From assembly GCA_963777955.1 (NCBI GenBank), contig CAVZSQ010000017.1, positions 231,737-295,736 on the forward strand: a DNA stretch of 64,000 bases, given 5' to 3'. How positions within the stretch are numbered: the stretch's first letter is position 1; the number at the start of each line of letters is the position of its first letter. The translations under genes were made by a program, and so were the position numbers. This DNA comes from Calditrichia bacterium. Lineage in GTDB: Bacteria; Calditrichota; Calditrichia; JAJRVZ01. The notes beneath the pieces were generated by a model that saw only the letters and a program-made list of their open reading frames with translations, ran no database searches and was not told the origin of the DNA. Shown piece after piece: positions 1-64,000 of this stretch.

Positions 1-548
1 TGGCGGTCAAAATGGATAAAGGATCCCGTCTGCAGGACGGCGACAAGATCGTCACCGGCGATAAAAGTTTTGCCGCGGTGCGCTTTGTCGACGATAACAG
101 TACCGTGCGTATCCGCGCCAATTCCACCTGCCGGATCAAGGCTAAAAAACAAAAAGATGAAATCCTGAAAAATGTATACCTGGAAGTCGGCGCCCTGTAT
201 GCCAAGGTTACCCAGCAGCGCGGCAAGTTTGAGATTTCGACCCCGACATCGGTAGCCAGTGTCAAGGGTACCGAATGGATCACCGAACAGAAATTCGAAG
301 GGGTAACCCTGTATCATTGCCTGGGCGGGGCAGTTGAAGTTTCCAACGAGGTCGGTACAGCCCTGGCCAGGGCCGGCGAGACGGTGGAAGTTGCCGATGG
401 CAAAACCGCTCCGGTAACCCGCAAAACCAAAGCCGGCGAAGGGATCTGGAGCGACGGTCTGGGACTGCAGGATGATTTTGAATTTGAATTTGAAAACCAG
501 TCCGGCGAGAAAAAGTTGCTGAAATTCGAAGTCAGTTCGGAGAAATAA
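1..548 (+). CDS. FecR-domain protein (anti-sigma/sensor-like), probably 5'-partial at the window edge
   Basis: ORF 12..548. FecR-like motif region ...FEISTPTSVASVKGTEW.... The first Met in the window may be internal, so the start may lie upstream of the window. Confidence 0.45.
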   Translation, partial: AVKMDKGSRLQDGDKIVTGDKSFAAVRFVDDNSTVRIRANSTCRIKAKKQKDEILKNVYLEVGALYAKVTQQRGKFEISTPTSVASVKGTEWITEQKFEGVTLYHCLGGAVEVSNEVGTALARAGETVEVADGKTAPVTRKTKAGEGIWSDGLGLQDDFEFEFENQSGEKKLLKFEVSSEK

Positions 549-838
549 TCCTAAAGATTCTTCATCCCGATGAATCGGGATTCAGAATGACAGATTGGTA
601 TTTTTAAGACAGTTTTAAGAGGTTCTCTGTTATCTTTTAATGAACCTTATCGGAAAATATGCTGACCCAGCTGATACTAAGGCTGATGAAAAAATTACTA
701 ATTACAATTCAAATTACCAATTACCAATTATATAATAACTGTAGCATAACTTATTATCAGAGAAATAAATTACGAGGTGTTTTATGAAGTTATTTAAATA
801 TATCATACCCGGCCTGTTGCTGCTTTCGGTTTTACGCC

Positions 839-2206
839 GTGCTGGCCGGCACCAATACAACCCTGTTCTATCATGATACTCCGCAGGGGGTGGTGCGCGG
901 TGATAATGTGCGTATTGAAGTTATGCTTAATACGCCGGGATCACAAATCTATGACATGTACCTGTTTTATCGCCAGGTTGGTAGCAACAATTACCAGCGG
1001 GTGGCCATGGAAAATGAGGGATTTCTTTATTATGCCTCGCTGAATACGGAGAACATCACGACCGGGCGGATCGAATATTATATCGGTTATGAAGGCGAAC
1101 TGGGTAAGATCGGTACGTTGCCCGAGGGGTCTGCCCAGACCAATCCTTTTGTCATGCTGGTTGCCCCGGCCCAGGTGGCTTCGCCAAAGAATGACGTGGA
1201 AATTATGGTAATCAGCCCGGATCCGGATGCGACCGTGGCTGCCGATGAACTGGTCATTGCCGCTTATTTGATGGGTGTGGGCAGCGATTTTGATTTTTCC
1301 AAAAGCAAATTGCTGATCGACGGAGCCAATGTGACCAGCATGATTGAATTTGCCGATGGGGTCATCACCTTTTCACCCAGGCAAATCAAAGGGGGCCCGC
1401 ATAATATTGAACTTAACCTGTATGATGCCGGGAATAATATGATCGGTAAAAAGGAATGGTCGTTCCGCGCCGGCGGCCAGGTCGAAGCACAGAGACCGTC
1501 TAACTACCGCGGATCGGTGTTCATGGAAGAACGCTATCAGGATGTCAGCGATATCAGCGATAATTTTGTACGCGGCGGGGGTGATTTCAGCGCGCGCTAC
1601 TCCAGACTCGAGGCCAACGCCCGCCTGCTTTTTTCTTCGGAGGAATCAGCCAACCGGCAACCGGTAAACCGTTATAGCCTGGGCCTGCGCTATAACCTGT
1701 CCGACTACAATAACCTGTATTTACGGGGCGGGGATTTTACGCCCATCCACAACCCGCTGACCTTCTATAATAAGCGGGTGCGCGGAGTTCAGGCCGGTCT
1801 GCAACTGGGCTTCTTCCTGTTTGATTTTGTTTATGGCCAGACCTACCGGGGCATTAATGGGGCAATCCGGCAGGATACTTCCGCCACTACCACGCTGGAC
1901 GGTGACCTGGTTATCTCCACTATAAACGAAGGGGGCATCTACGGTGAAAATGTCATGTCGCTGCGCCCGGGATTCCGTTTTGGTTCGCATGCTACCTGGA
2001 ATTTGAATCTGATCAATGCCAAGGAGGATCCCAAGTCCATTAAATACGGCAACAATCCCAAGGAATCACTGGTCGTCGGTACTGATCTGAATCTGAATTT
2101 CGATCAGCGCCGGATTTTATTCGAAGCGGCAGTGCAGGCCAGCATGGTCAACAGCAATGCCGGCGGACCGGAGATCAGTCTGGGATACTTTGACCAGCGT
2201 CTATAG
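839..2206 (+). CDS. Large outer-membrane protein, N-terminal part (one frameshifted gene spanning 784..3224)
   Basis: A Sec signal peptide MKLFKYIIPGLLLLSV is encoded from ATG 784 in a different frame. A T-tract (gtttta, ~831) separates it from this ORF. Ig-like N-terminal region followed by a beta-rich body; continues in ORF 2157..3224. Confidence 0.5.
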   Translation: MLAGTNTTLFYHDTPQGVVRGDNVRIEVMLNTPGSQIYDMYLFYRQVGSNNYQRVAMENEGFLYYASLNTENITTGRIEYYIGYEGELGKIGTLPEGSAQTNPFVMLVAPAQVASPKNDVEIMVISPDPDATVAADELVIAAYLMGVGSDFDFSKSKLLIDGANVTSMIEFADGVITFSPRQIKGGPHNIELNLYDAGNNMIGKKEWSFRAGGQVEAQRPSNYRGSVFMEERYQDVSDISDNFVRGGGDFSARYSRLEANARLLFSSEESANRQPVNRYSLGLRYNLSDYNNLYLRGGDFTPIHNPLTFYNKRVRGVQAGLQLGFFLFDFVYGQTYRGINGAIRQDTSATTTLDGDLVISTINEGGIYGENVMSLRPGFRFGSHATWNLNLINAKEDPKSIKYGNNPKESLVVGTDLNLNFDQRRILFEAAVQASMVNSNAGGPEISLGYFDQRL

Positions 2207-3224
2207 CGGGTTGAAAGATAATTCCACGGCAGAGAGCATGTTTAACCTGCTGGAGAGCACCGGTTTTCTGTCCATTACCCCGGGACTGAGCCCTTATCCC
2301 AGCCTGGGCCTGAATCTGGAAGCCACCTTCCGTTATTTTAACAACGATCTGCAGGTAAAATATCTCAGCCTGGCTAAAAATTTCGCCACCCCCGGTAATC
2401 CATACCTGTTAAAAGACATGGCCGGTATTTACATTAATGATTACATGCGGGTGCTGAACAACCAATTGTATATCAATTTATTTTATAACAATTTTAATCA
2501 GGATAAATCTGATGACTTGCTGAGTACCGCCAATCAGGAAATCGGCACTACGATTTCCTATTTCCCGGTGGGCAATATTCCGTCGTTTACCGTCGGTTAT
2601 GCCAGCATCAGCCGCAGCAATGACATTGCGGCTAACGATACCGCCGCTTTTGTCAATCCGCAATATTATATGGAAGATAATTCCACCCAGCGCTTCATGC
2701 TCTCCACCACCTATAACCTGGAAGTCAGCAGGGTAAAAAATGCCGTGTCACTGACCATGAATACCTATGGCCGGGATGAAAATGTTGAGTTTAAAAAAGA
2801 GAACGCCAGTGATTTTACGCTGTACGGCATCGGGGTGGTCAGCAAATTTCAGATCCCGCTGATCACCCGGGTCAATTATTCGCAATCGGCCAGCAATTTT
2901 GGCACGGCGGCCGCATCAAAATATGAAACGGATATTCAAAGAATATTTTTAGGTGTTGAATATGAACTGCTTAATTTGATCGGTGCCGATGTGCTGAAAC
3001 CGTTTGTGAATGTAACCCTGCAGAATATTAACAGTAAAAGCCAGGGCGGGAGTTTCGATTCGCCCAGGAATAACTACACGGTCGGCCTGGCTTACCGCAA
3101 TCAGCAATGGGGTGTTTTCTCACTGCGCTTTGATCAGATAGCCTATGAACTTCCCGGGGTGGGTGACACCACGGATGATTTTTCCGATACGATATTTAAT
3201 CTGCGGTATCAGTATAACTTTTAA
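2157..3224 (+). CDS. Large outer-membrane beta-barrel protein, C-terminal part (same gene as 839..2206, second frameshift ~2160-2200)
   Basis: Overlaps the previous ORF by 50 nt in another frame. Alternating amphipathic beta-strand pattern. Ends ...NLRYQYNF with a C-terminal Phe typical of OM beta-barrels. Confidence 0.5.
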   Translation: MPADRRSVWDTLTSVYSGLKDNSTAESMFNLLESTGFLSITPGLSPYPSLGLNLEATFRYFNNDLQVKYLSLAKNFATPGNPYLLKDMAGIYINDYMRVLNNQLYINLFYNNFNQDKSDDLLSTANQEIGTTISYFPVGNIPSFTVGYASISRSNDIAANDTAAFVNPQYYMEDNSTQRFMLSTTYNLEVSRVKNAVSLTMNTYGRDENVEFKKENASDFTLYGIGVVSKFQIPLITRVNYSQSASNFGTAAASKYETDIQRIFLGVEYELLNLIGADVLKPFVNVTLQNINSKSQGGSFDSPRNNYTVGLAYRNQQWGVFSLRFDQIAYELPGVGDTTDDFSDTIFNLRYQYNF

Positions 3225-3288
3225 ACGTCTGCTAAGGCGACTGCGCTGAACGCTGTCTGGATGTGGCAATAAACAAGGGTGAAAAAAT

Positions 3289-3660
3289 ATGGCAAAATCC
3301 CAAAAGTATAACGCCCGGCCTGTTACTTCGCTATTGATCGTCGCCGGGGCGGTCCTGCTGGCTGTGATCATCGGACAGTTAACCCCCCTGCTTAATTTGG
3401 AATTGAACTTACTGGATTACCGCTTTAAGATCAGGGGCACGCAAAGTGTGGTCAAGTCACCAATAGTCATTCTGGCCATCGATGATCAATCGGATGAATC
3501 AACACCGGCCCGCTGGCCCTGGCCGCGCAGTTATTATGCCCACGTCATTGAGAATCTGAATGAAGCCGGCGTAAAAGCGATCGGCATCGACGTCATATTC
3601 GATCAGGCCGATCAGAATGGTGCGCAGTCGGATAGCCTGCTGGTCGAGGCTCTCAGATAA
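3289..3660 (+). CDS. CHASE2 sensor domain, N-terminal fragment of a CHASE2-adenylate/guanylate cyclase (frameshift ~3655)
   Basis: TM helix followed by CHASE2-like sequence (ILAIDDQSDE...WPWPRSYYAHVIENL). The reading frame breaks at 'agaTaaatat'; removing one T restores ...EALRKYKNVVLAG. Confidence 0.6.
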   Translation: MAKSQKYNARPVTSLLIVAGAVLLAVIIGQLTPLLNLELNLLDYRFKIRGTQSVVKSPIVILAIDDQSDESTPARWPWPRSYYAHVIENLNEAGVKAIGIDVIFDQADQNGAQSDSLLVEALR

Positions 3661-5452
3661 ATATAAAAACGTGGTGCTGGCCGGGAAAATCGATATTCCG
3701 GCCGGTGGCCGCACCGATATGGCCACACTGGTTCCTCCCTATGAAATTTTTCGTCGGAGCGGAGTACAGTGGGGCCTGGTCTCCTTCGACCTGGATCAGG
3801 ATGGATTTTACCGCCGTTATCTGGTTGGACAAAATTATAATGACAGCCTATATTCTTCTTTTGCCACACAATTACTCAGAATATATAAAGGTATTCCTGC
3901 GCAGGTCACCCTGGCCGACAGCGGAAGTTTTTTTCAGTTAGACACTTTTAAGATTCCCAAAATAAACAGTTATTCGACATTGATTAATTATGCCGGACCG
4001 GCCGGCACTTTCCGGCAATATTCTTTTGATGCCGTGCTCGATGATGAAGATTTCGATCTGATCGAAGAATATGATCTGGATGCTTTCAGCGATATCGGTG
4101 ATATTGCCAGTGGTATTCCGCCGGGTCTGTGCTGCTCCGGGGATTTAAAGGATAAAATCGTCCTGATCGGTTCCACCATGAAGGAATTGCACGACGATTT
4201 CCCCACCCCTTTTCTGGAAGTGCGGGATGCCCAGGGTCGATCCAGTAAAGTGCTGACCAACGGAGTGGAGATCCATGCCAATACCCTGAATATGATTCTA
4301 AATCAGCAATATCTCCGGCAGATTTCTTTCTGGTGGCAGATAGCCATTCTGGTTTTACTGGCCATTGCTGTTTATTTCCTGACCCGGTTTTTACCCACTT
4401 TCTGGGGGATGTTGATAACTATAATTATTGCCCTGGCTTATTTTGGGCTGGCTTTTGTTTCCTTTTCATTCTGGAGTACAATTATTGAGCTCAGTACGCC
4501 GATACTGGCCATAGCTTTTGCTTACCTGGGCCAGACGGTTTATCAGTACATCCTGTCGCAGAAAGAAAAGAGATGGATCCAGGATGCCTTCAGCCATTAT
4601 GTTCCGGCCAAAGTGGTTAAGGAAATCGTCAAGGATCCGGACAAGTTAAAACTGGGCGGCGAGGAACAGGTGGTTACGGTGCTATTTTCCGACATCGCCG
4701 GGTTTACACCCCTCTCCGAAAAAATGAGTCCGGCTGAGCTGGTCCGTCTGCTGAATGAATATCTGACCGAGATGACCGATATCATCCTGGCCAATGAGGG
4801 TATCATCGATAAATATGAAGGGGATGCCATCATGGCCGAGTTTGGCATTCCGGTCAATTATGCCAATCATCCATATATGGCCTGTAAAGCAGCACTGCTG
4901 ATGCAGCAGCGCCTGAAATTTTTACGGCAAAAATGGCAGGATGCCGGTAAACCGGTAATCAAGGCCAGGGTGGGCATCAATACCGGCAATGTCATTGTCG
5001 GCAACATGGGCTCGCGCGATGTGCTGGATTATACGGTGATGGGTGATAATGTAAACCTGGGCGCCAGGCTGGAAAGCGCCAATAAATTTTATGGTACCAG
5101 TATCATGATCAGTGATTTTACTTATGAATACGTCAAAAATGATTTCTACACACGCGAACTGGATTCAATCCGCGTGGTTGGTAAAGCAAAACCGGTGAAA
5201 GTTCATGAATTAATCGCTTTTAAAGATGAAAAATTAAGCGATAATTTTATGCAGTTATTGGAAAAATACCAGGAAGGTCTGCAATTCTATAAAACCCAGA
5301 AGTGGGATAAAGCCATCACGACATTTGAAGCCTGCCTGCAGTTAGTACCGGACGACACCCCTTCGGCCGAATACCGTACCCGCTGTATCGAGTATAAATT
5401 CAACAGTCCGGGACCGGATTGGGATGGTGTTACGGATCTGAAGGGCAAATAG
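3617..5452 (+). CDS. CHASE2-linked class III nucleotidyl (adenylate/guanylate) cyclase, main part
   Basis: CHASE2 continuation, two TM helices, then a cyclase catalytic domain (VTVLFSDIAGFTPLSE...EGDAIMAEFG...GINTGNVIVGNMGS) and a C-terminal TPR-like tail. Confidence 0.7.
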   Translation: MVRSRIACWSRLSDKYKNVVLAGKIDIPAGGRTDMATLVPPYEIFRRSGVQWGLVSFDLDQDGFYRRYLVGQNYNDSLYSSFATQLLRIYKGIPAQVTLADSGSFFQLDTFKIPKINSYSTLINYAGPAGTFRQYSFDAVLDDEDFDLIEEYDLDAFSDIGDIASGIPPGLCCSGDLKDKIVLIGSTMKELHDDFPTPFLEVRDAQGRSSKVLTNGVEIHANTLNMILNQQYLRQISFWWQIAILVLLAIAVYFLTRFLPTFWGMLITIIIALAYFGLAFVSFSFWSTIIELSTPILAIAFAYLGQTVYQYILSQKEKRWIQDAFSHYVPAKVVKEIVKDPDKLKLGGEEQVVTVLFSDIAGFTPLSEKMSPAELVRLLNEYLTEMTDIILANEGIIDKYEGDAIMAEFGIPVNYANHPYMACKAALLMQQRLKFLRQKWQDAGKPVIKARVGINTGNVIVGNMGSRDVLDYTVMGDNVNLGARLESANKFYGTSIMISDFTYEYVKNDFYTRELDSIRVVGKAKPVKVHELIAFKDEKLSDNFMQLLEKYQEGLQFYKTQKWDKAITTFEACLQLVPDDTPSAEYRTRCIEYKFNSPGPDWDGVTDLKGK

Positions 5453-5559
5453 TATCCCCGCCTGACCGGTTTATTTAACGCACAACTTAAGCAGAATTAA
5501 TCATTTGACAAAACCTGGATATTTCTTTACTTTTTGTTTCTATTTTTAAGGATTCAGTG

Positions 5560-7120
5560 ATGTTAAAAAAGCGTATTCTTTGGGCCGATGATGAAATCGA
5601 ATTACTGCAATCGCATATCCTGTACCTGCAGACCAGGGGATATGAGGTGGAGACGGTAACCAACGGTGATGATGCCATCGGCAAATTCAGCCGAGGGTAA
5701 TTTCGATATCGTGCTGCTGGACGAGATGATGACCGGCAAGGATGGCCTGGCCACACTGCAGGAGATCAAAAACATCTCACCGCAGATCCCGGTGATCATG
5801 ATCACCAAAAATGAAGAAGAACGGTTGATGGAGGATGCCATTGGCCAGAAAATCGATGATTACCTGACCAAGCCGGTCAATCCCAGCCAGATTTTATTAG
5901 CCTGCAAAAAAATTCTGGACAGCAAGAATATCGCCACCGAGCAAAAAAGCCGGAAATACACGGAAGAATTAAAGCAATTTTCGGAACAGTTATCGAGCCC
6001 ACTGAATCATAAGGACTGGATTGAATTGAATTTAAATTTATTCAAATGGGACCTGGAAATTGACAGTTCGATGGAGCCGCAGTACCGCGAGATCTTCAAT
6101 GACCAGCGCCGGGAATGCAACGTGGAATTCGGGAAATACATCGAGAAAAATTATCAGAACTGGATCTGGAAAAAAGAGGAGTCGCCGCTGCTGTCCACGG
6201 ACCTGGTTAAAAAATATGTCATCCCGGAACTGCGGCAGAAGCAAAACGTGATCCTGCTGGTCATCGACTGCCTGCGCCTGGATCAATGGCTGGTGCTGGA
6301 ACCGTTTTTTTACGATTACGTCAATGTAATCCGCGATTATTATTTTTCGGTACTGCCGACGGCCACCCCTTTTTCGCGCAATGCCATTTTCAGCGGGTTA
6401 TTCCCTGAAGAAATCGAAAAAAAATATCCGGAGTTATGGGTCAGGGACGATGAGGATGAAAATAGTTTGAACAAATACGAGAAGGAGTTGCTCGAACAGA
6501 ATCTGCAGCGTAATGGTATTAATCTGGAGCGCGGGATCAAATATATCAAAATCATGAATAACGACGATGCCAGATATCTGGAGAAGAATCTGAACTCGTT
6601 TATGGATACCCCCCTGCTGGCAATTGTCCTGAATTTTGTCGATGTGCTGGCGCACAGCCGTTCCGATCTGCCGATCCTGAAGGAAATTGCTCCCAATGAA
6701 TCGGCCTATCGTTCGCTGACCCGCAGCTGGTTTGAGCATTCCCCGATGTTTAATGTGATGAGAGAACTGGCCAAATCCAACCGCAGCTTTTTCATCACCA
6801 CCGATCACGGCAGCATCCGGGGGATGCGCGGCACCAGGGTGATCGGCGACCGGGAATCATCCACCAATCTGCGTTATAAGTATGGCCGCAGTCTGAAAGT
6901 CGAAAGGAAAAATGCCATTTATGTCAAGAATCCGTCTGATTTCAAACTGCCCAGGCGCGGGATCAATACGACGTATATAATTGCCAAGGAAGATTATTAT
7001 TTCATTTATCCCACCAATTATAATAAATACTTAAATTATTACAAGGACAGTTTTCAGCATGGCGGAGCCTCGATGGAGGAGATGATTTTACCGTTCATCC
7101 GCCTGGAGCGGAAGGGTTAG
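5560..7120 (+). CDS. porX: PorX-family T9SS response regulator: CheY-like receiver + PglZ (alkaline-phosphatase-like) domain. Frameshift at ~5695
   Basis: MLKKRILWADDEIELLQSHILYLQTRGYEVETVTNGDDA... then, after a +1 shift, ...NFDIVLLDEMMTGKDGLATLQEIK...IPVIMITKNEEE...DYLTKPVNPSQILL. Near-identical architecture and motifs to P. gingivalis PorX. PglZ motifs VIDCLRLDQW, TATPFSRNAIFSG, TTDHGSI. Confidence 0.8.
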
Positions 7121-7564
7121 ATGAAACAGGAGGTACTGATTATCCGGGAAGTGGCCGATCAAAAGGAATCATCCGCCTTCGCCGCCGAAGCGGTCGCCTT
7201 CTTTGAGGCGAATGATACGATTTTACTTTACGGCGAACTGGGCAGCGGCAAGACTTTCCTGGTGAAGGAATTTGCCCGGTTACTGGGTTCGCAGCATCCG
7301 GTCAGCAGTCCTTCTTTTACCATTGTGAATCAGTACAGCGGAAAATTTCTGATCAATCACATTGATCTATACAGAATTTCCGACCTGCGTGAAATACAAA
7401 ATTTAGGATTGGATGATTTCTGGGACAGGGGGTATATAAATTTTGTGGAGTGGCCGGATATAATCGAATCAAGTATTACCTGGCCGCATTTCAGAATTAA
7501 TATCGAAGCGCATTTTCCGTTAAAATACTGGCGCAGGTTCAGGTTAAGCCGCCATGCCGGATAA
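7121..7564 (+). CDS. tsaE: tRNA t6A37 threonylcarbamoyladenosine biosynthesis protein TsaE
   Basis: P-loop LYGELGSGKTFLVKEFARLLG. YjeE-family size. Followed by tsaB and rimI. Confidence 0.8.
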   Translation: MKQEVLIIREVADQKESSAFAAEAVAFFEANDTILLYGELGSGKTFLVKEFARLLGSQHPVSSPSFTIVNQYSGKFLINHIDLYRISDLREIQNLGLDDFWDRGYINFVEWPDIIESSITWPHFRINIEAHFPLKYWRRFRLSRHAG

Positions 7565-8216
7565 TCCATTAGTACTGGGCCTGGACACTTCCGGGATAAA
7601 GTGCCTGGTGGCACTGTGGCGGGATAATCAGGTTCTATACCAGCAGACCGTGACAGCACCCAATCTGCATTCGACCCTGCTGGCCGGCCTGGTCGGCGGC
7701 GGATTGCAAGAACTGCAACTGGAACCTGATGCGGTGCAATTAGTGTGTGTAACCTGCGGACCGGGTTCTTTTACCGGGTTGCGTATCGGGATGGCTTATG
7801 CCAAGGGATTCTGCTTTGCCCTGCAGATACCGCTGATAGCAGTGACAAATTTTGAATTACTGGCACTGCAGGTACAGGATCGGGCCAGGCCCATTTTTGC
7901 CCTGATCGATGCCCGCCGGGAATCCTGTTACCTGGGTATCTTTAAGCAGAGTCCGCAGGAACTTGCTGAATATAAAATTGTGCAGATATCCGAACTGGAT
8001 CAGCACATCGGGGCAGAAGGGTGTATTGTAATTGAAGCACGGCAGGATGGCGCCGGGTGCAATTTACCAGCGGAGTTAAAAGACAGGATAATCCGGGTCA
8101 GCAGCGAACCGGGCGGTATCTGCCGGTTGGGCTACCTGAAATATCAACGGGGAGAACAGGCTGATCCGGCTCAGTTAGAGCCTTTATACATTCAGTCGTT
8201 TGCCGGGGTGTTATGA
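7554..8216 (+). CDS. tsaB: tRNA t6A biosynthesis protein TsaB (YeaZ)
   Basis: LGLDTSGIKCLVAL...GPGSFTGLRIG motif. Overlaps tsaE. Confidence 0.8.
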   Translation: MPDNPLVLGLDTSGIKCLVALWRDNQVLYQQTVTAPNLHSTLLAGLVGGGLQELQLEPDAVQLVCVTCGPGSFTGLRIGMAYAKGFCFALQIPLIAVTNFELLALQVQDRARPIFALIDARRESCYLGIFKQSPQELAEYKIVQISELDQHIGAEGCIVIEARQDGAGCNLPAELKDRIIRVSSEPGGICRLGYLKYQRGEQADPAQLEPLYIQSFAGVL

Positions 8217-8674
8217 ACCTGCACTTCCGCAAGATGCAGCATCAGGATATTGCCGAAGTTTACAAGATTGAATGCGATCTGTTCCAGGATCCCTGGTCTT
8301 ACGAAAGTTTTGTGCGGGATGTGGAAGATGAGCAGATCGCCAGTGCTTTTGTAGTTGAATTAGAAAAAGACATTGCCGGTTATGCCATCTGCTGGAACTA
8401 CTCCAGCGAGATTCATATCGGCAACATCGCGGTTTCCAGAAAATGGCAGCGGCAGGGTATCGGTGCTTTTATCCTGAGTAAGCTGCTGGAATATTTTAAA
8501 GATGTGGAGGTTTCCTATCTGGAAGTCCGGGAGCACAATCAGCCGGCAATCAGTTTATATCAGAAATTTGGTTTTGAAACCATGTATGTCAGGAAAGGAT
8601 ACTATCCTGACGGCGAGAATGCATTGGTCATGGTAAAAAAAATCATCAACCGAGGAGAAAATGGATTGGTTTAA
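8213..8674 (+). CDS. rimI: Ribosomal-protein-alanine N-acetyltransferase RimI (GNAT)
   Basis: GNAT acetyl-CoA motif (VSRKWQRQGIGAFIL). Canonical tsaE-tsaB-rimI synteny. Confidence 0.75.
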   Translation: MNLHFRKMQHQDIAEVYKIECDLFQDPWSYESFVRDVEDEQIASAFVVELEKDIAGYAICWNYSSEIHIGNIAVSRKWQRQGIGAFILSKLLEYFKDVEVSYLEVREHNQPAISLYQKFGFETMYVRKGYYPDGENALVMVKKIINRGENGLV

Positions 8675-9518
8675 AAGGAAAAAAGAAGTATTAAAATCTG
8701 TAGAGCGGAAAGAAATTCCGGATGGATTATGGATCAAGTGCGAGGAATGCGGCGAGATAATTTATAAAAAGGAATTGGAGAAAAAACTCTACGTCTGTCC
8801 CAAATGTGATTATCATTTTCGCATCGGCAGTTATGACTATATCGACATTTTACTGGATAGCGACACCTTCGAGGAGTTCAACCAGCATATCAGTTCCAGC
8901 GATCCGCTGCGCTTCAGGGATAATAAAAAGTACTCGGAAAAATATCAGAGTGCGGTCAAAAAAACCGGCTTAAAAGAAGCGGTGGTTACCGGCCGGGGCA
9001 AGTTGGACGGGCTGGATATCGTACTGGCTTTTATGGATTTTTCTTTCCTGGGCGGCAGTATGGGTTCGGTGGTGGGTGAAAAAATATCCCGGGCGATCAG
9101 CGCCGCGCTGGAAGAAAAAAAGGCGTTGATCATCATCTCGTCTTCGGGCGGAGCCCGCATGCACGAAGGGGTACTCAGCCTGATGCAGATGGCGAAAACC
9201 AGCGCCAAACTGGCCATGCTGGCCGATCAGGGTTTACCGTTTATTTCTATATTGACCAATCCCACTACCGGGGGTACCACGGCCAGTTATGCCATGCTGG
9301 GGGATATTCATATCGCCGAACCGGGTGCGCTGATCGGTTTTGCCGGACCCCGTGTGATCAAACAGACCATCGGCCAGGATTTACCCCCCGGATTCCAGCG
9401 CTCGGAATTTTTACTGGAGCATGGATTCATTGATGTGATTGTGCACCGCAATGAATTAAAAAATCATATCAGCGGGATTTTGAAATTCTTTCAGCATAAA
9501 AATCAACCGGACAAATAA
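8661..9518 (+). CDS. accD: Acetyl-CoA carboxylase carboxyltransferase subunit beta AccD
   Basis: N-terminal zinc ribbon CEECGEIIYKKELEKKLYVCPKCDYHFRI plus carboxyltransferase domain. Confidence 0.9.
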   Translation: MDWFKRKKEVLKSVERKEIPDGLWIKCEECGEIIYKKELEKKLYVCPKCDYHFRIGSYDYIDILLDSDTFEEFNQHISSSDPLRFRDNKKYSEKYQSAVKKTGLKEAVVTGRGKLDGLDIVLAFMDFSFLGGSMGSVVGEKISRAISAALEEKKALIIISSSGGARMHEGVLSLMQMAKTSAKLAMLADQGLPFISILTNPTTGGTTASYAMLGDIHIAEPGALIGFAGPRVIKQTIGQDLPPGFQRSEFLLEHGFIDVIVHRNELKNHISGILKFFQHKNQPDK

Positions 9519-9567
9519 GCGTGGGGTCGCGGATAACAGGTATAATTAAGCAGTTGCGGGTGGCAGG

Positions 9568-10326
9568 GTGAATATTCTGATTACCAATGATGACGGCATA
9601 CATGCAGCGGGACTGTACCAGTTGAAGCAGGCCTTGCAGCAGATTGCCGAGGTACTGGTGGTGGCACCGGATACGGAGCAGAGCGCCGTAGGTCATGCTA
9701 TAACCGTGTCCGATCCGCTGCGTGTCTACCCGGTGGAAAAGGATAATAGTTTTTTCGGCTACGCGGTCAATGGTACCCCGGCTGATTGCGTCAAACTCGG
9801 CCTGAAATGCCTGCTGGAAAAAAAGGCGGACCTGGTTGTATCCGGAATTAATTTGGGTCCCAACACCGGCACAAATATTATATATTCCGGGACCGTTTCA
9901 GCGGCAGCCGAAGCCGTGATCATGGGTGTTCCCGGTCTGGCTTTGTCGATCGCTTCTTTTCATGTTCATGAATATGAATTTGCCTGTACCCTGGCCGTTA
10001 CCCTGGCGCAAAAGATATTGAAACATGGACTCCGGCCGGGCACGTTATTAAATGTGAATGTACCGGCGTTGAAAAGCAGTGAAATTAAGGGGGTGGTCAT
10101 CACCCGGCAGGGTAAGGCCCGCTTTGAGGAATCATTCGATAAACGGGTCGATCCGACCAACCGGGTCTATTACTGGCTGACCGGTAAACGCTTGTACCTG
10201 GATAAAGAGGATGATCTTGATGACGTGGTGGTTCAGCAGCACAAGGTTTCGATCACTCCGATACGTTATGATTTGACCGATCTGACGATGTTGACGGAAC
10301 TGAAAAAATGGGAAATTGAACGGTGA
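9568..10326 (+). CDS. surE: 5'/3'-nucleotidase SurE
   Basis: MNILITNDDGIHAAGL... N-terminal SurE signature. Confidence 0.9.
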   Translation: MNILITNDDGIHAAGLYQLKQALQQIAEVLVVAPDTEQSAVGHAITVSDPLRVYPVEKDNSFFGYAVNGTPADCVKLGLKCLLEKKADLVVSGINLGPNTGTNIIYSGTVSAAAEAVIMGVPGLALSIASFHVHEYEFACTLAVTLAQKILKHGLRPGTLLNVNVPALKSSEIKGVVITRQGKARFEESFDKRVDPTNRVYYWLTGKRLYLDKEDDLDDVVVQQHKVSITPIRYDLTDLTMLTELKKWEIER

Positions 10327-11876
10327 CCCAGGACTATATACATGAAACCATAGTCGTGCTTGACTTTGGTTCGCAATATACCCAGTTGATTGCCCGGCGC
10401 ATCCGGGAACTGGGAGTATTTTCGGTCATTCAGCCCTACAATGTACCTGTGGCGGGATTGAAAAACAGAATGATCAGGGGGATTATCTTATCAGGGGGGC
10501 CGGCATCGGTTTACAGTAAGGACGCGCCGCTGCTGGATAAGGAATTCCTGAATTTAAATATTCCGGTTCTGGGGATCTGTTATGGCTTGCAACTGCTGAC
10601 TAATATGACCGGGGGCCGTGTTGCCGCCGGTGAAAAGCGGGAATACGGCAAGGCGATTTTGTCCATTGCCGCTGATACTCCGCTGTTCAGCGGAATGTCC
10701 CGGGAATCGGTGGTCTGGATGAGTCATGGTGATAAAGTAACGGATCCCGGATCGGCCTTTCAGGCGGTTGCCTCGACCGCCAACAGCAAATTTGCAGCCG
10801 TGCAGCACACCTCCGCTAAGCCGGTTTATGGCATCCAGTTTCATCCCGAGGTGGAACACAGCGCAGAAGGGCGTAAATTATTAAAGAATTTTTGTTTTAA
10901 AATATGTAATTGCCGGGGGGACTGGTCGGCCGATTCTTTTATTGACGAAGCGGTCACAGATATTCGTGAAAAAGTCGGCGGGGACAAGGTTGTTTGCGGG
11001 TTAAGCGGCGGAGTGGACAGCAGCGTGGTGGCCATCCTGGTGGATAAAGCCATCGGAAAAAATCTGTACAGTATTTTTGTGGATACGGGTTTATTGCGGA
11101 AGGATGAAGCGAACAAGGTTGAAGCGGTGTTTAAAAAGAATTTCCGGCTCAATCTGACCTGTATTAACCGGGGTGAGCTGTTCCTGCAGAGATTAAAGGG
11201 GGTGGTTGATCCCGAACAAAAACGCAAAATCATCGGCCATTTGTTTATAGAAATTTTTGAGGAAGAATCAAAAAAAATCGGGAATCCCAGATATCTGGCC
11301 CAGGGCACCCTTTACCCGGATGTGATCGAGAGTGTTTCGGTGAAAGGCCCTTCAGCCACCATCAAATCGCATCACAATGTCGGCGGGTTGCCGGAAGAGC
11401 TGCCGTTCCGCTTGCTGGAACCGCTCAGGGAATTATTCAAGGATGAAGTCCGCGCGGTGGCCCGGCAACTAAATTTACCCGAAGAAATAATTGGCCGTCA
11501 TCCTTTTCCCGGCCCGGGTTTAGCCGTAAGGATTCCCGGGGAAATTACCGCGGACAAGGTAAAAATATTACAGGAAGCAGACGAGATTTACATCACAGAA
11601 TTGCAACGTCATAATCTGTATAATAAGATCTGGCAAGCATTCGCCGTTCTTCTGCCGGTGCAAACCGTCGGCGTCATGGGGGATTCCCGAACCTATGATT
11701 ATGTAGTGGCCTTGCGTGCTGTGACCAGCAGCGACGGCATGACGGCCGATTGGTTTGAGCTGCCGCGTGATATCATGGCTGTAATATCCAACCGGCTGAT
11801 CAATGAAGTCGCAGGAATCAACCGGGTGGTTTATGATGTAAGTTCGAAACCTCCGGCAACAATCGAATGGGAATAA
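10323..11876 (+). CDS. guaA: GMP synthase (glutamine-hydrolysing) GuaA
   Basis: GATase class I domain plus PP-loop ATP pyrophosphatase (GLSGGVDSSV) and C-terminal GMP synthase domain. Ends ...IEWE. Confidence 0.95.
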   Translation: MTQDYIHETIVVLDFGSQYTQLIARRIRELGVFSVIQPYNVPVAGLKNRMIRGIILSGGPASVYSKDAPLLDKEFLNLNIPVLGICYGLQLLTNMTGGRVAAGEKREYGKAILSIAADTPLFSGMSRESVVWMSHGDKVTDPGSAFQAVASTANSKFAAVQHTSAKPVYGIQFHPEVEHSAEGRKLLKNFCFKICNCRGDWSADSFIDEAVTDIREKVGGDKVVCGLSGGVDSSVVAILVDKAIGKNLYSIFVDTGLLRKDEANKVEAVFKKNFRLNLTCINRGELFLQRLKGVVDPEQKRKIIGHLFIEIFEEESKKIGNPRYLAQGTLYPDVIESVSVKGPSATIKSHHNVGGLPEELPFRLLEPLRELFKDEVRAVARQLNLPEEIIGRHPFPGPGLAVRIPGEITADKVKILQEADEIYITELQRHNLYNKIWQAFAVLLPVQTVGVMGDSRTYDYVVALRAVTSSDGMTADWFELPRDIMAVISNRLINEVAGINRVVYDVSSKPPATIEWE

Positions 11877-11892
11877 TTATGGAAGGGAAAAT

Positions 11893-13719
11893 ATGTGTGG
11901 TATAGTCGGATATATCGGTAAACGTAAAGCCGTGCCGATATTGTTAGCGGGTTTAAAACGCCTGGCCTACCGCGGTTATGACTCGGCTGGCCTCGCGGTT
12001 ATTGATAATGGTCAGATGCAGATTATCAAAGAAGCCGGCAAGATCAGCAAACTGGAAGACAAGATTCAGAATATGGAAATCCCCGGGACGCTGGGCATCG
12101 GGCATACCCGCTGGGCAACTCACGGTGTGCCGAATGAAACCAATGCCCATCCGCATACGGATTCTAACGGCAAAATTGCCCTGATCCATAACGGGATTAT
12201 CGAGAATTACAGTTCCCTGCGCACCGTCCTGCTGGAAAAAGGGCATACGTTTAAATCCGAGACCGATACGGAAGTTATCACTCATCTGATCGAGGAATTC
12301 TATGACGGAGATATGGAAGAAGCCTTTCGCCGTGCGCTGGCGGAATTGAAAGGGACCTACGGCCTGGCCGTGGTTTCGCTGCATGAACCGGATAAAATTT
12401 TTGCAGCCCGGCGGGGCAGCCCGCTGGTAATCGGGATCGGCGACGATGAATATTTTCTGGCTTCGGATGTGGCAGCGATGGTTGCCCATACCCGCAGTGT
12501 TTTCTATCTGAACGACGGGGAAATGGCCATTCTGAGCCGTAATGAAATTGTTACCAAGAGCAGCACCAATGAGTTGATCGAGAAAAAAGTCGAGCAGGTC
12601 ACCTACGATCTGGAACGCATCGAGAAGAGCGGTTATCCTCATTACATGCTGAAAGAAATATTCGAACAGGTCAATACGATCCATGATGCTTTCCGCGGCA
12701 GGACCATGCACAGCGAAGGGAAAGTCAAACTGGGCGGCCTGGCTGAAATTGAAAACCAGTTGCTTGATGCCGAAAAGATTATCATTGCCGCCTGCGGGAC
12801 CAGCTGGCATGCCGCTTTAATCGGCAAGTATCTGATCGAGGAATATTGCCGGATTCCGGTGGAAGTTGAATATGCCTCTGAATTTCGTTACCGGAATCCC
12901 ATCATCGGCCGCAACAATGTCCTGATCGTAATTTCGCAATCCGGGGAGACTGCGGATACGCTGGCTGCTTTGCGGGAGGCCAAGCACCGGGGTGTGCTGG
13001 CCATCGGTATCGTCAATAGTGTCGGCAGCAGCATTGCCCGGGAGACCGATGCCGGTGTATATATTCACGCCGGACCTGAAATCGGGGTGGCCAGCACCAA
13101 GGCCTTTACTTCGCAGGTGACCGTGCTGGTACTGATTACCCTGCTGCTGGCGCGCAAGCGGAACATGTCGGTGGTCCTGGGTCAGCATATTTTAGACGAA
13201 TTGCATAATTTGCCCGATAAAGTTAAAACCATACTGGCCCAGAGTCATCTGATCGAGGAAATAGCCGAGCGCTATAAAAATAACCGGAATTTCCTGTACC
13301 TGGGCCGGGGTATTAATTTCCCGGTAGCGCTGGAAGGGGCTTTAAAATTGAAAGAAATATCGTATATTCATGCCGAAGGCTATCCGGCGGCAGAAATGAA
13401 ACACGGGCCTATCGCCCTGATCGATGATAATATGCCGGCAGTGATCATAGCCACCAAAGACCTGATTTACGATAAAATTATGAATACCCTGGAAGAGGTA
13501 AGAGCCAGGCACGGAAAAGTGATCGCTGTGGCCAATCACGGTGATAAGAATATCGCTAAACTGGCAGATCACGTGATCTATATTCCGGAGACCAGCCAGA
13601 TGCTGGTTCCCATTCTGGCGGTTATTCCGTTACAATTGCTGGCCTATTATATTGCGGTCAAACGGGGCTGCGATGTCGATATGCCGCGCAACCTGGCTAA
13701 AAGTGTTACCGTAGAATAA
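11893..13719 (+). CDS. glmS: Glutamine--fructose-6-phosphate aminotransferase GlmS
   Basis: MCGIVGYIG N-terminal nucleophile, two SIS domains. Ends ...VTVE. Confidence 0.95.
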   Translation: MCGIVGYIGKRKAVPILLAGLKRLAYRGYDSAGLAVIDNGQMQIIKEAGKISKLEDKIQNMEIPGTLGIGHTRWATHGVPNETNAHPHTDSNGKIALIHNGIIENYSSLRTVLLEKGHTFKSETDTEVITHLIEEFYDGDMEEAFRRALAELKGTYGLAVVSLHEPDKIFAARRGSPLVIGIGDDEYFLASDVAAMVAHTRSVFYLNDGEMAILSRNEIVTKSSTNELIEKKVEQVTYDLERIEKSGYPHYMLKEIFEQVNTIHDAFRGRTMHSEGKVKLGGLAEIENQLLDAEKIIIAACGTSWHAALIGKYLIEEYCRIPVEVEYASEFRYRNPIIGRNNVLIVISQSGETADTLAALREAKHRGVLAIGIVNSVGSSIARETDAGVYIHAGPEIGVASTKAFTSQVTVLVLITLLLARKRNMSVVLGQHILDELHNLPDKVKTILAQSHLIEEIAERYKNNRNFLYLGRGINFPVALEGALKLKEISYIHAEGYPAAEMKHGPIALIDDNMPAVIIATKDLIYDKIMNTLEEVRARHGKVIAVANHGDKNIAKLADHVIYIPETSQMLVPILAVIPLQLLAYYIAVKRGCDVDMPRNLAKSVTVE

Positions 13720-13736
13720 ACCGACCGAAACCAGCT

Positions 13737-15603
13737 ATGAAAAAAAATTATCTTGCCGTTGTTTTAGTTACCGCTCTGGCTGCCTTGCTTCCGGCTCAGG
13801 AATGCGCGCGATACGCGTCAGCGGGAGCTGGCCATTTTAGAAAAGAATATCGATCTGTACCGGACAGGCAAATACGAAAAAGCCGAGCAGAATTTCAACC
13901 TGATCATTAATCGTATCCCGAACAGTGTTTTCATTACTACGAATTATTTAATGTGGGCCAAGTGCAAATATAAATTGCAGGATTACCGGGAAGTCCTGAA
14001 GATCAGCCAGGATTTTTTGACCCGCTATCCTGGCAGTGAATACCGTGATGATATCCTGCTGGTACAGGGCAACAGTTATTTCCAGTTAAACCGCTTCGAG
14101 ACCGCTGTGCAAAGCTGGTTGAATGCTGTGGAACTGAGCCATAACGGAGCCCTGCTCCAGAAAATCGGCTTTCAGGTTACAAAAACCCTGCGTTATAAAT
14201 TTGACCAGACGGGTTTTGATCGTATGTACGCCCAGGCGCAGTCTGCTGATTCCCGCATACTGTTTCAAATTGCCCTGGCCGAAAAAGAAATGCAGCGGGG
14301 GGATAAAAGGAAGGCAGAACAGATAATAAATAAAGCTTTGCAGGATTATCCCGCCAGCAAGTTCACCCGCCGCGCAGAAACTTTCTTTGCCGGGACGGAG
14401 ATTGAGCCAAGCGAAATAAGCCTGGGCTTATTGCTGCCCCTCAGCGGCGCGAATGAAAAGATCGGCGCTGAGATCAAGGCAGGATTTGAATTTGCTTTTC
14501 AGGAATATAATCAGAAAAATAATACCGCGCTGAAATTGACCATAGTAGACTACGGGGAAGAACTGCTGACAGCCATCCGCGCTTACCAGAAGCTGGCCCG
14601 CAACAACGGCGTACTGGCTGTGCTGGGGCCGCTGGAGAATGACATTTCTGCCGCCTGTGCAGCCATTTCCGATTATGAAACCTTGCCGATCGTCAGCCCT
14701 ACGGCGACCGAAACGGATTTAACCCAGCTGACCGACAAGTTTTTTCAATTGAATTCTACCCTGACCCGCCGGGCGGAATATCTGGCGGAATATGCCATCG
14801 ATAGTTTAAAACTTAAAAGATTTGCCACCTTTGCCCCGCTGGACAATTATTTCATAAAAATGGTCGCCAGCTTTGTCGCAGACGTGCAGAATCACGGCGG
14901 TCAGATCATCGACCAGGAATGGTATTATCCGGGGGACCAGGATGTCAATAAACAATTCATGAATTTAAAACGCGCCGGTCTGCGCCTGGCTTTTGCCGAT
15001 TCGGTACTGCGTTTCAGGCCGGCTTTACGCCCGGAACAGGTGGACAGTATGTATCGCCGCTATCAGAACGAGCAGTACCAGCTGATCAGGGAAAACGACA
15101 TCAAAGTTGATTCAGCCGATATCGCCGTAAAAACCATAGACGGAATTTTCATACCGATTTTTGGACAGGACCTGAAATTTATCGCTCCGCAGATCGCTTA
15201 CAGCAACATCCAGGCACAGTACCTGGGGAACAGCGACTGGTACGACACGGAGGAATTAAAGAAGAATAAAAATTATATCAACGGTCTGATCTTTATCTCC
15301 GACGGTTATTTAAATGAAGAAAATTGGGATTACAAAAAATTTAAGAATGATTACCGGACCCAGACCAAAACAACGCCGACAATATATAATCTGGTGGGTT
15401 ATGATTGCTGCCGTTATATGCTGCGGGCCCTGCCTGATACCAAAGGTGCAGCACCGCTAACCCGCGCCGAGTATCTGCAGAATTTGCGCCGCCAGGGTCC
15501 CTATAATGGTTTATACCGTTCCATCAGAATAAATGAAGATCAGTATAATCTGCAGTTACGGTTGTTAAAATATATCTTCGGGCAGATTATTCCGTTGAAT
15601 TAA
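13737..15603 (+). CDS. LpoA-like lipoprotein (N-terminal TPR + periplasmic-binding-protein type 1 fold). Frameshift ~13795
   Basis: Signal peptide MKKNYLAVVLVTALAALLPAQ from ATG 13737, then a frameshift in a GCGCGCG run into the frame of ORF 13951..15603. TPR-like helices, then an ANF-receptor/PBP1-like core (LLLPLSG...VLAVLGPLEND). Confidence 0.55.
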
Positions 15604-15604
15604 A

Positions 15605-16339
15605 ATGGTTTCCTTTCCGATTTTCAGATCGTTTGGCGGACTGCAGTGCGTGGTCTCAACCCGGCCGGGAGGCTTCAGTCAGGGTGGTTATGCCGGTCTG
15701 AATCTGGGAATGCATACCGGCGACCAGAGCAGCAGCGTCCGTAAAAACCGCGACTGTTTTTTCCGCCGCCTGGGACTGTCGGAGCAGCAGGTTGCCTTTG
15801 GCGAACAGGTACACAGCGCCAGGGTCAGGCGGGTGGACCAGGCCGGGATCTCTCAGCAGACAGATGCGCTGATCACAGCGGAAAAAAATGTATTTTTAGC
15901 TGTACTGATTGCCGATTGTTTTCCGGTATTTTTATTTGAGCCCTGTTCTGCTGCCGTGGCGGTGATTCATGCCGGCTGGAGAGGAACCCAGGCCGGGATT
16001 ATAGAAAACACCCTGGAAAAGTTGAAATCTGAACTGGCTGTTACAGCCGGACGGATTATCGCGGCGATCGGACCCGGCCTGCAGAGCGAGTGTTTTGAGG
16101 TCAGCAAAGACGTGTACGAATTATTTGCGCCGCATTATCTGTCTGCGCATCCCGCGGCGGATAAAAAATATCTTAATCTGCGGCAGGTGATTGCGGATAA
16201 ACTGTTTCAGCAGGGGGTGCCAAGGGAACAGATCGGATGGAGTTCTGACTGTACGTTCTGTTCTGCTGATAAATATTATTCTTTCCGGCGGGAGGGAAAA
16301 AATAGCGGTAGAATGATGGGAATCATAGGAATCAAATAA
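15605..16339 (+). CDS. pgeF: Peptidoglycan editing factor PgeF (YfiH/DUF152 purine-nucleoside phosphorylase-like)
   Basis: HAGWRGT motif and conserved Cys/His pattern of the YfiH family. Confidence 0.8.
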   Translation: MVSFPIFRSFGGLQCVVSTRPGGFSQGGYAGLNLGMHTGDQSSSVRKNRDCFFRRLGLSEQQVAFGEQVHSARVRRVDQAGISQQTDALITAEKNVFLAVLIADCFPVFLFEPCSAAVAVIHAGWRGTQAGIIENTLEKLKSELAVTAGRIIAAIGPGLQSECFEVSKDVYELFAPHYLSAHPAADKKYLNLRQVIADKLFQQGVPREQIGWSSDCTFCSADKYYSFRREGKNSGRMMGIIGIK

Positions 16340-16364
16340 AAAATTTTGTAGTATAGGGTATATC

Positions 16365-16964
16365 ATGAATATCTGTCAGGAGGAGCATATGCATAAAGGG
16401 GCAAAAATATTCGGCGCCGCCGCCACCGCCTTAAGTTTGCTGCTGGGACCGGCCAATCTTGTTTTCGCGCAACCGGTGAACTTTCCGTCCCTGGGGATAA
16501 GCAGCGGATTGATTCTGCAGCAGAATAAATGGAACCCCGGTTACTCTGTCGGATTGCAATGCGAAGTGGGGGAAATGATCGATTATGTTTTTTTAGTTCC
16601 TTATCTCAACTACTGGAATGCCGAAAAAACGGAAAGCGGAGCCGGTCTGACCCGCACCCTGAGTTTGAGCGACATCAATTTAGGCGCCGAGCTGATCGCT
16701 TATATTAATTCCAAACCGCAGGGATTTTTTAGCGGTGCCGGTATCGGTTATCATATTATCATGGCTGACCGGCTGGCGCCGCAATATTTCACGACGCTGC
16801 CCATGGTGGAGGAAAAAACCGAAACAAAACTTTCCTTCGCCGCCCTGCTGGGGTATCAACTCAAAGTCTCGTCGTTCTCTTATGCCCTTAAATTGAAATA
16901 TTTTCTGATCAACGGCGGCTACAATACATTCCAAACCGCCCTGATCTTCAGTTACAATCTATAA
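16365..16964 (+). CDS. Small outer-membrane beta-barrel protein (hypothetical)
   Basis: Signal peptide (...AATALSLLLGPANLVFAQ), alternating hydrophobic strands, C-terminal ...LIFSYNL. Followed by a strong terminator. The true start may be Met at ~16389. Confidence 0.5.
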   Translation: MNICQEEHMHKGAKIFGAAATALSLLLGPANLVFAQPVNFPSLGISSGLILQQNKWNPGYSVGLQCEVGEMIDYVFLVPYLNYWNAEKTESGAGLTRTLSLSDINLGAELIAYINSKPQGFFSGAGIGYHIIMADRLAPQYFTTLPMVEEKTETKLSFAALLGYQLKVSSFSYALKLKYFLINGGYNTFQTALIFSYNL

Positions 16965-16997
16965 CCGCGGTTGCACCGCGGCCGCACGGAATTTTTC
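16965..16997 (+). terminator. Rho-independent terminator after the small OMP gene
   Basis: ccgcgg-ttgca-ccgcgg stem-loop followed by gaattttt. Confidence 0.6.
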
Positions 16998-17007
16998 ATT
17001 TGCAGGC

Positions 17008-18018
17008 ATGAAGAAATTAACCGTTACCTCCTTCAGTAAATACCTTCGCGCGGCACCCGCGGTTCCCGCGGATATTCTTTACGTCTTTCATGGCGAGGAG
17101 CGATTTTTTATCGATCAACTCATTACCGAGTTGGAAAATTTTATCTTCAAGGAAACGGCTGACAGGCAGCTGAATTGCCATACTTTTTACGGCACCGAGA
17201 ACAGCCTGTCGGAAATTATTTCTAGCTGCATGTCCTATTCCATGTTCGGAACAAAAAAATTAGTGGTGGTGAAGGAATTTGATAAATTTAAGTCCAATAC
17301 TCTGGATAGTTTGATTAAATATGTGCAGCATCCGCAGAAATCCACGGTTCTGGTTTTTACTGCGGAGAAATGGGGAAAGTCAAAGATTTACCAGGAAATT
17401 TTAGAACAGGCGGTCAGCGTGTCCTGCAAACCGCTGAAGGAGGAAGAACTTTACGGCTGGCTGTATGCCAAGGCCAGGAATGCGGATATTAAAGCAGAGC
17501 GGGAGAGTCTTTTATTCCTGATCGAGAACATCGGTTCAAATTTATTGCGGCTCAATACGGAAATCGACAAAATACTGAATTATATCGGCCCGGGCGGCCG
17601 GTTGACCATGGACCTGGCCACGCAGTTGACCGGATTCAGCCGGGAGGTAAATATCTTCAACTTCCAGATGTATCTGGCTGAGAAGAAACTGGAGCCGAGT
17701 TTAAAAATCGGCCTGCAACTGCTCGAGCAGGGCGAGGTACTTGTCGGAATACTGCCGATGCTGTACGGATTCTTCCGCAAGATCTGGCTGGTCAAGGCGC
17801 TGCGTGCCCAAAAATTGAACAGCAATCAGATCCTGGAGCGGCTGGACGGCAAGATGTATTTTTATAAGGATATTTTTGTAGCCGAGCAGAAGTTCACCAT
17901 GGCCCAGCTTAAAAATGTGATGGAACGGCTATTGGAAGCAGAGATTCAGTTGAAAACGTCGCAGAAACCCATGGAGGCCATTCTGACCATGTTGTGTTAC
18001 TATATTTGCCAGAACTAA
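17008..18018 (+). CDS. holA: DNA polymerase III subunit delta HolA
   Basis: Size and motifs of the HolA family (ILYVFHGEERFF...). Confidence 0.75.
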   Translation: MKKLTVTSFSKYLRAAPAVPADILYVFHGEERFFIDQLITELENFIFKETADRQLNCHTFYGTENSLSEIISSCMSYSMFGTKKLVVVKEFDKFKSNTLDSLIKYVQHPQKSTVLVFTAEKWGKSKIYQEILEQAVSVSCKPLKEEELYGWLYAKARNADIKAERESLLFLIENIGSNLLRLNTEIDKILNYIGPGGRLTMDLATQLTGFSREVNIFNFQMYLAEKKLEPSLKIGLQLLEQGEVLVGILPMLYGFFRKIWLVKALRAQKLNSNQILERLDGKMYFYKDIFVAEQKFTMAQLKNVMERLLEAEIQLKTSQKPMEAILTMLCYYICQN

Positions 18019-18085
18019 AAAGTGCTGTTAAATGAGAAAACGGGAACTTATATTATTGATATTGGTTTATAAGAGAAATTGGTAA

Positions 18086-18718
18086 ATGACAAAAACTGCT
18101 GCTGATGGTACTCTGACCCGGGCCGCGGCCAGAACCCAGCCCACGGATGAAGAGTTGATCGCCCGGTTTCAGGGTGGAGATGTTTATGCCTATGAACAAC
18201 TGGTGCGCAGATACAAGGAGCCTTTACTAAATTTTATCTTTAGATTTATCGGGGAGCTGGCGGAGACTGAAGACATTGTACAGGATACATTATATCGTGT
18301 TTATAAGAACAAGCATTATTACAAGGAAGTGGCAAAATTTTCCACCTGGATTTATACCATTGCCAGCAACCTGGCCAGGACAGAATTACGGCGGCGCAGA
18401 CGGAAGCGGTTTTTTTCCATTAATAAAGAAGCGCCCAATGAAAAAGAAGTGGAACTCCCGGATCTAAAAGCAGATCCCGAAGTTGAAGCTAATACTATTG
18501 TAACCGAGAAAATTATTCAGAAAGCAATAGGAAAGTTACCGCAAAAATTCAGACAGGTAATAGTTTTACGTGATATTCAGGGATTTTCATATGAGGAGAT
18601 CAGCAGTATAATAAAAGTCCCGCTGGGCACTGTAAAATCGCGGGTCAATCGCGCAAGACTCCGCTTACAGGAAGATCTGGGATTTTTATTAGATGATATT
18701 GACGATATTGCCAATTAA
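18086..18718 (+). CDS. ECF-type RNA polymerase sigma-70 factor
   Basis: Sigma70 region 2 (DIVQDTLYRVYKN...) and region 4 HTH (FRQVIVLRDIQGFSYEEIS). Confidence 0.85.
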   Translation: MTKTAADGTLTRAAARTQPTDEELIARFQGGDVYAYEQLVRRYKEPLLNFIFRFIGELAETEDIVQDTLYRVYKNKHYYKEVAKFSTWIYTIASNLARTELRRRRRKRFFSINKEAPNEKEVELPDLKADPEVEANTIVTEKIIQKAIGKLPQKFRQVIVLRDIQGFSYEEISSIIKVPLGTVKSRVNRARLRLQEDLGFLLDDIDDIAN

Positions 18719-18727
18719 GCGAGGAGA

Positions 18728-19234
18728 ATGCCTATGGGTGATTGTAACAGACTGAATGAACATATTTCTGACTACCTGGAGAAGACTCTGGACCCGGCCA
18801 TGCGGGCAGAGTTTGAGCAGGGTCTGGAACGCTATCCTGAATTAAAACAATCCACCGGCCAGGTTAAAAAATTAGCCGCACTGCTGGGGAAATTACCCGG
18901 GCGAAAATGTTCGGATGATTTTGTGCCCAAACTGCGGCAGAGAATAAGTTCGGCAGTACCGCAAAAATCCAGGCAACCGAACCTGCGCAGGTATTCCTGG
19001 GCCTTTTCGTTTGTAGTCGTTGCACTGGTCGCCCTGGTCGGGATCAATGCTTTGCTGACCAGGGAAAAAACCGTACCGGCCTTGCCCGCGGTAAATGAAT
19101 TCCAGCCGGCCCCGACGTCGGTTTCCGGCGGCGCGGTGAATGATCCGGCCGGGGTATACTCCCCAGGCAGTCTCTGCCGGTACCGGAAACGAAGTGGATA
19201 TAAAAACCCGCGCCGAGAGCAGAATGGTGACTGA
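18728..19234 (+). CDS. Anti-sigma factor (zinc-finger/RsiW-like, single TM), cognate to the upstream ECF sigma
   Basis: Immediately downstream of the sigma gene. N-terminal anti-sigma helix. TM segment WAFSFVVVALVALVGINALL. The 3' end is uncertain and may carry a frameshift. Confidence 0.55.
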   Translation: MPMGDCNRLNEHISDYLEKTLDPAMRAEFEQGLERYPELKQSTGQVKKLAALLGKLPGRKCSDDFVPKLRQRISSAVPQKSRQPNLRRYSWAFSFVVVALVALVGINALLTREKTVPALPAVNEFQPAPTSVSGGAVNDPAGVYSPGSLCRYRKRSGYKNPRREQNGD

Positions 19235-19414
19235 TTCATCAGCCATCCGCAGAACCGAACAGGAAAAATCACGGGCCAGGCAGGTAGGGCATACCGCCCC
19301 GTAAATCACGATAATATTGTCCGGCCCTTTTTATGATTTGAATTTTATTTTACTATTTTATAATTTAGTACAAATAAAAAGTTATTTACTTTCCTCATAA
19401 TATTCTAATTATAG

Positions 19415-20650
19415 ATGATTCGACTAATATTTATCATTGCCTTAGCCTTCCTGGGAATCTTTGTAAATCCTTTCCAGCCGGGAGTATGGGATTTTGTTTT
19501 TCGTTTTTTAGTTTTCGTGCTGATCATTTATTTACTGTTTAATTCCGGATTCCTGCCGGGCCGGAAAAGAGAGGATCTTCCGGCCGACCAGCGGCCGGCA
19601 GCGGTCCAGGAGCAGAAGTTGAACCTGGAAGAGCAGGTGTTCCAGGAATACCATCTGCCTGATCTGCTGGTTTATGATGAACGGACCATGCGCTACCTGA
19701 TCGATCAGTTCGAGGTGATTGCCAGCCTGGCTTTTCCGGACCAGGGCTGGATTTTCCTGAAGCAAGACCCGCATAAACTGAAGAAGATCTATTATAAAAA
19801 TTTTACCCAGGCGACGCTGGCAGGTTTACAGGAGGAATATGATCTGACCGGTCTGACGCAGATACTGGCTGAAAAAAATACAATTCTGATAGAAAACAAT
19901 CTGAATCAGGAAACACAATTGGTAAATTTCTATAACCCGGCCGAATACAAGCCCAATTCTTTTATGGGGATTCCGCTGCGGATCGAAGAAGAGGCGCCAT
20001 TATTTTTCATTTTTGATGCGGCGCATAAGGAAAATTTCAATGCGGCGGATCAAACCTTGTTTGAGAAAATCAGGGATAATACGGCCATTTTTGTACTGAA
20101 CCGGCTTAAAGCCTATTCTCTGTTGAGTACGCTCAGGACACAAGAAAAATTACTGAAACTGGCTGTGGATCTGAACAGCAGTAAAACGATTGCCCAGGCC
20201 CTGGAAAAATTTGCCCGGGTCATGGCACATCAATTTGAGGCTTCGCGGCTGACGATCAGTCTGGCCAAACCCAATTCGAATGTTGCCGTCATCAGAAAAG
20301 TGATCGGCCAGGGGGATGAATTCGCCGAGAATGTGGAATTTCCGGTGGATGAAGGCTTGACCGGCTGGGTCATCAGCAAGAAGAAACCGTATGTGATTGA
20401 AGACCTGGAAAAAGGGGAGTATTTTATACCGCGTTATACCAAACAGGAAAAGACCAATTACGGTTTCCGCTCATTTCTGGGCGTACCGCTGCTGGTGGAG
20501 GAGCGCGTTTTCGGAGCGCTGACCCTGGAGCATAGCCTGCCCTATAAATACAACAATGCTGTTCTGGACGAGGTCAAGACCTGGGCCCAGGTCTTCAGCA
20601 GCACCTTCGGCCGCCAGACCAGCGAGCCCGCCAAATCCAGCGATGTTTAA
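19415..20650 (+). CDS. Membrane-anchored GAF domain protein (hypothetical)
   Basis: Two N-terminal TM helices, then a GAF-like fold near the C-terminus (LTGWVISKKKPYVIEDL...). No output domain recognised. Confidence 0.5.
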   Translation: MIRLIFIIALAFLGIFVNPFQPGVWDFVFRFLVFVLIIYLLFNSGFLPGRKREDLPADQRPAAVQEQKLNLEEQVFQEYHLPDLLVYDERTMRYLIDQFEVIASLAFPDQGWIFLKQDPHKLKKIYYKNFTQATLAGLQEEYDLTGLTQILAEKNTILIENNLNQETQLVNFYNPAEYKPNSFMGIPLRIEEEAPLFFIFDAAHKENFNAADQTLFEKIRDNTAIFVLNRLKAYSLLSTLRTQEKLLKLAVDLNSSKTIAQALEKFARVMAHQFEASRLTISLAKPNSNVAVIRKVIGQGDEFAENVEFPVDEGLTGWVISKKKPYVIEDLEKGEYFIPRYTKQEKTNYGFRSFLGVPLLVEERVFGALTLEHSLPYKYNNAVLDEVKTWAQVFSSTFGRQTSEPAKSSDV

Positions 20651-20670
20651 AGCGATTGCCTATAAAGGAA

Positions 20671-20767
20671 AAGGACTCTTTACGCTTCACATTTGGTCAG
20701 GGAATTAAGGGGCTTGGGGATGACCCTGAACAAATTTACTTCGTGTCGCAGAAGTAAAGAGTCCTTC
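20671..20767. terminator. Long imperfect hairpin between convergent GAF-protein and receiver genes
   Basis: Outer arms aaggactctttacgcttc / gaagtaaagagtccttc and inner arms acatttggtcaggg / ccctgaacaaattt. An A-tract on the plus side gives a U-tract for the minus-strand transcript. Confidence 0.4.
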
Positions 20768-20829
20768 AGGAGTGTATCATGAGGGCTTTAGTATGCTTCT
20801 TTTACTCGTTAAATTTCTCCTCTGTTTAA

Positions 20830-21213
20830 TTATTGCCGCATATGCAGACTGCGGAAAGTAGTCCAGCGGTCAATGCAATGGCGCAGGAATTTTATCTTGA
20901 ACGGTTCCTGCATCAGGGCGATCAGTGAATCGGACTGCAACTTGGTGCTGTCGGTCAGTTGTCCCCCTGCCGAAATATATATAATCGGAATTCGTTTACT
21001 CACCGGATTGGAACGCAAACGGGTCAGCATTGCGCTGCCGAGCTTGGGTGCGAATTGCTCGTTGAGAATAATAATAGCCGGTTTATGATTTTCGATCTGT
21101 TTAAACAGATCAAGATTTCTGTTAATGGTTATCAGTTGTAATTTGTAGACATTAAGCAGATCGTTTAGAACCTTGGCCCGTTCGGCATCCCCGTCACAAA
21201 TCATAACTTTCAT
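20830..21213 (-). CDS. Single-domain CheY-like response regulator receiver protein
   Basis: MKVMICDGD...Acidic pocket and conserved K (PIIYISAGGQ). 127 aa, no output domain. Confidence 0.7.
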   Translation of the reverse strand: MKVMICDGDAERAKVLNDLLNVYKLQLITINRNLDLFKQIENHKPAIIILNEQFAPKLGSAMLTRLRSNPVSKRIPIIYISAGGQLTDSTKLQSDSLIALMQEPFKIKFLRHCIDRWTTFRSLHMRQ

Positions 21214-21228
21214 CGTGATTCCTTCTAT

Positions 21229-21441
21229 TTAACAGAATTCTTTGTCATGAATAATTCTGGCCCGAATCGCTGAATCCAGAACTTTGGGCAGATCTTCCAG
21301 TATTTCATCGATGCTGTTGCGATAAACCGTCAGCGCATCGGTTTCCGAAAAAATGACCCGGATATTATAATACCTTCGCCCGTTTTCATCGGACAGAGCA
21401 TTAATATCGACTTTGCTTTCCAGTATATTATTTGTCATCAT
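21229..21441 (-). CDS. Small hypothetical protein (70 aa), co-transcribed with the downstream receiver
   Basis: GAGGAAG RBS 7 nt upstream. A 15 bp gap to the receiver gene. Preceded by a sigma-54-like promoter. Confidence 0.5.
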   Translation of the reverse strand: MMTNNILESKVDINALSDENGRRYYNIRVIFSETDALTVYRNSIDEILEDLPKVLDSAIRARIIHDKEFC

Positions 21442-21474
21442 GAAATCTTCCTCTTCATCTGCTGAAATATTAAA

Positions 21475-21490
21475 GACAAGAACCGTGCCA
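21475..21490 (-). promoter_or_regulatory. Candidate sigma-54 (-24/-12) promoter upstream of the small ORF + receiver operon
   Basis: The minus strand reads TGGCACggttcTTGTC with correct GG-N10-G(C/T) spacing, about 35 nt upstream of ATG 21441. The -12 element has GT rather than the consensus GC. The sigma-54 activator is encoded immediately upstream. Confidence 0.4.
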
Positions 21491-21582
21491 GACTATAACT
21501 TATATAATAACAATAAGTTGAGTTGTATAATCGCTAACTGATAGTTAAATAAGGGGATAGATACCTTTTAGATCGGGTCGAT

Positions 21583-21628
21583 TGTATAAAATACAATTTA
21601 AAGATCAGGGTAATTGTAAAAAATACAA
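21583..21628. promoter_or_regulatory. Pair of palindromic TTGTA-N5-TACAA sites (candidate activator UAS)
   Basis: ttgtataaaatacaa (21583-21597) and ttgtaaaaaatacaa (21614-21628). Centres are 31 bp apart and lie about 100-130 bp upstream of the candidate sigma-54 promoter. Confidence 0.4.
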
Positions 21629-21633
21629 AAGTG

Positions 21634-22974
21634 TTAGTCCTGCAGTTTATTCTGCAGGGTGCGGTAATTTATATTCAGGAATTTACAGGCTTCTTTTTTA
21701 TTCCCGTTAAAGTGGGCCAGCACGGTATGGACATAATCCCGCGATATATCGTCCAGAGTATGTTTGCGCAGCAAGGCCTGCTGCAGAAAAATATCGTCAC
21801 TTTGTTTCAACTCTGCCGGCAGGTCGCTCAGACTGAGGGTACTGGAATTAAGGATCAGCATTCGTTTTAAAGTATTTTCCAGCTGGCGGATATTTCCTTC
21901 CCAATTCAGTTTTGACATGAAACTGATCAACTGCGGATCAATTTTAGGCAAGGGCAATTCGTTTTCCTGGCAATATTTCTGGGTGACATGATCGATCAGT
22001 GCCGGGATATCATCCGGCCGGAAGCGCAAGGGCAGAATGTGGATGGGTATCACGTTGAGCCGGTAGAACAGATCTTCACGAAATCGCTTGTCTTTGACTT
22101 CCTGATTCAGATCTTTATTGGTTGCGGCGATCAGGCGGGAATCCGATTTTATTTCCGTGGAACCGCCCAGATGATAAAACTTTTTCTCCTGCAGCACCCG
22201 TAATAATTTCGCCTGCAAACTGACCGGGATATCGCCGATCTCGTCTAAAAAGAGTGTTCCTTTTGCGGCCAGTTCGATTTGGCCCTTCTTCAGATCGGTG
22301 GCTCCGGTAAAGGCCCCTTTCTCATGGCCGAACAGTTCATTTTCCAGCAGGGTTTCCGGCATGGCCGCGCAATTGATGGCGATAAACGGACCCTTGTGCG
22401 CTTTACTGCGGGCGTGAATATGCCTGGCAATTATTTCCTTGCCCACCCCGGATTCGCCAGTAATCAGAACGGTTTCAGTGCTTTTACTGATCTTTTCGAT
22501 CAGGGCCAGGATATTTTGCATGGGTTTGCTGACCGCCACGATATCTTCGAAATTAAATACCCGGTCCAGACGCTGCCGCAGTTTTTTATTCTCGCGTTTT
22601 AAGCTCAGCATTTTGAAGGCCCGGCTGACCAGGAAAGGCAATTCCTCCTGAATATTTTCTCCTTTGGAAAAATATGAATTAGCTCCCCGCTGCTGGGCTT
22701 CCAGGGCGACCTGATGATCGCGGGAAGAAGTGATCACAATTACTTCGGCATCTGTCCCGGCGGCCATTATCCGTTCCAGCACAACGAAACCGTCTTCGAT
22801 GCGGGGAATGCCCAGGTCAAGAATAACCAGGTCGGGGAGTTCTTCGCTAAAAATTTTTAAGGCCTGGTCAACCTCGCTGGTTTCGCGGTAGACATACTGA
22901 TCACCCAGCCATTTTTTATAACTTTCCCGCCAGACTAAATTGTCTTCAATAATTAAAATTTTATTTTTCAGCAT
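21634..22974 (-). CDS. Sigma-54-dependent transcriptional activator (NtrC family response regulator: receiver + AAA+ + HTH)
   Basis: Receiver domain. AAA+ Walker A GESGVGKE. GAFTGA motif (HEKGAFTGA). ESELFGHEKGAF-type region. C-terminal Fis-type HTH. Confidence 0.9.
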   Translation of the reverse strand: MLKNKILIIEDNLVWRESYKKWLGDQYVYRETSEVDQALKIFSEELPDLVILDLGIPRIEDGFVVLERIMAAGTDAEVIVITSSRDHQVALEAQQRGANSYFSKGENIQEELPFLVSRAFKMLSLKRENKKLRQRLDRVFNFEDIVAVSKPMQNILALIEKISKSTETVLITGESGVGKEIIARHIHARSKAHKGPFIAINCAAMPETLLENELFGHEKGAFTGATDLKKGQIELAAKGTLFLDEIGDIPVSLQAKLLRVLQEKKFYHLGGSTEIKSDSRLIAATNKDLNQEVKDKRFREDLFYRLNVIPIHILPLRFRPDDIPALIDHVTQKYCQENELPLPKIDPQLISFMSKLNWEGNIRQLENTLKRMLILNSSTLSLSDLPAELKQSDDIFLQQALLRKHTLDDISRDYVHTVLAHFNGNKKEACKFLNINYRTLQNKLQD

Positions 22975-24064
22975 ATTCTTCTTCCAGAGGTAAACAGATG
23001 GTGACCTGTACGCCGCCGCTGGCGATATTACCGATCGACAGGTTTCCGTAATGGGCCTGAATGATTTTTTCGGCGATGGCCAGTCCCATGCCGACCTTGC
23101 CCTGGTCCTTTAACGTGGTAAAAAGTGGTTCTTTGACTTTGCCGAGGAATTCTGCCGGTATGGCCGGGCCGTTATTAATGATATTCAATTGTACCCAGTC
23201 ATGAGGAATAAACAGAGAACGGTTGCTTAAACGGTTAAAATTAATCTGAGCTTTGCCGTGCACCAGTCCGGCATAATAGACTGAATTTTCCAGAACCGCC
23301 AGCAGGGCCCGGTTGATCAGTTCCAGATCAACTGACAGGCGCATCGGTTCCTGAGCCGCCGCAGGGCTGTTATCTTTAATTTCGACAGGGGTGGAAAAAT
23401 TAAGCAGAATCGCCAGCAGCATATCGTGAACAGTGATGGAAATCCTGGACATTTCGGTTTCAGAAAGGTAAAAAAGAAAGTCACGGGTCAGCCTTTTCCC
23501 ATAAATTAATTTCTGCTGCACGCTGTCATTTTGAACATCCAATATGGATATAATGGCGATCAGCGAATTAAAATCGTGGGTTATATTGCTGATATATGCC
23601 CCGCACTGTTTGTGCGCGGCGACGGCCGAGAGATGGGCGGCGTGGCTCAGGTATTTGAACATATTCTGCGCCTGGCCGGTTAAACTGATCAGGGCCTGTT
23701 TGGCGGTTGGGCCGGCCCGGGCAGCCAACAGTATGTAAGTTACGCGCTGCCGGTGATCTTTAAAGGGGAAAATAAAATAATCCTTTAGTTCGTAAAAAGA
23801 TTGTTCCCGGCCACCGCGGTCGCCGAAGGCATATTTTTTCAGATCCAGGCCGGTCAGCATTTGCAGGGCCTGTTCGGCAAAAACACCGGGTGTGCTGATC
23901 CGGTAAGGCCAGGGTGAATAGGAATGCTGCAGCAGGGCAAATGCCAGATCGGGAAATTTTTGCTGCAGATAGCGGCAGAATTGCTCCGGCATGTTCTGCT
24001 CGTTCAAACACCCGGATTGCGATTCGATAAAATCCACGATCGTGGACTGGTCATGCGCCGGCAT
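22961..24064 (-). CDS. Sensor histidine kinase (cytoplasmic), partner of the NtrC-family regulator
   Basis: H-box region (ISNITHDFNSL) and HATPase_c G-boxes (GKVGMGLAIAEKII). Overlaps the RR start by 14 nt. Confidence 0.75.
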   Translation of the reverse strand: MPAHDQSTIVDFIESQSGCLNEQNMPEQFCRYLQQKFPDLAFALLQHSYSPWPYRISTPGVFAEQALQMLTGLDLKKYAFGDRGGREQSFYELKDYFIFPFKDHRQRVTYILLAARAGPTAKQALISLTGQAQNMFKYLSHAAHLSAVAAHKQCGAYISNITHDFNSLIAIISILDVQNDSVQQKLIYGKRLTRDFLFYLSETEMSRISITVHDMLLAILLNFSTPVEIKDNSPAAAQEPMRLSVDLELINRALLAVLENSVYYAGLVHGKAQINFNRLSNRSLFIPHDWVQLNIINNGPAIPAEFLGKVKEPLFTTLKDQGKVGMGLAIAEKIIQAHYGNLSIGNIASGGVQVTICLPLEEEYAEK

Positions 24065-24068
24065 CAGT

Positions 24069-24839
24069 TTAGTGCTCCTTGGATTTATTCCAGATCAGGT
24101 CCAGTTCAGCCAGTTTAGCCTGTTTCATTTTTTCATAATCCTGCTTAAAATATTCTTCGATAAACTGAAAGCGTTTGATAAATTTTTCATTGGTCAGCCT
24201 GAGGGCATCTTCAGCTGCCAATCCCAGAAAGCGCGATAAATTGACCAGGCTGAAAATAATATCCCCCAGTTCTTCCTGCATGTTCGCGCGATCTTCTTTC
24301 TGTAAAGCCTGTTTAAGTTCCCTGATTTCCTCTTCTACTTTATCCAGGACTCCGCTCAGTTCAGGCCAGTCAAAATTCACGGTGGCGGCCTTTTCCTGAA
24401 TGCGCTGGGCCCGCAGCAGAGCGGGCAAATTTAGCGGGATATCGGCCAGCAGGGAGGATCGCTTTTCCTTGTTTCGCTTTATCTGTTCCCAGTTATGGAG
24501 AATATCCTTGACGCCGTTTACCGGAAGATTGCTGAAGACATGGGGATGGCGTTCGATCATTTTGACCGTGATCGCCTCGATAACCTGTTCCAGGGTAAAA
24601 TGGTTCTGTTCGGCGGCTATCACACTCTGCAAAATGATCTGCAACAGCAGGTCTCCCAGTTCCCCTTTCAGTTTATCATGGTCAGCCTGGTCAATGGTCT
24701 GCAGCACTTCATAGGTTTCTTCCAGGATGTACTGGCGCAGGGACCCGGCTGTCTGCTGGCGATCCCAGGGACATTCGCGGCGAAGTTTTTCGATAACCTC
24801 GACCAGGGTGGCAAATTTGGAAGCTGTGCTTTCGCTCAT
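24069..24839 (-). CDS. mazG: Nucleoside triphosphate pyrophosphohydrolase MazG
   Basis: Two MazG EExxE repeats (LEETYEVLQTID, QEELGDIIFSLVNL). Confidence 0.85.
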   Translation of the reverse strand: MSESTASKFATLVEVIEKLRRECPWDRQQTAGSLRQYILEETYEVLQTIDQADHDKLKGELGDLLLQIILQSVIAAEQNHFTLEQVIEAITVKMIERHPHVFSNLPVNGVKDILHNWEQIKRNKEKRSSLLADIPLNLPALLRAQRIQEKAATVNFDWPELSGVLDKVEEEIRELKQALQKEDRANMQEELGDIIFSLVNLSRFLGLAAEDALRLTNEKFIKRFQFIEEYFKQDYEKMKQAKLAELDLIWNKSKEH

Positions 24840-24990
24840 ATTTTTCTACAACTGTATGTTTAATCTTACAATTTATAATTTGTAATTGGTAACTGGTAAT
24901 TGTTAATCACGCTGTCCGGCGGATCTGACCACTGGCTCATTGGAATTTGGTATTTGGAATTTGGTCATTACACATACCGGGTCTATTCAC

Positions 24991-25644
24991 TCAAGCCACC
25001 TTAAACTTAATTTCCCCCAGTCCTTCAATTCTGGCCTGCAGCAGATCGCCGGAAACGATTTTGCCGACACCGGCCGGGGTTCCGGTTAAAATAATATCTC
25101 CTGCCTCCAGGGTGAAATATCCGGAGATGTAGGCAATTAGCCGTTCTACCGGATAGATCATTTCGGCAGTAGAGGCACTTTGTCTGGGCAGGTGATTCAC
25201 CTCCAGCTCGATCCGCAGGTTATTGAGATTCTTGATTTGGTCCAGGGGTGTGAAGGCAGAGACCGGGCAGGCGCCATCGAAGCCCTTGCTCACACTCCAC
25301 GGTTCACCGCGGTCTTTGGCCAGGCGCTGCAGATCGCGCAGGGTCAGGTCCAGGGCGATCCCGGCGCCGGCCAGATACTGCCGCCAGTCCCCGGCGGCGA
25401 TATCCTTGCCGGTTTTGCCGATTAACAGGGCCAGTTCGACCTCATGCTGGACATTGTTGCTGTAGCCCGGAAGTTTTATGGGCTGGCCTTCGGCCAGGAT
25501 GGCGGTAGGGGGTTTTAAAAACAGCACCGGCGGATTTTTCCCCGAGCCGCCCATCTCCGCGGCATGTTGAGCATAATTTTGACCAACGCCGATTATTTTA
25601 CCGACGCTATATTTTTTATCAGGTAGTAATATCACGGATGCCAT
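24991..25644 (-). CDS. Fumarylacetoacetate hydrolase (FAH) family protein
   Basis: KIIGVGQNYAQHAAEMG and metal-binding Glu/Asp pattern of the FAH fold. Confidence 0.8.
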   Translation of the reverse strand: MASVILLPDKKYSVGKIIGVGQNYAQHAAEMGGSGKNPPVLFLKPPTAILAEGQPIKLPGYSNNVQHEVELALLIGKTGKDIAAGDWRQYLAGAGIALDLTLRDLQRLAKDRGEPWSVSKGFDGACPVSAFTPLDQIKNLNNLRIELEVNHLPRQSASTAEMIYPVERLIAYISGYFTLEAGDIILTGTPAGVGKIVSGDLLQARIEGLGEIKFKVA

Positions 25645-26956
25645 AGGATGATTCTCCCAGGATGCGGAATAATTTTATTTCACCACGGACTACTTTCAAT
25701 TTCCTGATCGTGTTCAGCGATTTGATGATATCATGCTCCGGAGCCGGTTCGGTAAAAATATGCACGAAACTGTTCTTCTCCTGATTTTTCGTACTATTGG
25801 CAGAAGCATGAGTGGATTCAATATTGATTTTATTCCCGCCAAGTATGGTGGCGATACTGCCGATGACACCGGGAACATTCAGGCAGGTGAAACGCAGATA
25901 GTAATGCGAAATAATATCCGTGACCGGGATTACCGGTTTATTTTTCCAGACCGGAAATTCATACATGTACTGCGGGGAAGTCTGCAGGGACGTTGCCACG
26001 TCGACCAGATCGCGGATTACCATGGTTGCCGCCGAATAAACCCCGGCACCTTTACCGTAAAGCATAAATTCACCAATGGTGTCGGTCTGGATAAATATGG
26101 CGTTGTAATCGTAATCGACTGAAGCCAGCGGATGAGTTTTGGGTACCAGGGTGGGATGAACCCGTAATTCCAGGCCGGATTTACGGTCCTTGATAATAGC
26201 CAGCAATTTAATCTGGTAACCAAACTCAGCGGCAAACTTGATATCGATCGGTTTTAGTGCGGATATTCCTTCGGCATAGACCTGCAGATAATTGACCTGG
26301 GTGCCGAAGGCCGTGGCCGCCAGCAGGGATAATTTTTGCGCTGAATCAGATCCCTCGTAATCCAGCAACATATGACTTTCTGAAAGTTTGTGTATTTCGG
26401 GGGAATTGAGTATTTCTTTTAAACTTTTACCGGTACGGGTCATTTCACTCAAAATATAATTTGAGGTCCCGCTGGCTACTCCCCAGATGCCCAGGATGCG
26501 GCTGGCGATCAGGTCGCGGCGAATGGTGTGAATGATTGGAATGCCTCCGCCCAGGGCAGCATTAAATTGTAAATGAGCCTTTTTGGAACGGGCCAGTTCA
26601 AAAATCTCACCTATCTTGCTGGCCAGCAGAGCCCGGTTAGCCGAGACCAGATGACAACCCTGGGCCAGAAATTTCTTGATTATACCATAGGTTGGTTCAA
26701 TACCGCCCATGGCATCAATTACGATTTTTATATCGTGATCTTTTAGTATGGCATTGACATTATCGGTGAGAATCGTAGTCGGAATTGCCGAATCGCGTTT
26801 GTAACGGATATTCTTGACCAGGATATGTTTGATATTGAGATCGATCCCGGCCTGCTCCAGAATTTTAGGATGCCGGTCCAGCCAGAGTTTATAGATACCC
26901 TGGCCCAACTTGCCGCAACCCAATAAAGCAACATGTACTTGTTTATTCCTGGCCAT
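25619..26956 (-). CDS. hom: Homoserine dehydrogenase (with C-terminal ACT domain)
   Basis: N-terminal Rossmann VALLGCGKLGQG, HSDH catalytic region and ACT domain. 445 aa. Confidence 0.8.
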   Translation of the reverse strand: MARNKQVHVALLGCGKLGQGIYKLWLDRHPKILEQAGIDLNIKHILVKNIRYKRDSAIPTTILTDNVNAILKDHDIKIVIDAMGGIEPTYGIIKKFLAQGCHLVSANRALLASKIGEIFELARSKKAHLQFNAALGGGIPIIHTIRRDLIASRILGIWGVASGTSNYILSEMTRTGKSLKEILNSPEIHKLSESHMLLDYEGSDSAQKLSLLAATAFGTQVNYLQVYAEGISALKPIDIKFAAEFGYQIKLLAIIKDRKSGLELRVHPTLVPKTHPLASVDYDYNAIFIQTDTIGEFMLYGKGAGVYSAATMVIRDLVDVATSLQTSPQYMYEFPVWKNKPVIPVTDIISHYYLRFTCLNVPGVIGSIATILGGNKINIESTHASANSTKNQEKNSFVHIFTEPAPEHDIIKSLNTIRKLKVVRGEIKLFRILGESSYGIRDITT

Positions 26957-27048
26957 AGATCTGCTCCGCTTTACTGTTAGTTATTGATTTGCTTTATTGC
27001 CCGGTGGTGCTAATTTAAGCATTTTTTAAATGGATTGCTTCTTCAAAA

Positions 27049-27186
27049 GAGTTCCTTAGTTCCTTAGTCCAGTTCCTGACCCTCCCCTCTGTCCCCTCCC
27101 TTTCAGTCCGGCGGCTGCCGGACTGAAAGGGAGGGGATGAAAGGGGTGGGTTACTCAGGAACTCAGGTACTCAGGAACTCAGGTAC
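27049..27186. repeat. Large imperfect palindromic REP/MITE-like element (arms ~65 bp) ending in ACTCAGGW octamer tandem repeats
   Basis: Left arm gagttccttagttccttagtccagttcctgaccctcccctctgtcccctccctttcagtccgg. Its reverse complement is recapitulated on the right after the centre cggctg. The core ccctccctttcagtcc...ggactgaaagggagg is repeated at 36862. Confidence 0.7.
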
Positions 27187-27231
27187 TATATTATTTTAAC
27201 ATTGAAAAGGGATTGAATAAATTGTTAGATT

Positions 27232-27666
27232 ATGGACCAGCAACCAGAATTCAATACAGAGGTTTTCAATATGGGCAGCAGAAAAACATCTCCCAAAAAA
27301 CAACTCATCGTGGTCGGCGACCGTGTGCTGGTCCTGCCTGATGAATCAAAGCAAAAAACCAACTTTGGTTTATACCTGCCGCAGGGTATGGAGGAAAAGG
27401 AGCGGATTCAGGGGGGCTATGTGGTAAAGACCGGCCCGGGTTACCCGCTGCCGGATCCCAGTTCAGTTTCCGATGAACCGTGGAGTACCGCCAAACAGGA
27501 CGCCAAATACCTGCCGCTGCAGGTTGATGAAGGGGATTATATCCTGTTCCTGCGCAAGACCTCGGTGGAAATAGAATTTGAAGGCAAGAAATATCTTATT
27601 GTTCCCCAGTCGGGTATACTGTTGATTGTCCGCGATGATATCCTTAACCAGATGAATGATCAGTAA
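27232..27666 (+). CDS. GroES-like (chaperonin-10 fold) family protein
   Basis: LIVVGDRVLVLPDESKQKT...GGYVVKTGPG...EGDYILFLRKTSVEIEFEGKKYLIVPQSGILLIV matches GroES beta-barrel topology with an insertion. The true start may be an internal Met. Confidence 0.5.
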   Translation: MDQQPEFNTEVFNMGSRKTSPKKQLIVVGDRVLVLPDESKQKTNFGLYLPQGMEEKERIQGGYVVKTGPGYPLPDPSSVSDEPWSTAKQDAKYLPLQVDEGDYILFLRKTSVEIEFEGKKYLIVPQSGILLIVRDDILNQMNDQ

Positions 27667-27696
27667 AGTTGAAACCTGCTCAAAGGAAGGCCGACC

Positions 27697-30390
27697 ATGA
27701 AAATGATTGCTAACCTGATTATTTTTTTCCTGAGTGCAATAGTACTGGGCCAGGCCGGTTATTCCAGCGGCGAAAGAATACAGGGTTATAAATATCACGA
27801 AGATCAGTTCTATTTTGTTTTTGATGAACAGATCTATCAGGTTAAACCTGCACGGGTTATTGTGGAAGGATCGTTTCGCAACTGGGACCATAATCTGCAG
27901 GATAGCAGCTGGCATCTGCAAAAAGATCAACGGGAAGCAGGAGTATGGAAATTAAAGGTTACCAGGGAAATTGAATCCCAGGCCCAATTTAAATTCAGAA
28001 TCGATAGCGGTACCTGGTTGCAGCCACCCGCCGCAGCAAGGAATCAACAAGGGGGTAATCTGATTGTCCTGGACGATACGAATCGTATCAATTTAGAAGC
28101 AGAAATTGCGGGACCGCGTGATATCCGTGCCTGTATTTCCGGCGGCCGCAGGTCTGTTTCCCTGGATCCTGCCGATTACCGTCTGAGCGATGTTTACAAC
28201 CGGGAAATCAAAGTACTGCAGGTATTTTATCTCATGCCGGGAAAGATACAAGTATATCCCGAAGAGGACCTGGATATCCGGCGGGTTTATTACCTGCAGG
28301 ATAAAGTGCATGATGTAAAAACACTGGTGTCCTATGAAGGCTGGACTAAATATCTGTACTCCGGGAAAAAATTAGGAGCCCGCTATGATGTCACTGCCAA
28401 TTGCACCTGGTTCCGCCTGTTCGCTCCCAGGGCCACGGCGGTTAATTTGTACTTGTACCATAATCCCGGAGAAAAATATTTTAGCCGGCAGCTCCTGACA
28501 GTGGACCGGGACGGCGTGTGGGAAGTCAGTTTGGCCGGGAATTTAAACGGTTTATATTACGACTATACCGTTCACGGCCCGGATGAACCGGGGAATAATT
28601 TTTATGAAAAAGTTCCTGTACATATAAGTGATCCCTACGGCCAGGTCAGCGTCGACAGTTTCGGGCCCTGCCGTATCTGGCCGGACATAAAACCACCAAG
28701 ACCGGTCAAAGGGGGGCGTCCGGCCATGGAGGATGTGATTGCCTATGAAGTACATGTACAGGATTTCACCCGTCTGCTGCCGGTAGCGGAAAAAAAGCAA
28801 GCTACCTTTACGGCCTTTTTTGAAAAAAATCTGAAAAATAAAAAAGGTGAAAAGATCGGTTTTGATCATTTAGTCGAACTGGGCATCAATGTTGTGCATC
28901 TGCAGCCGGTCCAGGAGTTTTTACACTTTCCGGATCAGGAGTGGCAAAAATATTTTTTGAATGATCCGTTCATGATCGAGCAGGGTATCAACAAAGAAAA
29001 TTATGAATGGGGCTACCGCACCACCCACTTTTTTGCCATTGAGAGCAGATACCGGGAAAAAGGGAGCGAGTGGGGTGCACAAAATCAGCAGTTTCGTGAC
29101 CTGGTGGAGGCCCTCCATGATGCCGGGATGGCCGTAATTGTCGATCTGGTTTTTAATCATACCGGCGAGCGCATGGACGGCCGCATGGACTTTTTCAATT
29201 TTTCAGTTATCGATAAACCGTATTATTACCGGACCGATAAAAACCTGGATTATATCGGTGAATATGGCACAGAAGTTAAATCCGAACAAAGGCCGATGGT
29301 GCAGCGCTGGTTGTATGATCAATGCACAAATCTGATAAATCAATACGGCGTGGATGGTTTCCGCATCGACCTGGCCGGACAGACCGACCAGCAGACCCTG
29401 CTCAATCTTCGGCGTATAGTGGGGCCGGATATAATCATTTATGGTGAACCATGGATCGCCTCAGCAGATCCGGAATTCGAAAGTAATCCTGACTGGGACT
29501 GGTACAAGGCCGATGCGCCCATTACTTTTTTTCAGGATGAATCGCGCAACGCCTTTTGCGGACCTCCCTCAAATCCCGAAGATAAATGGATGGATCGCGG
29601 TTATGCCGGGGGCAATGGCGACCGTGAAAATGCTAAAAAAGCATTAAGCGCCGGATTTCCCGAGGACGATACCCCGCTGGACGGGATCAGTTATCTGGAT
29701 ATTCATGATAACTGGACGCTGGCCGACCGTTTTGCCAAAACAGACTGGGATGCCCGCCAGGGGGTCGAAGAAAACCGGGTCAAAATTGCGGCGACCCTGT
29801 TGTTCACAACCGTCGGACCGATTGTAATGCATGGCGGAACAGAGTTTTTACGCAATAAAAGCCAGGCCCCCTTAGCAGAACATAAAATAAAATTTCAGAA
29901 CGCCTACCTGTATTTTCACGGGAAGCGGGATACCTATAATCTGGCTGCAGCGAATGCCTTTGGCTGGGAGACCAAGGGGAAAAGCGCCGGGGACGATCAG
30001 GGGGTCATTACCTGTAATTATAAAAACATGTATGATTTCTGGCGGGGATTGATTGCGCTGAGGAAAAGCGACGCCGGCAGGGTGTTCCGCATAAAAGAAG
30101 TACCGCCGGCCGGCAACTATTATCGCTGGTTTGAACCCGGAAATCCCAGGTTGCTGGGATATCTGGTCGATGAAAAAATTCTGGTGCTGATCAATACCGA
30201 CACCGTGGCGGGGGAATTCAGCGGAATAAAATTACCGGACGGCAGCAGTTGGCGGTTAGTTGCCACGGTTGACCATATTGATCCGCTGAAAGGTATTCGG
30301 GGCAGAAGAGAATCCAGGTTAAAAGGCGGCAGCAAATTTAATTTTACGCTGGCGCCGGAAGATCTGCGTATCTGGGTGTGTCAAAAATAG
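27697..30390 (+). CDS. GH13 family pullulanase/glycogen-debranching-type alpha-amylase (secreted)
   Basis: Signal peptide. GH13 regions I VIVDLVFNHTG, II GVDGFRIDLAG, III IIYGEPW, IV YLDIHDNWTLADR. N-terminal CBM/Ig domains. 897 aa intact. Confidence 0.85.
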   Translation: MKMIANLIIFFLSAIVLGQAGYSSGERIQGYKYHEDQFYFVFDEQIYQVKPARVIVEGSFRNWDHNLQDSSWHLQKDQREAGVWKLKVTREIESQAQFKFRIDSGTWLQPPAAARNQQGGNLIVLDDTNRINLEAEIAGPRDIRACISGGRRSVSLDPADYRLSDVYNREIKVLQVFYLMPGKIQVYPEEDLDIRRVYYLQDKVHDVKTLVSYEGWTKYLYSGKKLGARYDVTANCTWFRLFAPRATAVNLYLYHNPGEKYFSRQLLTVDRDGVWEVSLAGNLNGLYYDYTVHGPDEPGNNFYEKVPVHISDPYGQVSVDSFGPCRIWPDIKPPRPVKGGRPAMEDVIAYEVHVQDFTRLLPVAEKKQATFTAFFEKNLKNKKGEKIGFDHLVELGINVVHLQPVQEFLHFPDQEWQKYFLNDPFMIEQGINKENYEWGYRTTHFFAIESRYREKGSEWGAQNQQFRDLVEALHDAGMAVIVDLVFNHTGERMDGRMDFFNFSVIDKPYYYRTDKNLDYIGEYGTEVKSEQRPMVQRWLYDQCTNLINQYGVDGFRIDLAGQTDQQTLLNLRRIVGPDIIIYGEPWIASADPEFESNPDWDWYKADAPITFFQDESRNAFCGPPSNPEDKWMDRGYAGGNGDRENAKKALSAGFPEDDTPLDGISYLDIHDNWTLADRFAKTDWDARQGVEENRVKIAATLLFTTVGPIVMHGGTEFLRNKSQAPLAEHKIKFQNAYLYFHGKRDTYNLAAANAFGWETKGKSAGDDQGVITCNYKNMYDFWRGLIALRKSDAGRVFRIKEVPPAGNYYRWFEPGNPRLLGYLVDEKILVLINTDTVAGEFSGIKLPDGSSWRLVATVDHIDPLKGIRGRRESRLKGGSKFNFTLAPEDLRIWVCQK

Positions 30391-30392
30391 TT

Positions 30393-31286
30393 TCAACTGA
30401 ATATATCCTTTAGTACGTAGCCGGCAATATTGGGATTTTCCTTCAGGCGCCGGCTGGAGTATGCATACCATTTTTCACCAAAGGGCACATAAACCCGCAA
30501 ACGATGGCCGGCAGCCACAATTATACTGCGCAACTGTTCGTCAACTCCCAGCAACATCTGGAACTCGTAGTCCTCTTTTTTAAGTTTGAGTTTGTCGATC
30601 AGGGCCAGGGCCTGCCAGACAAGTTTTTCATCATGGGTGGCGATGCCGACGTAACATCCCGACTTCAGTAATTTTTTCAGGCACAAGGTATAGTTGTCGT
30701 TGATAATCTGCGGATCCTTGTAGGCAATATCGCGCGCTTCCACATAAATGCCTTTGCACAAACGCAGATTTGCTTTATGTTCCAGCAGTAAATTGACATC
30801 AGCCACGGTCCGGCGCAGATAAGCCTGCAGTACTACACCGACATTTTTGAATTCCCGCTGCAACCGTAAAAATATTTCAATGGTGTCCGTAGTGCAGGTA
30901 TGATCTTCCATATCAATCCGGACGAAATTATTATTTTTTTTGGCTTCCAGCACTACCTCGCGGATATTATTATAGCAGAATTCTTTATCGATTTTTAATC
31001 CCAGGTGGGTCGGTTTAACCGAGATATTCGAATCCAACTTATGCCGGGCGATGGCAGCCAATACTTCTTTATAACCGCTTACAACCTGTAAAGACTCATC
31101 CCTGTTTTTAACTTCCTCGCCGAGCAGGTCAATGGTAGCGCACATCCCCCGGGCGTTTAAGTCCTGGATTGTTTTGACAGCATCGGCCAGACGGAGACCG
31201 GCGATATATTTTTTGGCAAAAAGATGAACTATAAATTTGGGTACCAGAGGTAGAGAGAGCACGATAAGTTTGTTGATGAGGGACAT
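30393..31286 (-). CDS. Proline dehydrogenase (monofunctional PutA-like PRODH)
   Basis: PRODH TIM-barrel motifs (ATIDLLGEEV, GIATHDEKLV, YVPFGEKW). Start placed at Met 31286, which has an AAGGAG RBS. The longer ORF to 31406 runs into repeat-derived sequence. Confidence 0.8.
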   Translation of the reverse strand: MSLINKLIVLSLPLVPKFIVHLFAKKYIAGLRLADAVKTIQDLNARGMCATIDLLGEEVKNRDESLQVVSGYKEVLAAIARHKLDSNISVKPTHLGLKIDKEFCYNNIREVVLEAKKNNNFVRIDMEDHTCTTDTIEIFLRLQREFKNVGVVLQAYLRRTVADVNLLLEHKANLRLCKGIYVEARDIAYKDPQIINDNYTLCLKKLLKSGCYVGIATHDEKLVWQALALIDKLKLKKEDYEFQMLLGVDEQLRSIIVAAGHRLRVYVPFGEKWYAYSSRRLKENPNIAGYVLKDIFS

Positions 31287-31365
31287 GCTTACTCCTTTGT
31301 GCCAGATTGAATTTTCATGAAAATTTAGGCAGCAATGAGAATATGTTGCAACTTTAATTGATATA

Positions 31366-31480
31366 AAAAGGGACAAAAGGGACAAAGGGACAAAGTCGGA
31401 GGTCATCGCGAACAGATACCGCTGATTATAGTACAGGCGGAATGTACTCAGGTACTCAGGTACTCAGGAACTCAGGTCCT
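31366..31480. repeat. Mosaic intergenic repeat: (aagggacaa)x3 + aaagtcggaggtc + acaggcggaat + (actcaggt)x4
   Basis: Shares the 13-mer aaagtcggaggtc with 56100, and ggacaaagg / tacaggcgg(g)aat with 60523 and 60612. Octamer tandem as at 27155. Confidence 0.6.
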
Positions 31481-31767
31481 CAGAAACTAGAAGACTGATC
31501 GATCGATTTGGCCAGCTGGAAATCACGGTGGGTGAGGCCTTTGGCCGAGTGGGTACTTAAACGCAATTGCACCCGGTTGTAACTATTAAGAATATCCGGG
31601 TGATGATCCTGTTGTCCGGCAAGTTGGGCCACCACATTGACGAAAGCTATGGCGCTGTCGAAATCCTTGAATACCCATTCTTTCTGAATGGCATTGTCGA
31701 CATAATTCCAATCCGGCAATTCCTGAAGTTGCGCTGCGATTTCCTCGGTCGAAAGTTTTTTGGACAT
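31480..31767 (-). CDS. Pterin-4-alpha-carbinolamine dehydratase
   Basis: PCD/DCoH motif (EDHHPD variant QDHHPDILNSYNRVQLRLSTH). Confidence 0.85.
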   Translation of the reverse strand: MSKKLSTEEIAAQLQELPDWNYVDNAIQKEWVFKDFDSAIAFVNVVAQLAGQQDHHPDILNSYNRVQLRLSTHSAKGLTHRDFQLAKSIDQSSSF

Positions 31768-31869
31768 GGATATATTTCCCGCTTTTATGACTTCTGACGC
31801 AGATGGAATGCAAAATATTCCCTGATATTGAGCGATCTGATTGATCGGGGGCAGCAGGGATTTATCAGT

Positions 31870-32623
31870 TCAAACCGGGTTTGGTATATCAATAAATTTG
31901 ACCTGCAGCGGGAATTTACGGGAGAGATGATCGCTCAAAGCCATGATGCCGAATTTTTCGGTAGCATAATGACCGGCAGCGACAAAATGAATTTTTTCTT
32001 CTTTGGCATAATGCATGATATGCTCACTGGCTTCACCGGTGATGAATATATCCAGGCCTTCGGCCACAGCCCGGGTTATATCTTTTTGGGCAGCGCCGCT
32101 GATGATGCCGGCTTTGGATATATAATCCGGCCCGTAAGGAAAAACCAGAATCGGGCGGTTGATCAGGGCTTCAATCTTGACAAAAAAGACTGTCTTTGGG
32201 AACAGCTTCGGCGGTACCGCGGATGCCGATATAGTCACCATGCCGGCCGGCAAAGGGTTGCAGGTTTTTGAGATTCAGCGCCTGGCCCAGTTGGGCGTTA
32301 TTGCCAATTTCCGGGTGCGCGTCCAGCGGCAGATGGTAAGCCAGCAGATTAATATTTTCGGTTAACAGCAAGCGGATCCGCTCACGGTAGCTGCCCCGGT
32401 ACAAGGGGCGCTCAAAATCCCAGATCAGGCCATGGTGGACAATCACGGCCTCGGCTCGTTCGTGAACTGCCCGTTCGAACAGTTCCAGCGAAGCGCTGAC
32501 CGCCGTGATCACCCTGGAAATTTCCTCGCGGCCCTCGACCTGCAATCCATTGGGACAGGTATCCTTAAACTCACTGATATTTAAAAGCGTATTAAGATAT
32601 TCTACTAAATCTTGTCGCTTCAT
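31870..32623 (-). CDS. Nif3-family dinuclear metal-centre protein (YqfO/YbgI-like). Frameshift ~32200
   Basis: N-terminal part in ORF 32171..32623 (MKRQDLVEYLN...AYHLPLDAH) and C-terminal part in ORF 31870..32253 (...FITGEASEH...AAGHYATE), overlapping in different frames. Confidence 0.7.
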
Positions 32624-32629
32624 AATCTA

Positions 32630-33182
32630 TTAAGGATTCAAACCAAGTTCAGCGGCAACGGGCACGAGTGCCGTGATCACAAACTGGATATGCTGATCAA
32701 GTTCAACCCCCAGTTCTGCTGCGCCCTTAATGATCTCTTCCCGGTTTACCTTGGCAGCGAAGCGCTTGTCCTTCATTTTTTTCAGCACGGACGATACTTG
32801 TGACTTCGCTCAGTGACCGGGTAGGCCGCACCAGGGTTACTGCGATAATAAATCCGCACAATTCATCAACGGCATATAATACCCGCGCTGCCAGGGTATC
32901 GCGCGGAACTCCGCTGAAATCGGCATGTCCGAGAATGATCCTGCGGATATCTTCAGGCATACCCTTTTCGGTCAGGATCTCACTCCCCTTCCCGGGGTGT
33001 TGATCCGGATACATTTCATAATCAAAGTCATGGATCAGACCGATGGCACCCCACAGTTCCTCGTTCTCCCCGTATTTTTTGGCATAAGCCCGCATGGCAG
33101 CCTCGACTGAATAGGCATGCTTGCGCAGGGGATCGGTCCTGGTGTATTCATATAGAATCTGTAGGGCTTGTTCGCGATTCAT
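32630..33182 (-). CDS. HD-domain metal-dependent phosphohydrolase (HDIG-like). Frameshift ~32770
   Basis: HD motif region (HAYSVEAAMRAYA...GLIHDFDYEMY). The C-terminal 45 aa (MKDKRFAAKVNREEIIKGAAELGVELDQHIQFVI...GLNP) is encoded in another frame at 32630..32764. Confidence 0.7.
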
Positions 33183-33304
33183 AATCAGTACCTGCTATGT
33201 GATTAGTTCCTGGGGGTGGTGCCCCCAGTTATAATATAGAAATCTTTCAGATTTCTTTCACAGTACAGTAACAATTCATCAGTACAAAAGCACCATCCTG
33301 CTGG

Positions 33305-34102
33305 TTAACCGCAGAGTACGCTGCCGGCATTGACATTCAGTATCTCGCCGGTGATGGCCGAGGCCCAGGGCGAAGCCAGAAAGACAATCGGAGCAGCAAT
33401 TTCGGCAGCCAGCGGTATCCGTCTCTGCGGAATGGTGGCCAAAATTTTCTTTTTCTCATGGCGCAGGCGCAGAACGTCGGCCGACATATCAGTATCCACC
33501 CAGCCCGGGGCCACGCAGTTAACTTTTATTTTAAAAGGAGCAAGTTCCACCGCCAGCGATTTGGTCAGGCTGATCAGGGCCCCCTTAGTGGCGGCATAAT
33601 GGGAATGATAGGCTTCACCGCGCTGTCCGGCGGTGGAAGCTATAAAAATAATATCGCCGGGACGCCTGCTTTTTTTCAAATGGGCCACTACTAACCTGGT
33701 AAAATAAAATACACCGTCCAGATTAACCTGCATGGTATGCAACCAGTCCTTGCGGCTCAACCGGTCAATGGCCCCGCCTTCCCAGATACCGGCATTATTG
33801 ACCAGGATATCGATATGTTTAAATTTTTCGCCGGTGATATTAACAAAATTTTCGACCTGGGCATAATCGGCAACATCACAGCGTTGAGTAAAACTTGCGG
33901 TGGAATATTTCCTGATTTTACGCAGTACTTTAGCAGCGGCTTGCGGATTGGATTGATAGTTGAAGGCCACGCTGGCACCCAGCCGGGCGAACATTTCAAC
34001 CGTGGCAGCGCCGATACCCCGGCTGCCCCCGGTTACCAGCACTGTTTTGCCGTGAAAATCGAAGGGTGGAAAATTTTTATTTCTTCTGACTACTGGTCTC
34101 AT
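33305..34102 (-). CDS. SDR family NAD(P)-dependent oxidoreductase (3-oxoacyl-ACP reductase-like)
   Basis: TGGSRGIGAA Rossmann motif, NNAG, catalytic YxxxK (YAATKGAL). Confidence 0.85.
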   Translation of the reverse strand: MRPVVRRNKNFPPFDFHGKTVLVTGGSRGIGAATVEMFARLGASVAFNYQSNPQAAAKVLRKIRKYSTASFTQRCDVADYAQVENFVNITGEKFKHIDILVNNAGIWEGGAIDRLSRKDWLHTMQVNLDGVFYFTRLVVAHLKKSRRPGDIIFIASTAGQRGEAYHSHYAATKGALISLTKSLAVELAPFKIKVNCVAPGWVDTDMSADVLRLRHEKKKILATIPQRRIPLAAEIAAPIVFLASPWASAITGEILNVNAGSVLCG

Positions 34103-34517
34103 CGGCTTGAATCCGTTGCAGATACCAGAATTCGATTATTTTGTTGATCTTCTGTCTGGTATCTTTCAGCAGGTTTTTGAATTCGCAGCCCAGCCCTATT
34201 TTTTCAGATAATTGTGAACGCGATATCCAGCGCACTTCGGTATCCACATTGACAATTACTTCGGCGGCATGAGCACCGCGAATCTCGGTAAGCAATAAAC
34301 GATCCCCCTCCTTGATGCGTTGTTTCAGTACTGTATTGAAAGTCAATTGCAATCCCCCCTCACTGAGATTCAGCACCTGGGCGGTGATAGGTTGACCCCC
34401 CTTTACTCCGGGAGGATCAAGTAAGCCCACAATGCCGTCATCCAGTGTGAAAACGATACGGCTAAACTGCCTGCGCTCCTTGTCCTTGGTTTGCTTGGTC
34501 ATTTCTAACTCCATCAA
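34077..34517 (-). CDS. PilZ domain protein (c-di-GMP receptor)
   Basis: RxxxR (RRQFSRI) and DxSxxG (NLSEGGL) PilZ motifs. Confidence 0.7.
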   Translation of the reverse strand: MMELEMTKQTKDKERRQFSRIVFTLDDGIVGLLDPPGVKGGQPITAQVLNLSEGGLQLTFNTVLKQRIKEGDRLLLTEIRGAHAAEVIVNVDTEVRWISRSQLSEKIGLGCEFKNLLKDTRQKINKIIEFWYLQRIQADETSSQKK

Positions 34518-34805
34518 TCAGTGTCGGCCGAAGGGATTTAAATTCTCTGTACAACTATTTTTTGATCTGATAATATAAGAAAAAGTGCATTGTGTTACTA
34601 ATTCTGATTTAACACTTTAAATATAAAAATTATAGTAGATTAAAAGGGAGTTTGTGTTGTCCGGCTGATGTTATTGTAATAAAATGTAAATTATGTAATT
34701 TGTAATTGGTAATTTTTATAAATTTTAAGATAAGTGACCAATGGTCGTGATTTTATACGATATAAATAATTTAAAGTTAAGACCAGAAATTAGTATAAAG
34801 GAGGA

Positions 34806-36860
34806 ATGGGGATGAAGAAAATACTGACTTTAATACTGGGTCTGGTTATACTCGGATCTGTTTATGCTGACGGACCGGCAGTCAGCGGAGCGGTAATTAC
34901 CGATTCGCCAATTGATTTTTCTACCTTTTTTGCGGTCAACCGGTTGGGACCGCCGCAGGTTTCCGCATCCGGCAAGTTTATGGTGTTCACCGTTAAAAAA
35001 GCATTGCTGGCGGAAAATAAATACGAAACACAAATCTGGCGGATTGATGCGGATGGAAGTAATTTACGCCAATTGACCGGCGGTATTGCTGCCAGCACCG
35101 ATCCGCAGATCGGACTGGATGATGTATATTTGTATTTTCTGGCCAAACGGGGTACCACCAGCCAGGTGTGGAGATTACCGTTAAACGGCGGAGAGGCTAG
35201 GGCGGTTACCGATTTATACGGAGACATTTCCGGTTTCACACTATCGGCGGATAATAAAAACCTGTTGCTGCAGCGAATGGTCGATCCGGCCTGTAGCGGT
35301 GAAGAGAGCATTCAGCAGAGCAGTGAACAAAAGAAGAAAAGTAAATCCAAAGCCAGGGTTATTGACCATTTACTGTACCGGCACTGGAACGAGTGGCTGG
35401 AAGGGGAATTCGGACATCTTTTTTTATACAACCGGGAGAAAGCACAGGCTGAAGATATCACTCCCGGTGCCTATCACACTCCGCCGATCGCCCTGGGCAG
35501 CAGTCATGATTATTGTTTTTCGGCGGATGGCCGGGAGATATGTTTTGTCTCCAATCATGATCCCGAACCTGCCACCAGTACTAATAATGATGTCTTTCTT
35601 TATAATCTGCCGGAAAATAAGTTGACCAAAATAAGTATTAGTCCGGGTAATGATTGTAATCCGCATTACTCGCCTGACGGAGTTTATATCGCTTATACTT
35701 CCATGGAACGCGCCGGTTTTGAAGCTGACCGGCAGCGACTGATGTTGTATAAACGTAAGACAGGAGAAACTGCAGAACTGACGGTCGGTTTCACTCTTTC
35801 GGTTGACGAAATTATCTGGTCTGCGGACGGCCGCGATATATATTTCACAACTGAAGAAGCAGAGAACGTTTCAATTTATAAAGTGAATTTGAAAACGAAG
35901 AAAATTGAGGCGGTATTAAAGGGTCATTATGTCAGCGGGGTGAAGTTTTTAAATAAAGATGAACTGGTCTTCGCCGGGCAAAGCACCCGCTATCCGGCGG
36001 AAATATTCAGATATAATCTGCGGAACAGGAAACTTACCCAGTTGACTCATTTTAATACAGAAAACCTGGGCAGGTTTGAGTTGCCCGGGTATGAAGAATT
36101 CTGGTTCAAGGGTGCGCTGGGGGACAGCGTGCAGGGATTTATTATGAAACCGCCGGGTTTTGTTCAGGGGCAAAAATACCCGGCTGTGCATCTGATTCAC
36201 GGCGGACCGCAGGGGGCCTGGAACAACAACTTTCATTTCCGCTGGAATTACCAGATGTTTGCTGCGCCGGGGTACGTGGTGTACTGGATCAATTTTCATG
36301 GCAGCAGGGGGTACGGACAGAAGTTTACCGATATCATTTCCGGGCACTGGGGCGACTATCCTTACCAGGACCTGGTCAAGGGTACTGAATACGTGCTCAG
36401 TCATTACGACTATGTTGACGGCGGGCGCCTGGCAGCCGCCGGCGCTTCGTACGGCGGATTCATGGTCAACTGGATTGCCGGGCATGAGAATCCCTATAAA
36501 TGCCTGATTTCCCATGACGGCATTTATGAGCAGATCAGCATGTACGGAGCCACCGAAGAATTATGGTTCCCGGAGTGGGAATTCGGCGGATTGCCCTGGC
36601 AGGAAAATACAACCTATCAGCAGTGGTCGCCCGGACGGCTGGCCGGCAATTTCAAAACGCCGATGCTGATCGTGCATGGGGAAAATGATTACCGGGTGCC
36701 TTACACGCAGGGATTGCAGATGTTCACCGCCCTGCAGCGGCAGGGGGTACCCTCGCGGCTGTTGTATTTTCCCGACGAAGATCATTTTGTGCAGAAACCG
36801 CAGAATGCAAAGGTATGGTGGGATACGGTGTATGAGTGGTTGGGCAGGTATTTAAAATAA
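34806..36860 (+). CDS. S9 family serine peptidase (prolyl oligopeptidase/acylaminoacyl-peptidase type) with N-terminal beta-propeller
   Basis: Signal peptide. TolB-like propeller repeats. Catalytic GASYGGFM (GxSxGG), Asp (HGENDYRVP) and His (DEDHF). 684 aa intact. Confidence 0.85.
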   Translation: MGMKKILTLILGLVILGSVYADGPAVSGAVITDSPIDFSTFFAVNRLGPPQVSASGKFMVFTVKKALLAENKYETQIWRIDADGSNLRQLTGGIAASTDPQIGLDDVYLYFLAKRGTTSQVWRLPLNGGEARAVTDLYGDISGFTLSADNKNLLLQRMVDPACSGEESIQQSSEQKKKSKSKARVIDHLLYRHWNEWLEGEFGHLFLYNREKAQAEDITPGAYHTPPIALGSSHDYCFSADGREICFVSNHDPEPATSTNNDVFLYNLPENKLTKISISPGNDCNPHYSPDGVYIAYTSMERAGFEADRQRLMLYKRKTGETAELTVGFTLSVDEIIWSADGRDIYFTTEEAENVSIYKVNLKTKKIEAVLKGHYVSGVKFLNKDELVFAGQSTRYPAEIFRYNLRNRKLTQLTHFNTENLGRFELPGYEEFWFKGALGDSVQGFIMKPPGFVQGQKYPAVHLIHGGPQGAWNNNFHFRWNYQMFAAPGYVVYWINFHGSRGYGQKFTDIISGHWGDYPYQDLVKGTEYVLSHYDYVDGGRLAAAGASYGGFMVNWIAGHENPYKCLISHDGIYEQISMYGATEELWFPEWEFGGLPWQENTTYQQWSPGRLAGNFKTPMLIVHGENDYRVPYTQGLQMFTALQRQGVPSRLLYFPDEDHFVQKPQNAKVWWDTVYEWLGRYLK

Positions 36861-36974
36861 CCCTCCCCTCTGTCCCCTCCCTTTCAGTCCAAGGACTGAA
36901 AGGGAGGGGATAAAGGGGTGGGTCTTTATGGGCGCATTTTATGTGCGCCCATGCCGGGCAGATATTTAAAATAA
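36843..36974. repeat. Second copy of the palindromic element (36862..36955) flanked by 19 bp direct repeats gggcagRtatttaaaataa (36843-36861, 36956-36974)
   Basis: ccctcccctctgtcccctccctttcagtcc-aagg-actgaaagggaggggataaaggggtgggtc plus a second hairpin gggcgcattttatgtgcgccc. The flanking direct repeat duplicates the last codons and stop of the S9 peptidase gene. Confidence 0.65.
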
Positions 36975-36990
36975 TACGGATGGAGGATCC

Positions 36991-38231
36991 GATGAAATTA
37001 GGGAAAATGATCTTTGGTATTTTATTATTTACGATTTGTTACATTACTTTAACTGCGCAAGCAGCGGAAGACACCTGGCGGGCCTGTTGCACTTAAAAGT
37101 CAGATCACCCACGTCCAGCCAATGACCGGTATTGTGATGTGGGAAGATTCGAAAAACAGTTTTAGTACTGCCATCCAGCTGGAATATTCCTACATGCGCT
37201 ACTGCGATGTGGTCAGCGAAAAGGGGGTCTACGATTGGAATGCGGTCGAACGCAAACTGAATTCCACGGCCAGCCGCGGGCATCAGGCCGTACTGCGATT
37301 CTGGGATACTTATCCCGGCCGTGAGACCAGTGTTCCGGACTATATCAAGGCATTACCGGATTATAAGGAAACCATGGCTAAAAGTGAGGGTAGAGATACT
37401 GGTTTTCCGGACTGGTCCCATCCGGAATACCAGCGCTTCTTCCTGGAGTTTTACGAAAAATTTGCTGAGCAGTACGATCAGGACCCGCGCCTCGCATTTC
37501 TGGAAACCGGTTTTGGTCTGTGGGCTGAGTATCACATTTATTCAGGACCGGAAGAACCAGGAAAAACTTTTCCAAGTAAGGAGTTTCAAGCCCGCTTCTT
37601 CCAACACCTTAGTAGTGTACTTAAAAATACACCATGGATGATTTCAAAGGATGCCCACGACGGGAAACGCACCCCCTTTGTGCTGCAGCCCGAATTGCTC
37701 AAACTGAAGTTCGGTATTTTTGATGATTCTTTCCACCTGGCCTGGAAGCCGGGGTATAATCTGGAAGGCTGGACTTTTTTTGGTCGCGAGCGCTATAAAG
37801 AATCCCCTATGGGCGGAGAAATCCTGTTCCCTGACAAAGAACGTGAAGAACTGGTGTCAAAAAACTGGGCTGAACAGGCACGTAATTTCGGTATCACTTT
37901 TATGATTTGCGAACAATGGCCGCGTATGACAACAATGGAACGGATAGCTGAACATGGCCTGGCTTGTGGCTACAAGTTCAAGATTACCGGTTTTGAAACC
38001 AGTGCGACCGAGTCACGGGTGACAGTACTAAATACCGGTGTCGCACCAATTTACTACGATGCTTTTGTGAGCATTAATGGTGTCCGTGCTGTTGAATCGT
38101 TGAAATATTTACAATCTGGCTCAGCCAGACAATTCGTGGTTAAGGCAGGGGGTACCAATCCGAAACTGACCATTGCAGGCGACCGGCTGGTACCAGGACA
38201 ACAGATTGAATTTGCAGCGGATTTACAATAA
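36991..38231 (+). CDS. Secreted DUF4832/GH-like putative glycoside hydrolase. Frameshift ~37075 between signal peptide and body
   Basis: Signal peptide MKLGKMIFGILLFTICYITLTAQA from ATG 36991 in a different frame from ORF 37122..38231. Shares the GFGLWAEYH / GFWGEGH motif with the next gene. Confidence 0.55.
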
Positions 38232-38310
38232 AAATTTTGCCTCAAATATTCACCATGACCGGGGCCGGGTTTTAGTTGATGCTAAAAATAATGATCTGGG
38301 AGGATGAAAA

Positions 38311-39891
38311 ATGGATCGCAGAAACTTTTTGAAAACCACTGGTGCGGTAACCGTACTGACCAGTCTTAACTTCAAGCCGGGACAGGCGGATGTTCCGGAC
38401 CATCGCTGGGACGGCTATGATTTCGGACCAGGTCCATTTGTTTCAGAACGACTTAATCAGGGACCTTTTGGTATTGAACAGGATGAAGGATGGCAGACAA
38501 TCGGCTGGACTAATCCTTCAAAAGAACATATCAGAAACTTCGGGTTGGGATTAATTGGTTATACCTGGGAAGAAAACGGGCCTGCTCTGGCAGTACGCCA
38601 GGGTAAGGAATCCCTCGAAAAAAGTGTTGAAAAACTGGCCAGTCTTCCGTTCATGGATTTGCTTTATATTCGCTGCGACTGGCGGGATGTCCAAAAACGT
38701 CCGGGGCGTCTGGATCTGAACCCGGTCTGGAAACTTACTTTGGAAGCGGCTAAACAGTACAACCTGCGGGTGGGATTCCGGGTACAACTTTCCAGCCCCA
38801 ATTTTCAACCTGAGCAACTATCGCTGCCGGATTTTTTAATGGATAAAATTCCTCTGGTGAAAATTGGCCGGCGGCGTGGAGAGAAAGAGGTGAACGAATC
38901 AGGGAATTGGGAATATCGTGAACCCCGCTATGATCACCCTGAATTTCAAAAAGCATTCCGGGAATTGAATGAACTGCTGGCTGCCGAACTGGATGGACAG
39001 GCCGTGGTGGAATTCATGGATATGATGATGTACGGCTTCTGGGGGGAAGGGCATACCAATGCACTGCCCAATCCTTTTCCTGATTATCTGACAGCTGAAA
39101 AAACGATGGTGGAAATGACCCGTAGGCAAATCGATACCTGGAAAAAAGTGCCGTTAGTAATCAATACTCAGCCGGATATCAGTAAAACCGGAAACCGCGA
39201 ATGTCTGGACCTGGCTGTCCGGTCCGGCTGCTGGCTCCGTTCGGATAGTCTGGTCTATATTGAAGAACCCATTCAGATTGAATGTCTCTCCAACCGGCCG
39301 CCATGGCTGGGAGTAGTTCTGGAGGAAGGGAAAAATCGCCATTATAAACCGGAAGATCTTGAACTGGATAAAGCCGGTATCAACGATCGTGAAAATGCCA
39401 TGTACCATGTCCTGGATACTGCAGGAAATTACTGGGCGCTTTGGACCGAGGCCGAAAACCTGCGGGGATTCTATGATAAGCATCCTGATGGCTTTAATAT
39501 CCTGCAGCAGCGGATGGGATACCGGGTGCGTCCGTCCTGGATCTGGCAGCGCAAACGTTACGGTACAAGTGAAATTGTCCTGGCTGTGGCCAATGATGGG
39601 GTGGCCGGAGTGCCGGGGATACTGCGTATTTATGTGGAGAGTATGGATGGGAAAGTAAAGGTAGGCGGGGGGTTGGATGCTGGTCAACCTTACGGTGGAC
39701 GCCTGAGACAGGCTTCATTTATTCTGCCTGCCGGGATGGAAGGACAGCAAATTAAAATACGTGCTGAAATTGAGACGAAAGGAATTCGCCGGCCGGTAAA
39801 ATGGGCCTGCAGCCAGCAGCTTAATCCGGATGATTCGTTTACTGTGCAACTCAAGACATTTGCTGATGCCGGCTGGCGCAAAGGGATCTGA
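38311..39891 (+). CDS. Tat-secreted DUF4832/DUF4874-type putative glycoside hydrolase
   Basis: Twin-arginine signal MDRRNFLKTTGAVTVLTS. MMYGFWGEGH motif. Paralogous to the upstream gene. Confidence 0.55.
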   Translation: MDRRNFLKTTGAVTVLTSLNFKPGQADVPDHRWDGYDFGPGPFVSERLNQGPFGIEQDEGWQTIGWTNPSKEHIRNFGLGLIGYTWEENGPALAVRQGKESLEKSVEKLASLPFMDLLYIRCDWRDVQKRPGRLDLNPVWKLTLEAAKQYNLRVGFRVQLSSPNFQPEQLSLPDFLMDKIPLVKIGRRRGEKEVNESGNWEYREPRYDHPEFQKAFRELNELLAAELDGQAVVEFMDMMMYGFWGEGHTNALPNPFPDYLTAEKTMVEMTRRQIDTWKKVPLVINTQPDISKTGNRECLDLAVRSGCWLRSDSLVYIEEPIQIECLSNRPPWLGVVLEEGKNRHYKPEDLELDKAGINDRENAMYHVLDTAGNYWALWTEAENLRGFYDKHPDGFNILQQRMGYRVRPSWIWQRKRYGTSEIVLAVANDGVAGVPGILRIYVESMDGKVKVGGGLDAGQPYGGRLRQASFILPAGMEGQQIKIRAEIETKGIRRPVKWACSQQLNPDDSFTVQLKTFADAGWRKGI

Positions 39892-39964
39892 GTTAAGAAT
39901 TTGAAACAACGGACCGGCCGGATTGTTATCTGCATATTCAGTATCATTAATGGAGGATAGCGAA

Positions 39965-40718
39965 ATGGTTAAAAGGATTATATTCATGACTATGCTGATT
40001 TATTTTTTAACCGGCTGGTCATATAAATCTTTATCCCCTGTTAATATAGTTTATGCGGAGGAAAGAAATAAGATGGTGCTCAAAGTCAAAAAGACAAAAG
40101 ATTTTCAGGTCTCGGGAGATGGTAAATTTCTTGTCTGGGATTCCACTGAATGGCTGTCCCTGCCGCAGCGAAGAGGAAAAGATACGGGTTACCAGACCGC
40201 TATCAAGGTTCTCTATTCGGACAGCGGAATATATTTCCTCTTCCGCTGCAGCGACGGAATATTAAAAGCTTCTTTACAGGAAGATTTTATGGACTTGTGG
40301 AAAGAGGATGTAGTGGAAGTTTTTATCTGGCCGGATGAAAAGTATCCTGTTTATCTTGAATATGAATTATCTCCACTGAATCATGAGCTGAGTTTTGTTA
40401 GTCCCCAACTTTGAAGGAAGTTTGTGGGGGTGGCGTCCCTGGCATTACGAAGGAGACCGCCTGGTTCGCCATGCCACAGCGGTTCAGGGCGGAAACAAAG
40501 AAAGTGGTTCGAAAATCAGCGAGTGGACCGCCGAATTTTTTATTCCGTATGGGTTGCTCAAGCCGTTGCAAAACGTACCACCGCGGCCGGGAACGGAATG
40601 GCGGGCCAATTTTTATCGTTGTGATTATGATACGGGAGAGAGTGCTTACTGGTCGTGGCAGCCGGTGGATAAGCGTTTTCACGAATACAAGAAATTCGGG
40701 ACCCTGGTCTTCGAATAG
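39965..40718 (+). CDS. Carbohydrate-binding family 9 (CBM9)-like secreted protein. Frameshift ~40400
   Basis: N-terminal signal/TM MVKRIIFMTMLIYFLTG. CBM9-like segments in ORFs 39923..40414 and 40395..40718 in different frames. Confidence 0.5.
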
Positions 40719-40750
40719 GTCCGGACAGATAAAAGCGAGGGAAATATTTT

Positions 40751-41933
40751 ATGCGAAGATTTCAAAATTGGGTAAGTATTCTGGTAATCCTGATGCTGGC
40801 GGGTCAGGTGCTGGGTCAAAAAAAAGCAGTGATCGGATATTATCAATCCTGGCAATGGCACAAGTCCCCGGAACTGCTTAGTCCGGGTAATATCCCTTAT
40901 AATAAATTAACGGTGATTAATTATTCATTTTTTTATCCGCTGGAAAGCGGTGAAATTGTCGGCATGGATCCGATTGCTGATCGCTTTCTGCTGCTAGGGG
41001 AATCGAATTCATTATCTGCACGCCGCGATCCGGGTGGGTCGATAATCGAATTGGCCAGACATCATGGCAGCAAAGTAGTGTTGTCCATCGGCGGGTGGGA
41101 AAATTCCAGTCATTTTCCGCAAATTGCAGCCGATCCCCAAAAGCGCGCAAACTTCGCACATTGGTGTGTCAGGCACATCCGGCAATATGGATTTGATGGG
41201 ATCGATGTGGACTGGGAATTCCCGGGTTATGTACGGCATAACGGTACACCACAGGATCGCCAGAATTTCACCTTGTTACTCCAAACCGTGCGCGACAGCC
41301 TGCAAACACTCGGCAAGACATCTGGTAAAAGTTATCTTTTATCTGCCTCCTTACCTGCTGCTGCCGGTCACCTGCCGGATATAGAAGTACAGAAAATTTC
41401 CACGATTTTGGACTATCTGAATATTATGACCTGGGATTTATTCGGCCCGTGGGGTAAGATCAGTAACCATAATTCTGCATTATACGGCCCGGGACAGGGG
41501 GACTCAACCCGCTGCCTGGATGGCGCATTTAAACTTTATCATCAACTACACCATGTTCCCGCGGAAAAAATAAATCTGGGTGTTGCCTGTTTCGGCCATT
41601 CGTATACACACTGCAACGAAATCTATGGCGAACATCAGGGGCCCGATACCAGTCTTTTTATGGAAGAAGATGGTATCCGCTATGCACAAATTGTGGAAAA
41701 GATGACATCTGTTCGAAAGGTTATGGGATCCAAAAGCACAGGCACCGTATCTGGTCAGCAATTCACTGAATATGCTCATTTCGTTTGATGATGAAGAATC
41801 CGTTGCCCGTAAAGCAGACTATGTCATCCAAAACAATGCCGGCGGACTGATTATTTGGCCGCTGCTGGGAGATTATCTAAAAGATAATAAGACACCACTG
41901 CTCGATGTGATCAATCAAAAGTTTTCAAGGTAA
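40751..41933 (+). CDS. GH18 family chitinase-like glycoside hydrolase. Frameshift ~41770
   Basis: Signal peptide. GH18 catalytic motif FDGIDVDWEFPG. C-terminal segment (...ISFDDEESVARKADYVIQNNAGGLIIWPLLGDY) is in another frame at 41760..41933. Confidence 0.75.
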
Positions 41934-42052
41934 ATTGACAAGCTGGAACAGAAAGAGTTGAAAGATGATTTTAAATAAAACGTTATGAATTATAGTGTAA
42001 TTGTTATATAGTTGTAATTAGTAATTAGTAATTATTTACAGGAGGAATTCTT

Positions 42053-43132
42053 ATGTTACCGATACGCGAGATTTTTACTGTTTATGTTTCTGCTGTTTCC
42101 AGTACTAGCATCTTTGCTCAAAACTTCGATCTTAAAACTGCTGGACTGGAAACCGAAAAGTCAGTTAGCTGGTCAAGGAAACACAGGCTGCTCAAACCTA
42201 AATTCCCGGTGATCGATATTCATAATCACCTGGGGGATCTGCAAAATACAAAACAATATCTGGAAGAAATGGACAAAGCCGGAGTCTGGAAATGTGTCAG
42301 TCTGGATGCCCGTTCGGCGAAGGATTTTTATCAGGAGCATCTGCGTGTTTCGCAGGAGGTTTCCAGGGAGCGGTTCCTGCTTTTTTTTGCACCTGATTTC
42401 AGCAAGATCGATGAGCCTGATTTTGGATTAAAAGAAGCCAAACGGCTGGAAGAAGCGGTCAAAATGGGTATTAAAGGGATGAAAATATTCAAAGCCCTGG
42501 GATTGACCATCAGGGATAAAAGCGGAAAACTAGTGCCGGTGGATGATCCCAGAATCGATCCTTTGTGGGCCGAATGTGCTGAACTTGGCATTCCGGTTGA
42601 GATACACGTTTCCGATCCTAATGCTTTTTTCACACCGATCGATCAGTTTAATGAGCGCTATGATGAACTGGCCGCCCATCCCAACTGGTCATTTTACGGG
42701 CCGCAGTTTCCGGTTAAAGATTCGATTCTGGCGCAGCGCAACCGGGTTATTGCCCGGCATCCCAATACAATTTTTATTGGAGCGCATGTGGGTAATCTGC
42801 CGGAAAATTTGCAGCGGGTTGGCGAGTGGTTGGACAAGTATCCTAATTTTTATGTGGACATCGATGCACGGATCAATGAACTGGGCCGCCAGCCTTATAC
42901 CGCGCGAAAATTTTTGATCAAGTATCAGGACCGCGTGCTGTTTGGTACCGATACACCGCCGAATGCCGAGGCGTATAGAATCTATTACCGCTTTCTGGAA
43001 ACGGATGATGAGTATTTCGATCCGGCCGGCGGTCATCATCTGCAGGGGCGCTGGATGATTTACGGCCTGGGTCTGCCGGATGAAGTCCTGGAAAAAATCT
43101 ATAATAAAAATGCCCTGCGGTTATTGAAATAA
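42053..43132 (+). CDS. Amidohydrolase-2 family metal-dependent TIM-barrel hydrolase
   Basis: VIDIHNHLG metal-binding motif. Typical amidohydrolase spacing of His/Asp. Confidence 0.7.
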   Translation: MLPIREIFTVYVSAVSSTSIFAQNFDLKTAGLETEKSVSWSRKHRLLKPKFPVIDIHNHLGDLQNTKQYLEEMDKAGVWKCVSLDARSAKDFYQEHLRVSQEVSRERFLLFFAPDFSKIDEPDFGLKEAKRLEEAVKMGIKGMKIFKALGLTIRDKSGKLVPVDDPRIDPLWAECAELGIPVEIHVSDPNAFFTPIDQFNERYDELAAHPNWSFYGPQFPVKDSILAQRNRVIARHPNTIFIGAHVGNLPENLQRVGEWLDKYPNFYVDIDARINELGRQPYTARKFLIKYQDRVLFGTDTPPNAEAYRIYYRFLETDDEYFDPAGGHHLQGRWMIYGLGLPDEVLEKIYNKNALRLLK

Positions 43133-43190
43133 ACGCAGCGCGCTTAATTCATTAGTCTCGGATGAATACGGTTAAAAAAGCAAAGTAAAA

Positions 43191-43313
43191 AAGTACCTTA
43201 GTACCTTAGTACTGATGGGATTGTTTTACATCGTCATCCCGGGCATGTCGGAGACCTGGCGGTAGACAGGACCCGGGATCTATCATACTCAAATGAATCA
43301 AAATCTGTAAATT
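43191..43313. repeat. Partial copy of the dispersed repeat family (ccttagt tandem + ggcggtag...gggatctatcat...aaatgaatca module)
   Basis: aagtaccttagtaccttagtact echoes 27051. ggtagacaggacccgggatctatcatactcaaatgaatca parallels ggtagtaatacaggcgggaatctatctgttgtaatgaatgatta at 56210 and 60605. Confidence 0.5.
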
Positions 43314-43424
43314 CTGCTAAGGCAGAATAAGCAGGCCTTCGGCGTAGAATATATATCGATAAATATCCGCGTTCAGCAGCGGTTAAAAATACAATAGCAC
43401 AATCATTATTCTTTTAAAACTTGG

Positions 43425-43958
43425 TCAGTTAATCAGTTCAGTAGCAGAAAAATATCCGGAGATATTCACAATCCGGGTGGTATCCTGTTCAAATAATTTG
43501 CGATAGTATCCGCTCATTTCCAGATCGCCTTTTACTACAGTAGTCGTCGCTTCCGTGATATTTAAATTTCCAGCGGTCATGGTATAACCGGAATAATCGG
43601 TAATATTTCTACCGCTGAAACTGCCGCCGAACTCATTTTCCGGAATATCCGATCCTATTGCATATTCACCAATCTGGTAATTTTGTACTACCGGAATTTC
43701 GGGATTGAATTTAAATAACAGCGCCATGCCTAAGGGATTAGCCCCGCTGATTCTGGGCATGATCATAATGGTAAAATATTCCTTAATAGTATCCCCGGAT
43801 GTATAGGTACCGGTATCAAAATAGGCTATCGCTGAATAGGATTCATTAGAGGTCTCCGGTTACAGTGAGGTGAGAATCGGATAAATTCTGATCAGGTCCG
43901 GAGTATCATTTTCACAACTCATCAGAATTAAAACTAAACATAGCAGCATGATCCTCAT
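43425..43958 (-). CDS. Lipoprotein, hypothetical. Frameshift ~43870
   Basis: Lipobox signal MRIMLLCLVLILMSC from 43958 in one frame. Body in ORF 43425..43766. Confidence 0.45.
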
Positions 43959-44290
43959 GTATCACTCCTTAAATTATATTGTTGTTTTAGATCGTTTGCC
44001 GATTTCAGATGCGAATGATCAGGACTCGTCTGAGAAGAAGGCAGTATGTCATGATATATTAATTAACTTTCTTCAGGATAGCAATAGAACAGAGAAAAAG
44101 GCATTAAGGCACAGAGGCACATAGAAAGGGCAGGTCTTGTACCTGCCCACCGAGTACACGAGTCCCGATTCATCTAGACGAAGCAATCTCCTTTGTGCTT
44201 TTTACCTTTTTTATTTGACCGTACAAATCCTGTATTTATATTTAGGCCATTAGAATTCCTCGATTAAATTAATATTCCTTTCTGTTAAAA

Positions 44291-44878
44291 ATGATTGTTG
44301 TGTCTGATACAGAAATGAGACTTATAATAAAATACAGTAAAAGAATTGTCCTCGGTTCTTTAATTTTTACTTTCTTATTTAATCAAGATTGTTTAGCCCA
44401 ACACCATTCAAAATGGTTGGTAGGGATAAGTTTTAATATGCCCAGGATAATAGTTTATTCATTGGCTTATTATCCAAATGAAAATTGTTTTTTAGAGCTA
44501 AGTGCCGGCGGTGCTCCTCATTACGGGAATATTGGTTTTTCCTTTAACTATTTAAGCAGAACGGAAAAGCCGAATATTTTGTCAAAGATCGGCTCAACGC
44601 TTCTTACTAGTGGAGGCGGCCCATACCCGGATTTTGCTAACATGTCTGCCGACAGTTTACACGGGATTGGCGGTATGGCTGCTACAATTGATGTCGGTTT
44701 TGGCCGGCAATTTTTAAGTAAAAGCCGGGTCTGGTACTTTTCACTTGGTCCAAGTTATATCTGGTACCACAGTCTTCAATATATAAATTCCAAAAGAGAA
44801 TACAGCACTAAGCGAGTCGAAACAATAAAATATTTAGGCTTTTTTGATTTTGGTGCATATTTAAAAAAAGAAGATTAA
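44291..44878 (+). CDS. Hypothetical secreted/outer-membrane protein
   Basis: Signal-like segment (RIVLGSLIFTFLFNQDCLAQ). Beta-rich, ends with an aromatic-rich tail. The start may be Met at 44315. Confidence 0.4.
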   Translation: MIVVSDTEMRLIIKYSKRIVLGSLIFTFLFNQDCLAQHHSKWLVGISFNMPRIIVYSLAYYPNENCFLELSAGGAPHYGNIGFSFNYLSRTEKPNILSKIGSTLLTSGGGPYPDFANMSADSLHGIGGMAATIDVGFGRQFLSKSRVWYFSLGPSYIWYHSLQYINSKREYSTKRVETIKYLGFFDFGAYLKKED

Positions 44879-44926
44879 CTTTATTTTATATATAAAAGTC
44901 TGGGTATAGACCAGGTAAAGGAGTCA

Positions 44927-45955
44927 TTGATGTCGGAAGCACGGTATTACCATATCAGTAAAGCCGGGAAACTTGTTCCGCTGGCGAGCCTGGCTGAAGT
45001 TATCGCTGCGGCCGGGAACGAAGGGTACGTCTGGTTGGATTACTACCAGCCGACCAAGGAGGAACTTTCCGCGCTGATCGAGCCATTTAGACTTCATCCG
45101 CTCTCTATCGAAGACTGTGTCGATGAAATTCAGATTCCCAAAATCGATGATTATCCCGGTATAGCTTTTATGCTCTTCAACGCTTTCCACTATGCCCACA
45201 GAGTACTGACCATCAGGGAGGCGGATATCTTTATCGGGGCCAATTTTCTGATCACGGTTAATATCCGCGGTTCAGGCGGATCCAATACTCAGATGAGTGT
45301 TGAACATCTGGTGGATCTGGCTCCCGGGAATGTCCGGCAGGGTCCGGCTTTCCTTTTGCATGTCATTCTGGATCAGATAGTCGATCAGAAATTTTTAGCC
45401 ATCGATGCGATCGAGGACGAACTGAATGAAGCCGAGGAGACAATTCTGTCGGATCTGGCCGGTTTTAAACCGGCCATGCTGCTGCACCTGCGCCGGGACC
45501 TGTTTGCCCTGCGCAAGAGCCTCTTCCACGAGCGGGAGATCCTGGTCAAGATCTGGCGCAAGGACTGCCCCTTTATCAAACAGAAAGCGCTTTTACTTTA
45601 TCGCGACCTTTACGATCACCTGACCATATTTTTCGAACTGACCGAGACCTCGCGCGACGTGGTCACCAGTCTGATGGAAATGTATTTATCCATGCTGAAC
45701 AACCAGATGGCCCAGACGGGTAACCTGACCAACAAGACAGTCAGGCGCCTGACTTTTATCACCACGATATTCATGCCGCTGACGCTGCTGGCCGGAATCG
45801 GGGGCATGTCGGAGTGGTCGATGATGACCGGCCCGGGAAATTGGAGGCTGGCTTACCCAATATTCCTGCTGGCGATGGTCGTCATGGGCATTGTCAATTA
45901 CTTTTTCCTGATATGGTTGGAGAAAAAAGACCGTAAAGCAGACCAGCCGGCATAA
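44927..45955 (+). CDS. corA: CorA-family magnesium/cobalt transporter
   Basis: Cytoplasmic alpha/beta domain and two C-terminal TM helices with a G(M/I)xxW-type signature (GIGGMSEW). Confidence 0.7.
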   Translation: MMSEARYYHISKAGKLVPLASLAEVIAAAGNEGYVWLDYYQPTKEELSALIEPFRLHPLSIEDCVDEIQIPKIDDYPGIAFMLFNAFHYAHRVLTIREADIFIGANFLITVNIRGSGGSNTQMSVEHLVDLAPGNVRQGPAFLLHVILDQIVDQKFLAIDAIEDELNEAEETILSDLAGFKPAMLLHLRRDLFALRKSLFHEREILVKIWRKDCPFIKQKALLLYRDLYDHLTIFFELTETSRDVVTSLMEMYLSMLNNQMAQTGNLTNKTVRRLTFITTIFMPLTLLAGIGGMSEWSMMTGPGNWRLAYPIFLLAMVVMGIVNYFFLIWLEKKDRKADQPA

Positions 45956-45980
45956 TCGCAGACGTTCCACGCAGAGGATA

Positions 45981-46066
45981 AAAAAGCCAACGAATAAATC
46001 GCTGGTTTCCATGCGCTCCCAAAGGGGCGGCACCCGCCAGGTCTATCCTTGTAACTGTTAATATTA
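45981..46066 (+). repeat. Cassette-boundary-like ~80 bp repeat (terminator hairpin + catgcgctcccaaaggggcg hairpin + tctatccttgtaactgttaata tail), copy A
   Basis: Aligns with copies at 52775, 59049, 56290 and 60690, all in the same orientation. Confidence 0.7.
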
Positions 46067-46246
46067 CCTGTTAAGAACTGCAATCAATTCCCGGGAATAT
46101 TTTACACTCCAGTTACATTATTCATATTACTATGTACAATGACCGCACAGAAGTATATGATCTTTTAACAATAAATTATCTTATTGCGGGCGGACTGTTG
46201 CAGGTGAATATGTTTAAACATAATTATTACTGAGAGGACCAGGACA

Positions 46247-47663
46247 ATGAGAGTGAAAACAACACAAGGGCATGAGCTAGATCTGAAGCAGGACATCTTC
46301 GATGGTCTGAAAATGCGTTTACGGGGGCCGCTGTTCCTGCCCGGTGATGCCGGCTACGAGGAATCCCGGACCGTCTGGAATGCCATGATCGACCGTCGTC
46401 CTGCGGCTGTTGTGCGCTGCCTCGGGAAAGCCGATGTGATAGCCTGCGTACAGTTCGCGCGCGAAAATGATATCCTGCTCTGCATCAAAGGGGGAGGACA
46501 CAACATCGCGGGCCTGGCCACGGCCGACGGCGCACTTATGCTCGATATGTCGCTTATGCGTGGTGTATGGGTGGATCCACAGAGAAAAATCGCCCACGCT
46601 CAGGCGGGTTGTCTGCTTGGTGACGTGGATCGTGAAACGCAGCTGCATGGGCTCGCTGCCGTACTTGGTTTCGTGTCGCTCACGGGCGTTGCGGGACTTA
46701 CTCTCGGCGGCGGATTCGGTTATCTGACCAGGCGCTGGGGTTGGACGACGGACAATGTGGCCGGAATGGAAGTAGTGACTGCCAACGCGCAACTGGTACG
46801 GGCCAGCCATGATGAGAATGCCGATCTATTCTGGGGGCTGCGGGGTGGCGGCGGGAACTTCGGCGTGGTGACCGGTATCGATTATGTGCTCCATCCAGTC
46901 GGTCCTGAGGTTGTTGGCGGCGTTGTAGCCTGGCCGGCCAGCGAAGCGCCAAAGGTGTTGGAGTTGTACCGTACACTTACTGAGAAGTCCCCGCTTGAAC
47001 TTACACTTGCCCTGCTGATGCGCCCTGCGCCTCCGGCGCCATGGCTGCCCAAGGAGATGCATGGCAAGCCGATTGTAGCATTACTGGCTTGTTACAGCGG
47101 AAAACCCGCAGAAGGCGAGAAGATCGTTGCCCCCATCAAGTCGTTTGGACACCCTGTTGGCGACATGCTGGTACGCACGGCCATATACGCAGTTGCAGTC
47201 TTTGCTGGATGCCACGCAGCCAAAAGGCCGGCGTTATTACTGGAAGAGCGAGTACCTGTCAAGCGTAGAACCGGCCCTGTGCGGTAAAATCATCGAACAT
47301 GCGGAAAAAATCAGATCGCCGCACTCGGCGGTGATCCTGTTCCAGATCGGAGGTGCTCTGAATCGGCTTGAAAATGAGCATTCTCCTGTCGGCAATCGCA
47401 ATGCGCGTTATGTACTCAACATTCCGGGCTCATGGGAACAGGCCAGTGAAGACCTGGCACACGTCGAATGGGCCCGGGCAGCCTGGAACGACATGAAATC
47501 GTTTTCCACCGGAGGTACGTACATCAACTTCCTGACCGAGGAAGAAGGTTCCGAGCGGACCGCGGCAGCGCTGGGCACGGGACTGCAGCGGTTAGCCGAG
47601 ATCAAAGCGCAATGGGATCCGCAGAATTTGTTCCGCACCAACCGCAACATCAAACCGGCCTGA
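46247..47663 (+). CDS. FAD-linked oxidase (FAD_binding_4 + BBE-like C-terminal domain). Frameshift ~47190. GC-rich block
   Basis: FAD-binding PCMH motifs (CIKGGGHN, GGGFGYLTRRWG, LRGGGGNFGVVT). C-terminal part (...YYWKSEYL...NIKPA) is in ORF 47127..47663. Roughly 58% GC, against ~45% in neighbouring genes. Confidence 0.7.
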
Positions 47664-47687
47664 TATGTATTCAATAGAGGAGTCAGT

Positions 47688-48122
47688 ATGAACAGATTGC
47701 AATTTTCAATCGTCATCAAGGCCCCGCGGCAGAAAGTGTGGAGCAAGATGCTGGACCAGGAGGGTTATCGCACCTGGACTGCCGACTTCGCGGCAGGTTC
47801 ATACTATGAAGGGTCCTGGGAGAAAGGGGAAAAGATCCGGTTTCTGATTCCCGATGGCAGCGGGATGATCTCGGTAATTGCCGAAAACAAACCGTTCGAA
47901 TTTATTTCGATCAAGCATCTTGGTTTCATCAAAGACGGTGTGGAGGATACGGAGAGTCCGCAGATTAAGGCCTGGGCGCCGTCATTCGAGAATTACACCT
48001 TCGGCGGGATCAAAGGCGGAACCGAACTGAAAATTGACCTGGACATCCTGCCGGAGTGGGAAGAGTTCATGAAACAGGCCTGGCCGAAAGCACTGGCAAA
48101 GTTGAAAAGGATTTGCGAATAA
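47688..48122 (+). CDS. SRPBCC (AHSA1/START-like) family protein
   Basis: Size and pattern of Aha1-like SRPBCC proteins. Co-located with the GC-rich oxidase. Confidence 0.5.
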   Translation: MNRLQFSIVIKAPRQKVWSKMLDQEGYRTWTADFAAGSYYEGSWEKGEKIRFLIPDGSGMISVIAENKPFEFISIKHLGFIKDGVEDTESPQIKAWAPSFENYTFGGIKGGTELKIDLDILPEWEEFMKQAWPKALAKLKRICE

Positions 48123-48205
48123 TCGCAATAATCAAAATAATCTCCCCCCCTTTAATTGCAATTAAAAAGTTTTTCAGATTTAAACTTAGCCACCTGATTC
48201 GTGGT

Positions 48206-48256
48206 GCTTCGTGTAATTTTTGTTTCAAGCAGACCTTCGGCACGAAGAAACACGTA
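48206..48256. repeat. Second short repeat family (cttcgtg / cacgaag hairpin with agaccttcggcac core). Inverted partner at 58920..59000
   Basis: Shared segments: cgtgtaatttttgtt is the reverse complement of aacaaaaaattacacg, agaccttcggcac is the reverse complement of gtgccgaaggtct, and cacgaagaaacacg is shared directly. Confidence 0.5.
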
Positions 48257-48504
48257 GAATATTTCTTTTCTGAAATAAATCTTGCCTTCACTTATGAATT
48301 GGGTAATTTATAAAAGTTAAACCAGCCTCTTCCAGACAGTAACAGTATTATTCTAAGAATCGTTAGCCATCGGCTGGTATCCATCCGCATTTTATCAGTG
48401 AAATATTTCTTTAACGAATTGTATGATGATTAAAAAAGATGATATGAGTTTTAGTATTCTATTTATTAATGAAGTCAATTGTCAATAAAGTGTAGGGAAA
48501 ACCC

Positions 48505-50870
48505 ATGAAAAAATTAATTTTATTAATAAGTCTAATTTTGATCCTCCAATTTTTATTTGGCTTTAAAAATTCATCATCAATTAAACCAAAGTCAGGCATG
48601 AATAAACTGCTTGGTGAACCTGCAGCAACGTTACTCAACATAAATAATGTAGCTCATTGGATAAAATCGGACGGAATATCGGCCAGAGACCCTTATTACG
48701 ACGGAGATGGCATTATTTTCCCCAGGCACACCGCAAATGTTGTTTTTGCCGATGGCATTTTATGGGGCGGGCAGGTAAATGATGGTTCACACCCCGTTAC
48801 GGGTGGGCGGCAGTACTTATGTTACAGGTTTAGTACCGGGAGCTATACTGGGAATTGGCACAGGTAATGTCGAAAATCCAGATGATCCGGATGTAAGAGT
48901 CTGGCGGGTACGCAGGAACTGGGAGACCGCAGATTTTTCCGGTGAAGTTGCAGAACATGACGGGTTATTGAGCATAGCAGACATACGGCAGCAATATCAA
49001 ACTGATTGGAATGAATGGCCGGCAGCCAAAGGTGCACCTTTTGAGGACGTGGATGACGATGGTACATTCGATCCGCAGATTGATATTCCGGGTATTCCCG
49101 GATCAGATCAGACCATCTGGTATGTTGCAAATGATATTAATGCAGGATTGTACTATGATTCACCGCCCATAGGACTTGAAATGCAGGTCACTATGTGGGC
49201 CTACTACAGACCGGAAAACGATCCTTTCAGAGATATCGTGTTCAAGAAGGTCCGCCTGATTTATAAAGGCACATCTGGCATACCCGCAAATTCTACTATT
49301 GAAGATATGTATATAATGCAATGGTCCGATCCTGACCTGGGAGATTATAAGGATGATTATGTTGGTTGTGATTCATCGCTCTCAATGGGATTCGTTTATA
49401 ACAATTCTACAATTGATTTAGATTTTGGCGGCTACGATTTACTTTCCCCTGCTTTTGGATATGTACTTCTGCACGGACCGGTAGTGTACAGTCCGGGTGA
49501 TACGACTCTGGTAGATTTTATGCCTGTAGCTGATCACAGGAATTTGTCCATGTCTTCCTTTTTATATTACTAGGAGGGGGGGAATTGCGGATGAACCATA
49601 TCATTGGTATTGTCTAATGCGTGGATTACGTCTATCCTGTCAGCCATGGATTAATCCGCTAAGCGGGGAGGAAACAGTTTATCCGCTGGCCGGAGATCCA
49701 ATTAGCGGGGAGGGTTGGGTTGATGGTATTTCTGACCCAGCAGGTGACCGCAGAATGGGTATAACCAGCGGCCCGTTCAGTATGGCCCTCGGTGATACAC
49801 AGGAAGTCGTCATGGCCCTGGTTGGAGAAATCGGCAGTAAAGGCGGCCAGGCCTATTTGCAGAACATCTCCGGAATGAAAAATAAAGCCGGGAGTATTAA
49901 AGGATTCATAAAAAACAAAATGGCAGTATATATTCTAACGGAATCAACGGTATCTGTCTTGCAGGAAAGCCAGTTAAAAGCAGCTTACATCCTTTTTGAT
50001 CCCGCTTTGACCGTAAGTGCCCTGCAGTGGGAAATCATTTCAAAACCGGCCGGCAGTAATTCCACGCTATCTGCGACCAGCGGAGATTCGGTCTTACTCA
50101 CTCCGGATCAGGAAGGTATATACAAAGTTTCTGTAACAGTTAATACTGTTGAAGGATTTTCAGCATCGCATACTGCAGAATTTTATGCTTCGGCAGATAC
50201 ACCGCCTGTTGCGGATTTCAGTTTAATCCCGGAAACCATTATCCTGGGTAATTCCCTGCTGGCGGACGCTTCTGTTTCCTATGATCCGGAGGAAGATAGC
50301 CTGGAGTTTACCTGGGATATTATTCCTGCCGATATTACACAATACTATGGTAACACAGTTGCCGGAACGGTCCTGGAAAATGGGGAAAAATATGATATGG
50401 TACCCACAGGTACCGGAGAATATACTGTTAATTTAAGTGTATCCGACAGTATATATGAAGATGATACGACCAGGGTATTTCATGTTGAGCCCAAAATGGA
50501 GAACATCTCGCCGGTCTGGTCCTTTCTTGATACAAACTGGTACAAGACAGATCAGTATTGTTTTTATGAGAATAAATTACTCATGGCCATAGAACCTCTC
50601 GATTTGGTCAGGGTTTACGATCTTCAGGAAAGTAATATGGTTATAGAAAGGGATCTAAGTATTGCTGATCCTGTCCGGGTTTACGGGATTGAAGATAGTC
50701 TCATGTACATAGGAACCAGGAGTTCTTCGGCTTCCTGGGGCCCCGGACGCTTGAGTATTTATCAACTGGAGCCCGATTGGGAGATAACTCCTGTTCTGGA
50801 GAATTATCTACCCCGGGACCACCGATATTTCTCGAATAACACTTCAGGGATGATAATTTTTACGTGGTAG
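48505..50870 (+). pseudogene. Large secreted LVIVD/beta-propeller-repeat surface protein, N-terminal ~790 aa, in three frameshifted ORFs (48505..48867, 48779..49573, 49617..50870). Probable T9SS cargo continued at 51031
   Basis: Signal peptide MKKLILLISLILILQFLFG. Consecutive overlapping ORFs in different frames with continuous similarity. LVIVD-like repeats (LVRVYDLQES..., PVRVYGIEDS...). Confidence 0.5.
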
Positions 50871-51030
50871 ATCATAAAACTATTACAGGATAGATTTTAA
50901 AACAAATCCTTCTTCACCGCTGATTTTAGCCCAGCATGCAGATGAGTAGCGTATATCTTCATGTTATACTGATATTGCCGGACAATATATATATATTAGA
51001 ACACCTGTTAGTGAACATGAAGTAGAGGTA

Positions 51031-51771
51031 TTGGACAAATTTTCGCTAGAACATGTTGCGTATTTGACCCTGCCGGGTTTTTCGCAAATCATTAACAGCT
51101 GTGACACACTCATGTTTATCGGTTTTTATGGTTCTGATTCGCTGCAGATTTATCGCGTGGCCAATCCCTTGCAACCCGTAAAATTAAGTACAATTGTTTT
51201 ACCCCCTTCCTTCGATTGGGTCGATGATATAAGTCATGGGATACGTTGTTCCGCTCAGTATGTTAAAAATAATATTTTGGCAGTTTCTACCGGAATCGGA
51301 ATACTATATTATGACATTACCGATCCGTTAAATACCGAGGTTAAAGGTGCCTGGTATGGCGGGAAAGGAGTATATGCCGGTGAGCATAATGGTGATCATT
51401 TCATAACGGGCTCAAGTATAATGGGATCGATAAAAGATACCTATTTTGGCTTTAATAAGGTCAATTTGGATTTTCCCATTTCAGAGGAAGAGTCTGACAA
51501 AGTGCCGGAAGGATACATGCTTTATCAGAACTACCCGAATCCATTCAATCCGCATACAACCATGAAATTTGCTTTGCCCAGGACCGGGTGGGTTACATTG
51601 CAGGTGTATAATGTTCTTGGTCAGCAGGTCACGACGCTGGTATCGGAAAAGTTGAATGCCGGTATTCATAAATATGAATGGCAGGTCTCAGATCAGCCCA
51701 GCGGGATTTATTATTGTAGAATGAAAGCAGGCAAGTTTGAGCAGGTGCGGAAGATGATTTTGCTCAAATAA
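51031..51771 (+). CDS. T9SS C-terminal sorting domain protein (LVIVD-repeat region + Por_Secre_tail CTD)
   Basis: C-terminal ...YMLYQNYPNPFNPHTTMKFALPRTGWVTLQVYNVLGQQV...GIYYCRMKAGKFEQVRKMILLK, a type-A T9SS CTD. Followed by a perfect intrinsic terminator. Confidence 0.75.
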   Translation: MDKFSLEHVAYLTLPGFSQIINSCDTLMFIGFYGSDSLQIYRVANPLQPVKLSTIVLPPSFDWVDDISHGIRCSAQYVKNNILAVSTGIGILYYDITDPLNTEVKGAWYGGKGVYAGEHNGDHFITGSSIMGSIKDTYFGFNKVNLDFPISEEESDKVPEGYMLYQNYPNPFNPHTTMKFALPRTGWVTLQVYNVLGQQVTTLVSEKLNAGIHKYEWQVSDQPSGIYYCRMKAGKFEQVRKMILLK

Positions 51772-51772
51772 G

Positions 51773-51803
51773 AAAAGCCAGCGAATAAATCGCTGGCTTT
51801 CAT
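51773..51803 (+). terminator. Rho-independent terminator after the T9SS cargo gene
   Basis: aaaagCCAGCGAataaaTCGCTGGcttt, a perfect 8 bp stem, 5 nt loop and T-tract. The same hairpin forms the 5' module of the repeat family at 45981, 52775 and 59049. Confidence 0.75.
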
Positions 51804-52057
51804 TCCAGAACAGCATTCTTTTAAGGATATTTATTTTTTCGCAATTCACAGTTTGTTATTTATACTGTATATGTGAATCAGTACGGATTAAAATTGAGAT
51901 TACATCCTGGTTATAGATTTTTTTAGAGACAGCAGGCGAAATGGTCAACTCGAAGCGTCTTTTTAAAAATATTTTGATTGTTTTAAGATTATCATGATTC
52001 AATATGTGGAGTAGTTCTACTCAATAATATTTTAGATAAACAGATTTGAAGAGGTAG

Positions 52058-52600
52058 TTAAATGAGGAACTTTAACTTTTTCTTTTTTCTGACACTTATT
52101 GTCACGGGTATAATTGGTTGTAAGGGCACGGGCAATTCTCCATTGGTATCGATCCCCGCAGTTTGGCCAGTCCAAAATCGGTAAGTTCTGATTTTCCCTT
52201 CCTCAGTCAGCAGGATATTGTCGGTCTTCACATCCCGGTGAATAATCTGGTGACAGTGGGCGTGTCCCAATCCTTCGGCCAGTTGCAGGCTGTAATCAAG
52301 AATTTCGGTTATGGAAAATGCTTTATCTTCTGATTTTAATTGTTTGAGTTTGGATTTCAGAGTACCACCAGAAATATATTCCAGTACCAGGTATTTCTGT
52401 CCATTAACCTCGTCCACATCGTAGATAGTTTCAATATTGGGATGATTGAGGGCTGAAATCGTTTTGGCTTCCTGCTCAAAACGGGTGACGTCTTCGGTCG
52501 AAACGTTGAGATGGAGAGGCAAGAACTTCAAGGCAACATCCCGGTCGAGTTTGGTGTCGTGGGCTTTGTAGACTGATATTAATCCGAAATAAAGAATAGA
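52058..52600 (-). pseudogene. Serine/threonine protein kinase remnant (subdomains I-VIb only)
   Basis: ...VYKAHDTKLDRDVALKFLP...HRDVKTDNILLTEEG... The catalytic loop is present, but the reading frame breaks before DFG, and the N-terminus starts inside the glycine loop next to AT-rich non-coding DNA. Confidence 0.55.
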
Positions 52601-52774
52601 AAGAAAGACTTGATATATTAATTAACATTAAAAGAGATTGCAATATATTTGACCTAATTCGCAATTCATAGAAAGATACATTCTTAAAAATCGACTGATA
52701 ATAATCTCCTTCGGAGTGAGAATATTCTGCAGGGGGTATTTAAGTTTAGTAAGTAGGCCAAAAGGTTAAAATAA

Positions 52775-52853
52775 AAAAAGCGACGAATAAATCGCCAGAC
52801 TTACATGCGCTCCCAAAGGGACAGCGCTAACTCTATCATTGTAAATGGTAATA
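52775..52853 (+). repeat. Same ~80 bp repeat family, copy B
   Basis: aaaaagcgacgaataaatcgccagac-ttacatgcgctcccaaagggacagcgc-taactctatcattgtaaatggtaataa. Confidence 0.7.
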
Positions 52854-53204
52854 ATTCTCTCAAAATAATGCTGTTCGGTGAACAGGGTATATTTTGTTTT
52901 TTCCATCAATTATATTAATTATATTGATAAAACTAATATTTACTCAAGTTATAACGACTTTCAGATTCTAGATTTTCGTGCAGATATCACAATGTAGATT
53001 CAAATTTGAAATCTTAATTAGAGATTACAGGGTTTTGAATTTATTCTTACTTTAATAAATGGATTGATAGTGCTTATATATATTGGGCTGTTTCTGTTCT
53101 CAGCTAATCTGAGTCATGATATCAAATAATACAAATCGATCATCTCTTGCACGCTTTGCCTGGCTTTCAATTGCCGCGGCTATTTCACCATTACACTCAA
53201 GGCC

Positions 53205-54072
53205 ATGGCGTATTGGCTGACGGGTTCGATTGGTCTGCTTTCAGACGCGCTGGAATCCTTCATCAACCTTGTCGGCGCTATAATGGCGTTGGCGATGTTG
53301 ACCATAGCAGTTCGCCCGGCGGATGAGGACCATGCCTACGGCCATAGTAAGGCAGAATATTTTTCAAGCGGCGTTGAAGGGACATTAATTCTGATTGCCG
53401 CCGTAAGTATCGGCGTTGCGGCTATTCAACGGTTTATTACTCCAAAGCCACTTGAGCAGATTGGACTCGGATTGGGGATTTCAATTGTGGCCTCACTCAT
53501 TAACCTGTGTGTCGCGCTGGTCTTACTGCGAGCCGGTAAGCGCCACCGTTCCGTTACGCTGGAAGCCAATGCACAGCACTTGCTGACGGATGTGTGGACA
53601 TCGGCGGGTGTGCTGGTTGGGGTAGGTGCGGTAGCACTCACCGACTGGGATAGACTAGACCCGATTGTTGCCTTCCTGGTCGCTGGTAACATCATCTGGT
53701 CGGGAGTGCGCATTGTGCGCATGTCCGTATCCGGGCTGATGATACGGCTTCTTACCGGTTGAGGATCAAAACACGATACGAAAAGTGTTAGAACCGTATA
53801 TTAAAAACGGAGTACAATGTCACGCGCTTCTTACTCGTCAATCAGGTACCAGACGGTTTGTGTCATTTCATGTATTAGTTCCTGGTACATGGACCTGGGA
53901 ACGTGGTCATCGGTTAGTGGAAAATATAGAAGCTGACATTCGCCAGGCCTTACCGAGTGTTACAGTGCTTACTCACTTAGAATCGTTAAATGACCCTGCT
54001 TCATGGGAGGATACGAGTTTAGACCGCACAAAAATCCAACCGGATGATTCTCCGGCAACGCATAACAATTGA
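53205..54072 (+). CDS. Cation diffusion facilitator (CDF) family transporter. Frameshift ~53760. GC-rich
   Basis: TM region with ...[10 protein letters not shown]... (CDF signature) in ORF 53205..53762. C-terminal cytoplasmic domain in ORF 53785..54072. The ORF is open from 53130, so the N-terminus may be slightly truncated. Confidence 0.65.
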
Positions 54073-54181
54073 CACGCTCTGTGTACGGGTGAAGCGGGCC
54101 AGGAACAGATAAATTTACCTCATTTTAGCGGCGCGGCTTGGCCGGCGATCCGTGTAGCTGGAATTGCTGGATTATTTGTAT

Positions 54182-56087
54182 ATGGATGATTTGATGAAGC
54201 GGATTCGATGGATCTGGATTCTCCTGGCTTTATATGGATTGCCGCTGGAATCCGGGAATTACCCAGAAACTCTTAATTCTCAGTGCTGACGGCTGCCGTC
54301 CGGACGCCCTGTTGAAAGCCGATGCCGCGAACCTTCGCGCTCTGGCTGACAGCGGCTTGTATACCTGGTGGGCTTTGAGCCGTCCGCCCACCAAAAGCGG
54401 ACCGTGCTGGTCGTCGATCTTCACCGGCGTTTGGAACGACAAGCACGGTGTCACGGACAACACCTTTGCCAACTCCAGGTTCGACCAATACCCCATGCTT
54501 ATTCAAGCGGTTGAAGAACGCTGATCCTTCTTTTTATTCCGGATGGTTTGTTTATTGGCCCAATCTCGGAACTGACATGCCCCACGGCGCGGATGTGGCT
54601 GCCGGAGACTGGTCCGACGCCAACACCCTGGAACGAGCCATCAACTTCTTGAGTGACGAACAAACGGACGCGCTGTTTGTTCATTTCGGCGCCGTTGACG
54701 CTGCAGGGCATGCATCGGGCTTCGATCCGGAAAGTCCCGAATACATCAACGCCATCCATGTCGTGGACGGCCAGGTTGGCCAGGTGATCTCCGCCATGAA
54801 GTCGCGTCCAAATTTTTCAAACGAACATTGGATGGTGATTGCCCTGACCGATCATGGAGGATACACAACCCACCATGGCGGCACGATGATCGAGGAAATG
54901 CGCACGTTTTTCATCATATCCGGGGATGACGTGCCACGCGGAGAGATTCCGCACGATTGGATAAATAAGTCATTTCGAGTTCCGCCCTACGGTTTGCGAT
55001 TGAATGGAGCCGGAGATCATGTCGCGATCCCGGATCGTGCGGATTACCATTTCGGTTCCGGTCAGGACTTCACCGTTGAATTGTGCATCCGAACGGCCGG
55101 CTGGTCCGGTACCCCGGTTTTGTTCGCCAATAAGGACATGCGGAACAAAAAGAATCCCGGATTTGCGTTTGTATTGATTGACGAGGGCAAATGGCAGGTC
55201 AACGTAGCGGATGGAACTCACGAAAAAAACATTTCAGGGCCCATCATCGCGGACGACCACTGGCATCACCTCACCGCCGTGTTCCGGCGCGGGGGCACGC
55301 TCACGCTGTTTCAGGACGGAATCAAGACCGGGGCCGTGGACATATCAGGGATCGGGAGTGTGGACACACCGTACGGATTCGTCCTCGGCCAGGACGGGAC
55401 GGAGCAGCCGAACCACGTTTGTCCCGGGCAGTATTAACGAAGTCCGCGTCTGGAAAACGGCACTTCCGGACACCCAGGTTCAAAGATGGATATTCACCCC
55501 GGTCACGCCGGAACATCCCGATTATTCCGACCTGCTCGGCTATTGGAAAATGGACGACGGGCAGGGAACATTGATCAAAGATTCGAGTCAGCCCGCAAAC
55601 GACGGGGCATTCACGGGAACTAATCCTGAGTGGATCTTTCCGGATGCAACCGTCGAAACACTGGCTTTCGATTCCTGCCAAACCGCCAAGACCGTTGACC
55701 TGACTGTCACCGCCCTCGCCCATTTCGGCATCGAAATCGAACCGGAATGGAATCTGGATGGAAGAAACCTTGTCCCGGCAAAATCGCCGGACGCGGTCCG
55801 GGAATTATTGGTTCTTCCGGTCTTCCCCACGATTCTGGAGAATTATCCCAATCCGTTTAATTCAAGCACCAAGATCAAATTCCAAATTCCAAATTCCAAT
55901 TTTGTAACTTTGGAAATTTATAACCTGCTTGGCCAGAAAGTAGTGACCTTAATGAAAGAAAATCTTAGGGTTGGTGAACGCATACGGTCAGAATGGAACG
56001 CCAGCAGGCTTTGCCAGTGGGATTTATTTGTATCGGCTGCAGGCAGGTGAGTATGAGCAGGTTAGGAAGATGATTTTACTCAGGTGA
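54182..56087 (+). pseudogene. T9SS cargo protein: alkaline-phosphatase-superfamily (NPP/phosphodiesterase-like) domain + LamG/concanavalin-like domain + Por_Secre_tail CTD. At least 4 frameshifts. GC-rich
   Basis: Signal MDDLMKRIRWIWILLALYG. LLILSADGCRPD...DHGG metal-site motifs. LamG (DFTVELCIRTAGWSG...DDHWHHLTAVF). CTD ILENYPNPFNSSTKIKFQIP...EIYNLLGQKVVTL... then a final shifted ...YRLQAGEYEQVRKMILLR. Pieces lie in ORFs 54234..54524, 54448..55437 and 55211..56050. Confidence 0.6.
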
Positions 56088-56090
56088 TTG

Positions 56091-56353
56091 AAGGGTAAAG
56101 TCGGAGGTCTGGCACTAGGCAGACTGAAGATCTACCGCCTGCCTGATATCAGGCAGGCGGTAGAGGTAATGGATAATGAAAAGAGTCATTCCGGCCAAAG
56201 GTGAATTGGCTGGTAGTAATACAGGCGGGAATCTATCTGTTGTAATGAATGATTACTAATTTACTACGTTGTTCACCTGTCTATATCTGATACAAACCCA
56301 AACTTCCAGGCGCTCCCAAGGGGGCGCTGAAATCTATCATTGTAAATGGTAAC
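56091..56353 (+). repeat. Full-length (~260 bp) member of the repeat family, copy D, containing a perfect 14 bp-stem hairpin (56130-56161) and the 3' module
   Basis: Aligns along most of its length with 60515..60752. Ends ...ccaggcgctcccaagggggcgctgaaatctatcattgtaaatggtaac. Internal palindrome ctaccgcctgcctga-tat-caggcaggcggtag. Confidence 0.7.
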
Positions 56354-56682
56354 TTAATATACCTCTCTGCCTTCCGCTAAATAACATTACTTACAGGTAG
56401 TCAGTGATCCAATTTTCAGCATTAATTCGATGAAATGAAGGACTTATATTTATAAAGAAAAATTACATTGAAATTTGAAATGGGAGTAGTTATAATATCG
56501 CTTATACTCATCCTTTTCTAGTACAGACGGAGTTTTTCAAGTTATTACCTGCTAATCCGATTGAAAATTCGGGCAGTTCGTATGTTTATAAATGTTTATT
56601 TGGATACCTGATAAAGATCAGCAATATGTACAAAATAATTTATGATTTTACGCTTTATACAGGATTTGACCAGGAGGTTTAT

Positions 56683-58338
56683 ATGAAGTTAGTAAAAAAA
56701 TTAGCCAATGCTTTCATTATCTTTTGTTTCCCGCTTATTGGATTCACTCAAACTGCAGATGAGTTTATTGCCAGGGCGGAAGGCTTTAATCAGGCCGGTG
56801 ATCTTGCCCAGGCGGCAAAGGTTATGGAAGAGGCGGTGCAAAAATTTCCCGAAAATTCAAGTGTGCATTCATACCTGGGCCTGTACCTGGGAACACAAGC
56901 CTTTATGACCAAAAACAATATGGAAGCAGGGCGGTTAATCGGAATTGCTTTTGAGCAACTGGATCAGGCTGTAGCACTGGATGCCGATAATCCCGTTGCC
57001 CGCTTCCAGCGCGGACTGTTGAGTATAAAAATGCCGGCATTTATGAACAAACTTGATGCGGGCATTGAAGATCTGCTGTTGGTAATAAAAATCGATCAGC
57101 AGGCCGCCGGTAAAATTCCCCGGGAAATGATTACTGCCACCTATGATTTTTTAGGTGAAGCGTATCAGAAAAAACAGGAGAAAGAAAAATCTATCGCTGC
57201 CTGGGAGAAAGTGATTGAAATTGTTCCAGGAACGGCTCTGGCGAAGAAGGCGCAGGAAAATATAGCAGCATTAAATAAACCGGAATCGACAGCCTCATTA
57301 AATCTGGAAAAATATACGGATAAAACCGATTGATGAATTCAACCAGGCTTTAAGTAAGGAACCGGATAATGCAGAATTGCTGATCGTATTAGGTAAAGCA
57401 CACCTGGATGCCGGAAATTATGAAAAAGCCTGCCGAGGTATTACGCAAAGCGATTCATAGCGATTCTACCAAAGTGGAAGCATACAAATTACTTATTCAA
57501 AGCATTGGTGAAATTGCAGATCAAGGGTATGATAAAAGAATTTATGACGATACAAATTTTCGTACCAATCTTGCCTTTGAACTGGTAAAGGTAGCAGATA
57601 AAGCGGTAAAAATTGCCCCGGATGACCTGGAATTAAAACTGATCCGCGGCAGGATTGGTGTGCTGATGCCGTTCTTTGTCGATGCAGCTGGAGCAGGCTA
57701 TGGCTGATCTGAATCTGGTAAAGAACAGTAATGCTGCAGACGAACTGAAAGCGGAGGCAATCTACTGGCTTGGAATGGCCTATCAGAAAAAAGCAACGAC
57801 CAGCTGGATAGAGGTGGTCGGTAAATATTCAGCCACGAATGCCTCCAAACTGGCCCTGGAAAGCATGCGGCCGGACATTAAACATTTTGATGAAACGAAA
57901 TACAAAAAACCGTTTATAGTCATAGATTTTCTGTTAGGTTTCCGCGACGAGCTGCCGCCGCAGACCGCCGTATGGATTGAGGACAATAACGGCAAATTCG
58001 TGAAAACGGTTTATGTCTCAGGATTCAGCGGTTTTGCCAGGGAAAAGCAGGCAAATTTATTAAAATGGTCGGAATCTTCCCAATTTAAAGATGTGGATGG
58101 CGTTACCGGAGCGAGCATTACTTTAGGGCAGCATATCTATGTCTGGGACTTAAAAGATTTGCAAGGGCTAAAGGTAAAACCGGGTGAGTATCTGGTTAAA
58201 ATCGAAGTGATGTACTGGCCCAGTATGGAATATGAGTGCAGCTCGGCGCCGGTTAAAATCGGGCAGAAAGAGGAAAAGGTACTTTTCAAAGAAGGTAAAT
58301 TAATTCCTTATGCCGAGCTGAAATATTTCTCTGATTAA
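56683..58338 (+). CDS. TPR-repeat protein with C-terminal DUF2271 domain (secreted). About 3 frameshifts
   Basis: Signal MKLVKKLANAFIIFCFPLIGFTQT with RBS caggagg. TPR-like helices in ORFs 56626..57333 and 57408..57707. DUF2271-like C-terminus (VWIEDNNGKFVKTVYVSGF...VDGVTGASI) in ORF 57676..58338. Confidence 0.5.
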
Positions 58339-58819
58339 AAAAATACTTTTCTTACTTATATTTTCCATACTGGTAATTTTCTGTGATCAATCTATCAGAA
58401 AACCTGAAAATTATAATGTTCAAAATATTCTGATCGGGCATTGGAGGCATAATTATAATGTTAGAGATATTTATGGAATTTCACGATCAGGTCCAATGTA
58501 TGAATTGATATTAAATGAGGACTTAACATATTCAATAGCAACTCCAAAGGAACGGTATGGTACACATACCATATCCTCCGAACAATATTATTATGTTGAT
58601 AAAGGTTCATTTAATATAAATGTAGATACACTATTCCTGGTTACTTCCCATCAAAATCATTTGAATCAGGCATTTATTTTTGAATTAGATTTTAAAAATC
58701 AAAAAATGGATTTATATGCTCCGGATGAAGAGCAAATATCCGCTGATATTGAGTTGATAGGGGATTGGTATAAAATTAACAGGTTTAGTAAAAGGATTGG
58801 TATTAGAGATGTTTATTGA
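58337..58819 (+). CDS. Lipoprotein, hypothetical (TTG start overlapping the previous stop)
   Basis: The ORF is open from TTG 58337, encoding (M)KKILFLLIFSILVIFCDQS lipobox signal, in frame with ORF 58496..58819. Confidence 0.45.
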   Translation, partial: KKILFLLIFSILVIFCDQSIRKPENYNVQNILIGHWRHNYNVRDIYGISRSGPMYELILNEDLTYSIATPKERYGTHTISSEQYYYVDKGSFNINVDTLFLVTSHQNHLNQAFIFELDFKNQKMDLYAPDEEQISADIELIGDWYKINRFSKRIGIRDVY

Positions 58820-58919
58820 AGCAAATCATAAAGATGGCTCAAAATATATATTCTGAACTTGATTGGACATTTATTTGCGAAGATAAACAAGATTTTGGAA
58901 TTGATCTCCTTGTGACTTA

Positions 58920-59000
58920 GTGCCGAAGGTCTCAGCCGTGGGTCTGCGTGCGACTAGGCTCAGTGAACAAAAAATTACACGAAGAAACACGAAGAAAAAG
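58920..59000. repeat. Copy of the second short repeat family, opposite orientation to 48206
   Basis: gtgccgaaggtctc...gaacaaaaaattacacgaagaaacacgaag. Confidence 0.5.
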
Positions 59001-59048
59001 ATTTTTAATTTATATCTGCGTTGATCTGAAACGACCAGCGGTTAAAAA

Positions 59049-59127
59049 TAAAAAAGCCAGCGAATAAATCGCCGGCTTCCATGCGCTCCCAAGGGGGCGC
59101 TACGTCTATCATTGTAAATGGTAATTA
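59049..59127 (+). repeat. Same ~80 bp repeat family, copy C
   Basis: aaaaagccagcgaataaatcgccggcttccatgcgctcccaagggggcgctacgtctatcattgtaaatggtaattac. Confidence 0.7.
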
Positions 59128-59133
59128 CTTCAA

Positions 59134-59668
59134 CTATAACATTTTACGCTCAGCATTGAATCCTGATGATGTTGAAATTTTATAAAAATAGGTACCTGTA
59201 GAATATTTGGCTCCATCAAATTCATAACTGTATGAACCTGGATTTAAATTCATGGTTTCGGATTCAATTATCTGACCGGAAATTGTATATATGGAAATCG
59301 TTACCTGATCTGATTCAGGAACAGAAAACTTGAAGGTTGTCTTAGGATTAAATGGATTTGGATAATTTTGAGATGTGACATAATCTAAAAGCGAAATCTA
59401 GATTATTTATTTTAACTGGATTAACAGAAGGAGTAGTTTTAATCAGCCAAGCATTATATTCAACAGCACCGAATGAATTTATTTTACCAGTTATAATATA
59501 CCCTTCATCTATAGTCTGCTGGACTGAAGAACCTACATCAGTACCACTTCCCCCAAACGTTTTTGTCCAGAGCGTATCCACTTGAGAATAAATATTAGAC
59601 AAAGATAAAAGAAGTACAAAAATAATACTTTGCAAGAGTTGTTTTGTGGATTCTTTATGTATATTCAC
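59134..59668 (-). CDS. Small T9SS-secreted protein (signal peptide + Por_Secre_tail CTD). Frameshift ~59400
   Basis: N-terminal part in ORF 59348..59668 (signal ...IIFVLLLSLSNIYSQ). C-terminal part in another frame: ...SQNYPNPFNPKTTFKFSVPESDQVTISIYTISGQII...GTYFYKISTSSGFNAERKMLL. Confidence 0.55.
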
Positions 59669-60012
59669 TTCCTCCCTATAATATATTTTCTTTTCAGGGA
59701 GGCATCCACTTTGTTTTTTAAAGCAGCCAGCGACCCTCGAATTTAAGTCCGGGAATCTTACTCTGATTTAAAAGAAACAATGCAGATCATTACATGGAAC
59801 TGAAGCACGAAATATTAAATTCCGCTATAATAAATTGTGATCCTGCTCCAGGAAATCAGGTTATGCTTTGGAGGGGGTATTTCTATAGTCTTCAGGACGA
59901 ACATATCCAGGATGTGAAGAAGACAGTCTTGCTGAAATAAGTGTGGTTTAAAGCAGGGGGATAGCCGAAAAGCTTACCCCTTGAGCTTAGGTCTGTCTAC
60001 CCGATTTACTGC

Positions 60013-60351
60013 TTACTTTTCTGCATTAATGAGCAGTTTTGGAGGTGTACCTGGGAGTGGTTTACTGAAATCGATGTTGTGATATTCGTTTATTCTCTGT
60101 TTAAACCAGACATCGAACTCATGATTTGAACTTGCTAACTTAGACATAAAATTATCCGCTCCAGGTCCTTCATGTAATGCCGCCACGACAGGACCCGCAG
60201 GTGTTTCGGCCAGCCAGGCTAAGTGCCGGGTTAAACCATATCTTGAGTTGAAGTCTTTAAATTCCTTGACTCTGCCATTTTGTAAATCTTTGGCAAATTG
60301 CTGCCATTTTTCCAATTTGCCATCTACGATGGGCGCTAAAATTAGTGACAT
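60013..60351 (-). CDS. Hypothetical protein (112 aa)
   Basis: Intact ORF with moderate GC. No family recognised by eye. Confidence 0.35.
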   Translation of the reverse strand: MSLILAPIVDGKLEKWQQFAKDLQNGRVKEFKDFNSRYGLTRHLAWLAETPAGPVVAALHEGPGADNFMSKLASSNHEFDVWFKQRINEYHNIDFSKPLPGTPPKLLINAEK

Positions 60352-60514
60352 GATATTCCCCCTTTTAGGTTTATTAAGTTTAATGTAATGTCAGGTATAA
60401 CGGATTGGACTAGATAATAATTTCAAATAAATATTAAATTTGGATTTATTAGTGAGAATAGAATTCAAACGCCCCTTCGGATTAAGGAAATTCTGAAGGT
60501 GGTATTTTATTTTA

Positions 60515-60752
60515 GGGGAATGGGTAAAGAAGGACAAAGGTCCAGGGCCAAAGGTAAATGGGTAATACAAAGAGTCATTCCCGCCAAATGTGCACCTTGC
60601 CTGGTAGTAGTACAGGCGGGAATCTATCTATTGTAATGAATGATTAGTAATTACAAGTTACCAATTGTTACAACCCATTTCTGATACAAATACAAACTTC
60701 CCATGCACTCCCAAGGAGGCGTCGCCGCTAGGTCTATCATGTAAATGCTGAT
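60515..60752 (+). repeat. Full-length (~240 bp) member of the repeat family, copy E
   Basis: ...aaagagtcattcccgccaaatgtg...ggtagtagtacaggcgggaatctatctattgtaatgaatgattag...ctgatacaaatacaaacttcccatgcactcccaaggaggcg...tctatcatgtaaatg. Collinear with copy D. Confidence 0.7.
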
Positions 60753-61111
60753 AAGTCTTTTAGTGCATATCTTCCTTGATAATACTGATTATTAAATATA
60801 TCTTATCTTAAGAAATCTCCTTTCAATCACACATCGGGAACGATGTTGAGCAATATGAATTACTCTTGTATCATATCCGATTGGCGCATTTATTAGCAAC
60901 AGAAAATGGCGTAGTTCTCGATACAAAAGGAGCAATATTTTCGCCCTGCGATCACTTCGGATTGCAAGAAATCTGTAAGTATCTGGCTGAGAAAATAATA
61001 TAACAGAAATAGATAATGCTTCTCTTCGACGATTAAAATACGAATATCAATAAAATGAGAATTCTTAGACTGAAAATTGATAAACTTTGATATATAAGAA
61101 AGGAGCCTTTA

Positions 61112-64000
61112 ATGTGTATCCGCTATATCGATCTTATTTTGTCTCTGTTTATTTTTATTTTTTTATGTACATGTGGAAATGAGAATCAGCGGGCTCCGGA
61201 AAATCAGGCATTGAAATCTGAATATACCCCCATCAAACTGGTAAAGACCCAGGCAGATACGGCAGGTTGCGGGGAAAGGATAAAAATCTTTAATGAAAAG
61301 CTGGAAAAATCCTTTATCAAGAACCAGGATCTTGATAAAACTATTCAAGCCGCATTAGAACTTGCCCCATTGGCTCAAACCCTGAATATGACCAGGCAAT
61401 TATTCGAGGCGGTCAGTCAACAATATTCTTCCGGATTCTTTACAAAGATCAGCAAAGAGAAAAAACAACAGGCCTTAAGCAATCTGATAACCGAGGGTAT
61501 GCAGGAACAGGATCCGGATCAACGCAACTTCTACCACGAACTAATCTATTATTTATTTCAGTACCATGATTATTCCGAGGACTGGTACGCTTACTGTAAT
61601 GAAAACAAGATCCGGCCCGGTCAGGAGGTTTCTGTTGCGGTGTATGACTACCGCAATTATGATGATAAACAATCAAAAAAGAGTTATAATTTATTCTTCC
61701 AGGTCAGTAAACTGGAGTTGGATGAAAATCTAAAGCCACAGGAATTCAATATCATCCGGCAGGATACACTTTATCAGGTCAGCGATTACTATGAGGTCCT
61801 GACCGATACTTTAAAGGAACCGGGTATCTATCGACTTACTGTTTACAATGATAAAAACTTCAGTGATTTTTATGTGCAGGTCACACTGCTGGACCTGATC
61901 ACCAAACGAACCCCGGACCAACTCCTGGTTTGGGTCTCCTCTTTTAAGGACAGTGTAAAAGGCCCCTATGATGTGGTATTGCTTTACGGGCAGGATAAGC
62001 ACATTAAAGTTAAAAGTAAAGAGAATGGTACGGCCTATTTTACTATCGATGCCGAACCAGAGGCCGCGTCGGATATCCAGGTTGCCGCAGCCCAAGGCGA
62101 ACATTATGCATTTTCCAGTGATCGTATGTACTGGAGCTATGTGGACAGAATTGATCAGCAAGCCTATATCTATTTTGACCGTCCGATATACCGGCCCGGA
62201 CAGAAGGTTCACCTTAAAGGAATTTTCCGTTCCGTATTACCCAATGGTTCGCTCAGGCCAACGTACCTGGATTCCATCACAGTAGAAATCAACGATCCCA
62301 ACTATGAAGAGACTGTACTGTTCCACTTTGACGGTAGATGAATTCGGGCAGTTTGGTGATTCTTTAAACCTGGCAGAAGACGCTAAACATGGAAATTACC
62401 GAGTTGAAATATCTGATCCTCATGTGCCTGGCTCCGGTAAGGGCCGGCAGCCGATCAGTTTGCTTGAGACCTATTTTAGCGGTTTCATTGTAGAATCCTA
62501 TAAAAAACCTGAATTTAAAATCACAGTTGCGCCGCAGAATAAATGGGTGCTCCTCAATGAGCAGGCCGCCTTTGATATTGCCGGCGAATATTATTTCGGC
62601 GCCCCGCTGGCCAATTTGGAGATCACACTGCGCTGGTATACCCAAAACATGCAGTACTATTTCCCCTGGTGGACAGGCAGTCAATCTCAGCCATATTTCT
62701 ATCCCACAGGTGACAAGACGCTGCTCAAGGAAGAAAAAATTAAGTTGGATGTAGCCGGTAAAGCTGTAGTTAAATATCAGGCCAAGAACATGCAGGACTA
62801 TGGTTTCCTGATCCTGGAAGCCAGGGCCACAGATGCCTCCCGCCGCCTGGTATCTACCGAGGCTCAGGTTAAATGCGTGAAGTACGATGTATACCTGAAT
62901 CTATCCACAGATAAATGGACATATAACCAGGGCGATGCTGTTAAAGTGACTGTATCTGCCTTTACCATGGATGAGAAACCTTACCAGGGCAAATGCAGAC
63001 TGAGCCTGACCAAGGACCGCAGTATCGAGTTGGAAAAGGAATTATTATTTGATAAAAATGGCGTAGCAAGATTCGGATTTATGCCCAAAGAGACCGGTGC
63101 ATATACCCTGAAGGTTGAAATAATGGATTCCCGGGAGAGGGCTGTAGTTGTAACCGGAGAATTTAACGTCCAGGAAAAAAAGACTATTACCTGGGATTGG
63201 GAACAAATCACCCTGAAAGCAGACAAGGAAAAATATGCAGTCGGTGACACCGTAAAGATAACCCTTGATACCGGTGCGGATGATGTCCGTTCACTGTTCA
63301 CGGTTGAAGGGGGTAATTTAAAGAACTACGGATTGGAAACCATCAAAGAACACACAGCTGACTACTATTATGTTATCCCTCAGGACCAGGGCACCAATTT
63401 TTACATAGGCGCCGCCTTTTCCGGTCGCACCAACATGGTTTATCAAGATATCCGTGTGGTCGTGGTGGATTCTGCACTCATCCTTAACCTACAGTTGGCC
63501 GGTCCGGATAAGCTTAAACCGGGAGATACGTATGAAGGAGAAATCACCCTGGCCGACCGACAGGGCCAACCTGTAGCCGGCTGTTTCTCACTGGCCCTGG
63601 TGGATGAATCAATTTTTGATGTGGCTGAAAAATCCACTTATCAACGCAACAGTGACGGCTACGGGCTTCTTTTTGACATATTTGGTGACTTGAGTTCAGA
63701 ACAGGAGGAAGAAGAAATTTCTATTTGGGATTATTTTACCAAAAGGCTCGATAACAAGGTACAAAACAATATATCTGATTTTGATCAAAAGTATATAAGC
63801 CAGCTGGATAAAATGGGTAAGGTACTGGCTGAGCCGGAAGCACAAGAGATTAGCAGATCCCAGAACGCTGCTGCAAGATATAAGGACGGAAAACGTTCTG
63901 CGATGGAGAAAGAAATTGCCGGTGAAGGTGTGCTGGCATTTTTAAGTGCCGGTGGTAGTGCTGAGAACGAAATAGCCCTTGATGATGTTTTGGGTGGTGT
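61112..64000 (+). CDS. Alpha-2-macroglobulin family lipoprotein (MG-domain protease inhibitor), 3'-partial. Frameshift ~62340
   Basis: Lipobox signal ...LSLFIFIFLCTCG. Repeated MG/Ig-like domains. Continuous in a second frame from ~62340 to the window end. Confidence 0.65.

Follow-up and report, generated by a model that had tools for sequence, protein, structure and literature searches.

Single-Base Insertions That Break Reading Frames in a Calditrichia Bacterium Window Probably Stem from Uncorrected Consensus Errors

Genes and Frame Changes in the Window

The stretch of DNA considered here (hereafter, the window) comprises 64,000 nt from a Calditrichia bacterium and carries about 57 genes, among them guaA, glmS, hom, genes for a pullulanase and an S9 peptidase, and genes for T9SS cargo proteins. 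About 20 of these genes are broken, by approximately 25 frame changes in total. Breaks were recognized from Pfam profiles that continue across frames, blastx searches against homologues, and DNA alignment with intact relatives; the broken frames are genuinely present in the deposited sequence. The affected sites are as follows.

784-3224, plus strand: outer-membrane protein (OMP; 809 aa); extra G at 836 (codon 18, signal-peptide junction, +1), a base absent from related contig L109 (ORF of 809 aa); extra T at 2179 (+1; ORF overlap 2097-2203)
3658, plus strand: CHASE2 adenylate/guanylate cyclase; extra T giving an immediate TAA (+1)
5689, plus strand: PorX-type response regulator (gene 5560-7120); extra A (+1)
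13801, plus strand: LpoA/LppC-like lipoprotein (gene 13737-15603); extra A at codon 22 (+1)
19171, plus strand: anti-sigma factor; extra T close to the 3' end (product of 168 aa in the window versus 189 aa in relatives)
32188, minus strand: NIF3; extra G inside an A7 run (+1)
32800-32802, minus strand: HD-domain gene; one extra base (+1)
36975-36981, intergenic, upstream of the DUF4832-like gene: two window-specific extra bases, absent from L098, L106, L116, and L117
37084-37085, plus strand: DUF4832-like gene (start 36992); extra T at codon 32, signal-peptide junction (+1)
39922-39926, intergenic, upstream of CBM9: one window-specific extra base
40391, plus strand: CBM9 gene (39965-40718); extra A mid-gene (+1), with the CBM9_2 C-terminus in the next frame
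41705-41706, plus strand: GH18 gene (40751-41933); extra A (+1)
42056-42188, plus strand: first 135 nt of an amidohydrolase gene; burst of about six extra bases
43849-43903, minus strand: lipoprotein gene; missing base (43903), then extra G (43849)
47176-47177, plus strand: FAD/BBE oxidase; extra C (+1)
48779-48816, plus strand: LVIVD/PKD T9SS cargo gene (48505-51771), first +1 shift (blastx frames 1 to 2; frame-level resolution only)
49530-49570, plus strand: same gene, second +1 shift (blastx frames 2 to 3)
50840-50949, plus strand: same gene, third +1 shift (about 50840-50876) and an in-frame TAG (50947-50949)
52188, minus strand: Ser/Thr kinase remnant; extra base just ahead of the DFG motif, with the C-terminal half also missing
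53743-53759, plus strand: CDF transporter; +1 shift between the Cation_efflux and ZT_dimer domains
54154, upstream of the phosphatase-LamG gene: window-specific extra G
54194-56087, plus strand: phosphodiesterase-LamG-DUF4983 T9SS cargo gene (phosphatase-LamG); four frame-shifting extra bases at 54256 (G), 54498 (C), 55401 (G), and 56004 (G)
56683-58338, plus strand: TPR-DUF2271 gene; three +1 shifts at 57302-57330 (probably 57329), 57393-57457, and 57667-57704
59351-59397, minus strand: small T9SS-tailed protein; +1 shift
62286-62338, plus strand: alpha-2-macroglobulin (A2M) gene; +1 shift inside the MG2 domain (probably at 62307-62314)

Domain profiles make some of these breaks directly visible. 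For example, the CHASE2 profile is split over two frames (positions 2-93 in one and 103-253 in the next), as is the MG2 profile of A2M (2-48 and 46-82). The lipoprotein gene has an apparent in-frame TAA only because the stretch between 43903 and 43849 is out of frame. Conversely, the amidohydrolase ORF appears intact because the frame is regained by chance, despite residues ~2-45 being garbled; here, three insertions lie within 52 nt, conserved peptides are legible in three successive frames, and 11 of 11 relatives read LLDWKPKSQLVVxETQ. In the LamG-DUF4983 cargo gene, three more extra bases at 55968-55986 add up to a single codon, and the extra bases of this gene are absent alike from contigs L104, L105, L113, and L117. 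Two candidates, an apparent break at 48038-48119 (AHSA1) and an ORF at 40402-40878, proved spurious.

Most of the breaks reported in the initial annotation were recovered by profiles, blastx, and alignments, namely those in the OMP (two), CHASE2 cyclase, PorX, LpoA-like, NIF3, HD, DUF4832-like, CBM9, GH18, FAD/BBE oxidase, CDF, small T9SS protein, and A2M genes, together with multiple breaks in the LVIVD cargo (three plus the in-frame TAG), phosphatase-LamG (four), and TPR-DUF2271 (three) genes. Likewise, alignment with relatives revealed no lesion in 7121-13719, guaA, glmS, or hom, or in the pullulanase and S9 peptidase genes. Its placement of breaks at signal-peptide junctions holds for the DUF4832-like gene; in the CBM9, GH18, and FAD oxidase genes the break comes about 57%, 79%, and 66% of the way along, respectively, and a signal peptide is absent from the FAD oxidase. 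Sites beyond its list are the anti-sigma factor lesion at 19171, which falls inside a stretch supposed to be clean, the lesion at 52188 in the kinase remnant, the approximately six extra bases of the amidohydrolase gene, and the intergenic bases at 36975, 36980, 39922, and 54154.

Spectrum of the Lesions

All of the approximately 25 frame changes are in the +1 direction, and the window contains about 36 extra bases against one clear missing base. Relative to a natural insertion fraction of 0.43, this excess has a probability of about 1e-9 to 1e-12. Unexplained nonsense codons number at most one. Twenty sites could be resolved at the single-base level; at each, one nucleotide is extra in the window, and in 16 cases this nucleotide matches neither neighbor. 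The run lengths at these sites are 1 (16 sites), 2 (two sites), 3 (one site), and 4 (one site); 80% of the resolved lesions are thus not part of a run, and every one is an insertion. The claim that several breaks sit in homopolymer or dinucleotide runs was therefore not upheld: the extra G at 836 follows TTTTAC, and the extra A at 13801 precedes GCGCGCG. None of the 149 homopolymers of at least 6 nt in the window was extended by an extra base, and the A7 run in NIF3 is split, not lengthened, by the inserted base. No enriched k-mer or shared motif was found around the insertion sites. The insertions occur partly in bursts, with ~6 in 135 nt in the amidohydrolase gene and four in 36 nt in the C-terminal domain of the LamG cargo protein, and intergenic DNA, too, contains extra bases specific to the window.

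Comparison with Relatives and Selection

The extra bases at the 20 resolved sites are missing from related contigs of at least 10 independent assemblies, and these contigs encode full-length proteins. No other assembly of this strain was found; the closest relative, a short-read MEGAHIT contig that is 93-97% identical to the window, lacks the lesions over the stretch it covers, and its sole indel differences from the window are five single bases extra in the latter. Three of these five insertions lie in the ~7% of the compared stretch that is intergenic. At the lesion sites, the relatives share a single state in which the base is absent, and no tract is present either. Another related contig in ENA, L115, which has Flye-style naming, is likewise broken into short ORFs. 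The lesion-dense half of the window overlaps DNA whose gene content varies among relatives; some larger differences, such as the truncated kinase and gene content relative to other contigs, are probably real and separate structural differences.

Apart from their lesions, the genes hit are under normal purifying selection. The dN/dS ratio is 0.118 for broken genes and 0.121 for intact genes, and it is unchanged even for a gene carrying seven extra bases. Window-specific substitutions number 117, compared with 115 in the sister contig, so that there is no excess on the window's branch; the window-specific 1-nt changes in the branch comparison comprise four insertions and no deletions. Mismatch density near insertions is not raised (13.7% versus 11.6%; P=0.12). 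Taken with the absence of a substitution excess, this indicates that the consensus is not of generally low quality, a point that counts against a technical origin.

Distribution by Position and Gene Class

The initial annotation described the breaks as concentrated in secreted, surface, and accessory genes. Over the whole window, exported genes do carry more lesions than others (0.71/kb versus 0.27/kb; P=0.02), but the difference vanishes upon stratification at 32 kb, with rates of 0.83/kb versus 0.67/kb above this point (P=0.81) and 0.40/kb versus 0.13/kb below it (P=0.17). The effect is therefore one of position and not of gene class. The argument that uniform error could not spare stretches of 12-17 kb was overstated. 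The longest lesion-free stretch measures 13.0 kb (19171 to 32188), a gap with a probability of 0.055, and the two largest gaps have a joint probability of 0.012; the sparing of housekeeping stretches is thus only modestly significant (P ~0.01-0.06).

Lesions affect cytoplasmic genes (NIF3, HD, FAD oxidase, and PorX), membrane and exported genes, and intergenic DNA, and conserved housekeeping coding sequences are depleted of them relative to intergenic DNA. In six exported proteins, lesions fall within codons 2-46. Clean housekeeping coding sequences beside extra bases in intergenic DNA fit either selection or a frame-aware corrector. Read errors alone should be blind to the distinction between coding and non-coding DNA, and this contrast accordingly counts against plain read error.

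Origin of the Extra Bases

One biological explanation is very recent pseudogenisation in an insertion-biased mutator lineage, in which selection has purged essential coding sequences but not yet intergenic DNA or accessory exported genes. The window offers some agreement with this scenario: window-specific insertions lie in intergenic DNA and dispensable genes while housekeeping coding sequences are clean, lesions are denser in strain-variable accessory DNA, and the kinase remnant represents some real decay. A natural case for comparison is pseudogene decay in bacterial lineages under relaxed selection, such as leaf-nodule Burkholderia, in which many genes are frameshifted, several lesions occur per gene, and dispensable functions are hit most (PMC6054270). 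In such decay, however, deletions outnumber insertions (insertion fraction about 0.43), lesions span a range of sizes, and nonsense codons and relaxed constraint accompany them (PMC6054270), whereas the window has +1 shifts only, of 1 nt only, with bursts within tens of bases and the dN/dS of intact genes. Because decay mixes deletions, insertions, and nonsense mutations, the spectrum of ~36 insertions, one deletion, and at most one unexplained stop makes ordinary decay very unlikely. The inserted bases are not of the slippage type, three insertions in 52 nt and about six in 135 nt are implausible as independent mutations, and neither the dN/dS of the broken genes, including the gene with seven extra bases, nor the substitution count on the window's branch betrays relaxed selection. 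Moreover, about one-third of the genes, including PorX, NIF3, an OMP, and the LpoA-like gene, would have to be freshly inactivated. Genuine pseudogenisation, one of three origins offered by the initial annotation, is thus strongly disfavored, and we regard it as quite improbable. A related idea, that the extra bases are real and record a very recent burst of untemplated single-nucleotide insertions, unaccompanied by deletions or surplus substitutions, in an environmental FCB-group bacterium, purged from core coding sequences but not from intergenic DNA and accessory T9SS cargo, has in our estimation only a slim chance of being correct; if true, it would imply a mutational process of a kind so far undescribed in bacteria.

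The initial annotation also raised slipped-strand phase variation of surface proteins. Contingency loci vary in phase through slipped-strand mispairing at simple-sequence repeats, and the window resembles them insofar as some genes for exported proteins are frameshifted close to their 5' end; the products of several affected genes are exported or T9SS cargo, and some lesions fall right after the signal peptide. Unlike such loci, however, the window has no repeat tract at its lesions. No slippage-capable tract (~7 nt or more, or several units) was found at the 20 resolved sites, where no run exceeds 4 nt, and 0 of the 149 runs of at least 6 nt are affected. Change is in one direction only, strains do not gain and lose units at the same tract, the relatives simply lacking base and tract alike, and cytoplasmic genes and intergenic DNA are affected as well. 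Slipped-strand phase variation is refuted by these observations. Equally negligible in likelihood is programmed +1 ribosomal frameshifting or quadruplet decoding, by which the genes would be expressed despite the extra base. The uniform +1 direction is in keeping with such a mechanism, but there is no shared motif and no slippery or stop context, and the shift sites do not coincide with 0-frame stops (the old frame of HD stays open for 24 codons further). The extra base is absent from orthologues in all relatives, and therefore the shift is not a conserved feature; in addition, the window has no tRNA genes, and extra bases occur between genes.

These comparisons lead us to conclude that the frameshifts are most likely single-base insertion errors that went uncorrected in the assembly consensus, with a higher density in the strain-variable second half, and not mutations of the organism. 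The lesions are confined to this one assembly and do not recur in close relatives assembled independently, as expected of consensus errors. Inflation of frameshifts and pseudogenes is known in long-read metagenome-assembled genomes (MAGs), and low coverage aggravates it (PMC8103633; PMC12007338). As in the window, where cytoplasmic, membrane, and exported genes are all hit, single-base indels in such assemblies break many genes, with several hits in one gene, intact close relatives, no signature of decay, and fragments deposited as separate proteins (PMC8103633; PMC12007338; PMC8574707). Conversely, the indels left in long-read consensus sequences are reported to be associated mostly with homopolymers and to be often deletions, the homopolymer share being 70-99% for PacBio assemblies and 92% for CCS errors (PMC8574707; PMC12007338). 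The window shows the opposite spectrum, with nearly all lesions being insertions of arbitrary bases outside runs, no platform-typical homopolymer context at the 20 resolved sites, no substitution excess, and conserved housekeeping coding sequences depleted of lesions; therefore, this is not a textbook platform error. Presumably, random read-level insertions survived consensus or polishing where read support was thin. Support was probably thinner in the second half, where strain-variable T9SS-cargo DNA would have drawn fewer agreeing reads from a mixed population; the clustering of lesions and their higher density in that DNA point to this indirectly. A consensus rule that at low depth called a base in preference to a gap could have yielded insertions only. 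The remaining origin named by the initial annotation, consensus collapse over strain-variable DNA, came closest of its three. Its technical nature and the variable DNA of the dense half are borne out; collapse proper is less certain and could not alone produce single-base insertions within a coding sequence. The scale of the damage, with some 20 of the ~57 genes hit in an FCB bacterium of free-living type, was also counted in favor of an artefact.

A refinement of the technical explanation holds that errors were evenly spread at first and that a homology-guided frameshift corrector or reference-based polisher then cleaned the conserved coding sequences, leaving errors in intergenic DNA and wherever conservation is poor, namely at N-termini and signal peptides and in accessory genes. 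Such correction has been applied to long-read MAGs (PMC8103633; PMC12007338), and it would account for the distribution, including the clean coding sequences of highly conserved genes, the affected intergenic DNA, and the N-terminal lesions of the six exported proteins. Yet many lesions persist in well-conserved Pfam domains, within reach of any aligner that allows for frameshifts (CHASE2, NIF3, GH18, MG2, the CDF domain boundary, and FAD/BBE), the window contains no N characters or other corrector traces, and a remainder consisting of insertions only is left unexplained. We therefore consider this refinement rather unlikely.

Implications

The value of these findings lies mainly in quality control. 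About one-third of the window's genes are misrepresented as fragments in public protein collections; for example, a 417-aa fragment of the LVIVD cargo protein (49617-50870) has been deposited as a public protein. The combination of frame changes that are all +1, inserted bases unlike their neighbors, and unchanged dN/dS offers a cheap, read-free test for distinguishing artefactual from genuine pseudogenes. The depletion of lesions in conserved coding sequences relative to intergenic DNA is the one aspect that merits notice. To conclude from this assembly that the genome is decaying, that T9SS cargo has been lost, or that phase variation operates would be wrong.

Broken Reading Frames in the Window

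About 25 frame changes were found in some 20 of the roughly 57 genes of the window by Pfam searches, blastx and three-frame reading, which bears out the count of about 25 frameshifts in the initial annotation. Pfam profiles run on into the next frame in the CHASE2 cyclase, NIF3, GH18, FAD/BBE oxidase and CDF genes and likewise cross frames in the phosphodiesterase-LamG gene, CBM9 and the MG2 domain of A2M, while the PorX receiver domain lacks the first 40 profile positions. With blastx against homologues, PorX, NIF3, HD, the LVIVD cargo and the T9SS tail of PhoLamG each have a single subject protein whose match is spread over two or three window frames, and three-frame reading places the signal peptide out of frame with the mature protein in the OMP, LpoA-like, DUF4832-like and PhoLamG genes. 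A homology search with 15 joined gene fragments (a 3167-aa query) returned 12 hits, all long T9SS proteins, and confirmed three shifts in LVIVD.

Window features discussed in the text
42053-43132 (+), amidohydrolase ORF, 359 aa, deposited as a protein
48505-51771 (+), LVIVD/PKD T9SS cargo gene (LVIVD)
51859-52621 (-), Ser/Thr kinase remnant
54194-56087 (+), phosphodiesterase-LamG-DUF4983 T9SS cargo gene (PhoLamG)
58322-58816 (+), ORF with a lipoprotein-like N-terminus
60016-61046 (-), four short ORFs

The initial description of the sequence largely stands, except for its contexts and some of its positions. The breaks in CBM9, GH18 and the FAD oxidase, assigned to signal-peptide junctions, are actually mid-gene or C-terminal; the AHSA1 break is spurious, as is the ORF at 40402-40878; and three affected genes had been overlooked, namely the anti-sigma factor (lesion at 19171), the kinase remnant (lesion at 52188) and the amidohydrolase, whose N-terminus is garbled although the gene seems intact. 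Each frame change is +1 going downstream along its gene. Apparent -1 shifts in CBM9 (f1 to f0), AHSA1 and the TPR gene at 57330 reflect spurious ORFs or two successive +1 shifts, the latter in TPR-DUF2271. An alternative genetic code was rejected, as all three stop codons end long ORFs and the lesions are frame changes.

Base-Level Comparison with Related Contigs

The host is an uncultured FCB-group bacterium, and its window encodes T9SS C-terminal sorting domains and a PorX-type regulator. Among the species representatives scanned there was no close relative, the identity of the window GlmS being at most 63%. Relatives of the window were sought by a metagenome scan and cluster look-ups, and the related contigs obtained stem from at least 10 independent assemblies. 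The JGI comparators are L084, L098, L104-L114 and L117; a 76-kb JGI contig is collinear with the window over 0.8-42 kb, and the ENA contig L116, with a MEGAHIT-style name, is 93-97% identical to it. As to base composition, G outnumbers C over window 1-64000 (15908 vs 13830), with GC skew positive throughout and cumulative skew climbing steadily; as the + strand also holds most of the genes, the window is consistent with a position within a single replichore, without an internal skew switch.

Orthologues are full length in L116 and in all related contigs of the JGI set. DNA alignment placed 20 lesions to the base, each of them one extra nucleotide in the window. There is a single clear one-base loss, at 43903; combined with the extra base at 43849, it accounts for the "in-frame TAA" of the lipoprotein gene.

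Full-length orthologues in the relatives (aa)
OMP, 809; cyclase, 727; PorX, 519; LpoA-like, 621
NIF3, 250; HD, 183; DUF4832-like, 412-416; CBM9, 250-255
GH18, 393-404; FAD/BBE, 513; PhoLamG, 645-646

Base-resolved lesions (window positions)
836, 2179, 3658, 5689, 13801, 19171, 32188
32800, 37085, 40391, 41705, 42137, 42169, 42188
43849, 47176, 54256, 54498, 55401, 56004

Over the 4.1 kb compared with L116, five single bases extra in the window, three of them intergenic, make up all the indel differences, whatever their size. Against relatives of about 87% identity, 12-14 intergenic single bases are extra in the window vs 5-6 lacking, a difference that alone is not significant and is not used as evidence. 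The only relative that shares the window gene order at 44-57 kb, kinase remnant included, is L115 (ENA ERZ25039461 contig_90936). Compared with either the window or the JGI relatives it has both gained and lost single bases, its ORFs are chopped to 80-160 aa, and it resembles one more publicly deposited long-read contig of low accuracy. L115 was therefore rejected as too noisy a comparator, and lesions at 48-53 kb are resolved to frame only. In L104 (JGI Ga0374056_00527570), separate gene calls at 137-2016 cover the phosphodiesterase part and the LamG part; this contig has no counterpart to 72 nt of the window (54815-54886), which may reflect either a deletion in frame or a fault confined to that place in the contig.

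With the window read in the frame of its relatives, pooled dN/dS is 0.118 in 15 broken genes vs 0.121 in 22 intact ones. In a three-taxon comparison (window, L116 and the outgroup L106), window-specific substitutions number 117 vs 115 for L116, alongside four window-specific single-base insertions and no window-specific deletions. A local burst of mismatches near insertions was also considered and rejected (13.7% within 15 nt vs 11.6% background, P=0.12). Given near-equal dN/dS, near-equal substitution counts and no significant mismatch excess, the process on the window branch is the addition of single bases, with nothing else detectable.

Sequence Context and Hidden Damage

The inserted bases at the 20 sites (G7, A5, T4, C4) differ from both neighbours in 16 cases; for random bases at random places, identity with a neighbour is expected in 42%. 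One inserted G interrupts an A7 run. The window has 149 homopolymers of at least 6 nt, not one of which is lengthened, and no 3-mer or 4-mer around the sites is enriched after multiple-test correction. A CAG/CTG motif that seemed common on visual inspection (12 observed vs 8.4 expected) was not significant, and for a shared or methylation-type motif the best 4-mer failed correction for 136 tests. The homopolymer and dinucleotide runs in which breaks had been reported are thus not their true contexts. Because of the neighbour mismatch, the unlengthened homopolymers and the lack of an enriched k-mer, slippage and motif-dependent mechanisms (programmed frameshifting, methylation-linked miscalls) are excluded on sequence grounds, as is slipped-strand phase variation of surface proteins, which the initial annotation had offered and which is refuted by the absence of slippage-type repeat tracts at the lesions.

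Damage may also be concealed. The amidohydrolase ORF is open, yet it carries about six extra bases in its first 135 nt, through which the frame is restored by chance and about 45 N-terminal residues are garbled. All 11 relatives examined (11/11) read the peptide NFDLK-LLDWKPKSQL-VV(K/R)ETQ-(V/I)LKPKFPV, which in the window falls successively in frames 0, +1, +2 and 0. An ORF that is open in this assembly thus need not be correct. PhoLamG contains four frame-shifting insertions plus three others within 18 nt that sum to one codon. The ORF at 58322-58816, with the N-terminus KKILFLLIFSILVIFC, has no ATG, GTG or TTG before 58496 and an in-frame ATG three codons upstream, behind a stop; its start is probably damaged too. 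An in-frame TAG at 50947-50949 (+) in LVIVD, where the sole comparator L115 is itself indel-ridden, may have arisen by substitution or through a paired insertion and deletion. The four ORFs at 60016-61046 lie in the same or +1 frames with two in-frame stops between them, have no Pfam match and fall where the window is richest in AT (GC 0.36-0.39); they may represent a decayed gene or non-coding DNA.

Distribution along the Window

Events less than 200 nt apart were merged, giving 27 clusters. Between 19171 and 32188 lies the longest lesion-free stretch, of 13.0 kb (P=0.055); taken jointly, the two largest gaps give P=0.012, and cluster variance/mean is 1.64 in 4-kb bins (P=0.056). The window halves hold 7 and 20 clusters (P=0.019). 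Exported genes carry 0.71 clusters/kb vs 0.27 for others (P=0.02), but this contrast is not significant inside either half (P=0.81 and 0.17) and is thus positional; the proposed concentration in secreted genes as a class disappears upon stratification.

The half richer in lesions is also where relatives lack DNA of the window or have it in another arrangement. The 76-kb JGI contig contains nothing that aligns with window 48-54 and 56-64 kb, gene order after CorA varies, and the T9SS cargo region (44-64 kb) is mosaic among L104, L105, L113, L115 and L117. For example, L104 lacks 56.1-59.0 kb, so that PhoLamG is joined directly to window 59039 and the TPR-DUF2271 block is missing, and L105 has a different T9SS tail, with the LVIVD sorting domain on the PhoLamG gene. 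Of the 263 positions of the Pkinase profile, only 14-138 are covered by the kinase remnant, and at window 52141 L115 contains about 1.2 kb of additional sequence; the C-terminal half of the kinase is therefore missing from the window, in what looks like a genuine truncation separate from the single-base lesions.

Origin of the Extra Bases

Pseudogenisation, also offered at the outset, would account for broken frames by genuine decay. Natural pseudogenes show slightly more deletions, with 300 insertions among 696 indels and mean sizes well above 1 nt (PMC6054270), and under this model an insertion-only, 1-nt-only spectrum has P ~1e-9 to 1e-12. Moreover, the insertions arrive in bursts, the broken genes are still under the same selection, there are hardly any nonsense codons, and decay would mean that a third of the genes, including PorX, OMP, NIF3 and the LpoA-like gene, were freshly inactivated; it is very unlikely. 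Long-read MAGs are known for inflated numbers of frameshifts, the more so where coverage is low (PMC8103633; PMC12007338), and L115, whose name is Flye-style, is fragmented like the window. On these grounds, we consider it quite probable that the lesions are uncorrected single-base insertion errors in the consensus. A technical origin is thus the best explanation; of the initial proposals, consensus collapse over strain-variable accessory DNA comes nearest to it. Thinner read support in strain-variable DNA would then make errors denser in the second half.

In published work, the errors left in long-read data are for the most part associated with homopolymers and are often deletions (PMC8574707; PMC12007338), whereas the window lesions are neither. 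In addition, window-specific insertions occur in intergenic DNA but not in the coding sequence of conserved housekeeping genes, a contrast that read errors alone would not yield. A correction step that takes account of frame or homology is suggested by this, but many remaining lesions lie inside well-conserved domains. Alternatively, the contrast could come from selection on real mutations; a real insertion-only mutational burst filtered in this way seems highly improbable. The frameshifts are not to be regarded as a biological feature of the organism.

Follow-up and report, generated by a model that had tools for sequence, protein, structure and literature searches.

Introduction

In the ZraS-ZraR/zraP system, a two-component system with a sigma-54 activator is accompanied by a small accessory protein that feeds back; zraP is transcribed divergently and its product is periplasmic. 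The pseudo-receiver domains of FrzS and KaiA/CikA, like the plant PRRs, retain the receiver fold without the phospho-acceptor chemistry and work through protein-protein contact. For the AtoS-AtoC system of Escherichia coli, which acts on atoDAEB, the activator binds a UAS made up of two inverted-repeat sites (PMC3118216), and the sigma-54/NtrC-dependent glnA mRNA releases the regulatory small RNA GlnZ from its 3'UTR (PMC9731577). Across genomes, the presence of sigma-54 and that of its activators match near-perfectly, and both are almost always found in diderm LPS bacteria (PMC3162934). The Calditrichota are a little-studied phylum, and a literature search for sigma-54 in this group found no reports.

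Organization of the locus

The window referred to in this work is the whole stretch of 64,000 nucleotides that was analysed from a Calditrichia bacterium (GCA_963777955.1, CAVZSQ010000017.1:231737-295736). It contains, on the chromosome, an enhancer-dependent (sigma-54-type) signalling cassette which is real, fairly ordinary and conserved across the Calditrichota, the two-component/sigma-54 module being conserved phylum-wide. The predicted target of this cassette is a tiny operon specifying a 70-aa orphan protein, a receiver-like protein lacking the phosphorylation site and a structured RNA belonging to no Rfam family. All of the parts listed in the original prediction (viz. kinase, activator, a 192-bp spacer, dyads, promoter motif, a GAGGAAG RBS and two ORFs) were found in the sequence on the minus strand. 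That prediction ended the cassette at 20830, which holds for the ORFs but not for the extent of the unit, as the structured RNA lies beyond this position. The features are as follows.

24069..24839, minus strand: mazG, nucleoside triphosphate pyrophosphohydrolase (Pfam MazG 1.7e-36; NCBIfam PRK09562 303.5 bits, cut-off 208)
22961..24064, minus strand: sensor histidine kinase (Pfam HATPase_c 1.4e-12, 48.5 bits, cut-off 26.4)
21634..22974, minus strand: NtrC-type enhancer-binding protein (REC, AAA+ sigma-54 interaction domain and Fis-type HTH, from Pfam)
21633-21442, minus strand: 192-bp spacer between the activator gene and the 70-aa ORF
21614..21628, no strand: UAS dyad 1, TTGTATTTTTTACAA (TTGTA-N5-TACAA), centre about -157 from the predicted start
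21582..21596, no strand: UAS dyad 2, TTGTATTTTATACAA (TTGTA-N5-TACAA), centre about -125 from the predicted start
21496..21520, minus strand: A/T-rich block CAAC-N17-GTTA, conserved alignment columns just upstream of -24
21475..21490, minus strand: sigma-54-type promoter motif TGGCACGGTTCTTGTC (TGGCAC-N5-TTGTC), unique in the window
21447..21453, minus strand: RBS GAGGAAG, 5 nt before the ATG, GGA core conserved
21229..21441, minus strand: ORF for the 70-aa orphan protein, acidic
20830..21213, minus strand: single-domain pseudo-receiver, 127 aa, receiver fold with Asn51 and Glu103
20659..20783, minus strand: conserved structured RNA (covariance model and fold) at the 3' end of the operon

The mazG gene is located directly upstream of the kinase gene with a gap of 4 bp, and the kinase and activator genes overlap, as had been predicted; the overlap is 14 bp. 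About 30 related Calditrichota loci were compared, and the geometry was measured in the window and 27 of them. The order mazG-kinase-activator, with gaps of at most 4 bp or overlaps, is common to loci L011, L024, L025, L029 and L030, and these three genes are probably co-transcribed.

The cassette resembles AtoSC in that the genes for a kinase and an NtrC-type activator are followed by a target operon in the same orientation whose sigma-54 dependence is known in E. coli and predicted here. The putative UAS of the cassette is, like that of atoDAEB, a pair of inverted repeats, and AtoS and AtoC are also the top NCBIfam matches of the two cassette proteins. However, the scores (390 vs 714 bits for AtoC and 59 vs 646 bits for AtoS) are far below the equivalog cut-offs and the cassette proteins are therefore not orthologues of AtoS and AtoC; the dyad sequence is also unlike, and the output is not a catabolic operon but an orphan protein, a pseudo-receiver and a structured RNA. 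With NtrB-NtrC/glnAp2, the cassette shares tandem sites (predicted here) for the activator, located over 100 bp ahead of the -24/-12 promoter, and, as for GlnZ, an RNA in the 3' part of the transcript, its processing and trans-action being putative in the Calditrichota. However, the activator falls below the NtrC equivalog cut-off (372 vs 558.6 bits), no nitrogen genes are found near the cassette and the RNA, unlike GlnZ, has no matching Rfam family. A third NCBIfam equivalog, the PEP-CTERM regulator, was likewise rejected for the activator (378 vs 502.6 bits). The likeness to ZraSR lies in a small accessory protein as the main output, for which feedback is here hypothetical, and the difference in the divergent arrangement of zraP and the periplasmic location of its product.

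A conserved structured RNA behind the pseudo-receiver gene

The RNA begins with an invariant single-stranded CUCCU at its 5' end. A closing helix of 14 bp is formed by pairing of GAAGGACUCUUUAC (20767-20754) with GUAAAGAGUCCUUU (20683-20670), and within it an inner helix, CAGGG/CCCUG, closes an invariant C-rich loop of 21 nt (UCAUCCCCAAGCCCCUUAAUU, 20728-20698). The covariance model scores 141.5 bits on the minus strand vs 15 bits on the plus strand; the element is single-copy in the window and is found once per locus in 20 loci. The predicted pairing holds in 95.5% of cells, compared with at most 59% when the partners are slid, compensatory changes are seen in eight pairs and none of 500 shuffles reached the observed values. 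The fold of the single sequence has an energy of -35.8 kcal/mol (z = -4.9). The best Rfam match to the element (14.8 bits, E = 6.3) is far from the gathering scores of 41-70, a search of Rfam over 4.6 kb at E up to 1 gave nothing relevant, and the region contains neither a tRNA nor a tmRNA. In L019 and L032, where the genes for the 70-aa protein and the pseudo-receiver have left the kinase and activator, the RNA keeps company with this gene pair, and it is presumably co-transcribed with the operon.

Behind the closing helix follows UUUUCCUUUAU, and a U-rich tail is present there in all lineages, so that the transcribed strand presents a stable stem with an immediate U-tract, as in an intrinsic terminator. 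A simple terminator scan did not flag the element because it is not a short hairpin. The U-rich tract directly behind the helix in every lineage and a minimum-free-energy structure that is one long interrupted hairpin favour the view that the element, as an intrinsic terminator of unusual length, does no more than end transcription or stabilise the 3' end and has no trans-acting role. In the L011/L025 clade, a simple hairpin with a U-tract is all that is found here, which points the same way. However, a terminator needs neither an invariant 21-nt loop (UYAUCCCCAAGCCCCUU...) nor an invariant 5' CUCCU while its stems covary, and the element is retained whatever gene is downstream. We thus regard a purely terminating or stabilising role as a serious possibility, though on balance a doubtful one. 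The element may be a small RNA derived from the 3'UTR, an elaborate terminator or both.

The kinase and the activator

The Pfam HisKA model has no match in the kinase. By eye, ITHDFNSL, about 75 residues ahead of the stretch matched to the ATPase domain, resembles an H-box, the G1, F and G2 boxes are discernible in the translation, and matches in PDB are limited to catalytic domains of histidine kinases. No membrane-spanning segment is evident by eye and the protein appears to be cytoplasmic; its N-terminal domain of about 150 aa is uncharacterised. The assignment of the adjacent protein to the NtrC family, which had been made from GAFTGA, Walker A and a Fis HTH, is borne out by its Pfam domains (Response_reg 1.1e-17, Sigma54_activat 4.3e-70, AAA_lid_14 and HTH_8 5.8e-09, all above the cut-offs) and by the intact motifs GESGVGKE, GAFTGA and ENELFGH. 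Its D53 (VILDLG) aligns with the phosphorylated D57 of CheY, so that the receiver with a phospho-Asp, the GAFTGA-bearing AAA+ domain and the C-terminal Fis-type HTH of NtrC-type response regulators are all present, and the orthologues carry GAFTGA or GAYTGA. The HTH segment INYRTL is identical in the window, L011, L024 and L025, and this fits with the unchanged half-site of the dyads.

Paired dyads and a predicted sigma-54 promoter

The original prediction had described two TTGTA-N5-TACAA palindromes in the spacer 31 bp apart, with a low end at 21583. Both are present, but they are 32 bp apart from start to start (a gap of 17 bp, about three helical turns) and the low end is at 21582. For TTGYA-N5-TRCAA, 0.19 occurrences are expected in the window and 3 were found, a number that none of 100 shuffles reached; two of the three are in the spacer and the third (7704-7718) is inside an unrelated ORF. 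In the 27 related loci and the window, two dyads 31-33 bp apart are found right behind the stop codon of the activator gene. Dyad 1 is kept in all loci with upstream DNA, and in some lineages its half-sites change symmetrically, a T-to-C change in one arm being mirrored by A-to-G in the opposite arm, e.g. TTGCAG...CTGCAA in L008 and TTGCAC...TGCAA in L029. Changes of this kind fit with a predicted dimer-like binding, and the activator is the protein that we predict to bind these dyads. From the centre of dyad 2 it is 145-150 bp to the downstream ATG in almost every locus, and 100 bp (97-101) to the GG of -24 in each locus measured.

The claimed TGGCAC-N5-TTGTC at -24/-12 spacing is likewise upheld, both by the motif and by its conservation in orthologous loci. 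TGGCAC is at 21490-21485, which places GG at -25/-24 and the predicted transcription start near 21464; this GG is invariant in all orthologous loci. At -13/-12 the window reads GT (TTGT) instead of GC, with the correct spacing of 10 nt from GG, and it was for this reason that the promoter had been called tentative. The GT reading is correct. However, C at -12 is not fixed among the orthologues, and TTGC occurs at the same position in 7 of the distinct orthologous promoters (those of the more distant orthologues L011, L012, L021-L024, L026-L028 and L030), with TTGT in 8 and TTGA in 2, and the tentative status is no longer warranted. Only L011, with AGGCAC-N5-TTGC, departs from the pattern TGG[CT]A[CT]-N5-TTG that the other orthologous loci share. 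The strict form of this pattern, ending in TTGC, occurs 10 times in 164 kb of related loci, and never away from the cassette promoter. The last base of the -12 element is mostly 32-36 bp before the ATG (27 loci and the window). The spacer outside of the motifs varies (ungapped identity 35-77%) and dS in the adjacent coding sequence is about 1 or more, up to saturation. Because the dyads, GG-N10-G and their distances from the ATG have withstood a divergence that saturates synonymous sites, the comparison of about 30 loci makes a strong case for the predicted promoter.

The conserved A/T-rich block just upstream of -24 reads on its reverse strand TAACAATAAGTTG, which departs from the IHF consensus WATCAANNNNTTR at one position, and 10 of the 17 distinct lineages have an IHF-like site with one mismatch at the same place, 72-74 bp upstream of the ATG. 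The block may thus be a DNA-bending (IHF-like) site centred at about -50.

By itself, TGGYAY-N5-TTGY is not significant in one window (0.99 expected, 1 found), and the significance of the motif derives from its conservation among orthologues, not from this count. The chance expectation of about one such pattern per window and the missing C at -12 could be taken to mean that GG-N10-GT is incidental, that the dyads are operators of some other dimeric regulator and that the 70-aa operon is transcribed from a housekeeping-sigma promoter or by read-through from mazG-kinase-activator. The spacer contains no terminator on the minus strand, so some read-through past the activator gene is possible, and in the lineage of L019, L020 and L032 the same gene pair is preceded by a conserved extended -10-like motif, TGATATAAT, with neither dyads nor GG-N10-GC, which indicates that these genes can do without sigma-54 control. 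However, no sigma-70-like promoter is found on the minus strand of the spacer, and the TATAGT that immediately precedes TGGCAC is not conserved among the orthologues. Further, GG-N10-G and its distance to the ATG persist in 27 of 27 other loci despite saturated synonymous divergence, the canonical TTGC is found in 7 distinct promoters, and the dyads are always found directly behind the gene for an enhancer-binding protein, at a typical enhancer distance. Transcription by these other routes is, in view of this, very unlikely, and the 70-aa operon is predicted to be sigma-54-dependent. The window contains no rpoN, and no RpoN box was found in it or in the related loci retrieved; based on the intact GAFTGA activator and the co-occurrence of sigma-54 with its activators, rpoN is expected elsewhere in the genome.

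The 70-aa protein and the pseudo-receiver

The small protein of no recognised family that had been predicted is a phylum-restricted orphan, with no match in Pfam, NCBIfam or PADLOC, 11 close clusters in 5.8 billion proteins and 7 matches in 1.84 billion representatives. For its gene, dN/dS is 0.01-0.04 against close relatives and 0.10 against the distant L021 (dS about 1), which points to a protein under strong purifying selection. The AF2 model (pLDDT 77) predicts three strands followed by one long helix. Foldseek searches of PDB found no convincing fold match: the best, to the PUR-repeat protein Pur-alpha (E = 0.04, TM 0.42), is not significant, nor are the dsRBD entries (E of at least 0.2, TM of at most 0.46), and a search of a viral library produced no match at E up to 0.001.

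The 127-aa protein had been described as a CheY-like receiver and possibly a phosphate sink or second-tier regulator. Its fold agrees with this description, as the AF2 model (pLDDT 78) is a (beta/alpha)5 receiver fold that matches Spo0F, DivK and RR468 in Foldseek (TM 0.77-0.79, E about 5e-7 to 1e-6), with FrzS also among the structural matches. However, the phospho-acceptor chemistry is lost: alignment to CheY and RR468 places Asn51 at the phospho-Asp position and Glu103 at that of the conserved Lys109, the acidic pocket is degenerate (D-G, the second residue being lost), and the Pfam Response_reg score is sub-threshold (24.5 vs 30.2 bits). In the family of this protein (69 members found, 31 aligned), N is nearly invariant in the acceptor column, where two aligned members have H and L008/L009 have D, and Glu is invariant at the Lys109 position. 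Without the phospho-Asp and the conserved Lys, the protein is unlikely to be a phosphate sink. That it is nonetheless a working receiver draining phosphate from the kinase, by a non-canonical residue or by the Asp in some lineages, could be argued from the retained fold, the Asp of L008/L009 and the conservation in the family of Ser at the T87 position and of an acidic residue (D or E) at the first site of the pocket; set against the nearly invariant Asn and the Glu replacing Lys109, we consider this very unlikely. The pseudo-receiver may be a second-tier regulator. It differs from the known pseudo-receivers in being a stand-alone protein of 127 aa with its own C-terminal family signature, LRHxIDRWTTFRSL, and no sequence relationship to them was found beyond the generic receiver fold.

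Discussion

The domains, motifs, geometry, conservation, covariation and fold described above are direct observations, and the comparative evidence, viz. the dyad and promoter geometry kept in 27 loci and the window, supports the predicted self-contained enhancer-dependent circuit in which the activator acts on the adjacent promoter. We consider it likely that the activator, on the two dyads, drives the sigma-54 promoter, with the 70-aa protein, the pseudo-receiver and the structured RNA as its output. Enhancer-binding proteins can work on remote targets, but activation of this promoter by one encoded elsewhere, with the adjacent dyads serving as a roadblock or in autoregulation, is hardly credible, as the linkage of the dyads and promoter to the activator gene is strict and of fixed geometry phylum-wide, the dyads and promoter are lost together where the gene pair has moved away from the activator, and the dyad scan of the window found no similar dyad upstream of mazG or the kinase gene.

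With the adjacent activator as the driver, the apparently cytoplasmic kinase would sense a signal via its N-terminal domain and phosphorylate Asp53 of the activator, which would then assemble on the two TTGYA-N5-TRCAA dyads, centred near -157 and -125, directly past its own stop codon. An IHF-like A/T-rich bend near -50 may help it to reach the sigma-54 holoenzyme at TGGCAC-N5-TTGT, and its ATP hydrolysis would open the promoter for transcription from near 21464. The resulting transcript would specify the 70-aa protein, a pseudo-receiver unable to take phosphate at the canonical site, and the structured RNA, which would display its invariant C-rich 21-nt loop and CUCCU and end in the terminator-like stem and U-tract. 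Homology supports none of the output functions and all of those suggested here are putative. Very tentatively, the pseudo-receiver might act by protein-protein contact, perhaps jointly with the 70-aa protein, e.g. by docking to a kinase or another partner in a feedback or relay role, and the structured RNA, the most novel part of the cassette, might, equally tentatively, act as a 3'UTR small RNA or as a protein-binding element.

Organization of the signalling cassette and chance expectation of its motifs

The cassette is encoded on the minus strand of the window and its features are as follows.

Features of the cassette (window coordinates)
24839-24069, minus: mazG
24064-22961, minus: histidine kinase (Pfam HATPase_c; H-box ITHDFNSL, by eye)
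22974-21634, minus: NtrC-type enhancer-binding protein (Pfam Response_reg, Sigma54_activat (4.3e-70), AAA_lid_14 and HTH_8)
192 bp, minus: spacer from the activator gene to the 70-aa ORF
21614-21628, in the spacer: dyad 1, TTGTATTTTTTACAA
21582-21596, in the spacer: dyad 2, TTGTATTTTATACAA
21496-21520: conserved block CAAC-N17-GTTA, the other strand of which reads TAACAATAAGTTG
21490-21475, in the spacer: -24/-12-like motif, TGGCACGGTTCTTGTC
21453-21447, in the spacer: RBS, GAGGAAG
21441-21229, minus: 70-aa ORF
21213-20830, minus: 127-aa ORF
20659-20783, minus: structured RNA

The kinase and activator genes overlap by 14 bp, and the activator sequence contains both GESGVGKE and GAFTGA. The kinase, activator, spacer motifs, RBS and 70-aa ORF are all present as listed in the original prediction, and this is also true of the two TTGTA-N5-TACAA palindromes (dyads), for which the claimed coordinates require trivial corrections, the spacing of 31 bp being 32 bp, start to start. 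The degenerate pattern TTGYA-N5-TRCAA occurs 3 times in the window versus 0.19 expected, a number reached in 0 of 100 shuffles, and two of these three matches fall in the spacer between the activator and the 70-aa ORF. The third match, TTGCAAGAACTGCAA at 7704-7718, lies within an unrelated ORF (7554-8216, plus) with neither a second dyad nor a promoter-like motif accompanying it, and is probably due to chance. The promoter pattern TGGYAY-N5-TTGY, on the other hand, is found once versus 0.99 expected; as this pattern alone is not significant in the window, the case for a promoter must come from comparison.

Conservation of the cassette and footprint of the spacer in related loci

For this comparison, about 30 related loci (designated by L numbers) were gathered from genomes and metagenomes. 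In a collection of 5.8 billion proteins, just 11 close clusters of the 70-aa protein were found, and its genome matches are all Calditrichota MAGs. The gene order mazG, kinase, activator, 70-aa gene and 127-aa gene is retained down to 45-59% protein identity, and the conserved flanks consist of hom and an FAA-hydrolase gene on one side and of genes for a GAF protein, an anti-sigma factor, an ECF sigma factor and holA on the other. In the window, the latter side includes the ECF sigma factor (18086-18718), a probable anti-sigma factor (18728-19234), whose counterparts in L029 and L030 carry zf-HC2, and a GAF protein with a hydrophobic N-terminus that is probably membrane-anchored (19415-20650); these genes (18086-20650) converge on the cassette in a neighbourhood that is conserved across Calditrichota. 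Another signalling pair, located upstream in the window, comprises a CHASE2-adenylate/guanylate cyclase protein (3617-5452) and, after it, a PglZ-domain response regulator (5669-7120). The latter was considered as a second enhancer-binding protein, but it is a REC-PglZ protein lacking an AAA+ activator domain, and this signalling pair (3617-7120) is unrelated to the sigma-54 cassette.

The layout of the spacer was measured in the window and in 27 loci with enough upstream DNA, and it hardly varies. The two dyads are 31-33 bp apart and located immediately 3' of the activator stop codon. From the centre of dyad 2 to the ATG the distance is 145-150 bp in almost every locus (140 in L028), and the GG of the GG-N10-G motif constituting the -24/-12 element lies 100 bp (97-101) downstream of that centre; the last base of this motif is mostly 32-36 bp before the ATG (27 in L028). 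In spacer alignments, the dyads, an A/T-rich block, the -24 and -12 elements and the RBS form conserved islands, whereas other positions vary. For the adjacent 70-aa ORF, dS is about 1 or saturated even against the closest relatives, with dN/dS of 0.01-0.04 (0.10 versus the distant L021), and due to this, the conservation of the spacer does not result from a lack of divergence. Further, in some lineages the half-sites of dyad 1 change symmetrically, for example TTGCAG..CTGCAA in L008 and TTGCAC..TGCAA in L029, which is what a dimer-binding site would be expected to show, and the HTH segment INYRTL of the activator is identical in the window, L011, L024 and L025. The sequence TAACAATAAGTTG in the conserved block at 21496-21520 is one mismatch off the IHF consensus WATCAANNNNTTR, and a one-mismatch IHF-like site is found at the same position in 10 of the 17 distinct lineages; this block may thus be regarded as a candidate bend site.

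Variation at the -12 position and the predicted sigma-54 promoter

The original prediction treated the promoter as tentative, as its -12 element contained GT. However, the same element is kept in the related loci. Among the distinct orthologous promoters, the -12 sequence is TTGT, as in the window, in 8, TTGA in 2 (L017/18 and L029) and the canonical TTGC in 7 (L011, L012/23/24/27, L021, L022, L026, L028 and L030/31). The strict pattern TGG[CT]A[CT]-N5-TTGC has 10 matches on both strands of 164 kb of related loci, all 10 of them at this promoter site. Because the orthologous promoters vary between T, A and C and the strict TTGC matches are all at this site, the alignments indicate that the spacer element is a conserved promoter of the -24/-12 type in which the -12 base is free to differ from C. 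This C is supposedly near-invariant, yet here it drifts between C, T and A in one orthologous promoter with everything else fixed, providing a natural experiment on -12 recognition. With the GG set at -25/-24, transcription is predicted to start near 21464, giving a 5'UTR of about 23 nt and placing the dyad centres near -157 and -125.

On the operon strand, the spacer contains neither a sigma-70-like promoter nor a terminator, and the TATAGT adjoining TGGCAC is not conserved in the alignments. Six-frame searches of the window and of the 164 kb of related loci revealed no RpoN-box peptide, and a literature search on sigma-54/rpoN in Caldithrix or Calditrichota found nothing relevant. Across genomes, the occurrence of sigma-54 corresponds almost perfectly to that of its activators, and diderm LPS bacteria nearly always have both (PMC3162934). 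From this co-occurrence and the intact, conserved GAFTGA/GAYTGA motif of the activator, we infer that sigma-54 is probably present. The proposal of a self-contained enhancer-dependent circuit is supported and strengthened by the comparison of related loci, and the spacer element is quite probably a sigma-54 promoter on which the product of the adjacent activator gene acts via the two dyads.

The 70-aa protein and the pseudo-receiver

The low dN/dS values of the 70-aa ORF indicate that it is a real gene. Its product showed no match in Pfam, NCBIfam or PADLOC and one weak match in PHROGs, to an entry without assigned function. A profile of the family searched against 1.84 billion representatives yielded 7 matches, consisting of 3 full-length relatives, 1 truncated copy, 2 apparent chimeras and 1 spurious low-complexity protein. 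In the chimeras (database proteins P0016 and P0017), an unrelated N-terminus, ArsC/Spx-like by eye in P0016, is joined to the C-terminal helix region of the family (..IYRNSIDELL.DLPQ.L..AIRARI..); these may be genuine fusions, or may have arisen through errors of assembly or a frameshift. The AF2 model of the protein (pLDDT 77) has three strands and a long helix, and a Foldseek search against the PDB and a viral library gave nothing at E <= 0.001 (best PDB E = 0.04, TM 0.42). The many dsRBD/Pur-alpha entries low in this list should not be interpreted as a link to the structured RNA of the operon, as their TM is < 0.5 and E > 0.01 and the protein is acidic.

The 127-aa protein, originally described as a CheY-like receiver, is under Pfam's receiver cut-off, although its AF2 model (pLDDT 78) matches Spo0F, DivK and RR468 at TM 0.77-0.79 and so has the receiver fold. 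However, the phospho-Asp is replaced by Asn, which is nearly invariant in the 31 aligned members of the family (H in two; D in L008/L009), the position of Lys109 is occupied by Glu, and the second acidic-pocket residue is lost; the family also has a conserved, distinctive C-terminus (LRHxIDRWTTFRSL). These changes identify the protein, at the sequence level, as a pseudo-receiver, and therefore the phosphate-sink role suggested for it earlier is unlikely. A natural hypothesis is that it would act by protein-protein contact, as feedback or relay. In more distant relatives, a third ORF directly after the pseudo-receiver gene specifies a hydrophobic micropeptide of 23-33 aa with the conserved pattern M-E..Y...Q...KG.x.KDD (L011:3787-3880, L021, L024, L025, L029:6400-6498 and L030:6393-6494). 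This ORF is absent from the window, and the compared sequences indicate that it is lost in the window's clade, where an SD-like GGAGGA persists about 10 nt 3' of the pseudo-receiver stop codon (20812-20824) with no start codon behind it.

In one lineage (L019, L020 and L032), whose 70-aa protein is 79% identical, the pair of 70-aa and pseudo-receiver genes is found, together with the RNA, at a site separate from the kinase and activator genes. The region upstream of the relocated pair has lost the dyads and the -24/-12 motif (GG-N10-GC), and in their place has a TGATATAAT-type motif, a conserved extended -10-like element reading TTTGATATAAT. KaiB binds pseudo-receiver domains, and in L020 a kaiB gene (L020:9-377; Pfam KaiB, 93.9 bits) precedes the pair unit by about 300 bp, which is suggestive of a link. 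However, no kaiB was found in the window or in any locus other than L020, and due to this, the association is treated as a coincidence for now.

A structured RNA at the 3' end of the operon

After the pseudo-receiver stop codon and before the convergent GAF gene, lineages whose synonymous sites are saturated share a block of almost identical sequence. It cannot be coding, as its frame is disrupted by a 1-nt indel in L017/L019 although the nucleotides remain conserved. A covariance model places a structured RNA at 20659-20783 (141.5 bits versus 15 bits on the other strand) and detects it in 20 loci, each with a single copy that is on the operon strand; the RNA stays with the pair even in the relocated lineage. 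The structure comprises a closing helix with a U-rich tract behind it, an inner hairpin that is lineage-specific, and a CAGGG/CCCUG helix closing an invariant 21-nt loop (UYAUCCCCAAGCCCCUU..), with an invariant single-stranded CUCCU on the 5' side. Of the alignment cells, 95.5% are paired versus at most 59% when partners are slid, and 8 pairs show compensatory changes, the observed values being reached in 0 of 500 shuffles; the G-U pairs fix the strand. The element has no match in Rfam, it is neither a tRNA nor a tmRNA, and its single copy in the window rules against a dispersed repeat. The L011/L025 clade is without this RNA (covariance-model E > 0.5). Instead, 3' of the micropeptide ORF, this clade carries a short hairpin with a C-rich loop (GCAUCC-CCUCCGUCUCCU-GGAUGC at L025:6733-6790) followed by a U-tract, in which the element may have been reduced or replaced.

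Our reading is that the operon transcript ends in this structured element. Its terminator-like character is certain, and possibly it is a 3'UTR-derived small RNA, by analogy with GlnZ, which derives from the NtrC/sigma-54-dependent glnA mRNA (PMC9731577).

Comparison with known systems and significance

The closest architecture is that of atoSC-atoDAEB, in which the kinase and activator genes likewise precede a sigma-54 target whose activator site is palindromic (PMC3118216), and the cassette also resembles ntrBC-glnAp2. However, the window activator scores below the NCBIfam cut-offs for AtoC, NtrC and the PEP-CTERM regulator, and is therefore an orthologue of none of them. The regulatory architecture is textbook. 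The three outputs, viz. the 70-aa protein, the pseudo-receiver with its own signature and the structured RNA with covariation support, have no Pfam or Rfam family of their own and, judged by these comparisons, are new families. To our knowledge, nothing experimental is known of gene regulation in Calditrichota, and the locus is a clean, testable case in which enhancer sequence and geometry, promoter and candidate bend site are all predicted with the support of phylogenetic footprinting. Its main value lies in the -12 drift within one orthologous promoter and in an undescribed structured RNA linked to an orphan protein/pseudo-receiver pair. A speculative and rather unlikely reading is that the output has three parts, with the 70-aa protein and its dedicated pseudo-receiver joined by an RNA released from the 3'UTR and trans-acting via the invariant C-rich loop/CUCCU, which would act, for example, on Shine-Dalgarno regions or as a binding partner of both proteins. 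If this is true, a new riboregulator would be a direct target of two-component signalling in Calditrichota, and if the RNA is a 3'UTR-derived regulator, the GlnZ-type design of a sigma-54 mRNA with an embedded small RNA would be extended to a distant phylum.

Follow-up and report, generated by a model that had tools for sequence, protein, structure and literature searches.

A palindromic repeat bracketed by a long direct repeat behind an S9 peptidase gene in a Calditrichota-like lineage

The peptidase gene junction and its insert

The window analyzed here, a 64-kb stretch of DNA, contains on its forward strand a gene for an S9 family (prolyl oligopeptidase/dipeptidyl aminopeptidase-like) peptidase (positions 34806–36860; Pfam Peptidase_S9, E = 8.6e-62), followed on the same strand by a gene for a secreted protein of unassigned family (36982–38231), with its ribosome-binding site (RBS), GGAGGA, at 36982–36987 and its ATG at 36992. 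The peptidase ends in ...EWLGRYLK, a C terminus that is kept in homologs, where the family form is ...W-L-G-R/K-Y-L-K-stop. The downstream gene is intact in relatives (412–418 aa) and is split in the window by one extra G at 37080–37082 into 36992–37096 and 37122–38231; the many apparent frameshifts in the window make its base-level quality doubtful.

At the end of the peptidase gene lies the first of two copies of a 19-nt direct repeat that differ by one mismatch. The upstream copy (DR1, GGGCAGGTATTTAAAATAA, 36842–36860, forward strand) encodes G-R-Y-L-K-stop and ends the open reading frame with its TAA, and the downstream copy (DR2, GGGCAGATATTTAAAATAA, 36956–36974, forward strand) is non-coding. 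Together they bracket an insert of 95 bp (36861–36955). An initial annotation of this DNA had described a palindromic element of 94 bp behind the peptidase stop codon, between 19-bp flanking repeats of which the first held the last codons and the stop of the gene; this description stands, with the start of the repeat moved from 36843 to 36842 and the length of the insert corrected by 1 bp. When up to three mismatches are allowed, the 19-nt repeat has only these two matches (n = 2) in the window, compared with 0.11 expected, and 0/100 shuffles of the window yielded two matches. A perfect 11-bp AT dyad, TATTTAAAATA, can be read inside the duplicated target.

The insert is composed of a 64-nt C-rich/G-rich palindrome and, behind it, a tail of 32 nt that includes a small hairpin. 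The core palindrome, in its long form, is located at 36860–36923 on the forward strand (85.8 bits with covariance model R1; family alignments A4 and A9), and its two 31-nt arms (36860–36890 and 36893–36923) are 90% complementary and 2 nt apart. The outer stem, ACCCTCCCC/GGGGTGGGT, includes a T.T mismatch and leads through an internal loop (TCTGT/ATAAA) to an inner stem of 17 bp (CCCCTCCCTTTCAGTCC/GGACTGAAAGGGAGGGG) with a 2-nt center. The tail (36924–36955, forward strand) carries the small hairpin, GGGCGCATTTTATGTGCGCCC, at 36930–36950, its single occurrence in the window. This tail sits between the palindrome and DR2, so that DR2 does not abut the palindrome, and it has no match to the left end of the insert, which leaves the right side without a terminal inverted repeat. 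The ORF list contains no reading frame of at least 40 aa inside the insert, which is thus non-coding. A longer duplication, extending upstream and with the tail as a decayed gene end, was rejected, as 53/500 and 203/500 shuffles scored as well.

Folded as RNA, the region 36842–36974 reaches −78 kcal/mol, with z = −9.3. The element had also been called terminator-bearing, a property that was not borne out: on the forward strand neither hairpin is followed by a T-tract (the palindrome stem runs into CTTTAT and the small hairpin into ATGCC), and a terminator scan called neither as an intrinsic (Rho-independent) terminator. A search of the window against Rfam 15 gave no match at gathering thresholds; at E values up to 1 only generic sub-threshold matches appeared, nearly all of them microRNA-precursor hairpins, at no more than half the gathering score.

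Empty and filled sites in relatives

Three loci (L070, L077, and L078) carry syntenic orthologs of the peptidase, with 72–73% protein identity, and all three are empty at this position: a single 19-mer is followed directly by a ACGGAGGA-like RBS and the ATG of the next gene. The sequence after DR2 in the window is homologous to the post-stop sequence of these orthologs. The filled site, with the same insert and duplication, is found in a relative at 87% identity (hereafter the 87% relative), where it is present on five independent metagenome contigs and is consequently no assembly artefact. As DR1 encodes the conserved C terminus of the peptidase, DR2 must derive from it. Taken together, the three empty sites and the use of a conserved coding C terminus as the repeat identify the locus, at the level of sequence comparison, as an insertion with a target duplication of 19–22 bp that took in the last codons and the stop. 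The comparison with empty sites in relatives, which had been proposed as a check, thus supports insertion.

It is extremely improbable that no insertion took place and that a native hairpin evolved in place beside a slippage repeat, or that the structure arose in assembly. The many apparent frameshifts in the window would suit such an account, to which the empty site in three outgroups, the independent assemblies of the 87% relative, and the recurrence of the palindrome elsewhere are all opposed. Simple replication slippage, an option left in the initial annotation, fails in addition because it cannot make 95 bp that belong to a dispersed repeat family.

When the two filled lineages are compared, an ancestral duplication of 21–22 bp emerges: positions 36839–36860 of the window (22 nt) are identical to L065 8120–8141, where the 87% relative has its downstream repeat copy, and the duplication probably began at 36839 (GTTGGGCAGGTATTTAAAATAA, 22 nt). 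Between the two lineages third codon positions are 75% identical, a difference of 25%, and the stems carry no substitution (0/58 positions), with all changes confined to the loops. That the stems stayed the same over 25% synonymous divergence argues that either selection keeps the hairpin or gene conversion homogenizes it. The tail of the 87% relative is an 18-nt version, without the 13 nt between TTTAT repeats.

Integrase-borne elements typically enter the 3′ ends of genes and are bordered by direct repeats of 15–60 bp that restore the gene. The repeat at the peptidase ends exactly at the stop codon, as it would if the two copies were the attL and attR of a larger, site-specifically integrated element whose interior has mostly been lost. 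Such a remnant is nevertheless very unlikely, as the DNA between the repeats belongs to a dispersed palindrome family rather than to unique element ends, no integrase is found nearby among the ORFs of the window, and the 19-mer has no other copy in the window and goes with no other member of the palindrome family. Moreover, no larger intermediate is seen between the repeats, which hold the same 95-bp state in both filled lineages.

The palindrome family and its mosaic setting

The core palindrome belongs to a family of ten loci, eight of them independent, which comprises long and short forms and has so far been seen only in this lineage. Its members are 59–73 nt long in the core, non-coding, and dispersed, and all ten carry (T)GACCC / GGGTYA ends (consensus TGACCC...GGGTYA). 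Besides the peptidase copy, the independent copies lie at 27079–27151 of the window (copy 2), L060 5559–5626, L080 5381–5452, L072 452–511, and L074 792–850, with short forms at L075 7138–7192, L075 18499–18553, and L060 3216–3271. The window has two copies in its 64 kb, the 87% relative three across 22 kb, and L060 two across 8 kb, an apparently low copy number of about 1 per 10–30 kb of sequence seen. Six of the eight independent copies are situated 0–37 nt past a stop codon. Inverted-repeat ends are present on the core palindrome, and the unit actually inserted at the peptidase ends in a unique tail, absent at every other copy. An alignment that mixed long and short forms was mis-registered, and the counts of "compensatory" covariation obtained from it are artefacts and were not used.

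Copy 2 (27079–27151, forward strand; 73.6 bits with R1) has GGCGGCTGCC as its apical loop and lies in the same orientation as the peptidase copy, with which its left arm is identical at 30/30 positions. It is located between divergent genes, those for homoserine dehydrogenase and a Cpn10-like protein, at the center of an outer hairpin of 138 nt (27050–27187, forward strand). The arms of this hairpin are built from octamer tandem repeats (AGTTCCTT ×2.4 and ACTCAGGA ×4.4) that are unrelated to the core palindrome. The larger copy that had been noted at 27049–27186 is real, but it is a composite, with the core palindrome inside an octamer hairpin. The 87% relative has kept the outer arms at its orthologous site, around a center of 74 unrelated nt (alignment A2), so that copy 2 is there swapped for another module. 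The intergenic repeats around the palindrome family form mosaics, with octamer arrays and small hairpins among their parts.

No direct repeat flanks copy 2. None of the four other independent long-form copies tested (0/4) has flanking direct repeats above chance, and none was seen by eye at the three short-form copies; the expectation of duplications at other copies thus failed, and the long duplication is not a hallmark of the family. The other polymorphic sites (copy 2, both short-form copies in the 87% relative, and the L060 copy) are module replacements and consequently lack insertion boundaries.

A scan of a genome collection with the inner-stem pattern returned 64 matches, among which only L060 is a relative; the other 63 were rejected as an unrelated haloarchaeal palindrome family that has only a 12-nt stem in common with the one described here. 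The metagenome scan added only four more contigs; viral contigs, plasmids, and phages yielded no matches, and no copy is present in about 41 kb of outgroup contigs. L060 is titled "Gammaproteobacteria," and the spread across phyla that this title would imply was rejected on its homologs and on the sample of a relative: for its UDP-glucose dehydrogenase, the named homologs are those of Calditrichaceae and KSB1, and a 94% relative comes from the same sample as the 87% relative of the window.

Origin of the insert and comparison with known repeats

A mobile repeat did insert here, and its kind, though undescribed, is fairly ordinary. We consider it more probable than not that the 95 bp are an old insertion of a fragment of the mosaic intergenic repeats, made up of a palindrome-family unit and the adjacent small hairpin. 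The fragment would have entered the very short spacer between the peptidase stop codon and the RBS of the next gene, and the duplication could have been produced by fill-in of nicks staggered by about 20 bp around the AT-rich dyad, presumably made by a nuclease or transposase acting in trans. A long duplication is the probable reason for the survival of this copy, as it would have left the peptidase its C terminus and the downstream gene its native 5′ context at a junction with almost no spare bases. By analogy with REP and MITE hairpins, the element most likely gives the peptidase transcript a very stable 3′-terminal stem-loop, which would be predicted to protect or attenuate that transcript and to uncouple the two genes.

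The best reading of its class is a REP/MITE-like palindromic element, in behavior nearest to YPAL. The YPAL (RU-2) elements of Yersinia, as De Gregorio et al. 2006 are relayed in PMC2229807, lack TA ends, carry inverted repeats internally, make duplications of 3–26 bp, and enter targets that span a dyad or lie next to one. Going by that account, both are small, non-coding, G+C-rich palindromic intergenic repeats without TA ends, located behind genes and probably co-transcribed with them, and both have empty and filled orthologous sites (PMC2229807). Both also have odd, variable duplications (3–26 bp in YPAL; 19–22 bp here, and none detectable at the other copies) and dyad targets (PMC2229807), represented here by the 11-bp dyad TATTTAAAATA at the peptidase and by the center of the large hairpin at copy 2. 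Fill-in of staggered nicks at a dyad target would be in line with this reported behavior. The empty and filled sites, the variable duplications of up to about 26 bp, and the dyad target would accordingly place the insert beside YPAL in behavior only. Sequence homology to the Yersinia consensus is not expected, given the differences in length, composition, and phylum; the core measures 59–73 nt here compared with 168 bp in YPAL, the host is Calditrichota-like rather than of the Enterobacterales, and the unit inserted here carries an extra, unique 32-nt tail and belongs to a family of low apparent copy number.

REP sequences measure 20–40 bp and bear a tag, GTAG or CGTC, that stays unpaired; they number in the hundreds, are associated with RAYT genes, and make no target duplication (PMC3733652). 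The palindromes described here resemble REP/BIME and REPIN sequences in being imperfect, G+C-rich, and mostly located just past stop codons, some of them abutting; in being set in repeat mosaics and nested in other palindromes; and in keeping their stems while their loops vary (PMC3733652). The expected RNA-level roles of REP/BIME, 3′-end protection and attenuation, are likewise predicted for the palindrome (PMC3733652). The defining REP features listed above are not seen here: no GTAG or CGTC tag is present at the ends of the ten copies, the core is 59–73 nt and not 20–40, and no transposase, Y1 transposase, integrase, or RAYT was found among the about 55 ORFs scanned in the window. The link to REPs mobilized by IS200/IS605 (RAYT) enzymes that had been suggested is thus not upheld.

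Prokaryotic MITEs are non-coding and <500 bp, with terminal inverted repeats of about 4–30 bp (PMC10969869, PMC2229807), and are typically rich in A+T, duplicate TA or another short target, and have ends matching those of an IS (PMC2229807, PMC10969869). The family shares with the Correia/NEMIS, ERIC, RUP, and SPRITE elements a size of <500 bp, the lack of coding capacity, multiple copies, and, in the core palindrome, inverted-repeat ends, together with a direct repeat at the one dated insertion, a stable predicted transcript fold, and an AT-rich target alongside (PMC2229807, PMC10969869). It differs from MITEs in that the palindrome is G+C-rich, the 19–22-bp duplication occurs at one copy only, and there is no known parent IS.

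Among IS families, target duplications are usually 2–14 bp. A duplication of 19–22 bp lies well beyond this range, and its absence at other copies, the lack of a tag and of the 20–40-bp size, and the lack of a transposase in the window make it quite unlikely that the insert is a canonical MITE of a conventional IS family or a RAYT-mobilized REP/REPIN with the 19-bp repeat as its standard duplication, even though it is small, palindromic, multi-copy, intergenic, and flanked by a direct repeat. A duplication at one copy only does not indicate a transposase of fixed stagger, and as the other sites are module replacements, recombination or copy-choice fits as well as transposition. Palindromic elements whose target duplications are long or variable have, to our knowledge, no known mobilizing enzyme.

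A templated insertion by copy-choice in replication or repair (template switching, microhomology-mediated), without any transposase, is distinctly less probable than entry of a repeat unit. The nascent strand, having passed the end of the peptidase gene, would have switched to another repeat mosaic, copied about 95 nt, taking in the palindrome and the small hairpin beside it, and returned to its original template about 20 nt behind the point of departure, which would yield the duplicated stretch. The insert does resemble an arbitrary two-module slice of a mosaic, with its unique tail and the missing inverted repeat on its right, and it is the only copy with a duplication; elsewhere in the family one module is swapped for another in place. 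No transposase was found in the window, and hairpins and short tandem repeats, both of which stall replication forks, abound in these regions. On the other hand, no donor locus with palindrome and tail (CTTTATGGGCGCATTTTATGTGCGCCCATGCC) exists in the sequences searched, the junction microhomology is at most 1 nt (the A of TAA / ACCC), and the end consensus TGACCC...GGGTYA suggests a defined unit.

A lead is offered by heterocystous cyanobacteria, which reportedly (Mazel 1990; Elhai 2008) contain short tandemly repeated heptamers and small dispersed repeats of 21–27 nt. The likeness would lie in 7–8-nt intergenic arrays that form the arms of large hairpins and in nested palindromes gained and lost between close relatives; the phylum and the sequences are different, and the elements there are 21–27 nt.

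An insertion by entry of a mosaic repeat fragment leaves current views of bacterial mobile DNA unchanged. It provides a clean, dated case in which a small palindromic repeat has moved into a gene junction almost devoid of spacer, with the empty site, the filled site in two lineages that have diverged, and a target duplication reconstructed at 22 bp. It also places on record a repeat family not described before, together with a mosaic system of intergenic repeats, in an uncultured lineage that is Calditrichota-like. Among palindromic elements whose duplications are long or variable, a class that is poorly understood, it stands beside YPAL as a second, unrelated case.

An undescribed structure-directed mechanism, in which an enzyme or a replication/repair route inserts hairpin modules at hairpin or cruciform targets and the length of the duplication (0 to about 22 bp) follows the size of the target's dyad and not the fixed stagger of a transposase, is unlikely. 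Under such a mechanism the invariant G-rich arm of the palindrome could be a recognition or functional element. This arm, GGGAGGGG-N3–5-GGGGTGGGT, is a canonical G-quadruplex motif and is also Shine-Dalgarno-like.

Insertion with target duplication at the peptidase gene

The 3′ end of the S9 peptidase ORF (34806–36860; Pfam Peptidase_S9, E = 8.6e-62) forms the upstream copy of a 19-nt direct repeat, GGGCAGGTATTTAAAATAA (36842–36860), with the downstream copy, GGGCAGATATTTAAAATAA (36956–36974), differing at a single position. As the initial annotation had described, the repeat brackets a palindromic insert after the peptidase stop, and it is unmatched elsewhere in the 64 kb: a search allowing ≤3 mismatches returned these two copies only (0.11 expected by chance), and two matches occurred in 0 of 100 shuffles. 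The 95-bp insert (36861–36955) starts with the palindrome, whose 31-nt arms (36860–36890 and 36893–36923) are 90% complementary, and ends with a 32-nt tail holding a small hairpin, GGGCGCATTTTATGTGCGCCC (36930–36950), that occurs once in the window. The predicted RNA fold of the whole repeat-to-repeat stretch has an energy of −78 kcal/mol (z = −9.3).

All of the peptidase homologs end in ...W-L-G/E-R/K-Y-L-K, which makes the upstream repeat native coding sequence, from which the downstream copy must derive. The loci of the closest homologs are syntenic, with PilZ, SDR, HD, and NIF3 upstream and genes for a 412–418-aa secreted protein, a 526-aa protein, CBM9, and GH18 downstream. At three such loci (L070, L077, and L078, with peptidases of 72–73% protein identity) the 19-mer is present once, with A(C/T)GGAG...ATGAAA directly behind it, the same RBS and start as those found after the downstream repeat copy of the window. 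With empty and filled orthologous sites to compare, the core of the original reading, a mobile palindromic element with target duplication, holds, and the event is an insertion with target duplication. The same palindrome and the same duplication, with a shorter tail, are found in five independent metagenome assemblies of a relative with 87% identity; consequently, the structure is neither an assembly artefact nor recent.

When extended to 22 nt (36839–36860, GTTGGGCAGGTATTTAAAATAA), the upstream copy in the window matches the downstream copy of this relative (L065 8120–8141) at every position, which points to a duplication of most likely 21–22 bp when the insertion occurred. The duplication does not reach further, as the similarity between the tail and the end of the peptidase gene was not significant. 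The insertion site is a 12–18-nt junction between two genes and the target duplication spans 19–22 bp, its right end being the final base of the stop codon. Selection probably explains why the insert lies exactly where it does and why the duplication is long, because in this junction only an event restoring the C terminus and stop, together with the native upstream context of the RBS, spares both genes. A stem-loop with a predicted energy of −78 kcal/mol now parts two genes that are adjacent or overlapping in the empty state.

In the relative, the tail (L065 8105–8121, compared with window 36924–36955) is missing 13 nt, GGGCGCATTTTAT, from between two TTTAT repeats; in the window the small hairpin is whole. 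Either the relative lost these bases by slippage, or a template switch created the hairpin in the lineage of the window.

A palindrome family of one lineage

The palindrome was located at ten loci by exact-pattern scans and by R1, a covariance model based on its copies; two pairs of loci are orthologous, giving eight independent copies. The long form is found at the peptidase gene (36860–36923, with its ortholog in the 87% relative), at a second window site (27079–27151), and on contigs L060 (5559–5626, orthologous to L080 5381–5452), L072 (452–511), and L074 (792–850). The short form, in which ATRYAT replaces the apical TTCAGTC...GACTGAA (CCCCTCCCTT-ATRYAT-AAGGGAGGGG), occurs at 7138–7192 and 18499–18553 of L075, from the 87% relative, and at 3216–3271 of L060. 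As exact-pattern scans are blind to this form, the family is larger than those scans of the collections suggest. With the copies set in one orientation, the right outer arm is GGGGTGGGT in every case and faces ACCCTCCCC or a variant, resulting in a T·T mismatch in most copies. The copies do not differ in the inner stem (CCCCTCCCTT.../...AAGGGAGGGG), the internal loop varies from 2 to 5 nt, the apex is variable, and the consensus ends are TGACCC...GGGTYA.

The second window copy matches the left arm of the peptidase copy at 30/30 positions and has a longer loop, GGCGGCTGCC. It lies at the centre of a larger hairpin (27050–27187, predicted −97.5 kcal/mol), so that the larger second copy proposed near 27049..27186 is borne out as to the palindrome itself, but the outer arms are octamer tandem repeats unrelated to it.

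In alignments A4 and A9 of the copies, the G-rich arm GGGAGGGG-N3-5-GGGGTGGGT (window 36897–36923) is unchanged in 10/10 copies and the C-rich arm varies in three. By its sequence, the former has a canonical four-run G-quadruplex motif and includes a Shine-Dalgarno-like GGAGG; the latter, CCCCUCCCUUUC, is similar to the anti-Shine-Dalgarno tail of 16S rRNA.

The palindrome was found neither in ∼41 kb of more distant relatives nor in viral contigs, plasmids, or phages, and no Rfam family matches it. The 502-kb contig L060 (CAWBMW010000026.1) is titled "uncultured Gammaproteobacteria bacterium," a label that looks wrong: among named homologs, its UDP-glucose dehydrogenase is best matched by those from Calditrichaceae, Calditrichaeota, and KSB1, and a 94% relative of this enzyme comes from the same sample as the 87% relative of the window. 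On these grounds a cross-phylum spread was rejected, and, within the reach of these data, the family is treated as confined to one Calditrichota-like lineage. L060 also carries a NusG-like gene adjoining a polysaccharide locus, and has octamer arrays and both forms of the palindrome in common with the window lineage. The genome paper of Caldithrix abyssi reports only an unrelated 18-nt palindrome (PMC5317091). The family seems undescribed, and in kind it joins the small palindromic mobile repeats already known from intergenic DNA as a new member.

An unrelated, ∼50-nt haloarchaeal palindrome (GCCCCTTTCAGTCCCGCCC, ∼14 nt, then GGGCGGGACTGAAAGGGGC), a multi-copy family of its own, was met at 63 loci (L001–L064 except L060; Halovenus, Haloarcula, and Halobacteriales MAGs). 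Its overlap with the element is exactly a 12-nt stem, CCCTTTCAGTCC/GGACTGAAAGGG, and may be coincidence.

Conservation of the stems and position of the copies

In the comparison of the window with the 87% relative, 75% of third codon positions in the peptidase match, and the 58 stem positions of the palindrome show no substitution, for which the chance at the third-position rate is ∼0.75^58, or ∼6e-8 by our own arithmetic. The stems are therefore either under selection or kept uniform by conversion with other copies; the arms of the second window copy are identical. The palindromes differ at three of four apical bases and one internal-loop base. Changes in the downstream repeat copy (3/22 positions) and the tail (the 13-nt indel) are compatible with neutrality.

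Six of the eight independent copies lie 0–37 nt downstream of a stop codon. The suggestion that the element bears a terminator was not upheld, as no T-tract follows the stems and a terminator scan called none of them. If it behaves as REP, ERIC, and Correia elements do, the hairpin should act on the transcript, through 3′-end protection, attenuation, or translational uncoupling.

Module exchange and the proposed mechanism of insertion

In the window and its relatives, arrays of 7–8-nt tandem repeats (AAAGGGAC, GTACTCAG, AGTACCTT, TAATTGG...) occupy many intergenic regions, together with small G+C-rich hairpins and the palindromes. Arrays of these and of the AGTTCCTT and ACTCAGGA types lie at 27050–27068, 27152–27187, 31366–31395, 31444–31488, 43192–43212, 24876–24964, 693–730, 42014–42034, and 55876–55899. 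They recur in the relatives and L060, some as arms of large hairpins, and are reminiscent of the short tandemly repeated heptamers of heterocystous cyanobacteria.

Modules swap at one site between close relatives. The second window copy has as its counterpart in the 87% relative a 74-nt AAAGGGAC-type module within retained outer arms, where that relative has its two short-form copies the window carries octamer arrays or unrelated sequence, and 85–88% relatives carry other modules at the site of the L060/L080 copy. None of these swaps yields clean insertion boundaries. Nor is flanking duplication a hallmark of the family: the peptidase copy alone has one, the four other independent long forms show no flanking direct repeats above chance, and none were seen by eye at the short forms. 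The tail is likewise absent beside all other copies. Templated copy-choice during replication or repair, the main rival, would explain these absent duplications, the module replacements, and an arbitrary two-module insert, but it has neither a known donor locus nor junction microhomology, and we consider it unlikely.

The duplicated target includes a perfect 11-bp AT dyad, TATTTAAAATA, and the second window copy is centred in a large dyad. Among documented elements, Yersinia YPAL/RU-2 come closest in behaviour; they are palindromic, not AT-rich, and lack TA ends, and they produce duplications of 3 to 26 bp at targets spanning or bordering dyad symmetry (PMC2229807, section 11). We therefore favour a process in which a putative trans-acting enzyme would make ∼20-bp-staggered nicks around the target dyad, with subsequent fill-in giving the duplication; confidence in this reading as a whole is moderate. 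Of wider interest is how long or variable duplications arise at dyad targets.

None of the ∼55 window ORFs scanned encodes a transposase (Y1 type included) or an integrase. Less likely readings are that a site-specifically integrated element left this remnant, and that the element is a canonical MITE or REP. REPs are 20–40 bp long with a GTAG or CGTC tag and a RAYT (PMC3733652), whereas the element has neither this size nor this tag, and no RAYT is found among the same ORFs; the link to REP and IS200/IS605 first suggested is not supported.

A perfect 34-bp palindrome without spacer, TCTACCGCCTGCCTGAT/ATCAGGCAGGCGGTAGA (56131–56164), sits in a stretch of the window where G+C content swings between ∼36% and ∼54%. 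Downstream of the insert, one extra G in a G-run (37080–37082) of the gene at 36992–38231 cuts off its signal peptide from the mature part, and many other window genes look split or truncated relative to their orthologs in relatives. The fragmented genes (CHASE2, NIF3, HD, CBM9, GH18, FAD-binding oxidase, protein kinase, and cation-efflux; regions 3289–5452, 31870–32623, 32727–33182, 39923–40718, 40751–41788, 46247–47287, 52058–52531, and 53205–53762) reflect either an indel-prone long-read assembly or pseudogene accumulation in the lineage.

Follow-up and report, generated by a model that had tools for sequence, protein, structure and literature searches.

Organization of the repeat copies and the intervening units

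The window analysed here is a stretch of 64 kb, of which positions 1-45,900 are occupied by housekeeping genes. Five co-oriented copies of a repeat follow, at 46.0, 52.8, 56.3, 59.1 and 60.7 kb (Table 1), and the other 49 kb of the window contains none. When up to three mismatches are allowed, the core CATGCGCTCCCAAGGGGGCG has five matches, at 46010, 52804, 56307, 59080 and 60702, all on the plus strand, compared with zero expected from shuffled sequences, and TCTATCATTGTAAATGGTAAT has four, there being a 1-nt deletion in the fifth copy. The hairpin AAAGCCAGCGAATAAATCGCTGGC is present at 45983 and 59053, stands alone at 51774, and has a degenerate counterpart at 52775. The five plus-oriented copies and the sixth, hairpin-only site of the original prediction are therefore present. 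That all copies are built of the same modules holds for the core (5/5) but not for the hairpin, which is missing from copies 3 and 5; these have in common an extended repeat of ~190 bp instead (56168-56353 versus 60557-60760).

Table 1. Positions of the junction copies, their parts and the units they bound
Feature	Position	Strand	Remarks
Junction copy c1	45978..46062	-	between corA and FAD oxidase gene
Parts of c1	arm 46034-46062; tRNA-Glu 3'-end fragment 46012-46026; hairpin 46005-45987	-	fragment is variant CCCTTTGGGAGCGCA; T-run after hairpin
Unit D	46063..52771		FAD/BBE oxidase, SRPBCC/AHSA1, AT-rich T9SS LVIVD/PKD cargo, solo hairpin, kinase remnant
Solo terminator hairpin hp1	51773..51801	-	without tRNA fragment or arm
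Ser/Thr kinase remnant	52058..52531	-	5'-truncated; Pfam
Junction copy c2	52772..52852	-	arm 52824-52852; tRNA-Glu fragment 52806-52820
Hairpin of c2	52797-52781	-	degenerate; T-run
Unit C	52853..56167		broken CDF transporter; phosphodiesterase-LamG-DUF4983 T9SS cargo gene, frameshifted
Extension of copy 3	56168..56304	-	common with copy 5; second arm-like site TTACAACAGATAGA, then GC-rich stem
Junction copy c3	56305..56353	-	arm 56325-56353; tRNA-Glu fragment 56309-56323; without hp1
Unit B	56354..59044		frameshifted TPR-DUF2271 protein; small protein, family not recognised
Junction copy c4	59045..59125	-	best preserved; arm 59097-59125; tRNA-Glu fragment 59082-59096 (CCCCTTGGGAGCGCA)
Terminator of c4	59080-59052	-	followed by TTATTTTTAA
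Unit A	59126..60556		small minus-strand genes 59348-59668 and 60013-60351
Extension of copy 5	60557..60699	-	89% homologous to 56180-56261; second arm-like site TTACAATAGATAGA
Junction copy c5	60700..60752	-	degenerate; 1-nt deletion in arm; tRNA fragment CTCCTTGGGAGTGCA

The units between the copies are 1.6–6.7 kb in size with one to four genes each, and Pfam assigned them the gene content first described. They also differ in base composition as had been claimed: against a baseline GC of 0.476 +/- 0.022, the FAD and SRPBCC genes have 0.559, and the last two units, B and A, have 0.389 and 0.366. In unit D, the FAD/BBE oxidase gene is frameshifted at 47177 and the LVIVD/PKD cargo is split into four ORF pieces; unit C ends in a hairpin of its own (56131-56164). 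Gene orientation is mixed, with plus-strand genes in units B-D and minus-strand genes in unit A. Within the 64-kb window there is no tRNA gene and no transposase or, as first stated, integrase.

Composition of the junction and its place in related contigs

Read on the minus strand, each copy begins with a conserved arm of ~28 nt (TTACAAnGATAGA…GCGC), continues with CCCCTTGGGAGCGC(C)A and, where it is kept, a hairpin and its T-run. The middle block is identified by the intact genes of related metagenome contigs as the exact 3' end of tRNA-Glu(UUC): its last 15-16 nt, comprising the 3' strands of the T-stem and of the acceptor, the discriminator base and C(C)A. CCCCTTGGGAGCGC or a near variant directly follows the arm in 5/5 window copies and in 12 copies on nine other contigs. 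The original prediction saw no attC-type core sites; an att-type core is in fact visible, since its module 2 is the reverse complement of this tRNA end.

The intact tRNA-Glu(UUC) genes of three contigs (L012-L014) end ...GGGGTTCGAATCCCCTTGGGAGCGCCA and are followed by a hairpin and TTCTTTTATTTT, which closely resemble the window hairpin on the minus strand. The window hairpin is the intrinsic terminator of tRNA-Glu. On the plus strand it is preceded by an A-run and lacks a T-run after it, and a terminator scan called 4/4 hairpin copies, on the minus strand only. The element is therefore no co-oriented 3' terminator of plus-strand genes, and the hairpin cannot be kept as a 3' module accompanying each plus-strand unit. 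It is directly preceded by the stop codons of corA, of the LVIVD gene (plus-strand, before the solo hairpin) and of the small gene of unit B. As the hairpin may also halt convergent plus-strand transcription, it would have looked like a terminator of these genes.

It has been suggested that the element is a small or otherwise structured RNA. On the minus strand, the succession of a conserved 5' stretch, a short stem-loop and a terminator with a U-run does resemble a bacterial small RNA, and the position after three stop codons would suit a terminator of the upstream genes. We nevertheless give very little credence to a functional RNA or generic signal, be it a minus-strand small RNA, a tRNA-like minihelix or such a terminator. 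The element has no Rfam match even at E<=1. In the stem of module 2 the two halves vary independently, host-type GTAC variants are uncompensated and no pair is changed on both sides, so that no covariation was found; this pattern fits a hybrid junction, part element DNA and part host DNA. In the 12 copies inspected, the arm has no promoter at a constant distance upstream, and conservation ends exactly at the arm edge. In L001, L004, L005 and L007, the gene next to the hairpin is in divergent and not in convergent orientation. Lastly, neither the core, TCTATCATTGTAAATGGTAAT nor the hairpin is found in 1-45,900, with zero copies after about 40 housekeeping genes (1-45 kb), which is not the uniform placement after core genes of a generic terminator.

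The junction occupies the same place in relatives. In at least five other contigs its position is precisely that of the tRNA-Glu locus, and the native flank downstream is retained; in L004, L005 and L007 it is upstream of the terminator-plus-GIY-YIG arrangement that follows the intact gene in L012-L014, and L006 and L007 have downstream hairpins in common. L001, a Calditrichota MAG contig, carries an ortholog of the window's kinase remnant (85% nucleotide and 82.5% amino acid identity by blastn/tblastn). The junction at c2, the flank and the kinase all have their orthologs in L001, with homology setting in at window 52853, precisely the outer limit of the arm. In L001, arm and fragment are followed by the same hairpin and about 75 nt of flank as the displaced tRNA-Glu 3' end in L012. 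The kinase remnant is native flank and lies on the side of the terminator, tRNA-downstream of the junction. What is found past the arm differs: CDF and phosphatase genes in the window, a gene for a 1047-aa secreted protein in L001, and BREX PglZ/BrxA in L004. The arm is the edge of variable DNA, with unrelated accessory DNA, including a BREX island, starting at its outer edge. A second array, with three co-oriented copies in 5.6 kb, is found in L005; its genes are on the minus strand, and no remnant of a recombinase gene was found in any unit of the window or of L005.

Probable serial integration at tRNA-Glu versus a mobile repeat

We argue that the elements are probably attachment-site junctions, produced by successive rounds of site-specific integration into tRNA-Glu, and that the region is an array of small, decayed islets lacking integrases. 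What the junction is made of, its placement at tRNA-Glu loci of relatives and the start of variable DNA at the arm support this reading directly; we infer the recombinase, the order of events and the origin of all five copies by integration. A site-specific recombinase encoded elsewhere in the genome would integrate circular DNA into the 3' end of tRNA-Glu, with the crossover at or beside CCCCTTGG and the ~28-nt arm as the terminal sequence of the inserted DNA. Every integration would restore the tRNA and displace the old 3' end and terminator, which would remain joined to the arm of the incoming element. After several rounds of integration and decay, small islets devoid of integrases could remain in tandem, much like cis-mobilizable elements; many of their T9SS cargo, transporter and other accessory genes have become frameshifted. 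On this reading, an intact tRNA-Glu gene and the recombinase are expected beyond the right edge of the window, on the minus strand. As the hairpin is present in three window copies, incoming elements must be assumed to carry their own tRNA end and terminator. In copies 3 and 5, the second arm-like site is placed ~64 nt across the core (about 64 nt downstream of the tRNA fragment for TTACAACAGATAGA in c3), a layout like that of arm-type sites in attP, and we read the extension of copy 3 as the other arm of the adjacent islet's attachment region. The departure of the units from the baseline composition and the second array in L005 also favour this reading. The element would thus be the usual footprint of repeated integration of foreign DNA into a tRNA gene, and the region a tidy but ordinary genomic island array.

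Counting against serial integration are the window's lack of a tRNA, integrase or transposase, the absence of even a recombinase remnant from the units here and in L005, the assumption just made on incoming elements, the very small size of the units, and the clean presence or absence of c1. The last is a difference of ~85 bp: c1 is present in the window and in the sister lineage L016/L010, as a degenerate ortholog, and absent in L009, where corA and the FAD oxidase gene are directly adjacent with the spacer conserved on both sides. Instead, L009 has a copy of the same subfamily after the FAD gene, at a distance of 1.7 kb. So clean a difference is not predicted by simple integration at a tRNA. 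Slipped-strand deletion across the hairpin, between the TAA repeats on either side, can account for the loss of c1 in L009.

The MITE alternative of the original prediction is weak, but the same polymorphism favours a small mobile repeat. In this view the whole junction of about 85-95 bp, from the arm through the tRNA-Glu 3' end to the terminator, would have become a small non-autonomous repeat. It would be moved in trans, e.g. by an enzyme of HUH type (RAYT or IS200/IS605-like) or by a recombinase with specificity for the GC-rich hairpin and the conserved single-stranded tail, and would have spread through intergenic accessory DNA. Copies are often 100-1000 bp from metagenome contig ends, as multicopy repeats are; all are co-oriented, as strand-specific ssDNA transposition would leave them; module 2 has a stem with a T-G wobble on the plus strand versus a C-A mismatch on the minus strand; and none of the units has an integrase. 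REP/REPIN (RAYT) and IS200/IS605-derived palindrome elements are likewise short intergenic repeats with a GC-rich imperfect palindrome beside GTAG/CTAC (here CTAC, or GTAG on the opposite strand, comes after the palindrome), often beside terminators and without terminal inverted repeats or target duplications. We consider this explanation unlikely. Terminal inverted repeats and a consistent target-site duplication are absent, the sole flanking repeat being one of 7 nt around L009b, in a region rich in that motif. Unlike REP/REPIN, the element has no inverted copies or REPIN-like pairs in the 64 kb, it is present locally in few copies, and neither a RAYT nor a TnpA was seen. Half of its palindrome is tRNA-derived and changes with the host, the stem not being kept by compensatory change. 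The hairpin adjoining the core differs between genomes and so cannot be the recognition element. Random transposition, moreover, does not predict a junction placed exactly at tRNA-Glu loci in relatives.

Comparison with known systems

The original prediction held that, if recombinational, the array would represent an undescribed mechanism. As module 2 is the 3' end of tRNA-Glu, the mechanism would rather be the well-described integration at tRNA/tmRNA 3' ends with tandem accretion (PMC3146451, PMC5704250). A close precedent comes from Dehalococcoides, in which ssrA islands lie in tandem downstream of the tmRNA gene, some of them without integration genes, and have a 20-bp direct repeat adjoining a conserved 15-bp non-ssrA motif (McMurdie et al. 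2011; PMC3146451). Both systems have co-oriented direct repeats that are the 3' end of a tRNA-like gene, immediately preceded by a motif unrelated to the target that marks insertion in or beside the T-loop or T-stem; in both, the accessory genes between the repeats vary from strain to strain, and integration genes are missing from some units. The window array differs in its target (tRNA-Glu, outside the window), its 15-16-nt repeat, the terminator hairpin in 3/5 copies, its unit size (1.6-6.7 kb versus about 10-30 kb) and the lack of an integration module (dsiB-like serine recombinase) in the units. The array can also be likened to the accretion of CIMEs, known from accretion-mobilisation of ICE/IME elements (Pavlovic 2004; Bellanger 2011; reviewed in PMC5704250), but it has no ICE/IME partner and no conjugation or mobilisation genes.

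The suggested recombination hotspot or cassette-like array, with a conserved site at its boundaries, stands, but not the details claimed for it. It is conceivable, if rather improbable, that the region is an integron-like platform for gene capture, in which a single trans-acting recombinase inserts recombinase-less one- or two-gene cassettes serially at the tRNA-Glu 3' end through a ~45-bp site (arm plus tRNA-Glu-like core). As in integron cassette arrays, the gene units are short, contain no recombinase and are each delimited by a co-oriented recombination site. Two independent arrays (the window and L005) have 1-4-gene units of this kind, no unit has a mobility-gene remnant, unit-unit junctions read arm-core-arm as the site of a circular cassette would, and the cargo consists of adaptive and secreted-protein genes as in chromosomal integrons. 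However, neither a recombinase nor a primary site is seen (no intI, attI or Pc), and the genes do not all have the same orientation relative to the site. In attC sites the structure is conserved rather than the sequence, with R''/L''/L'/R' boxes and extrahelical bases. In the window site, by contrast, it is the sequence that is conserved; part of the site is a tRNA 3' end, and it has no RYYYAAC/GTTRRRY boxes or any other structural feature of attC. The many pseudogenes among the cassette genes suggest decay and not an active platform, and the decay of ordinary islands gives the same picture with fewer assumptions.

A GIY-YIG cassette was rejected as the maker of the junctions: it has no arm, the window has no GIY-YIG gene, and we regard it only as a neighbour at the same hotspot. 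In the related contigs, a gene of ~90 aa with its own extended -10 promoter directly follows the tRNA-Glu terminator, and a duplicated 3' part of the tRNA comes after it, forming a mini mobile cassette at the same target, which can be likened to the free-standing GIY-YIG homing-endonuclease genes (T4 seg genes) beside tRNA genes.

Composition and reading strand of the repeated element

The ~80-bp element that recurs in the accessory region is, on comparison of its copies, very probably a composite of a conserved arm, the tRNA-Glu 3' end and a terminator. That the repeat is real, as claimed in the original prediction, is evident from the 20-nt core of module 2, which occurs five times, always on the plus strand (at most 3 mismatches; no occurrence expected by chance). 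Module 3 is found four times in the window, and a fifth copy has a 1-nt deletion. Nothing in the first 45.9 kb resembles the core, module 3 or the hairpin of module 1, and this stretch is housekeeping DNA according to Pfam (tsaB, rimI, accD, surE, guaA, glmS, holA and others). The units between successive junctions have the gene content first listed for them, judging by the domains found, and they do differ in base composition, with a GC content of 0.559 for FAD oxidase plus SRPBCC, 0.389 for the penultimate unit and 0.366 for the last, against a baseline of 0.476 ± 0.022. The hairpin was thought to be part of every copy. It accompanies copies 1, 2 and 4 and stands alone at one further site, but copies 3 and 5 lack it and share a ~190-bp longer repeat instead.

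The hairpin had also been taken for a terminator module of plus-strand units. A terminator scan of the window made no plus-strand call for any of the four hairpin copies, and rho-independent terminators (GC-rich stem-loop plus T-run) were called on the minus strand at each of them. In other contigs the hairpin beside modules 2 and 3 differs in sequence each time and always has an A-run ahead of it; on the minus strand, these non-window copies read as a stem-loop followed by TTTTTTATTT. Since the terminator calls are on the minus strand only and an A-run precedes the hairpin, the element is to be read on the minus strand. Together with the comparison to tRNA-Glu, the scan identifies the hairpin as the terminator of the tRNA on the opposite strand, which illustrates the importance of strand assignment in interpreting "terminators".

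In three contigs that have the junction (L004, L005 and L007), a small GIY-YIG nuclease gene (PF01541) lies directly past the hairpin on the minus strand. Contigs L012-L014, which were chosen because they encode homologues of this nuclease, have the same layout of hairpin and GIY-YIG gene, with an intact tRNA-Glu(UUC) gene ahead whose 3' end reads ...GGGGTTCGAAT-CCCCTTGGGAGCGCCA. Module 2 is the reverse complement of CCCCTTGGGAGCGC(C)A, which is present in all copies and is the 3' end of this intact tRNA gene, as in a direct repeat. When aligned in tRNA orientation, every copy runs from the arm (..ACCAYTTACAAKGATAGA, 3-4 variable nt, GCGC) through the 3' fragment of tRNA-Glu to the terminator. 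The arm, TTACAAnGATAGA-N3-4-GCGC, stands in place of the ...GGGGTTCGAAT of the tRNA and cannot be aligned to it, as at an insertion point, and it is kept across nine other contigs. Homology is recognisable between the window hairpin, GAAGCCGGCGATTTATTCGCTGGC-TTTTTTATTTTT, and the terminator that follows the intact tRNA-Glu gene in L012, GAAGCCAGTGATTTACTCACTGGC-TTCTTTTATTTT.

Coordinates of the junction parts, interrupted genes and neighbouring features (window positions unless a contig is named)
Feature	Location	Strand	Remark
Module 2 core, copies 1-5	46010, 52804, 56307, 59080, 60702	plus	
Hairpin	45983, 51774, 59053; 52775		51774 alone; 52775 degenerate form
Rho-independent terminator calls	59080-59052, 51801-51773, 46005-45987, 52797-52781	minus	
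Start of homology, copy 2 and L001	52853 = L001 3335		outer end of arm
Second array	L005:940-5560		estuary-sediment contig
FAD/BBE oxidase	46247-47663; L009:1896-3311		window gene: +1 frameshift (1-nt insertion) at 47177, outside any homopolymer
LVIVD cargo gene	48505-51771		in four ORFs
CDF	53205-54072		interrupted
Phosphatase-LamG	54234-56085		interrupted
TPR-DUF2271	56626-58338		interrupted
Alpha-2-macroglobulin	61112-64000		interrupted
Receiver and PglZ ORF	5666-7120		
GIY-YIG mini-cassette	L012:9862-10380; L013; L014; L007:70-600; L015:1856-2650		
~70-nt palindrome	27079-27151, 36860-36925		intergenic
Tandem octamers	27136-27203, 31429-31496		intergenic
Small repeat families adjoining junctions in relatives	L010:2880-2985 / L016:225-325; L009:3340-3545		

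Native and variable sides of the junction

A search for the two-module pattern in species-representative genomes and metagenome contigs located the element in one representative genome (L001, a Calditrichota MAG) and six metagenome contigs (L003-L008), and modules 2 and 3 are ~90% conserved among these copies. In L012, the GIY-YIG cassette is followed by the displaced 3' part of tRNA-Glu, a second hairpin (GCCTATGTT...AACATAGGC) and the flank, and in L001 the arm and the fragment are followed by the same second hairpin and ~75 nt of the same flank. Downstream hairpins are also common to L006 and L007. Copy 2 of the window is orthologous to the L001 junction by blastn: homology begins at the outer end of the arm, spans the hairpin and ~200 nt of flank, and resumes in a Ser/Thr kinase gene (85% identity; the window has a deletion). 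The DNA past the arm is unrelated, containing CDF and phosphatase genes in the window, a gene for a 1047-aa secreted protein in L001 and a BREX island with PglZ/BrxA in L004. The pairs L001/L012, L006/L007 and copy 2/L001 thus place the junction at the tRNA-Glu locus, with the native downstream flank on one side and, on the other, DNA that varies from the edge of the element. Because homology breaks at the edge of the arm and unrelated DNA lies beyond, the arm is the edge of variable inserted DNA, and the opposite side is the native region downstream of tRNA-Glu.

A second array was found in L005, where three co-oriented copies part one- and two-gene units within 5.6 kb. Its junctions set apart a gene with Kelch repeats and a T9SS cargo unit of two genes, the end on the terminator (tRNA-downstream) side has a GIY-YIG pseudogene, and the tRNA fragment is of the variant GGGAGTAC/GGGAGTGC. 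The Calditrichia MAG loci around homologues of the FAD oxidase (L017-L026) have neither junction nor tRNA.

A structured RNA or sRNA had been suggested for the element, and the covariation check speaks against it. The 7-bp stem of module 2 consists of the GCGC of the arm paired with the GCGC of the tRNA end. Among 13 copies, no pair is changed on both sides and the changes disrupt pairs; where the tRNA half is of a host-type variant (GGGAGTAC in L005 and L008), the arm half shows no compensating change. Rfam 15 gave no match at gathering score in the window and none of relevance at E<=1 in 45-62 kb. Module 2 does not appear, from these sequences, to be an RNA structure, and its uncompensated, independently varying halves fit a hybrid of element and host DNA.

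The inverted repeat GCGCCCC / GGGAGCGC around CTTGG looks like the paired half-sites of a core-type recombinase site. A second motif resembling the arm, TTACAAyAGATAGA, is present in copies 3 and 5 at ~64 nt from the core, on the side opposite the first, and L016, a relative at the corA-FAD oxidase locus, has TTAACCAAGGATAGA after its hairpin. Arm-type sites repeated on either side of a core are a feature of attP regions. Were the 3' end of another tRNA to follow the second arm-like site, the implied acceptor stem would be atypical. Other roles considered for the modules were rejected: a promoter in module 3 (sigma-70, sigma-54, ECF or Bacteroidota-type) has no partner hexamer at a fixed distance in 12 copies, the ATG of a short ORF from module 2 is missing from most non-window copies, and the one-sided A/C variation in a module 3 hairpin is never compensated.

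Origin of the array

We propose that the array was probably produced by integration and accretion. Site-specific integration into the 3' end of tRNA-Glu would have been repeated serially, each event rebuilding the tRNA and leaving the old end and terminator fused to the arm of the newcomer. Tandem accretion and then decay would leave islets with co-oriented junctions at their boundaries. The original prediction of a recombination hotspot or cassette-like array was broadly right, but the site itself, read on the opposite strand, is most likely a commonplace attachment scar of a tRNA gene. The pattern is like that of the ssrA islands of Dehalococcoides, in which a 20-bp repeat has an adjacent conserved 15-bp motif unrelated to ssrA, the insertion point lies in the T-loop, and the islands are tandem, some without integration genes (PMC3146451); it also agrees with CIME accretion (PMC5704250). 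No tRNA gene is found in the 64-kb window, its expected place being past the right end. There is no recombinase or transposase among the window ORFs, no remnant of either in any unit, and no recombinase in the loci of relatives that were examined. CIME-type remnants are by definition without a recombinase; under the accretion reading, one must exist somewhere. The small size of the units counts against a neat fit with integration.

The absence of a mobility gene from nine units could also point to an integron-like gene-capture system in Calditrichota-like bacteria, with the 3' end of tRNA-Glu as its primary site. One recombinase acting in trans would stack and reshuffle cassettes of one or two genes that encode no recombinase themselves and that each bear a ~45-bp site conserved in sequence (arm plus tRNA-like core); the system, if true, would be a source of T9SS cargo and other surface or transport genes. 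We regard this as very doubtful. There is no intI with adjacent attI and Pc, and Pfam finds no integrase domain in the window, as had been noted from the outset. Whereas integron attC sites are imperfect hairpins with R''/L''/L'/R' boxes, conserved in structure but variable in sequence, the site here is sequence-conserved with separate short hairpins; RYYYAAC...GTTRRRY boxes are missing, which bears out the earlier remark that attC-type core sites are not visible. Classification as attC or dif-like sites was rejected, with neither matching boxes nor dyad symmetry.

The one presence/absence difference seen between relatives is a ~85-bp polymorphism at the level of a junction. Copy 1 separates corA from the FAD oxidase gene. 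The two genes are adjacent in L009 (corA 82% identical to that of the window), where the spacer is conserved on both sides and the element is absent; a copy of the same subfamily lies after the FAD gene instead. L016/L010, sister to L009 (corA 88% versus 82%), have a degenerate copy at the spot of copy 1. The ~85-bp junction was either cleanly lost in L009 or gained twice, and slippage across the hairpin, between flanking TAA repeats, could account for a loss. This clean presence/absence would favour a small mobile repeat (REP-, PATE- or MITE-like), which is nevertheless unlikely. The ends AAAAAAGCC... and ...GTAAATGGTAAT are not inverted repeats, and no consistent target-site duplication is seen at the five window copies or between filled and empty sites, so the MITE alternative raised originally fails on both of its hallmarks. 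A 7-nt direct repeat around the L009 copy, considered as a target duplication, is not reproduced at other copies. A CTAC/GTAG-like tetranucleotide and a palindrome are present as in REP/REPIN-RAYT systems; however, there are no inverted pairs and no RAYT within the window, and the stem is not maintained. Viral contigs gave 0 matches to the two-module pattern and one chance coding match to the arm alone, and in phage and plasmid collections, the 45-nt junction had chance matches only by BLAST.

We found nothing specific on Calditrichota islands in the literature. The arm and tRNA-Glu fragment offer a readable marker for the boundaries of DNA gained by horizontal transfer in Calditrichota and relatives, an uncultured phylum, and can serve to delimit islands, find the recombinase, and trace both T9SS cargo and defence genes (BREX, for example). 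Should the units be true integrase-less cassettes, they would represent a second kind of cassette platform next to integrons, one defined by sequence; otherwise, this is one more tRNA-gene accretion array.

Accessory genes and neighbouring repeats

The density of interrupted genes in the accessory region is unusual. The region looks like decaying accessory DNA, and the interruptions are either real pseudogenes or consensus/assembly errors in a mixed population. Proteins homologous to the GC-rich FAD/BBE oxidase, at ~80-85% amino acid identity, occur in MAGs of several phyla (labelled Gemmatimonadaceae, Nitrospiria, Ca. Loosdrechtia, Competibacter, Desulfobacteraceae and Calditrichia), and such identity across phyla suggests recent wide horizontal spread. 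One ORF has a response-regulator receiver and a PglZ domain, the architecture of the T9SS regulator PorX, in keeping with the abundance of T9SS cargo genes across the window.

A ~400-bp mini-cassette at tRNA genes begins with a terminator hairpin, after which come an extended -10 promoter (TGGTATAAT) and a gene for a GIY-YIG nuclease of ~90 aa. Its place is directly after tRNA-Glu, and behind it stands a displaced copy of the 3' part of the tRNA, in which a 62-nt insert with two hairpins (TCCCGATT...GTCGGGA) splits the T-loop. L015 has the same arrangement at tRNA-Phe, with two tandem GIY-YIG genes. The mini-cassette looks like a homing-type selfish element targeting tRNA 3' regions; we found no description of such a cassette, and the literature on GIY-YIG at tRNA genes in Bacteroidota held nothing specific.

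Two copies of a ~70-nt near-perfect palindrome (ACCCTCCCCTCTGTCCCCTCCCTTTCAGTCC ... GGACTGAAAGGGAGGGGAT.AAAGGGGTGGGT), with left arms identical at 31/31 positions, form a separate REP- or MITE-like repeat family. Tandem octamers (TACTCAGG/AACTCAGG, ~4-5 units) occur at two sites, one of which directly adjoins the palindromic repeat. Two small repeat families adjoin junctions in relatives, one a ~100-nt element with CTCCGTG...CACGGAG inverted motifs and the other a ~200-nt element with the ends GGCACTAAGGCAC...GTGCCTTAGTACC. These extra families beside the junctions mark the corA-FAD neighbourhood as a general insertion hotspot.
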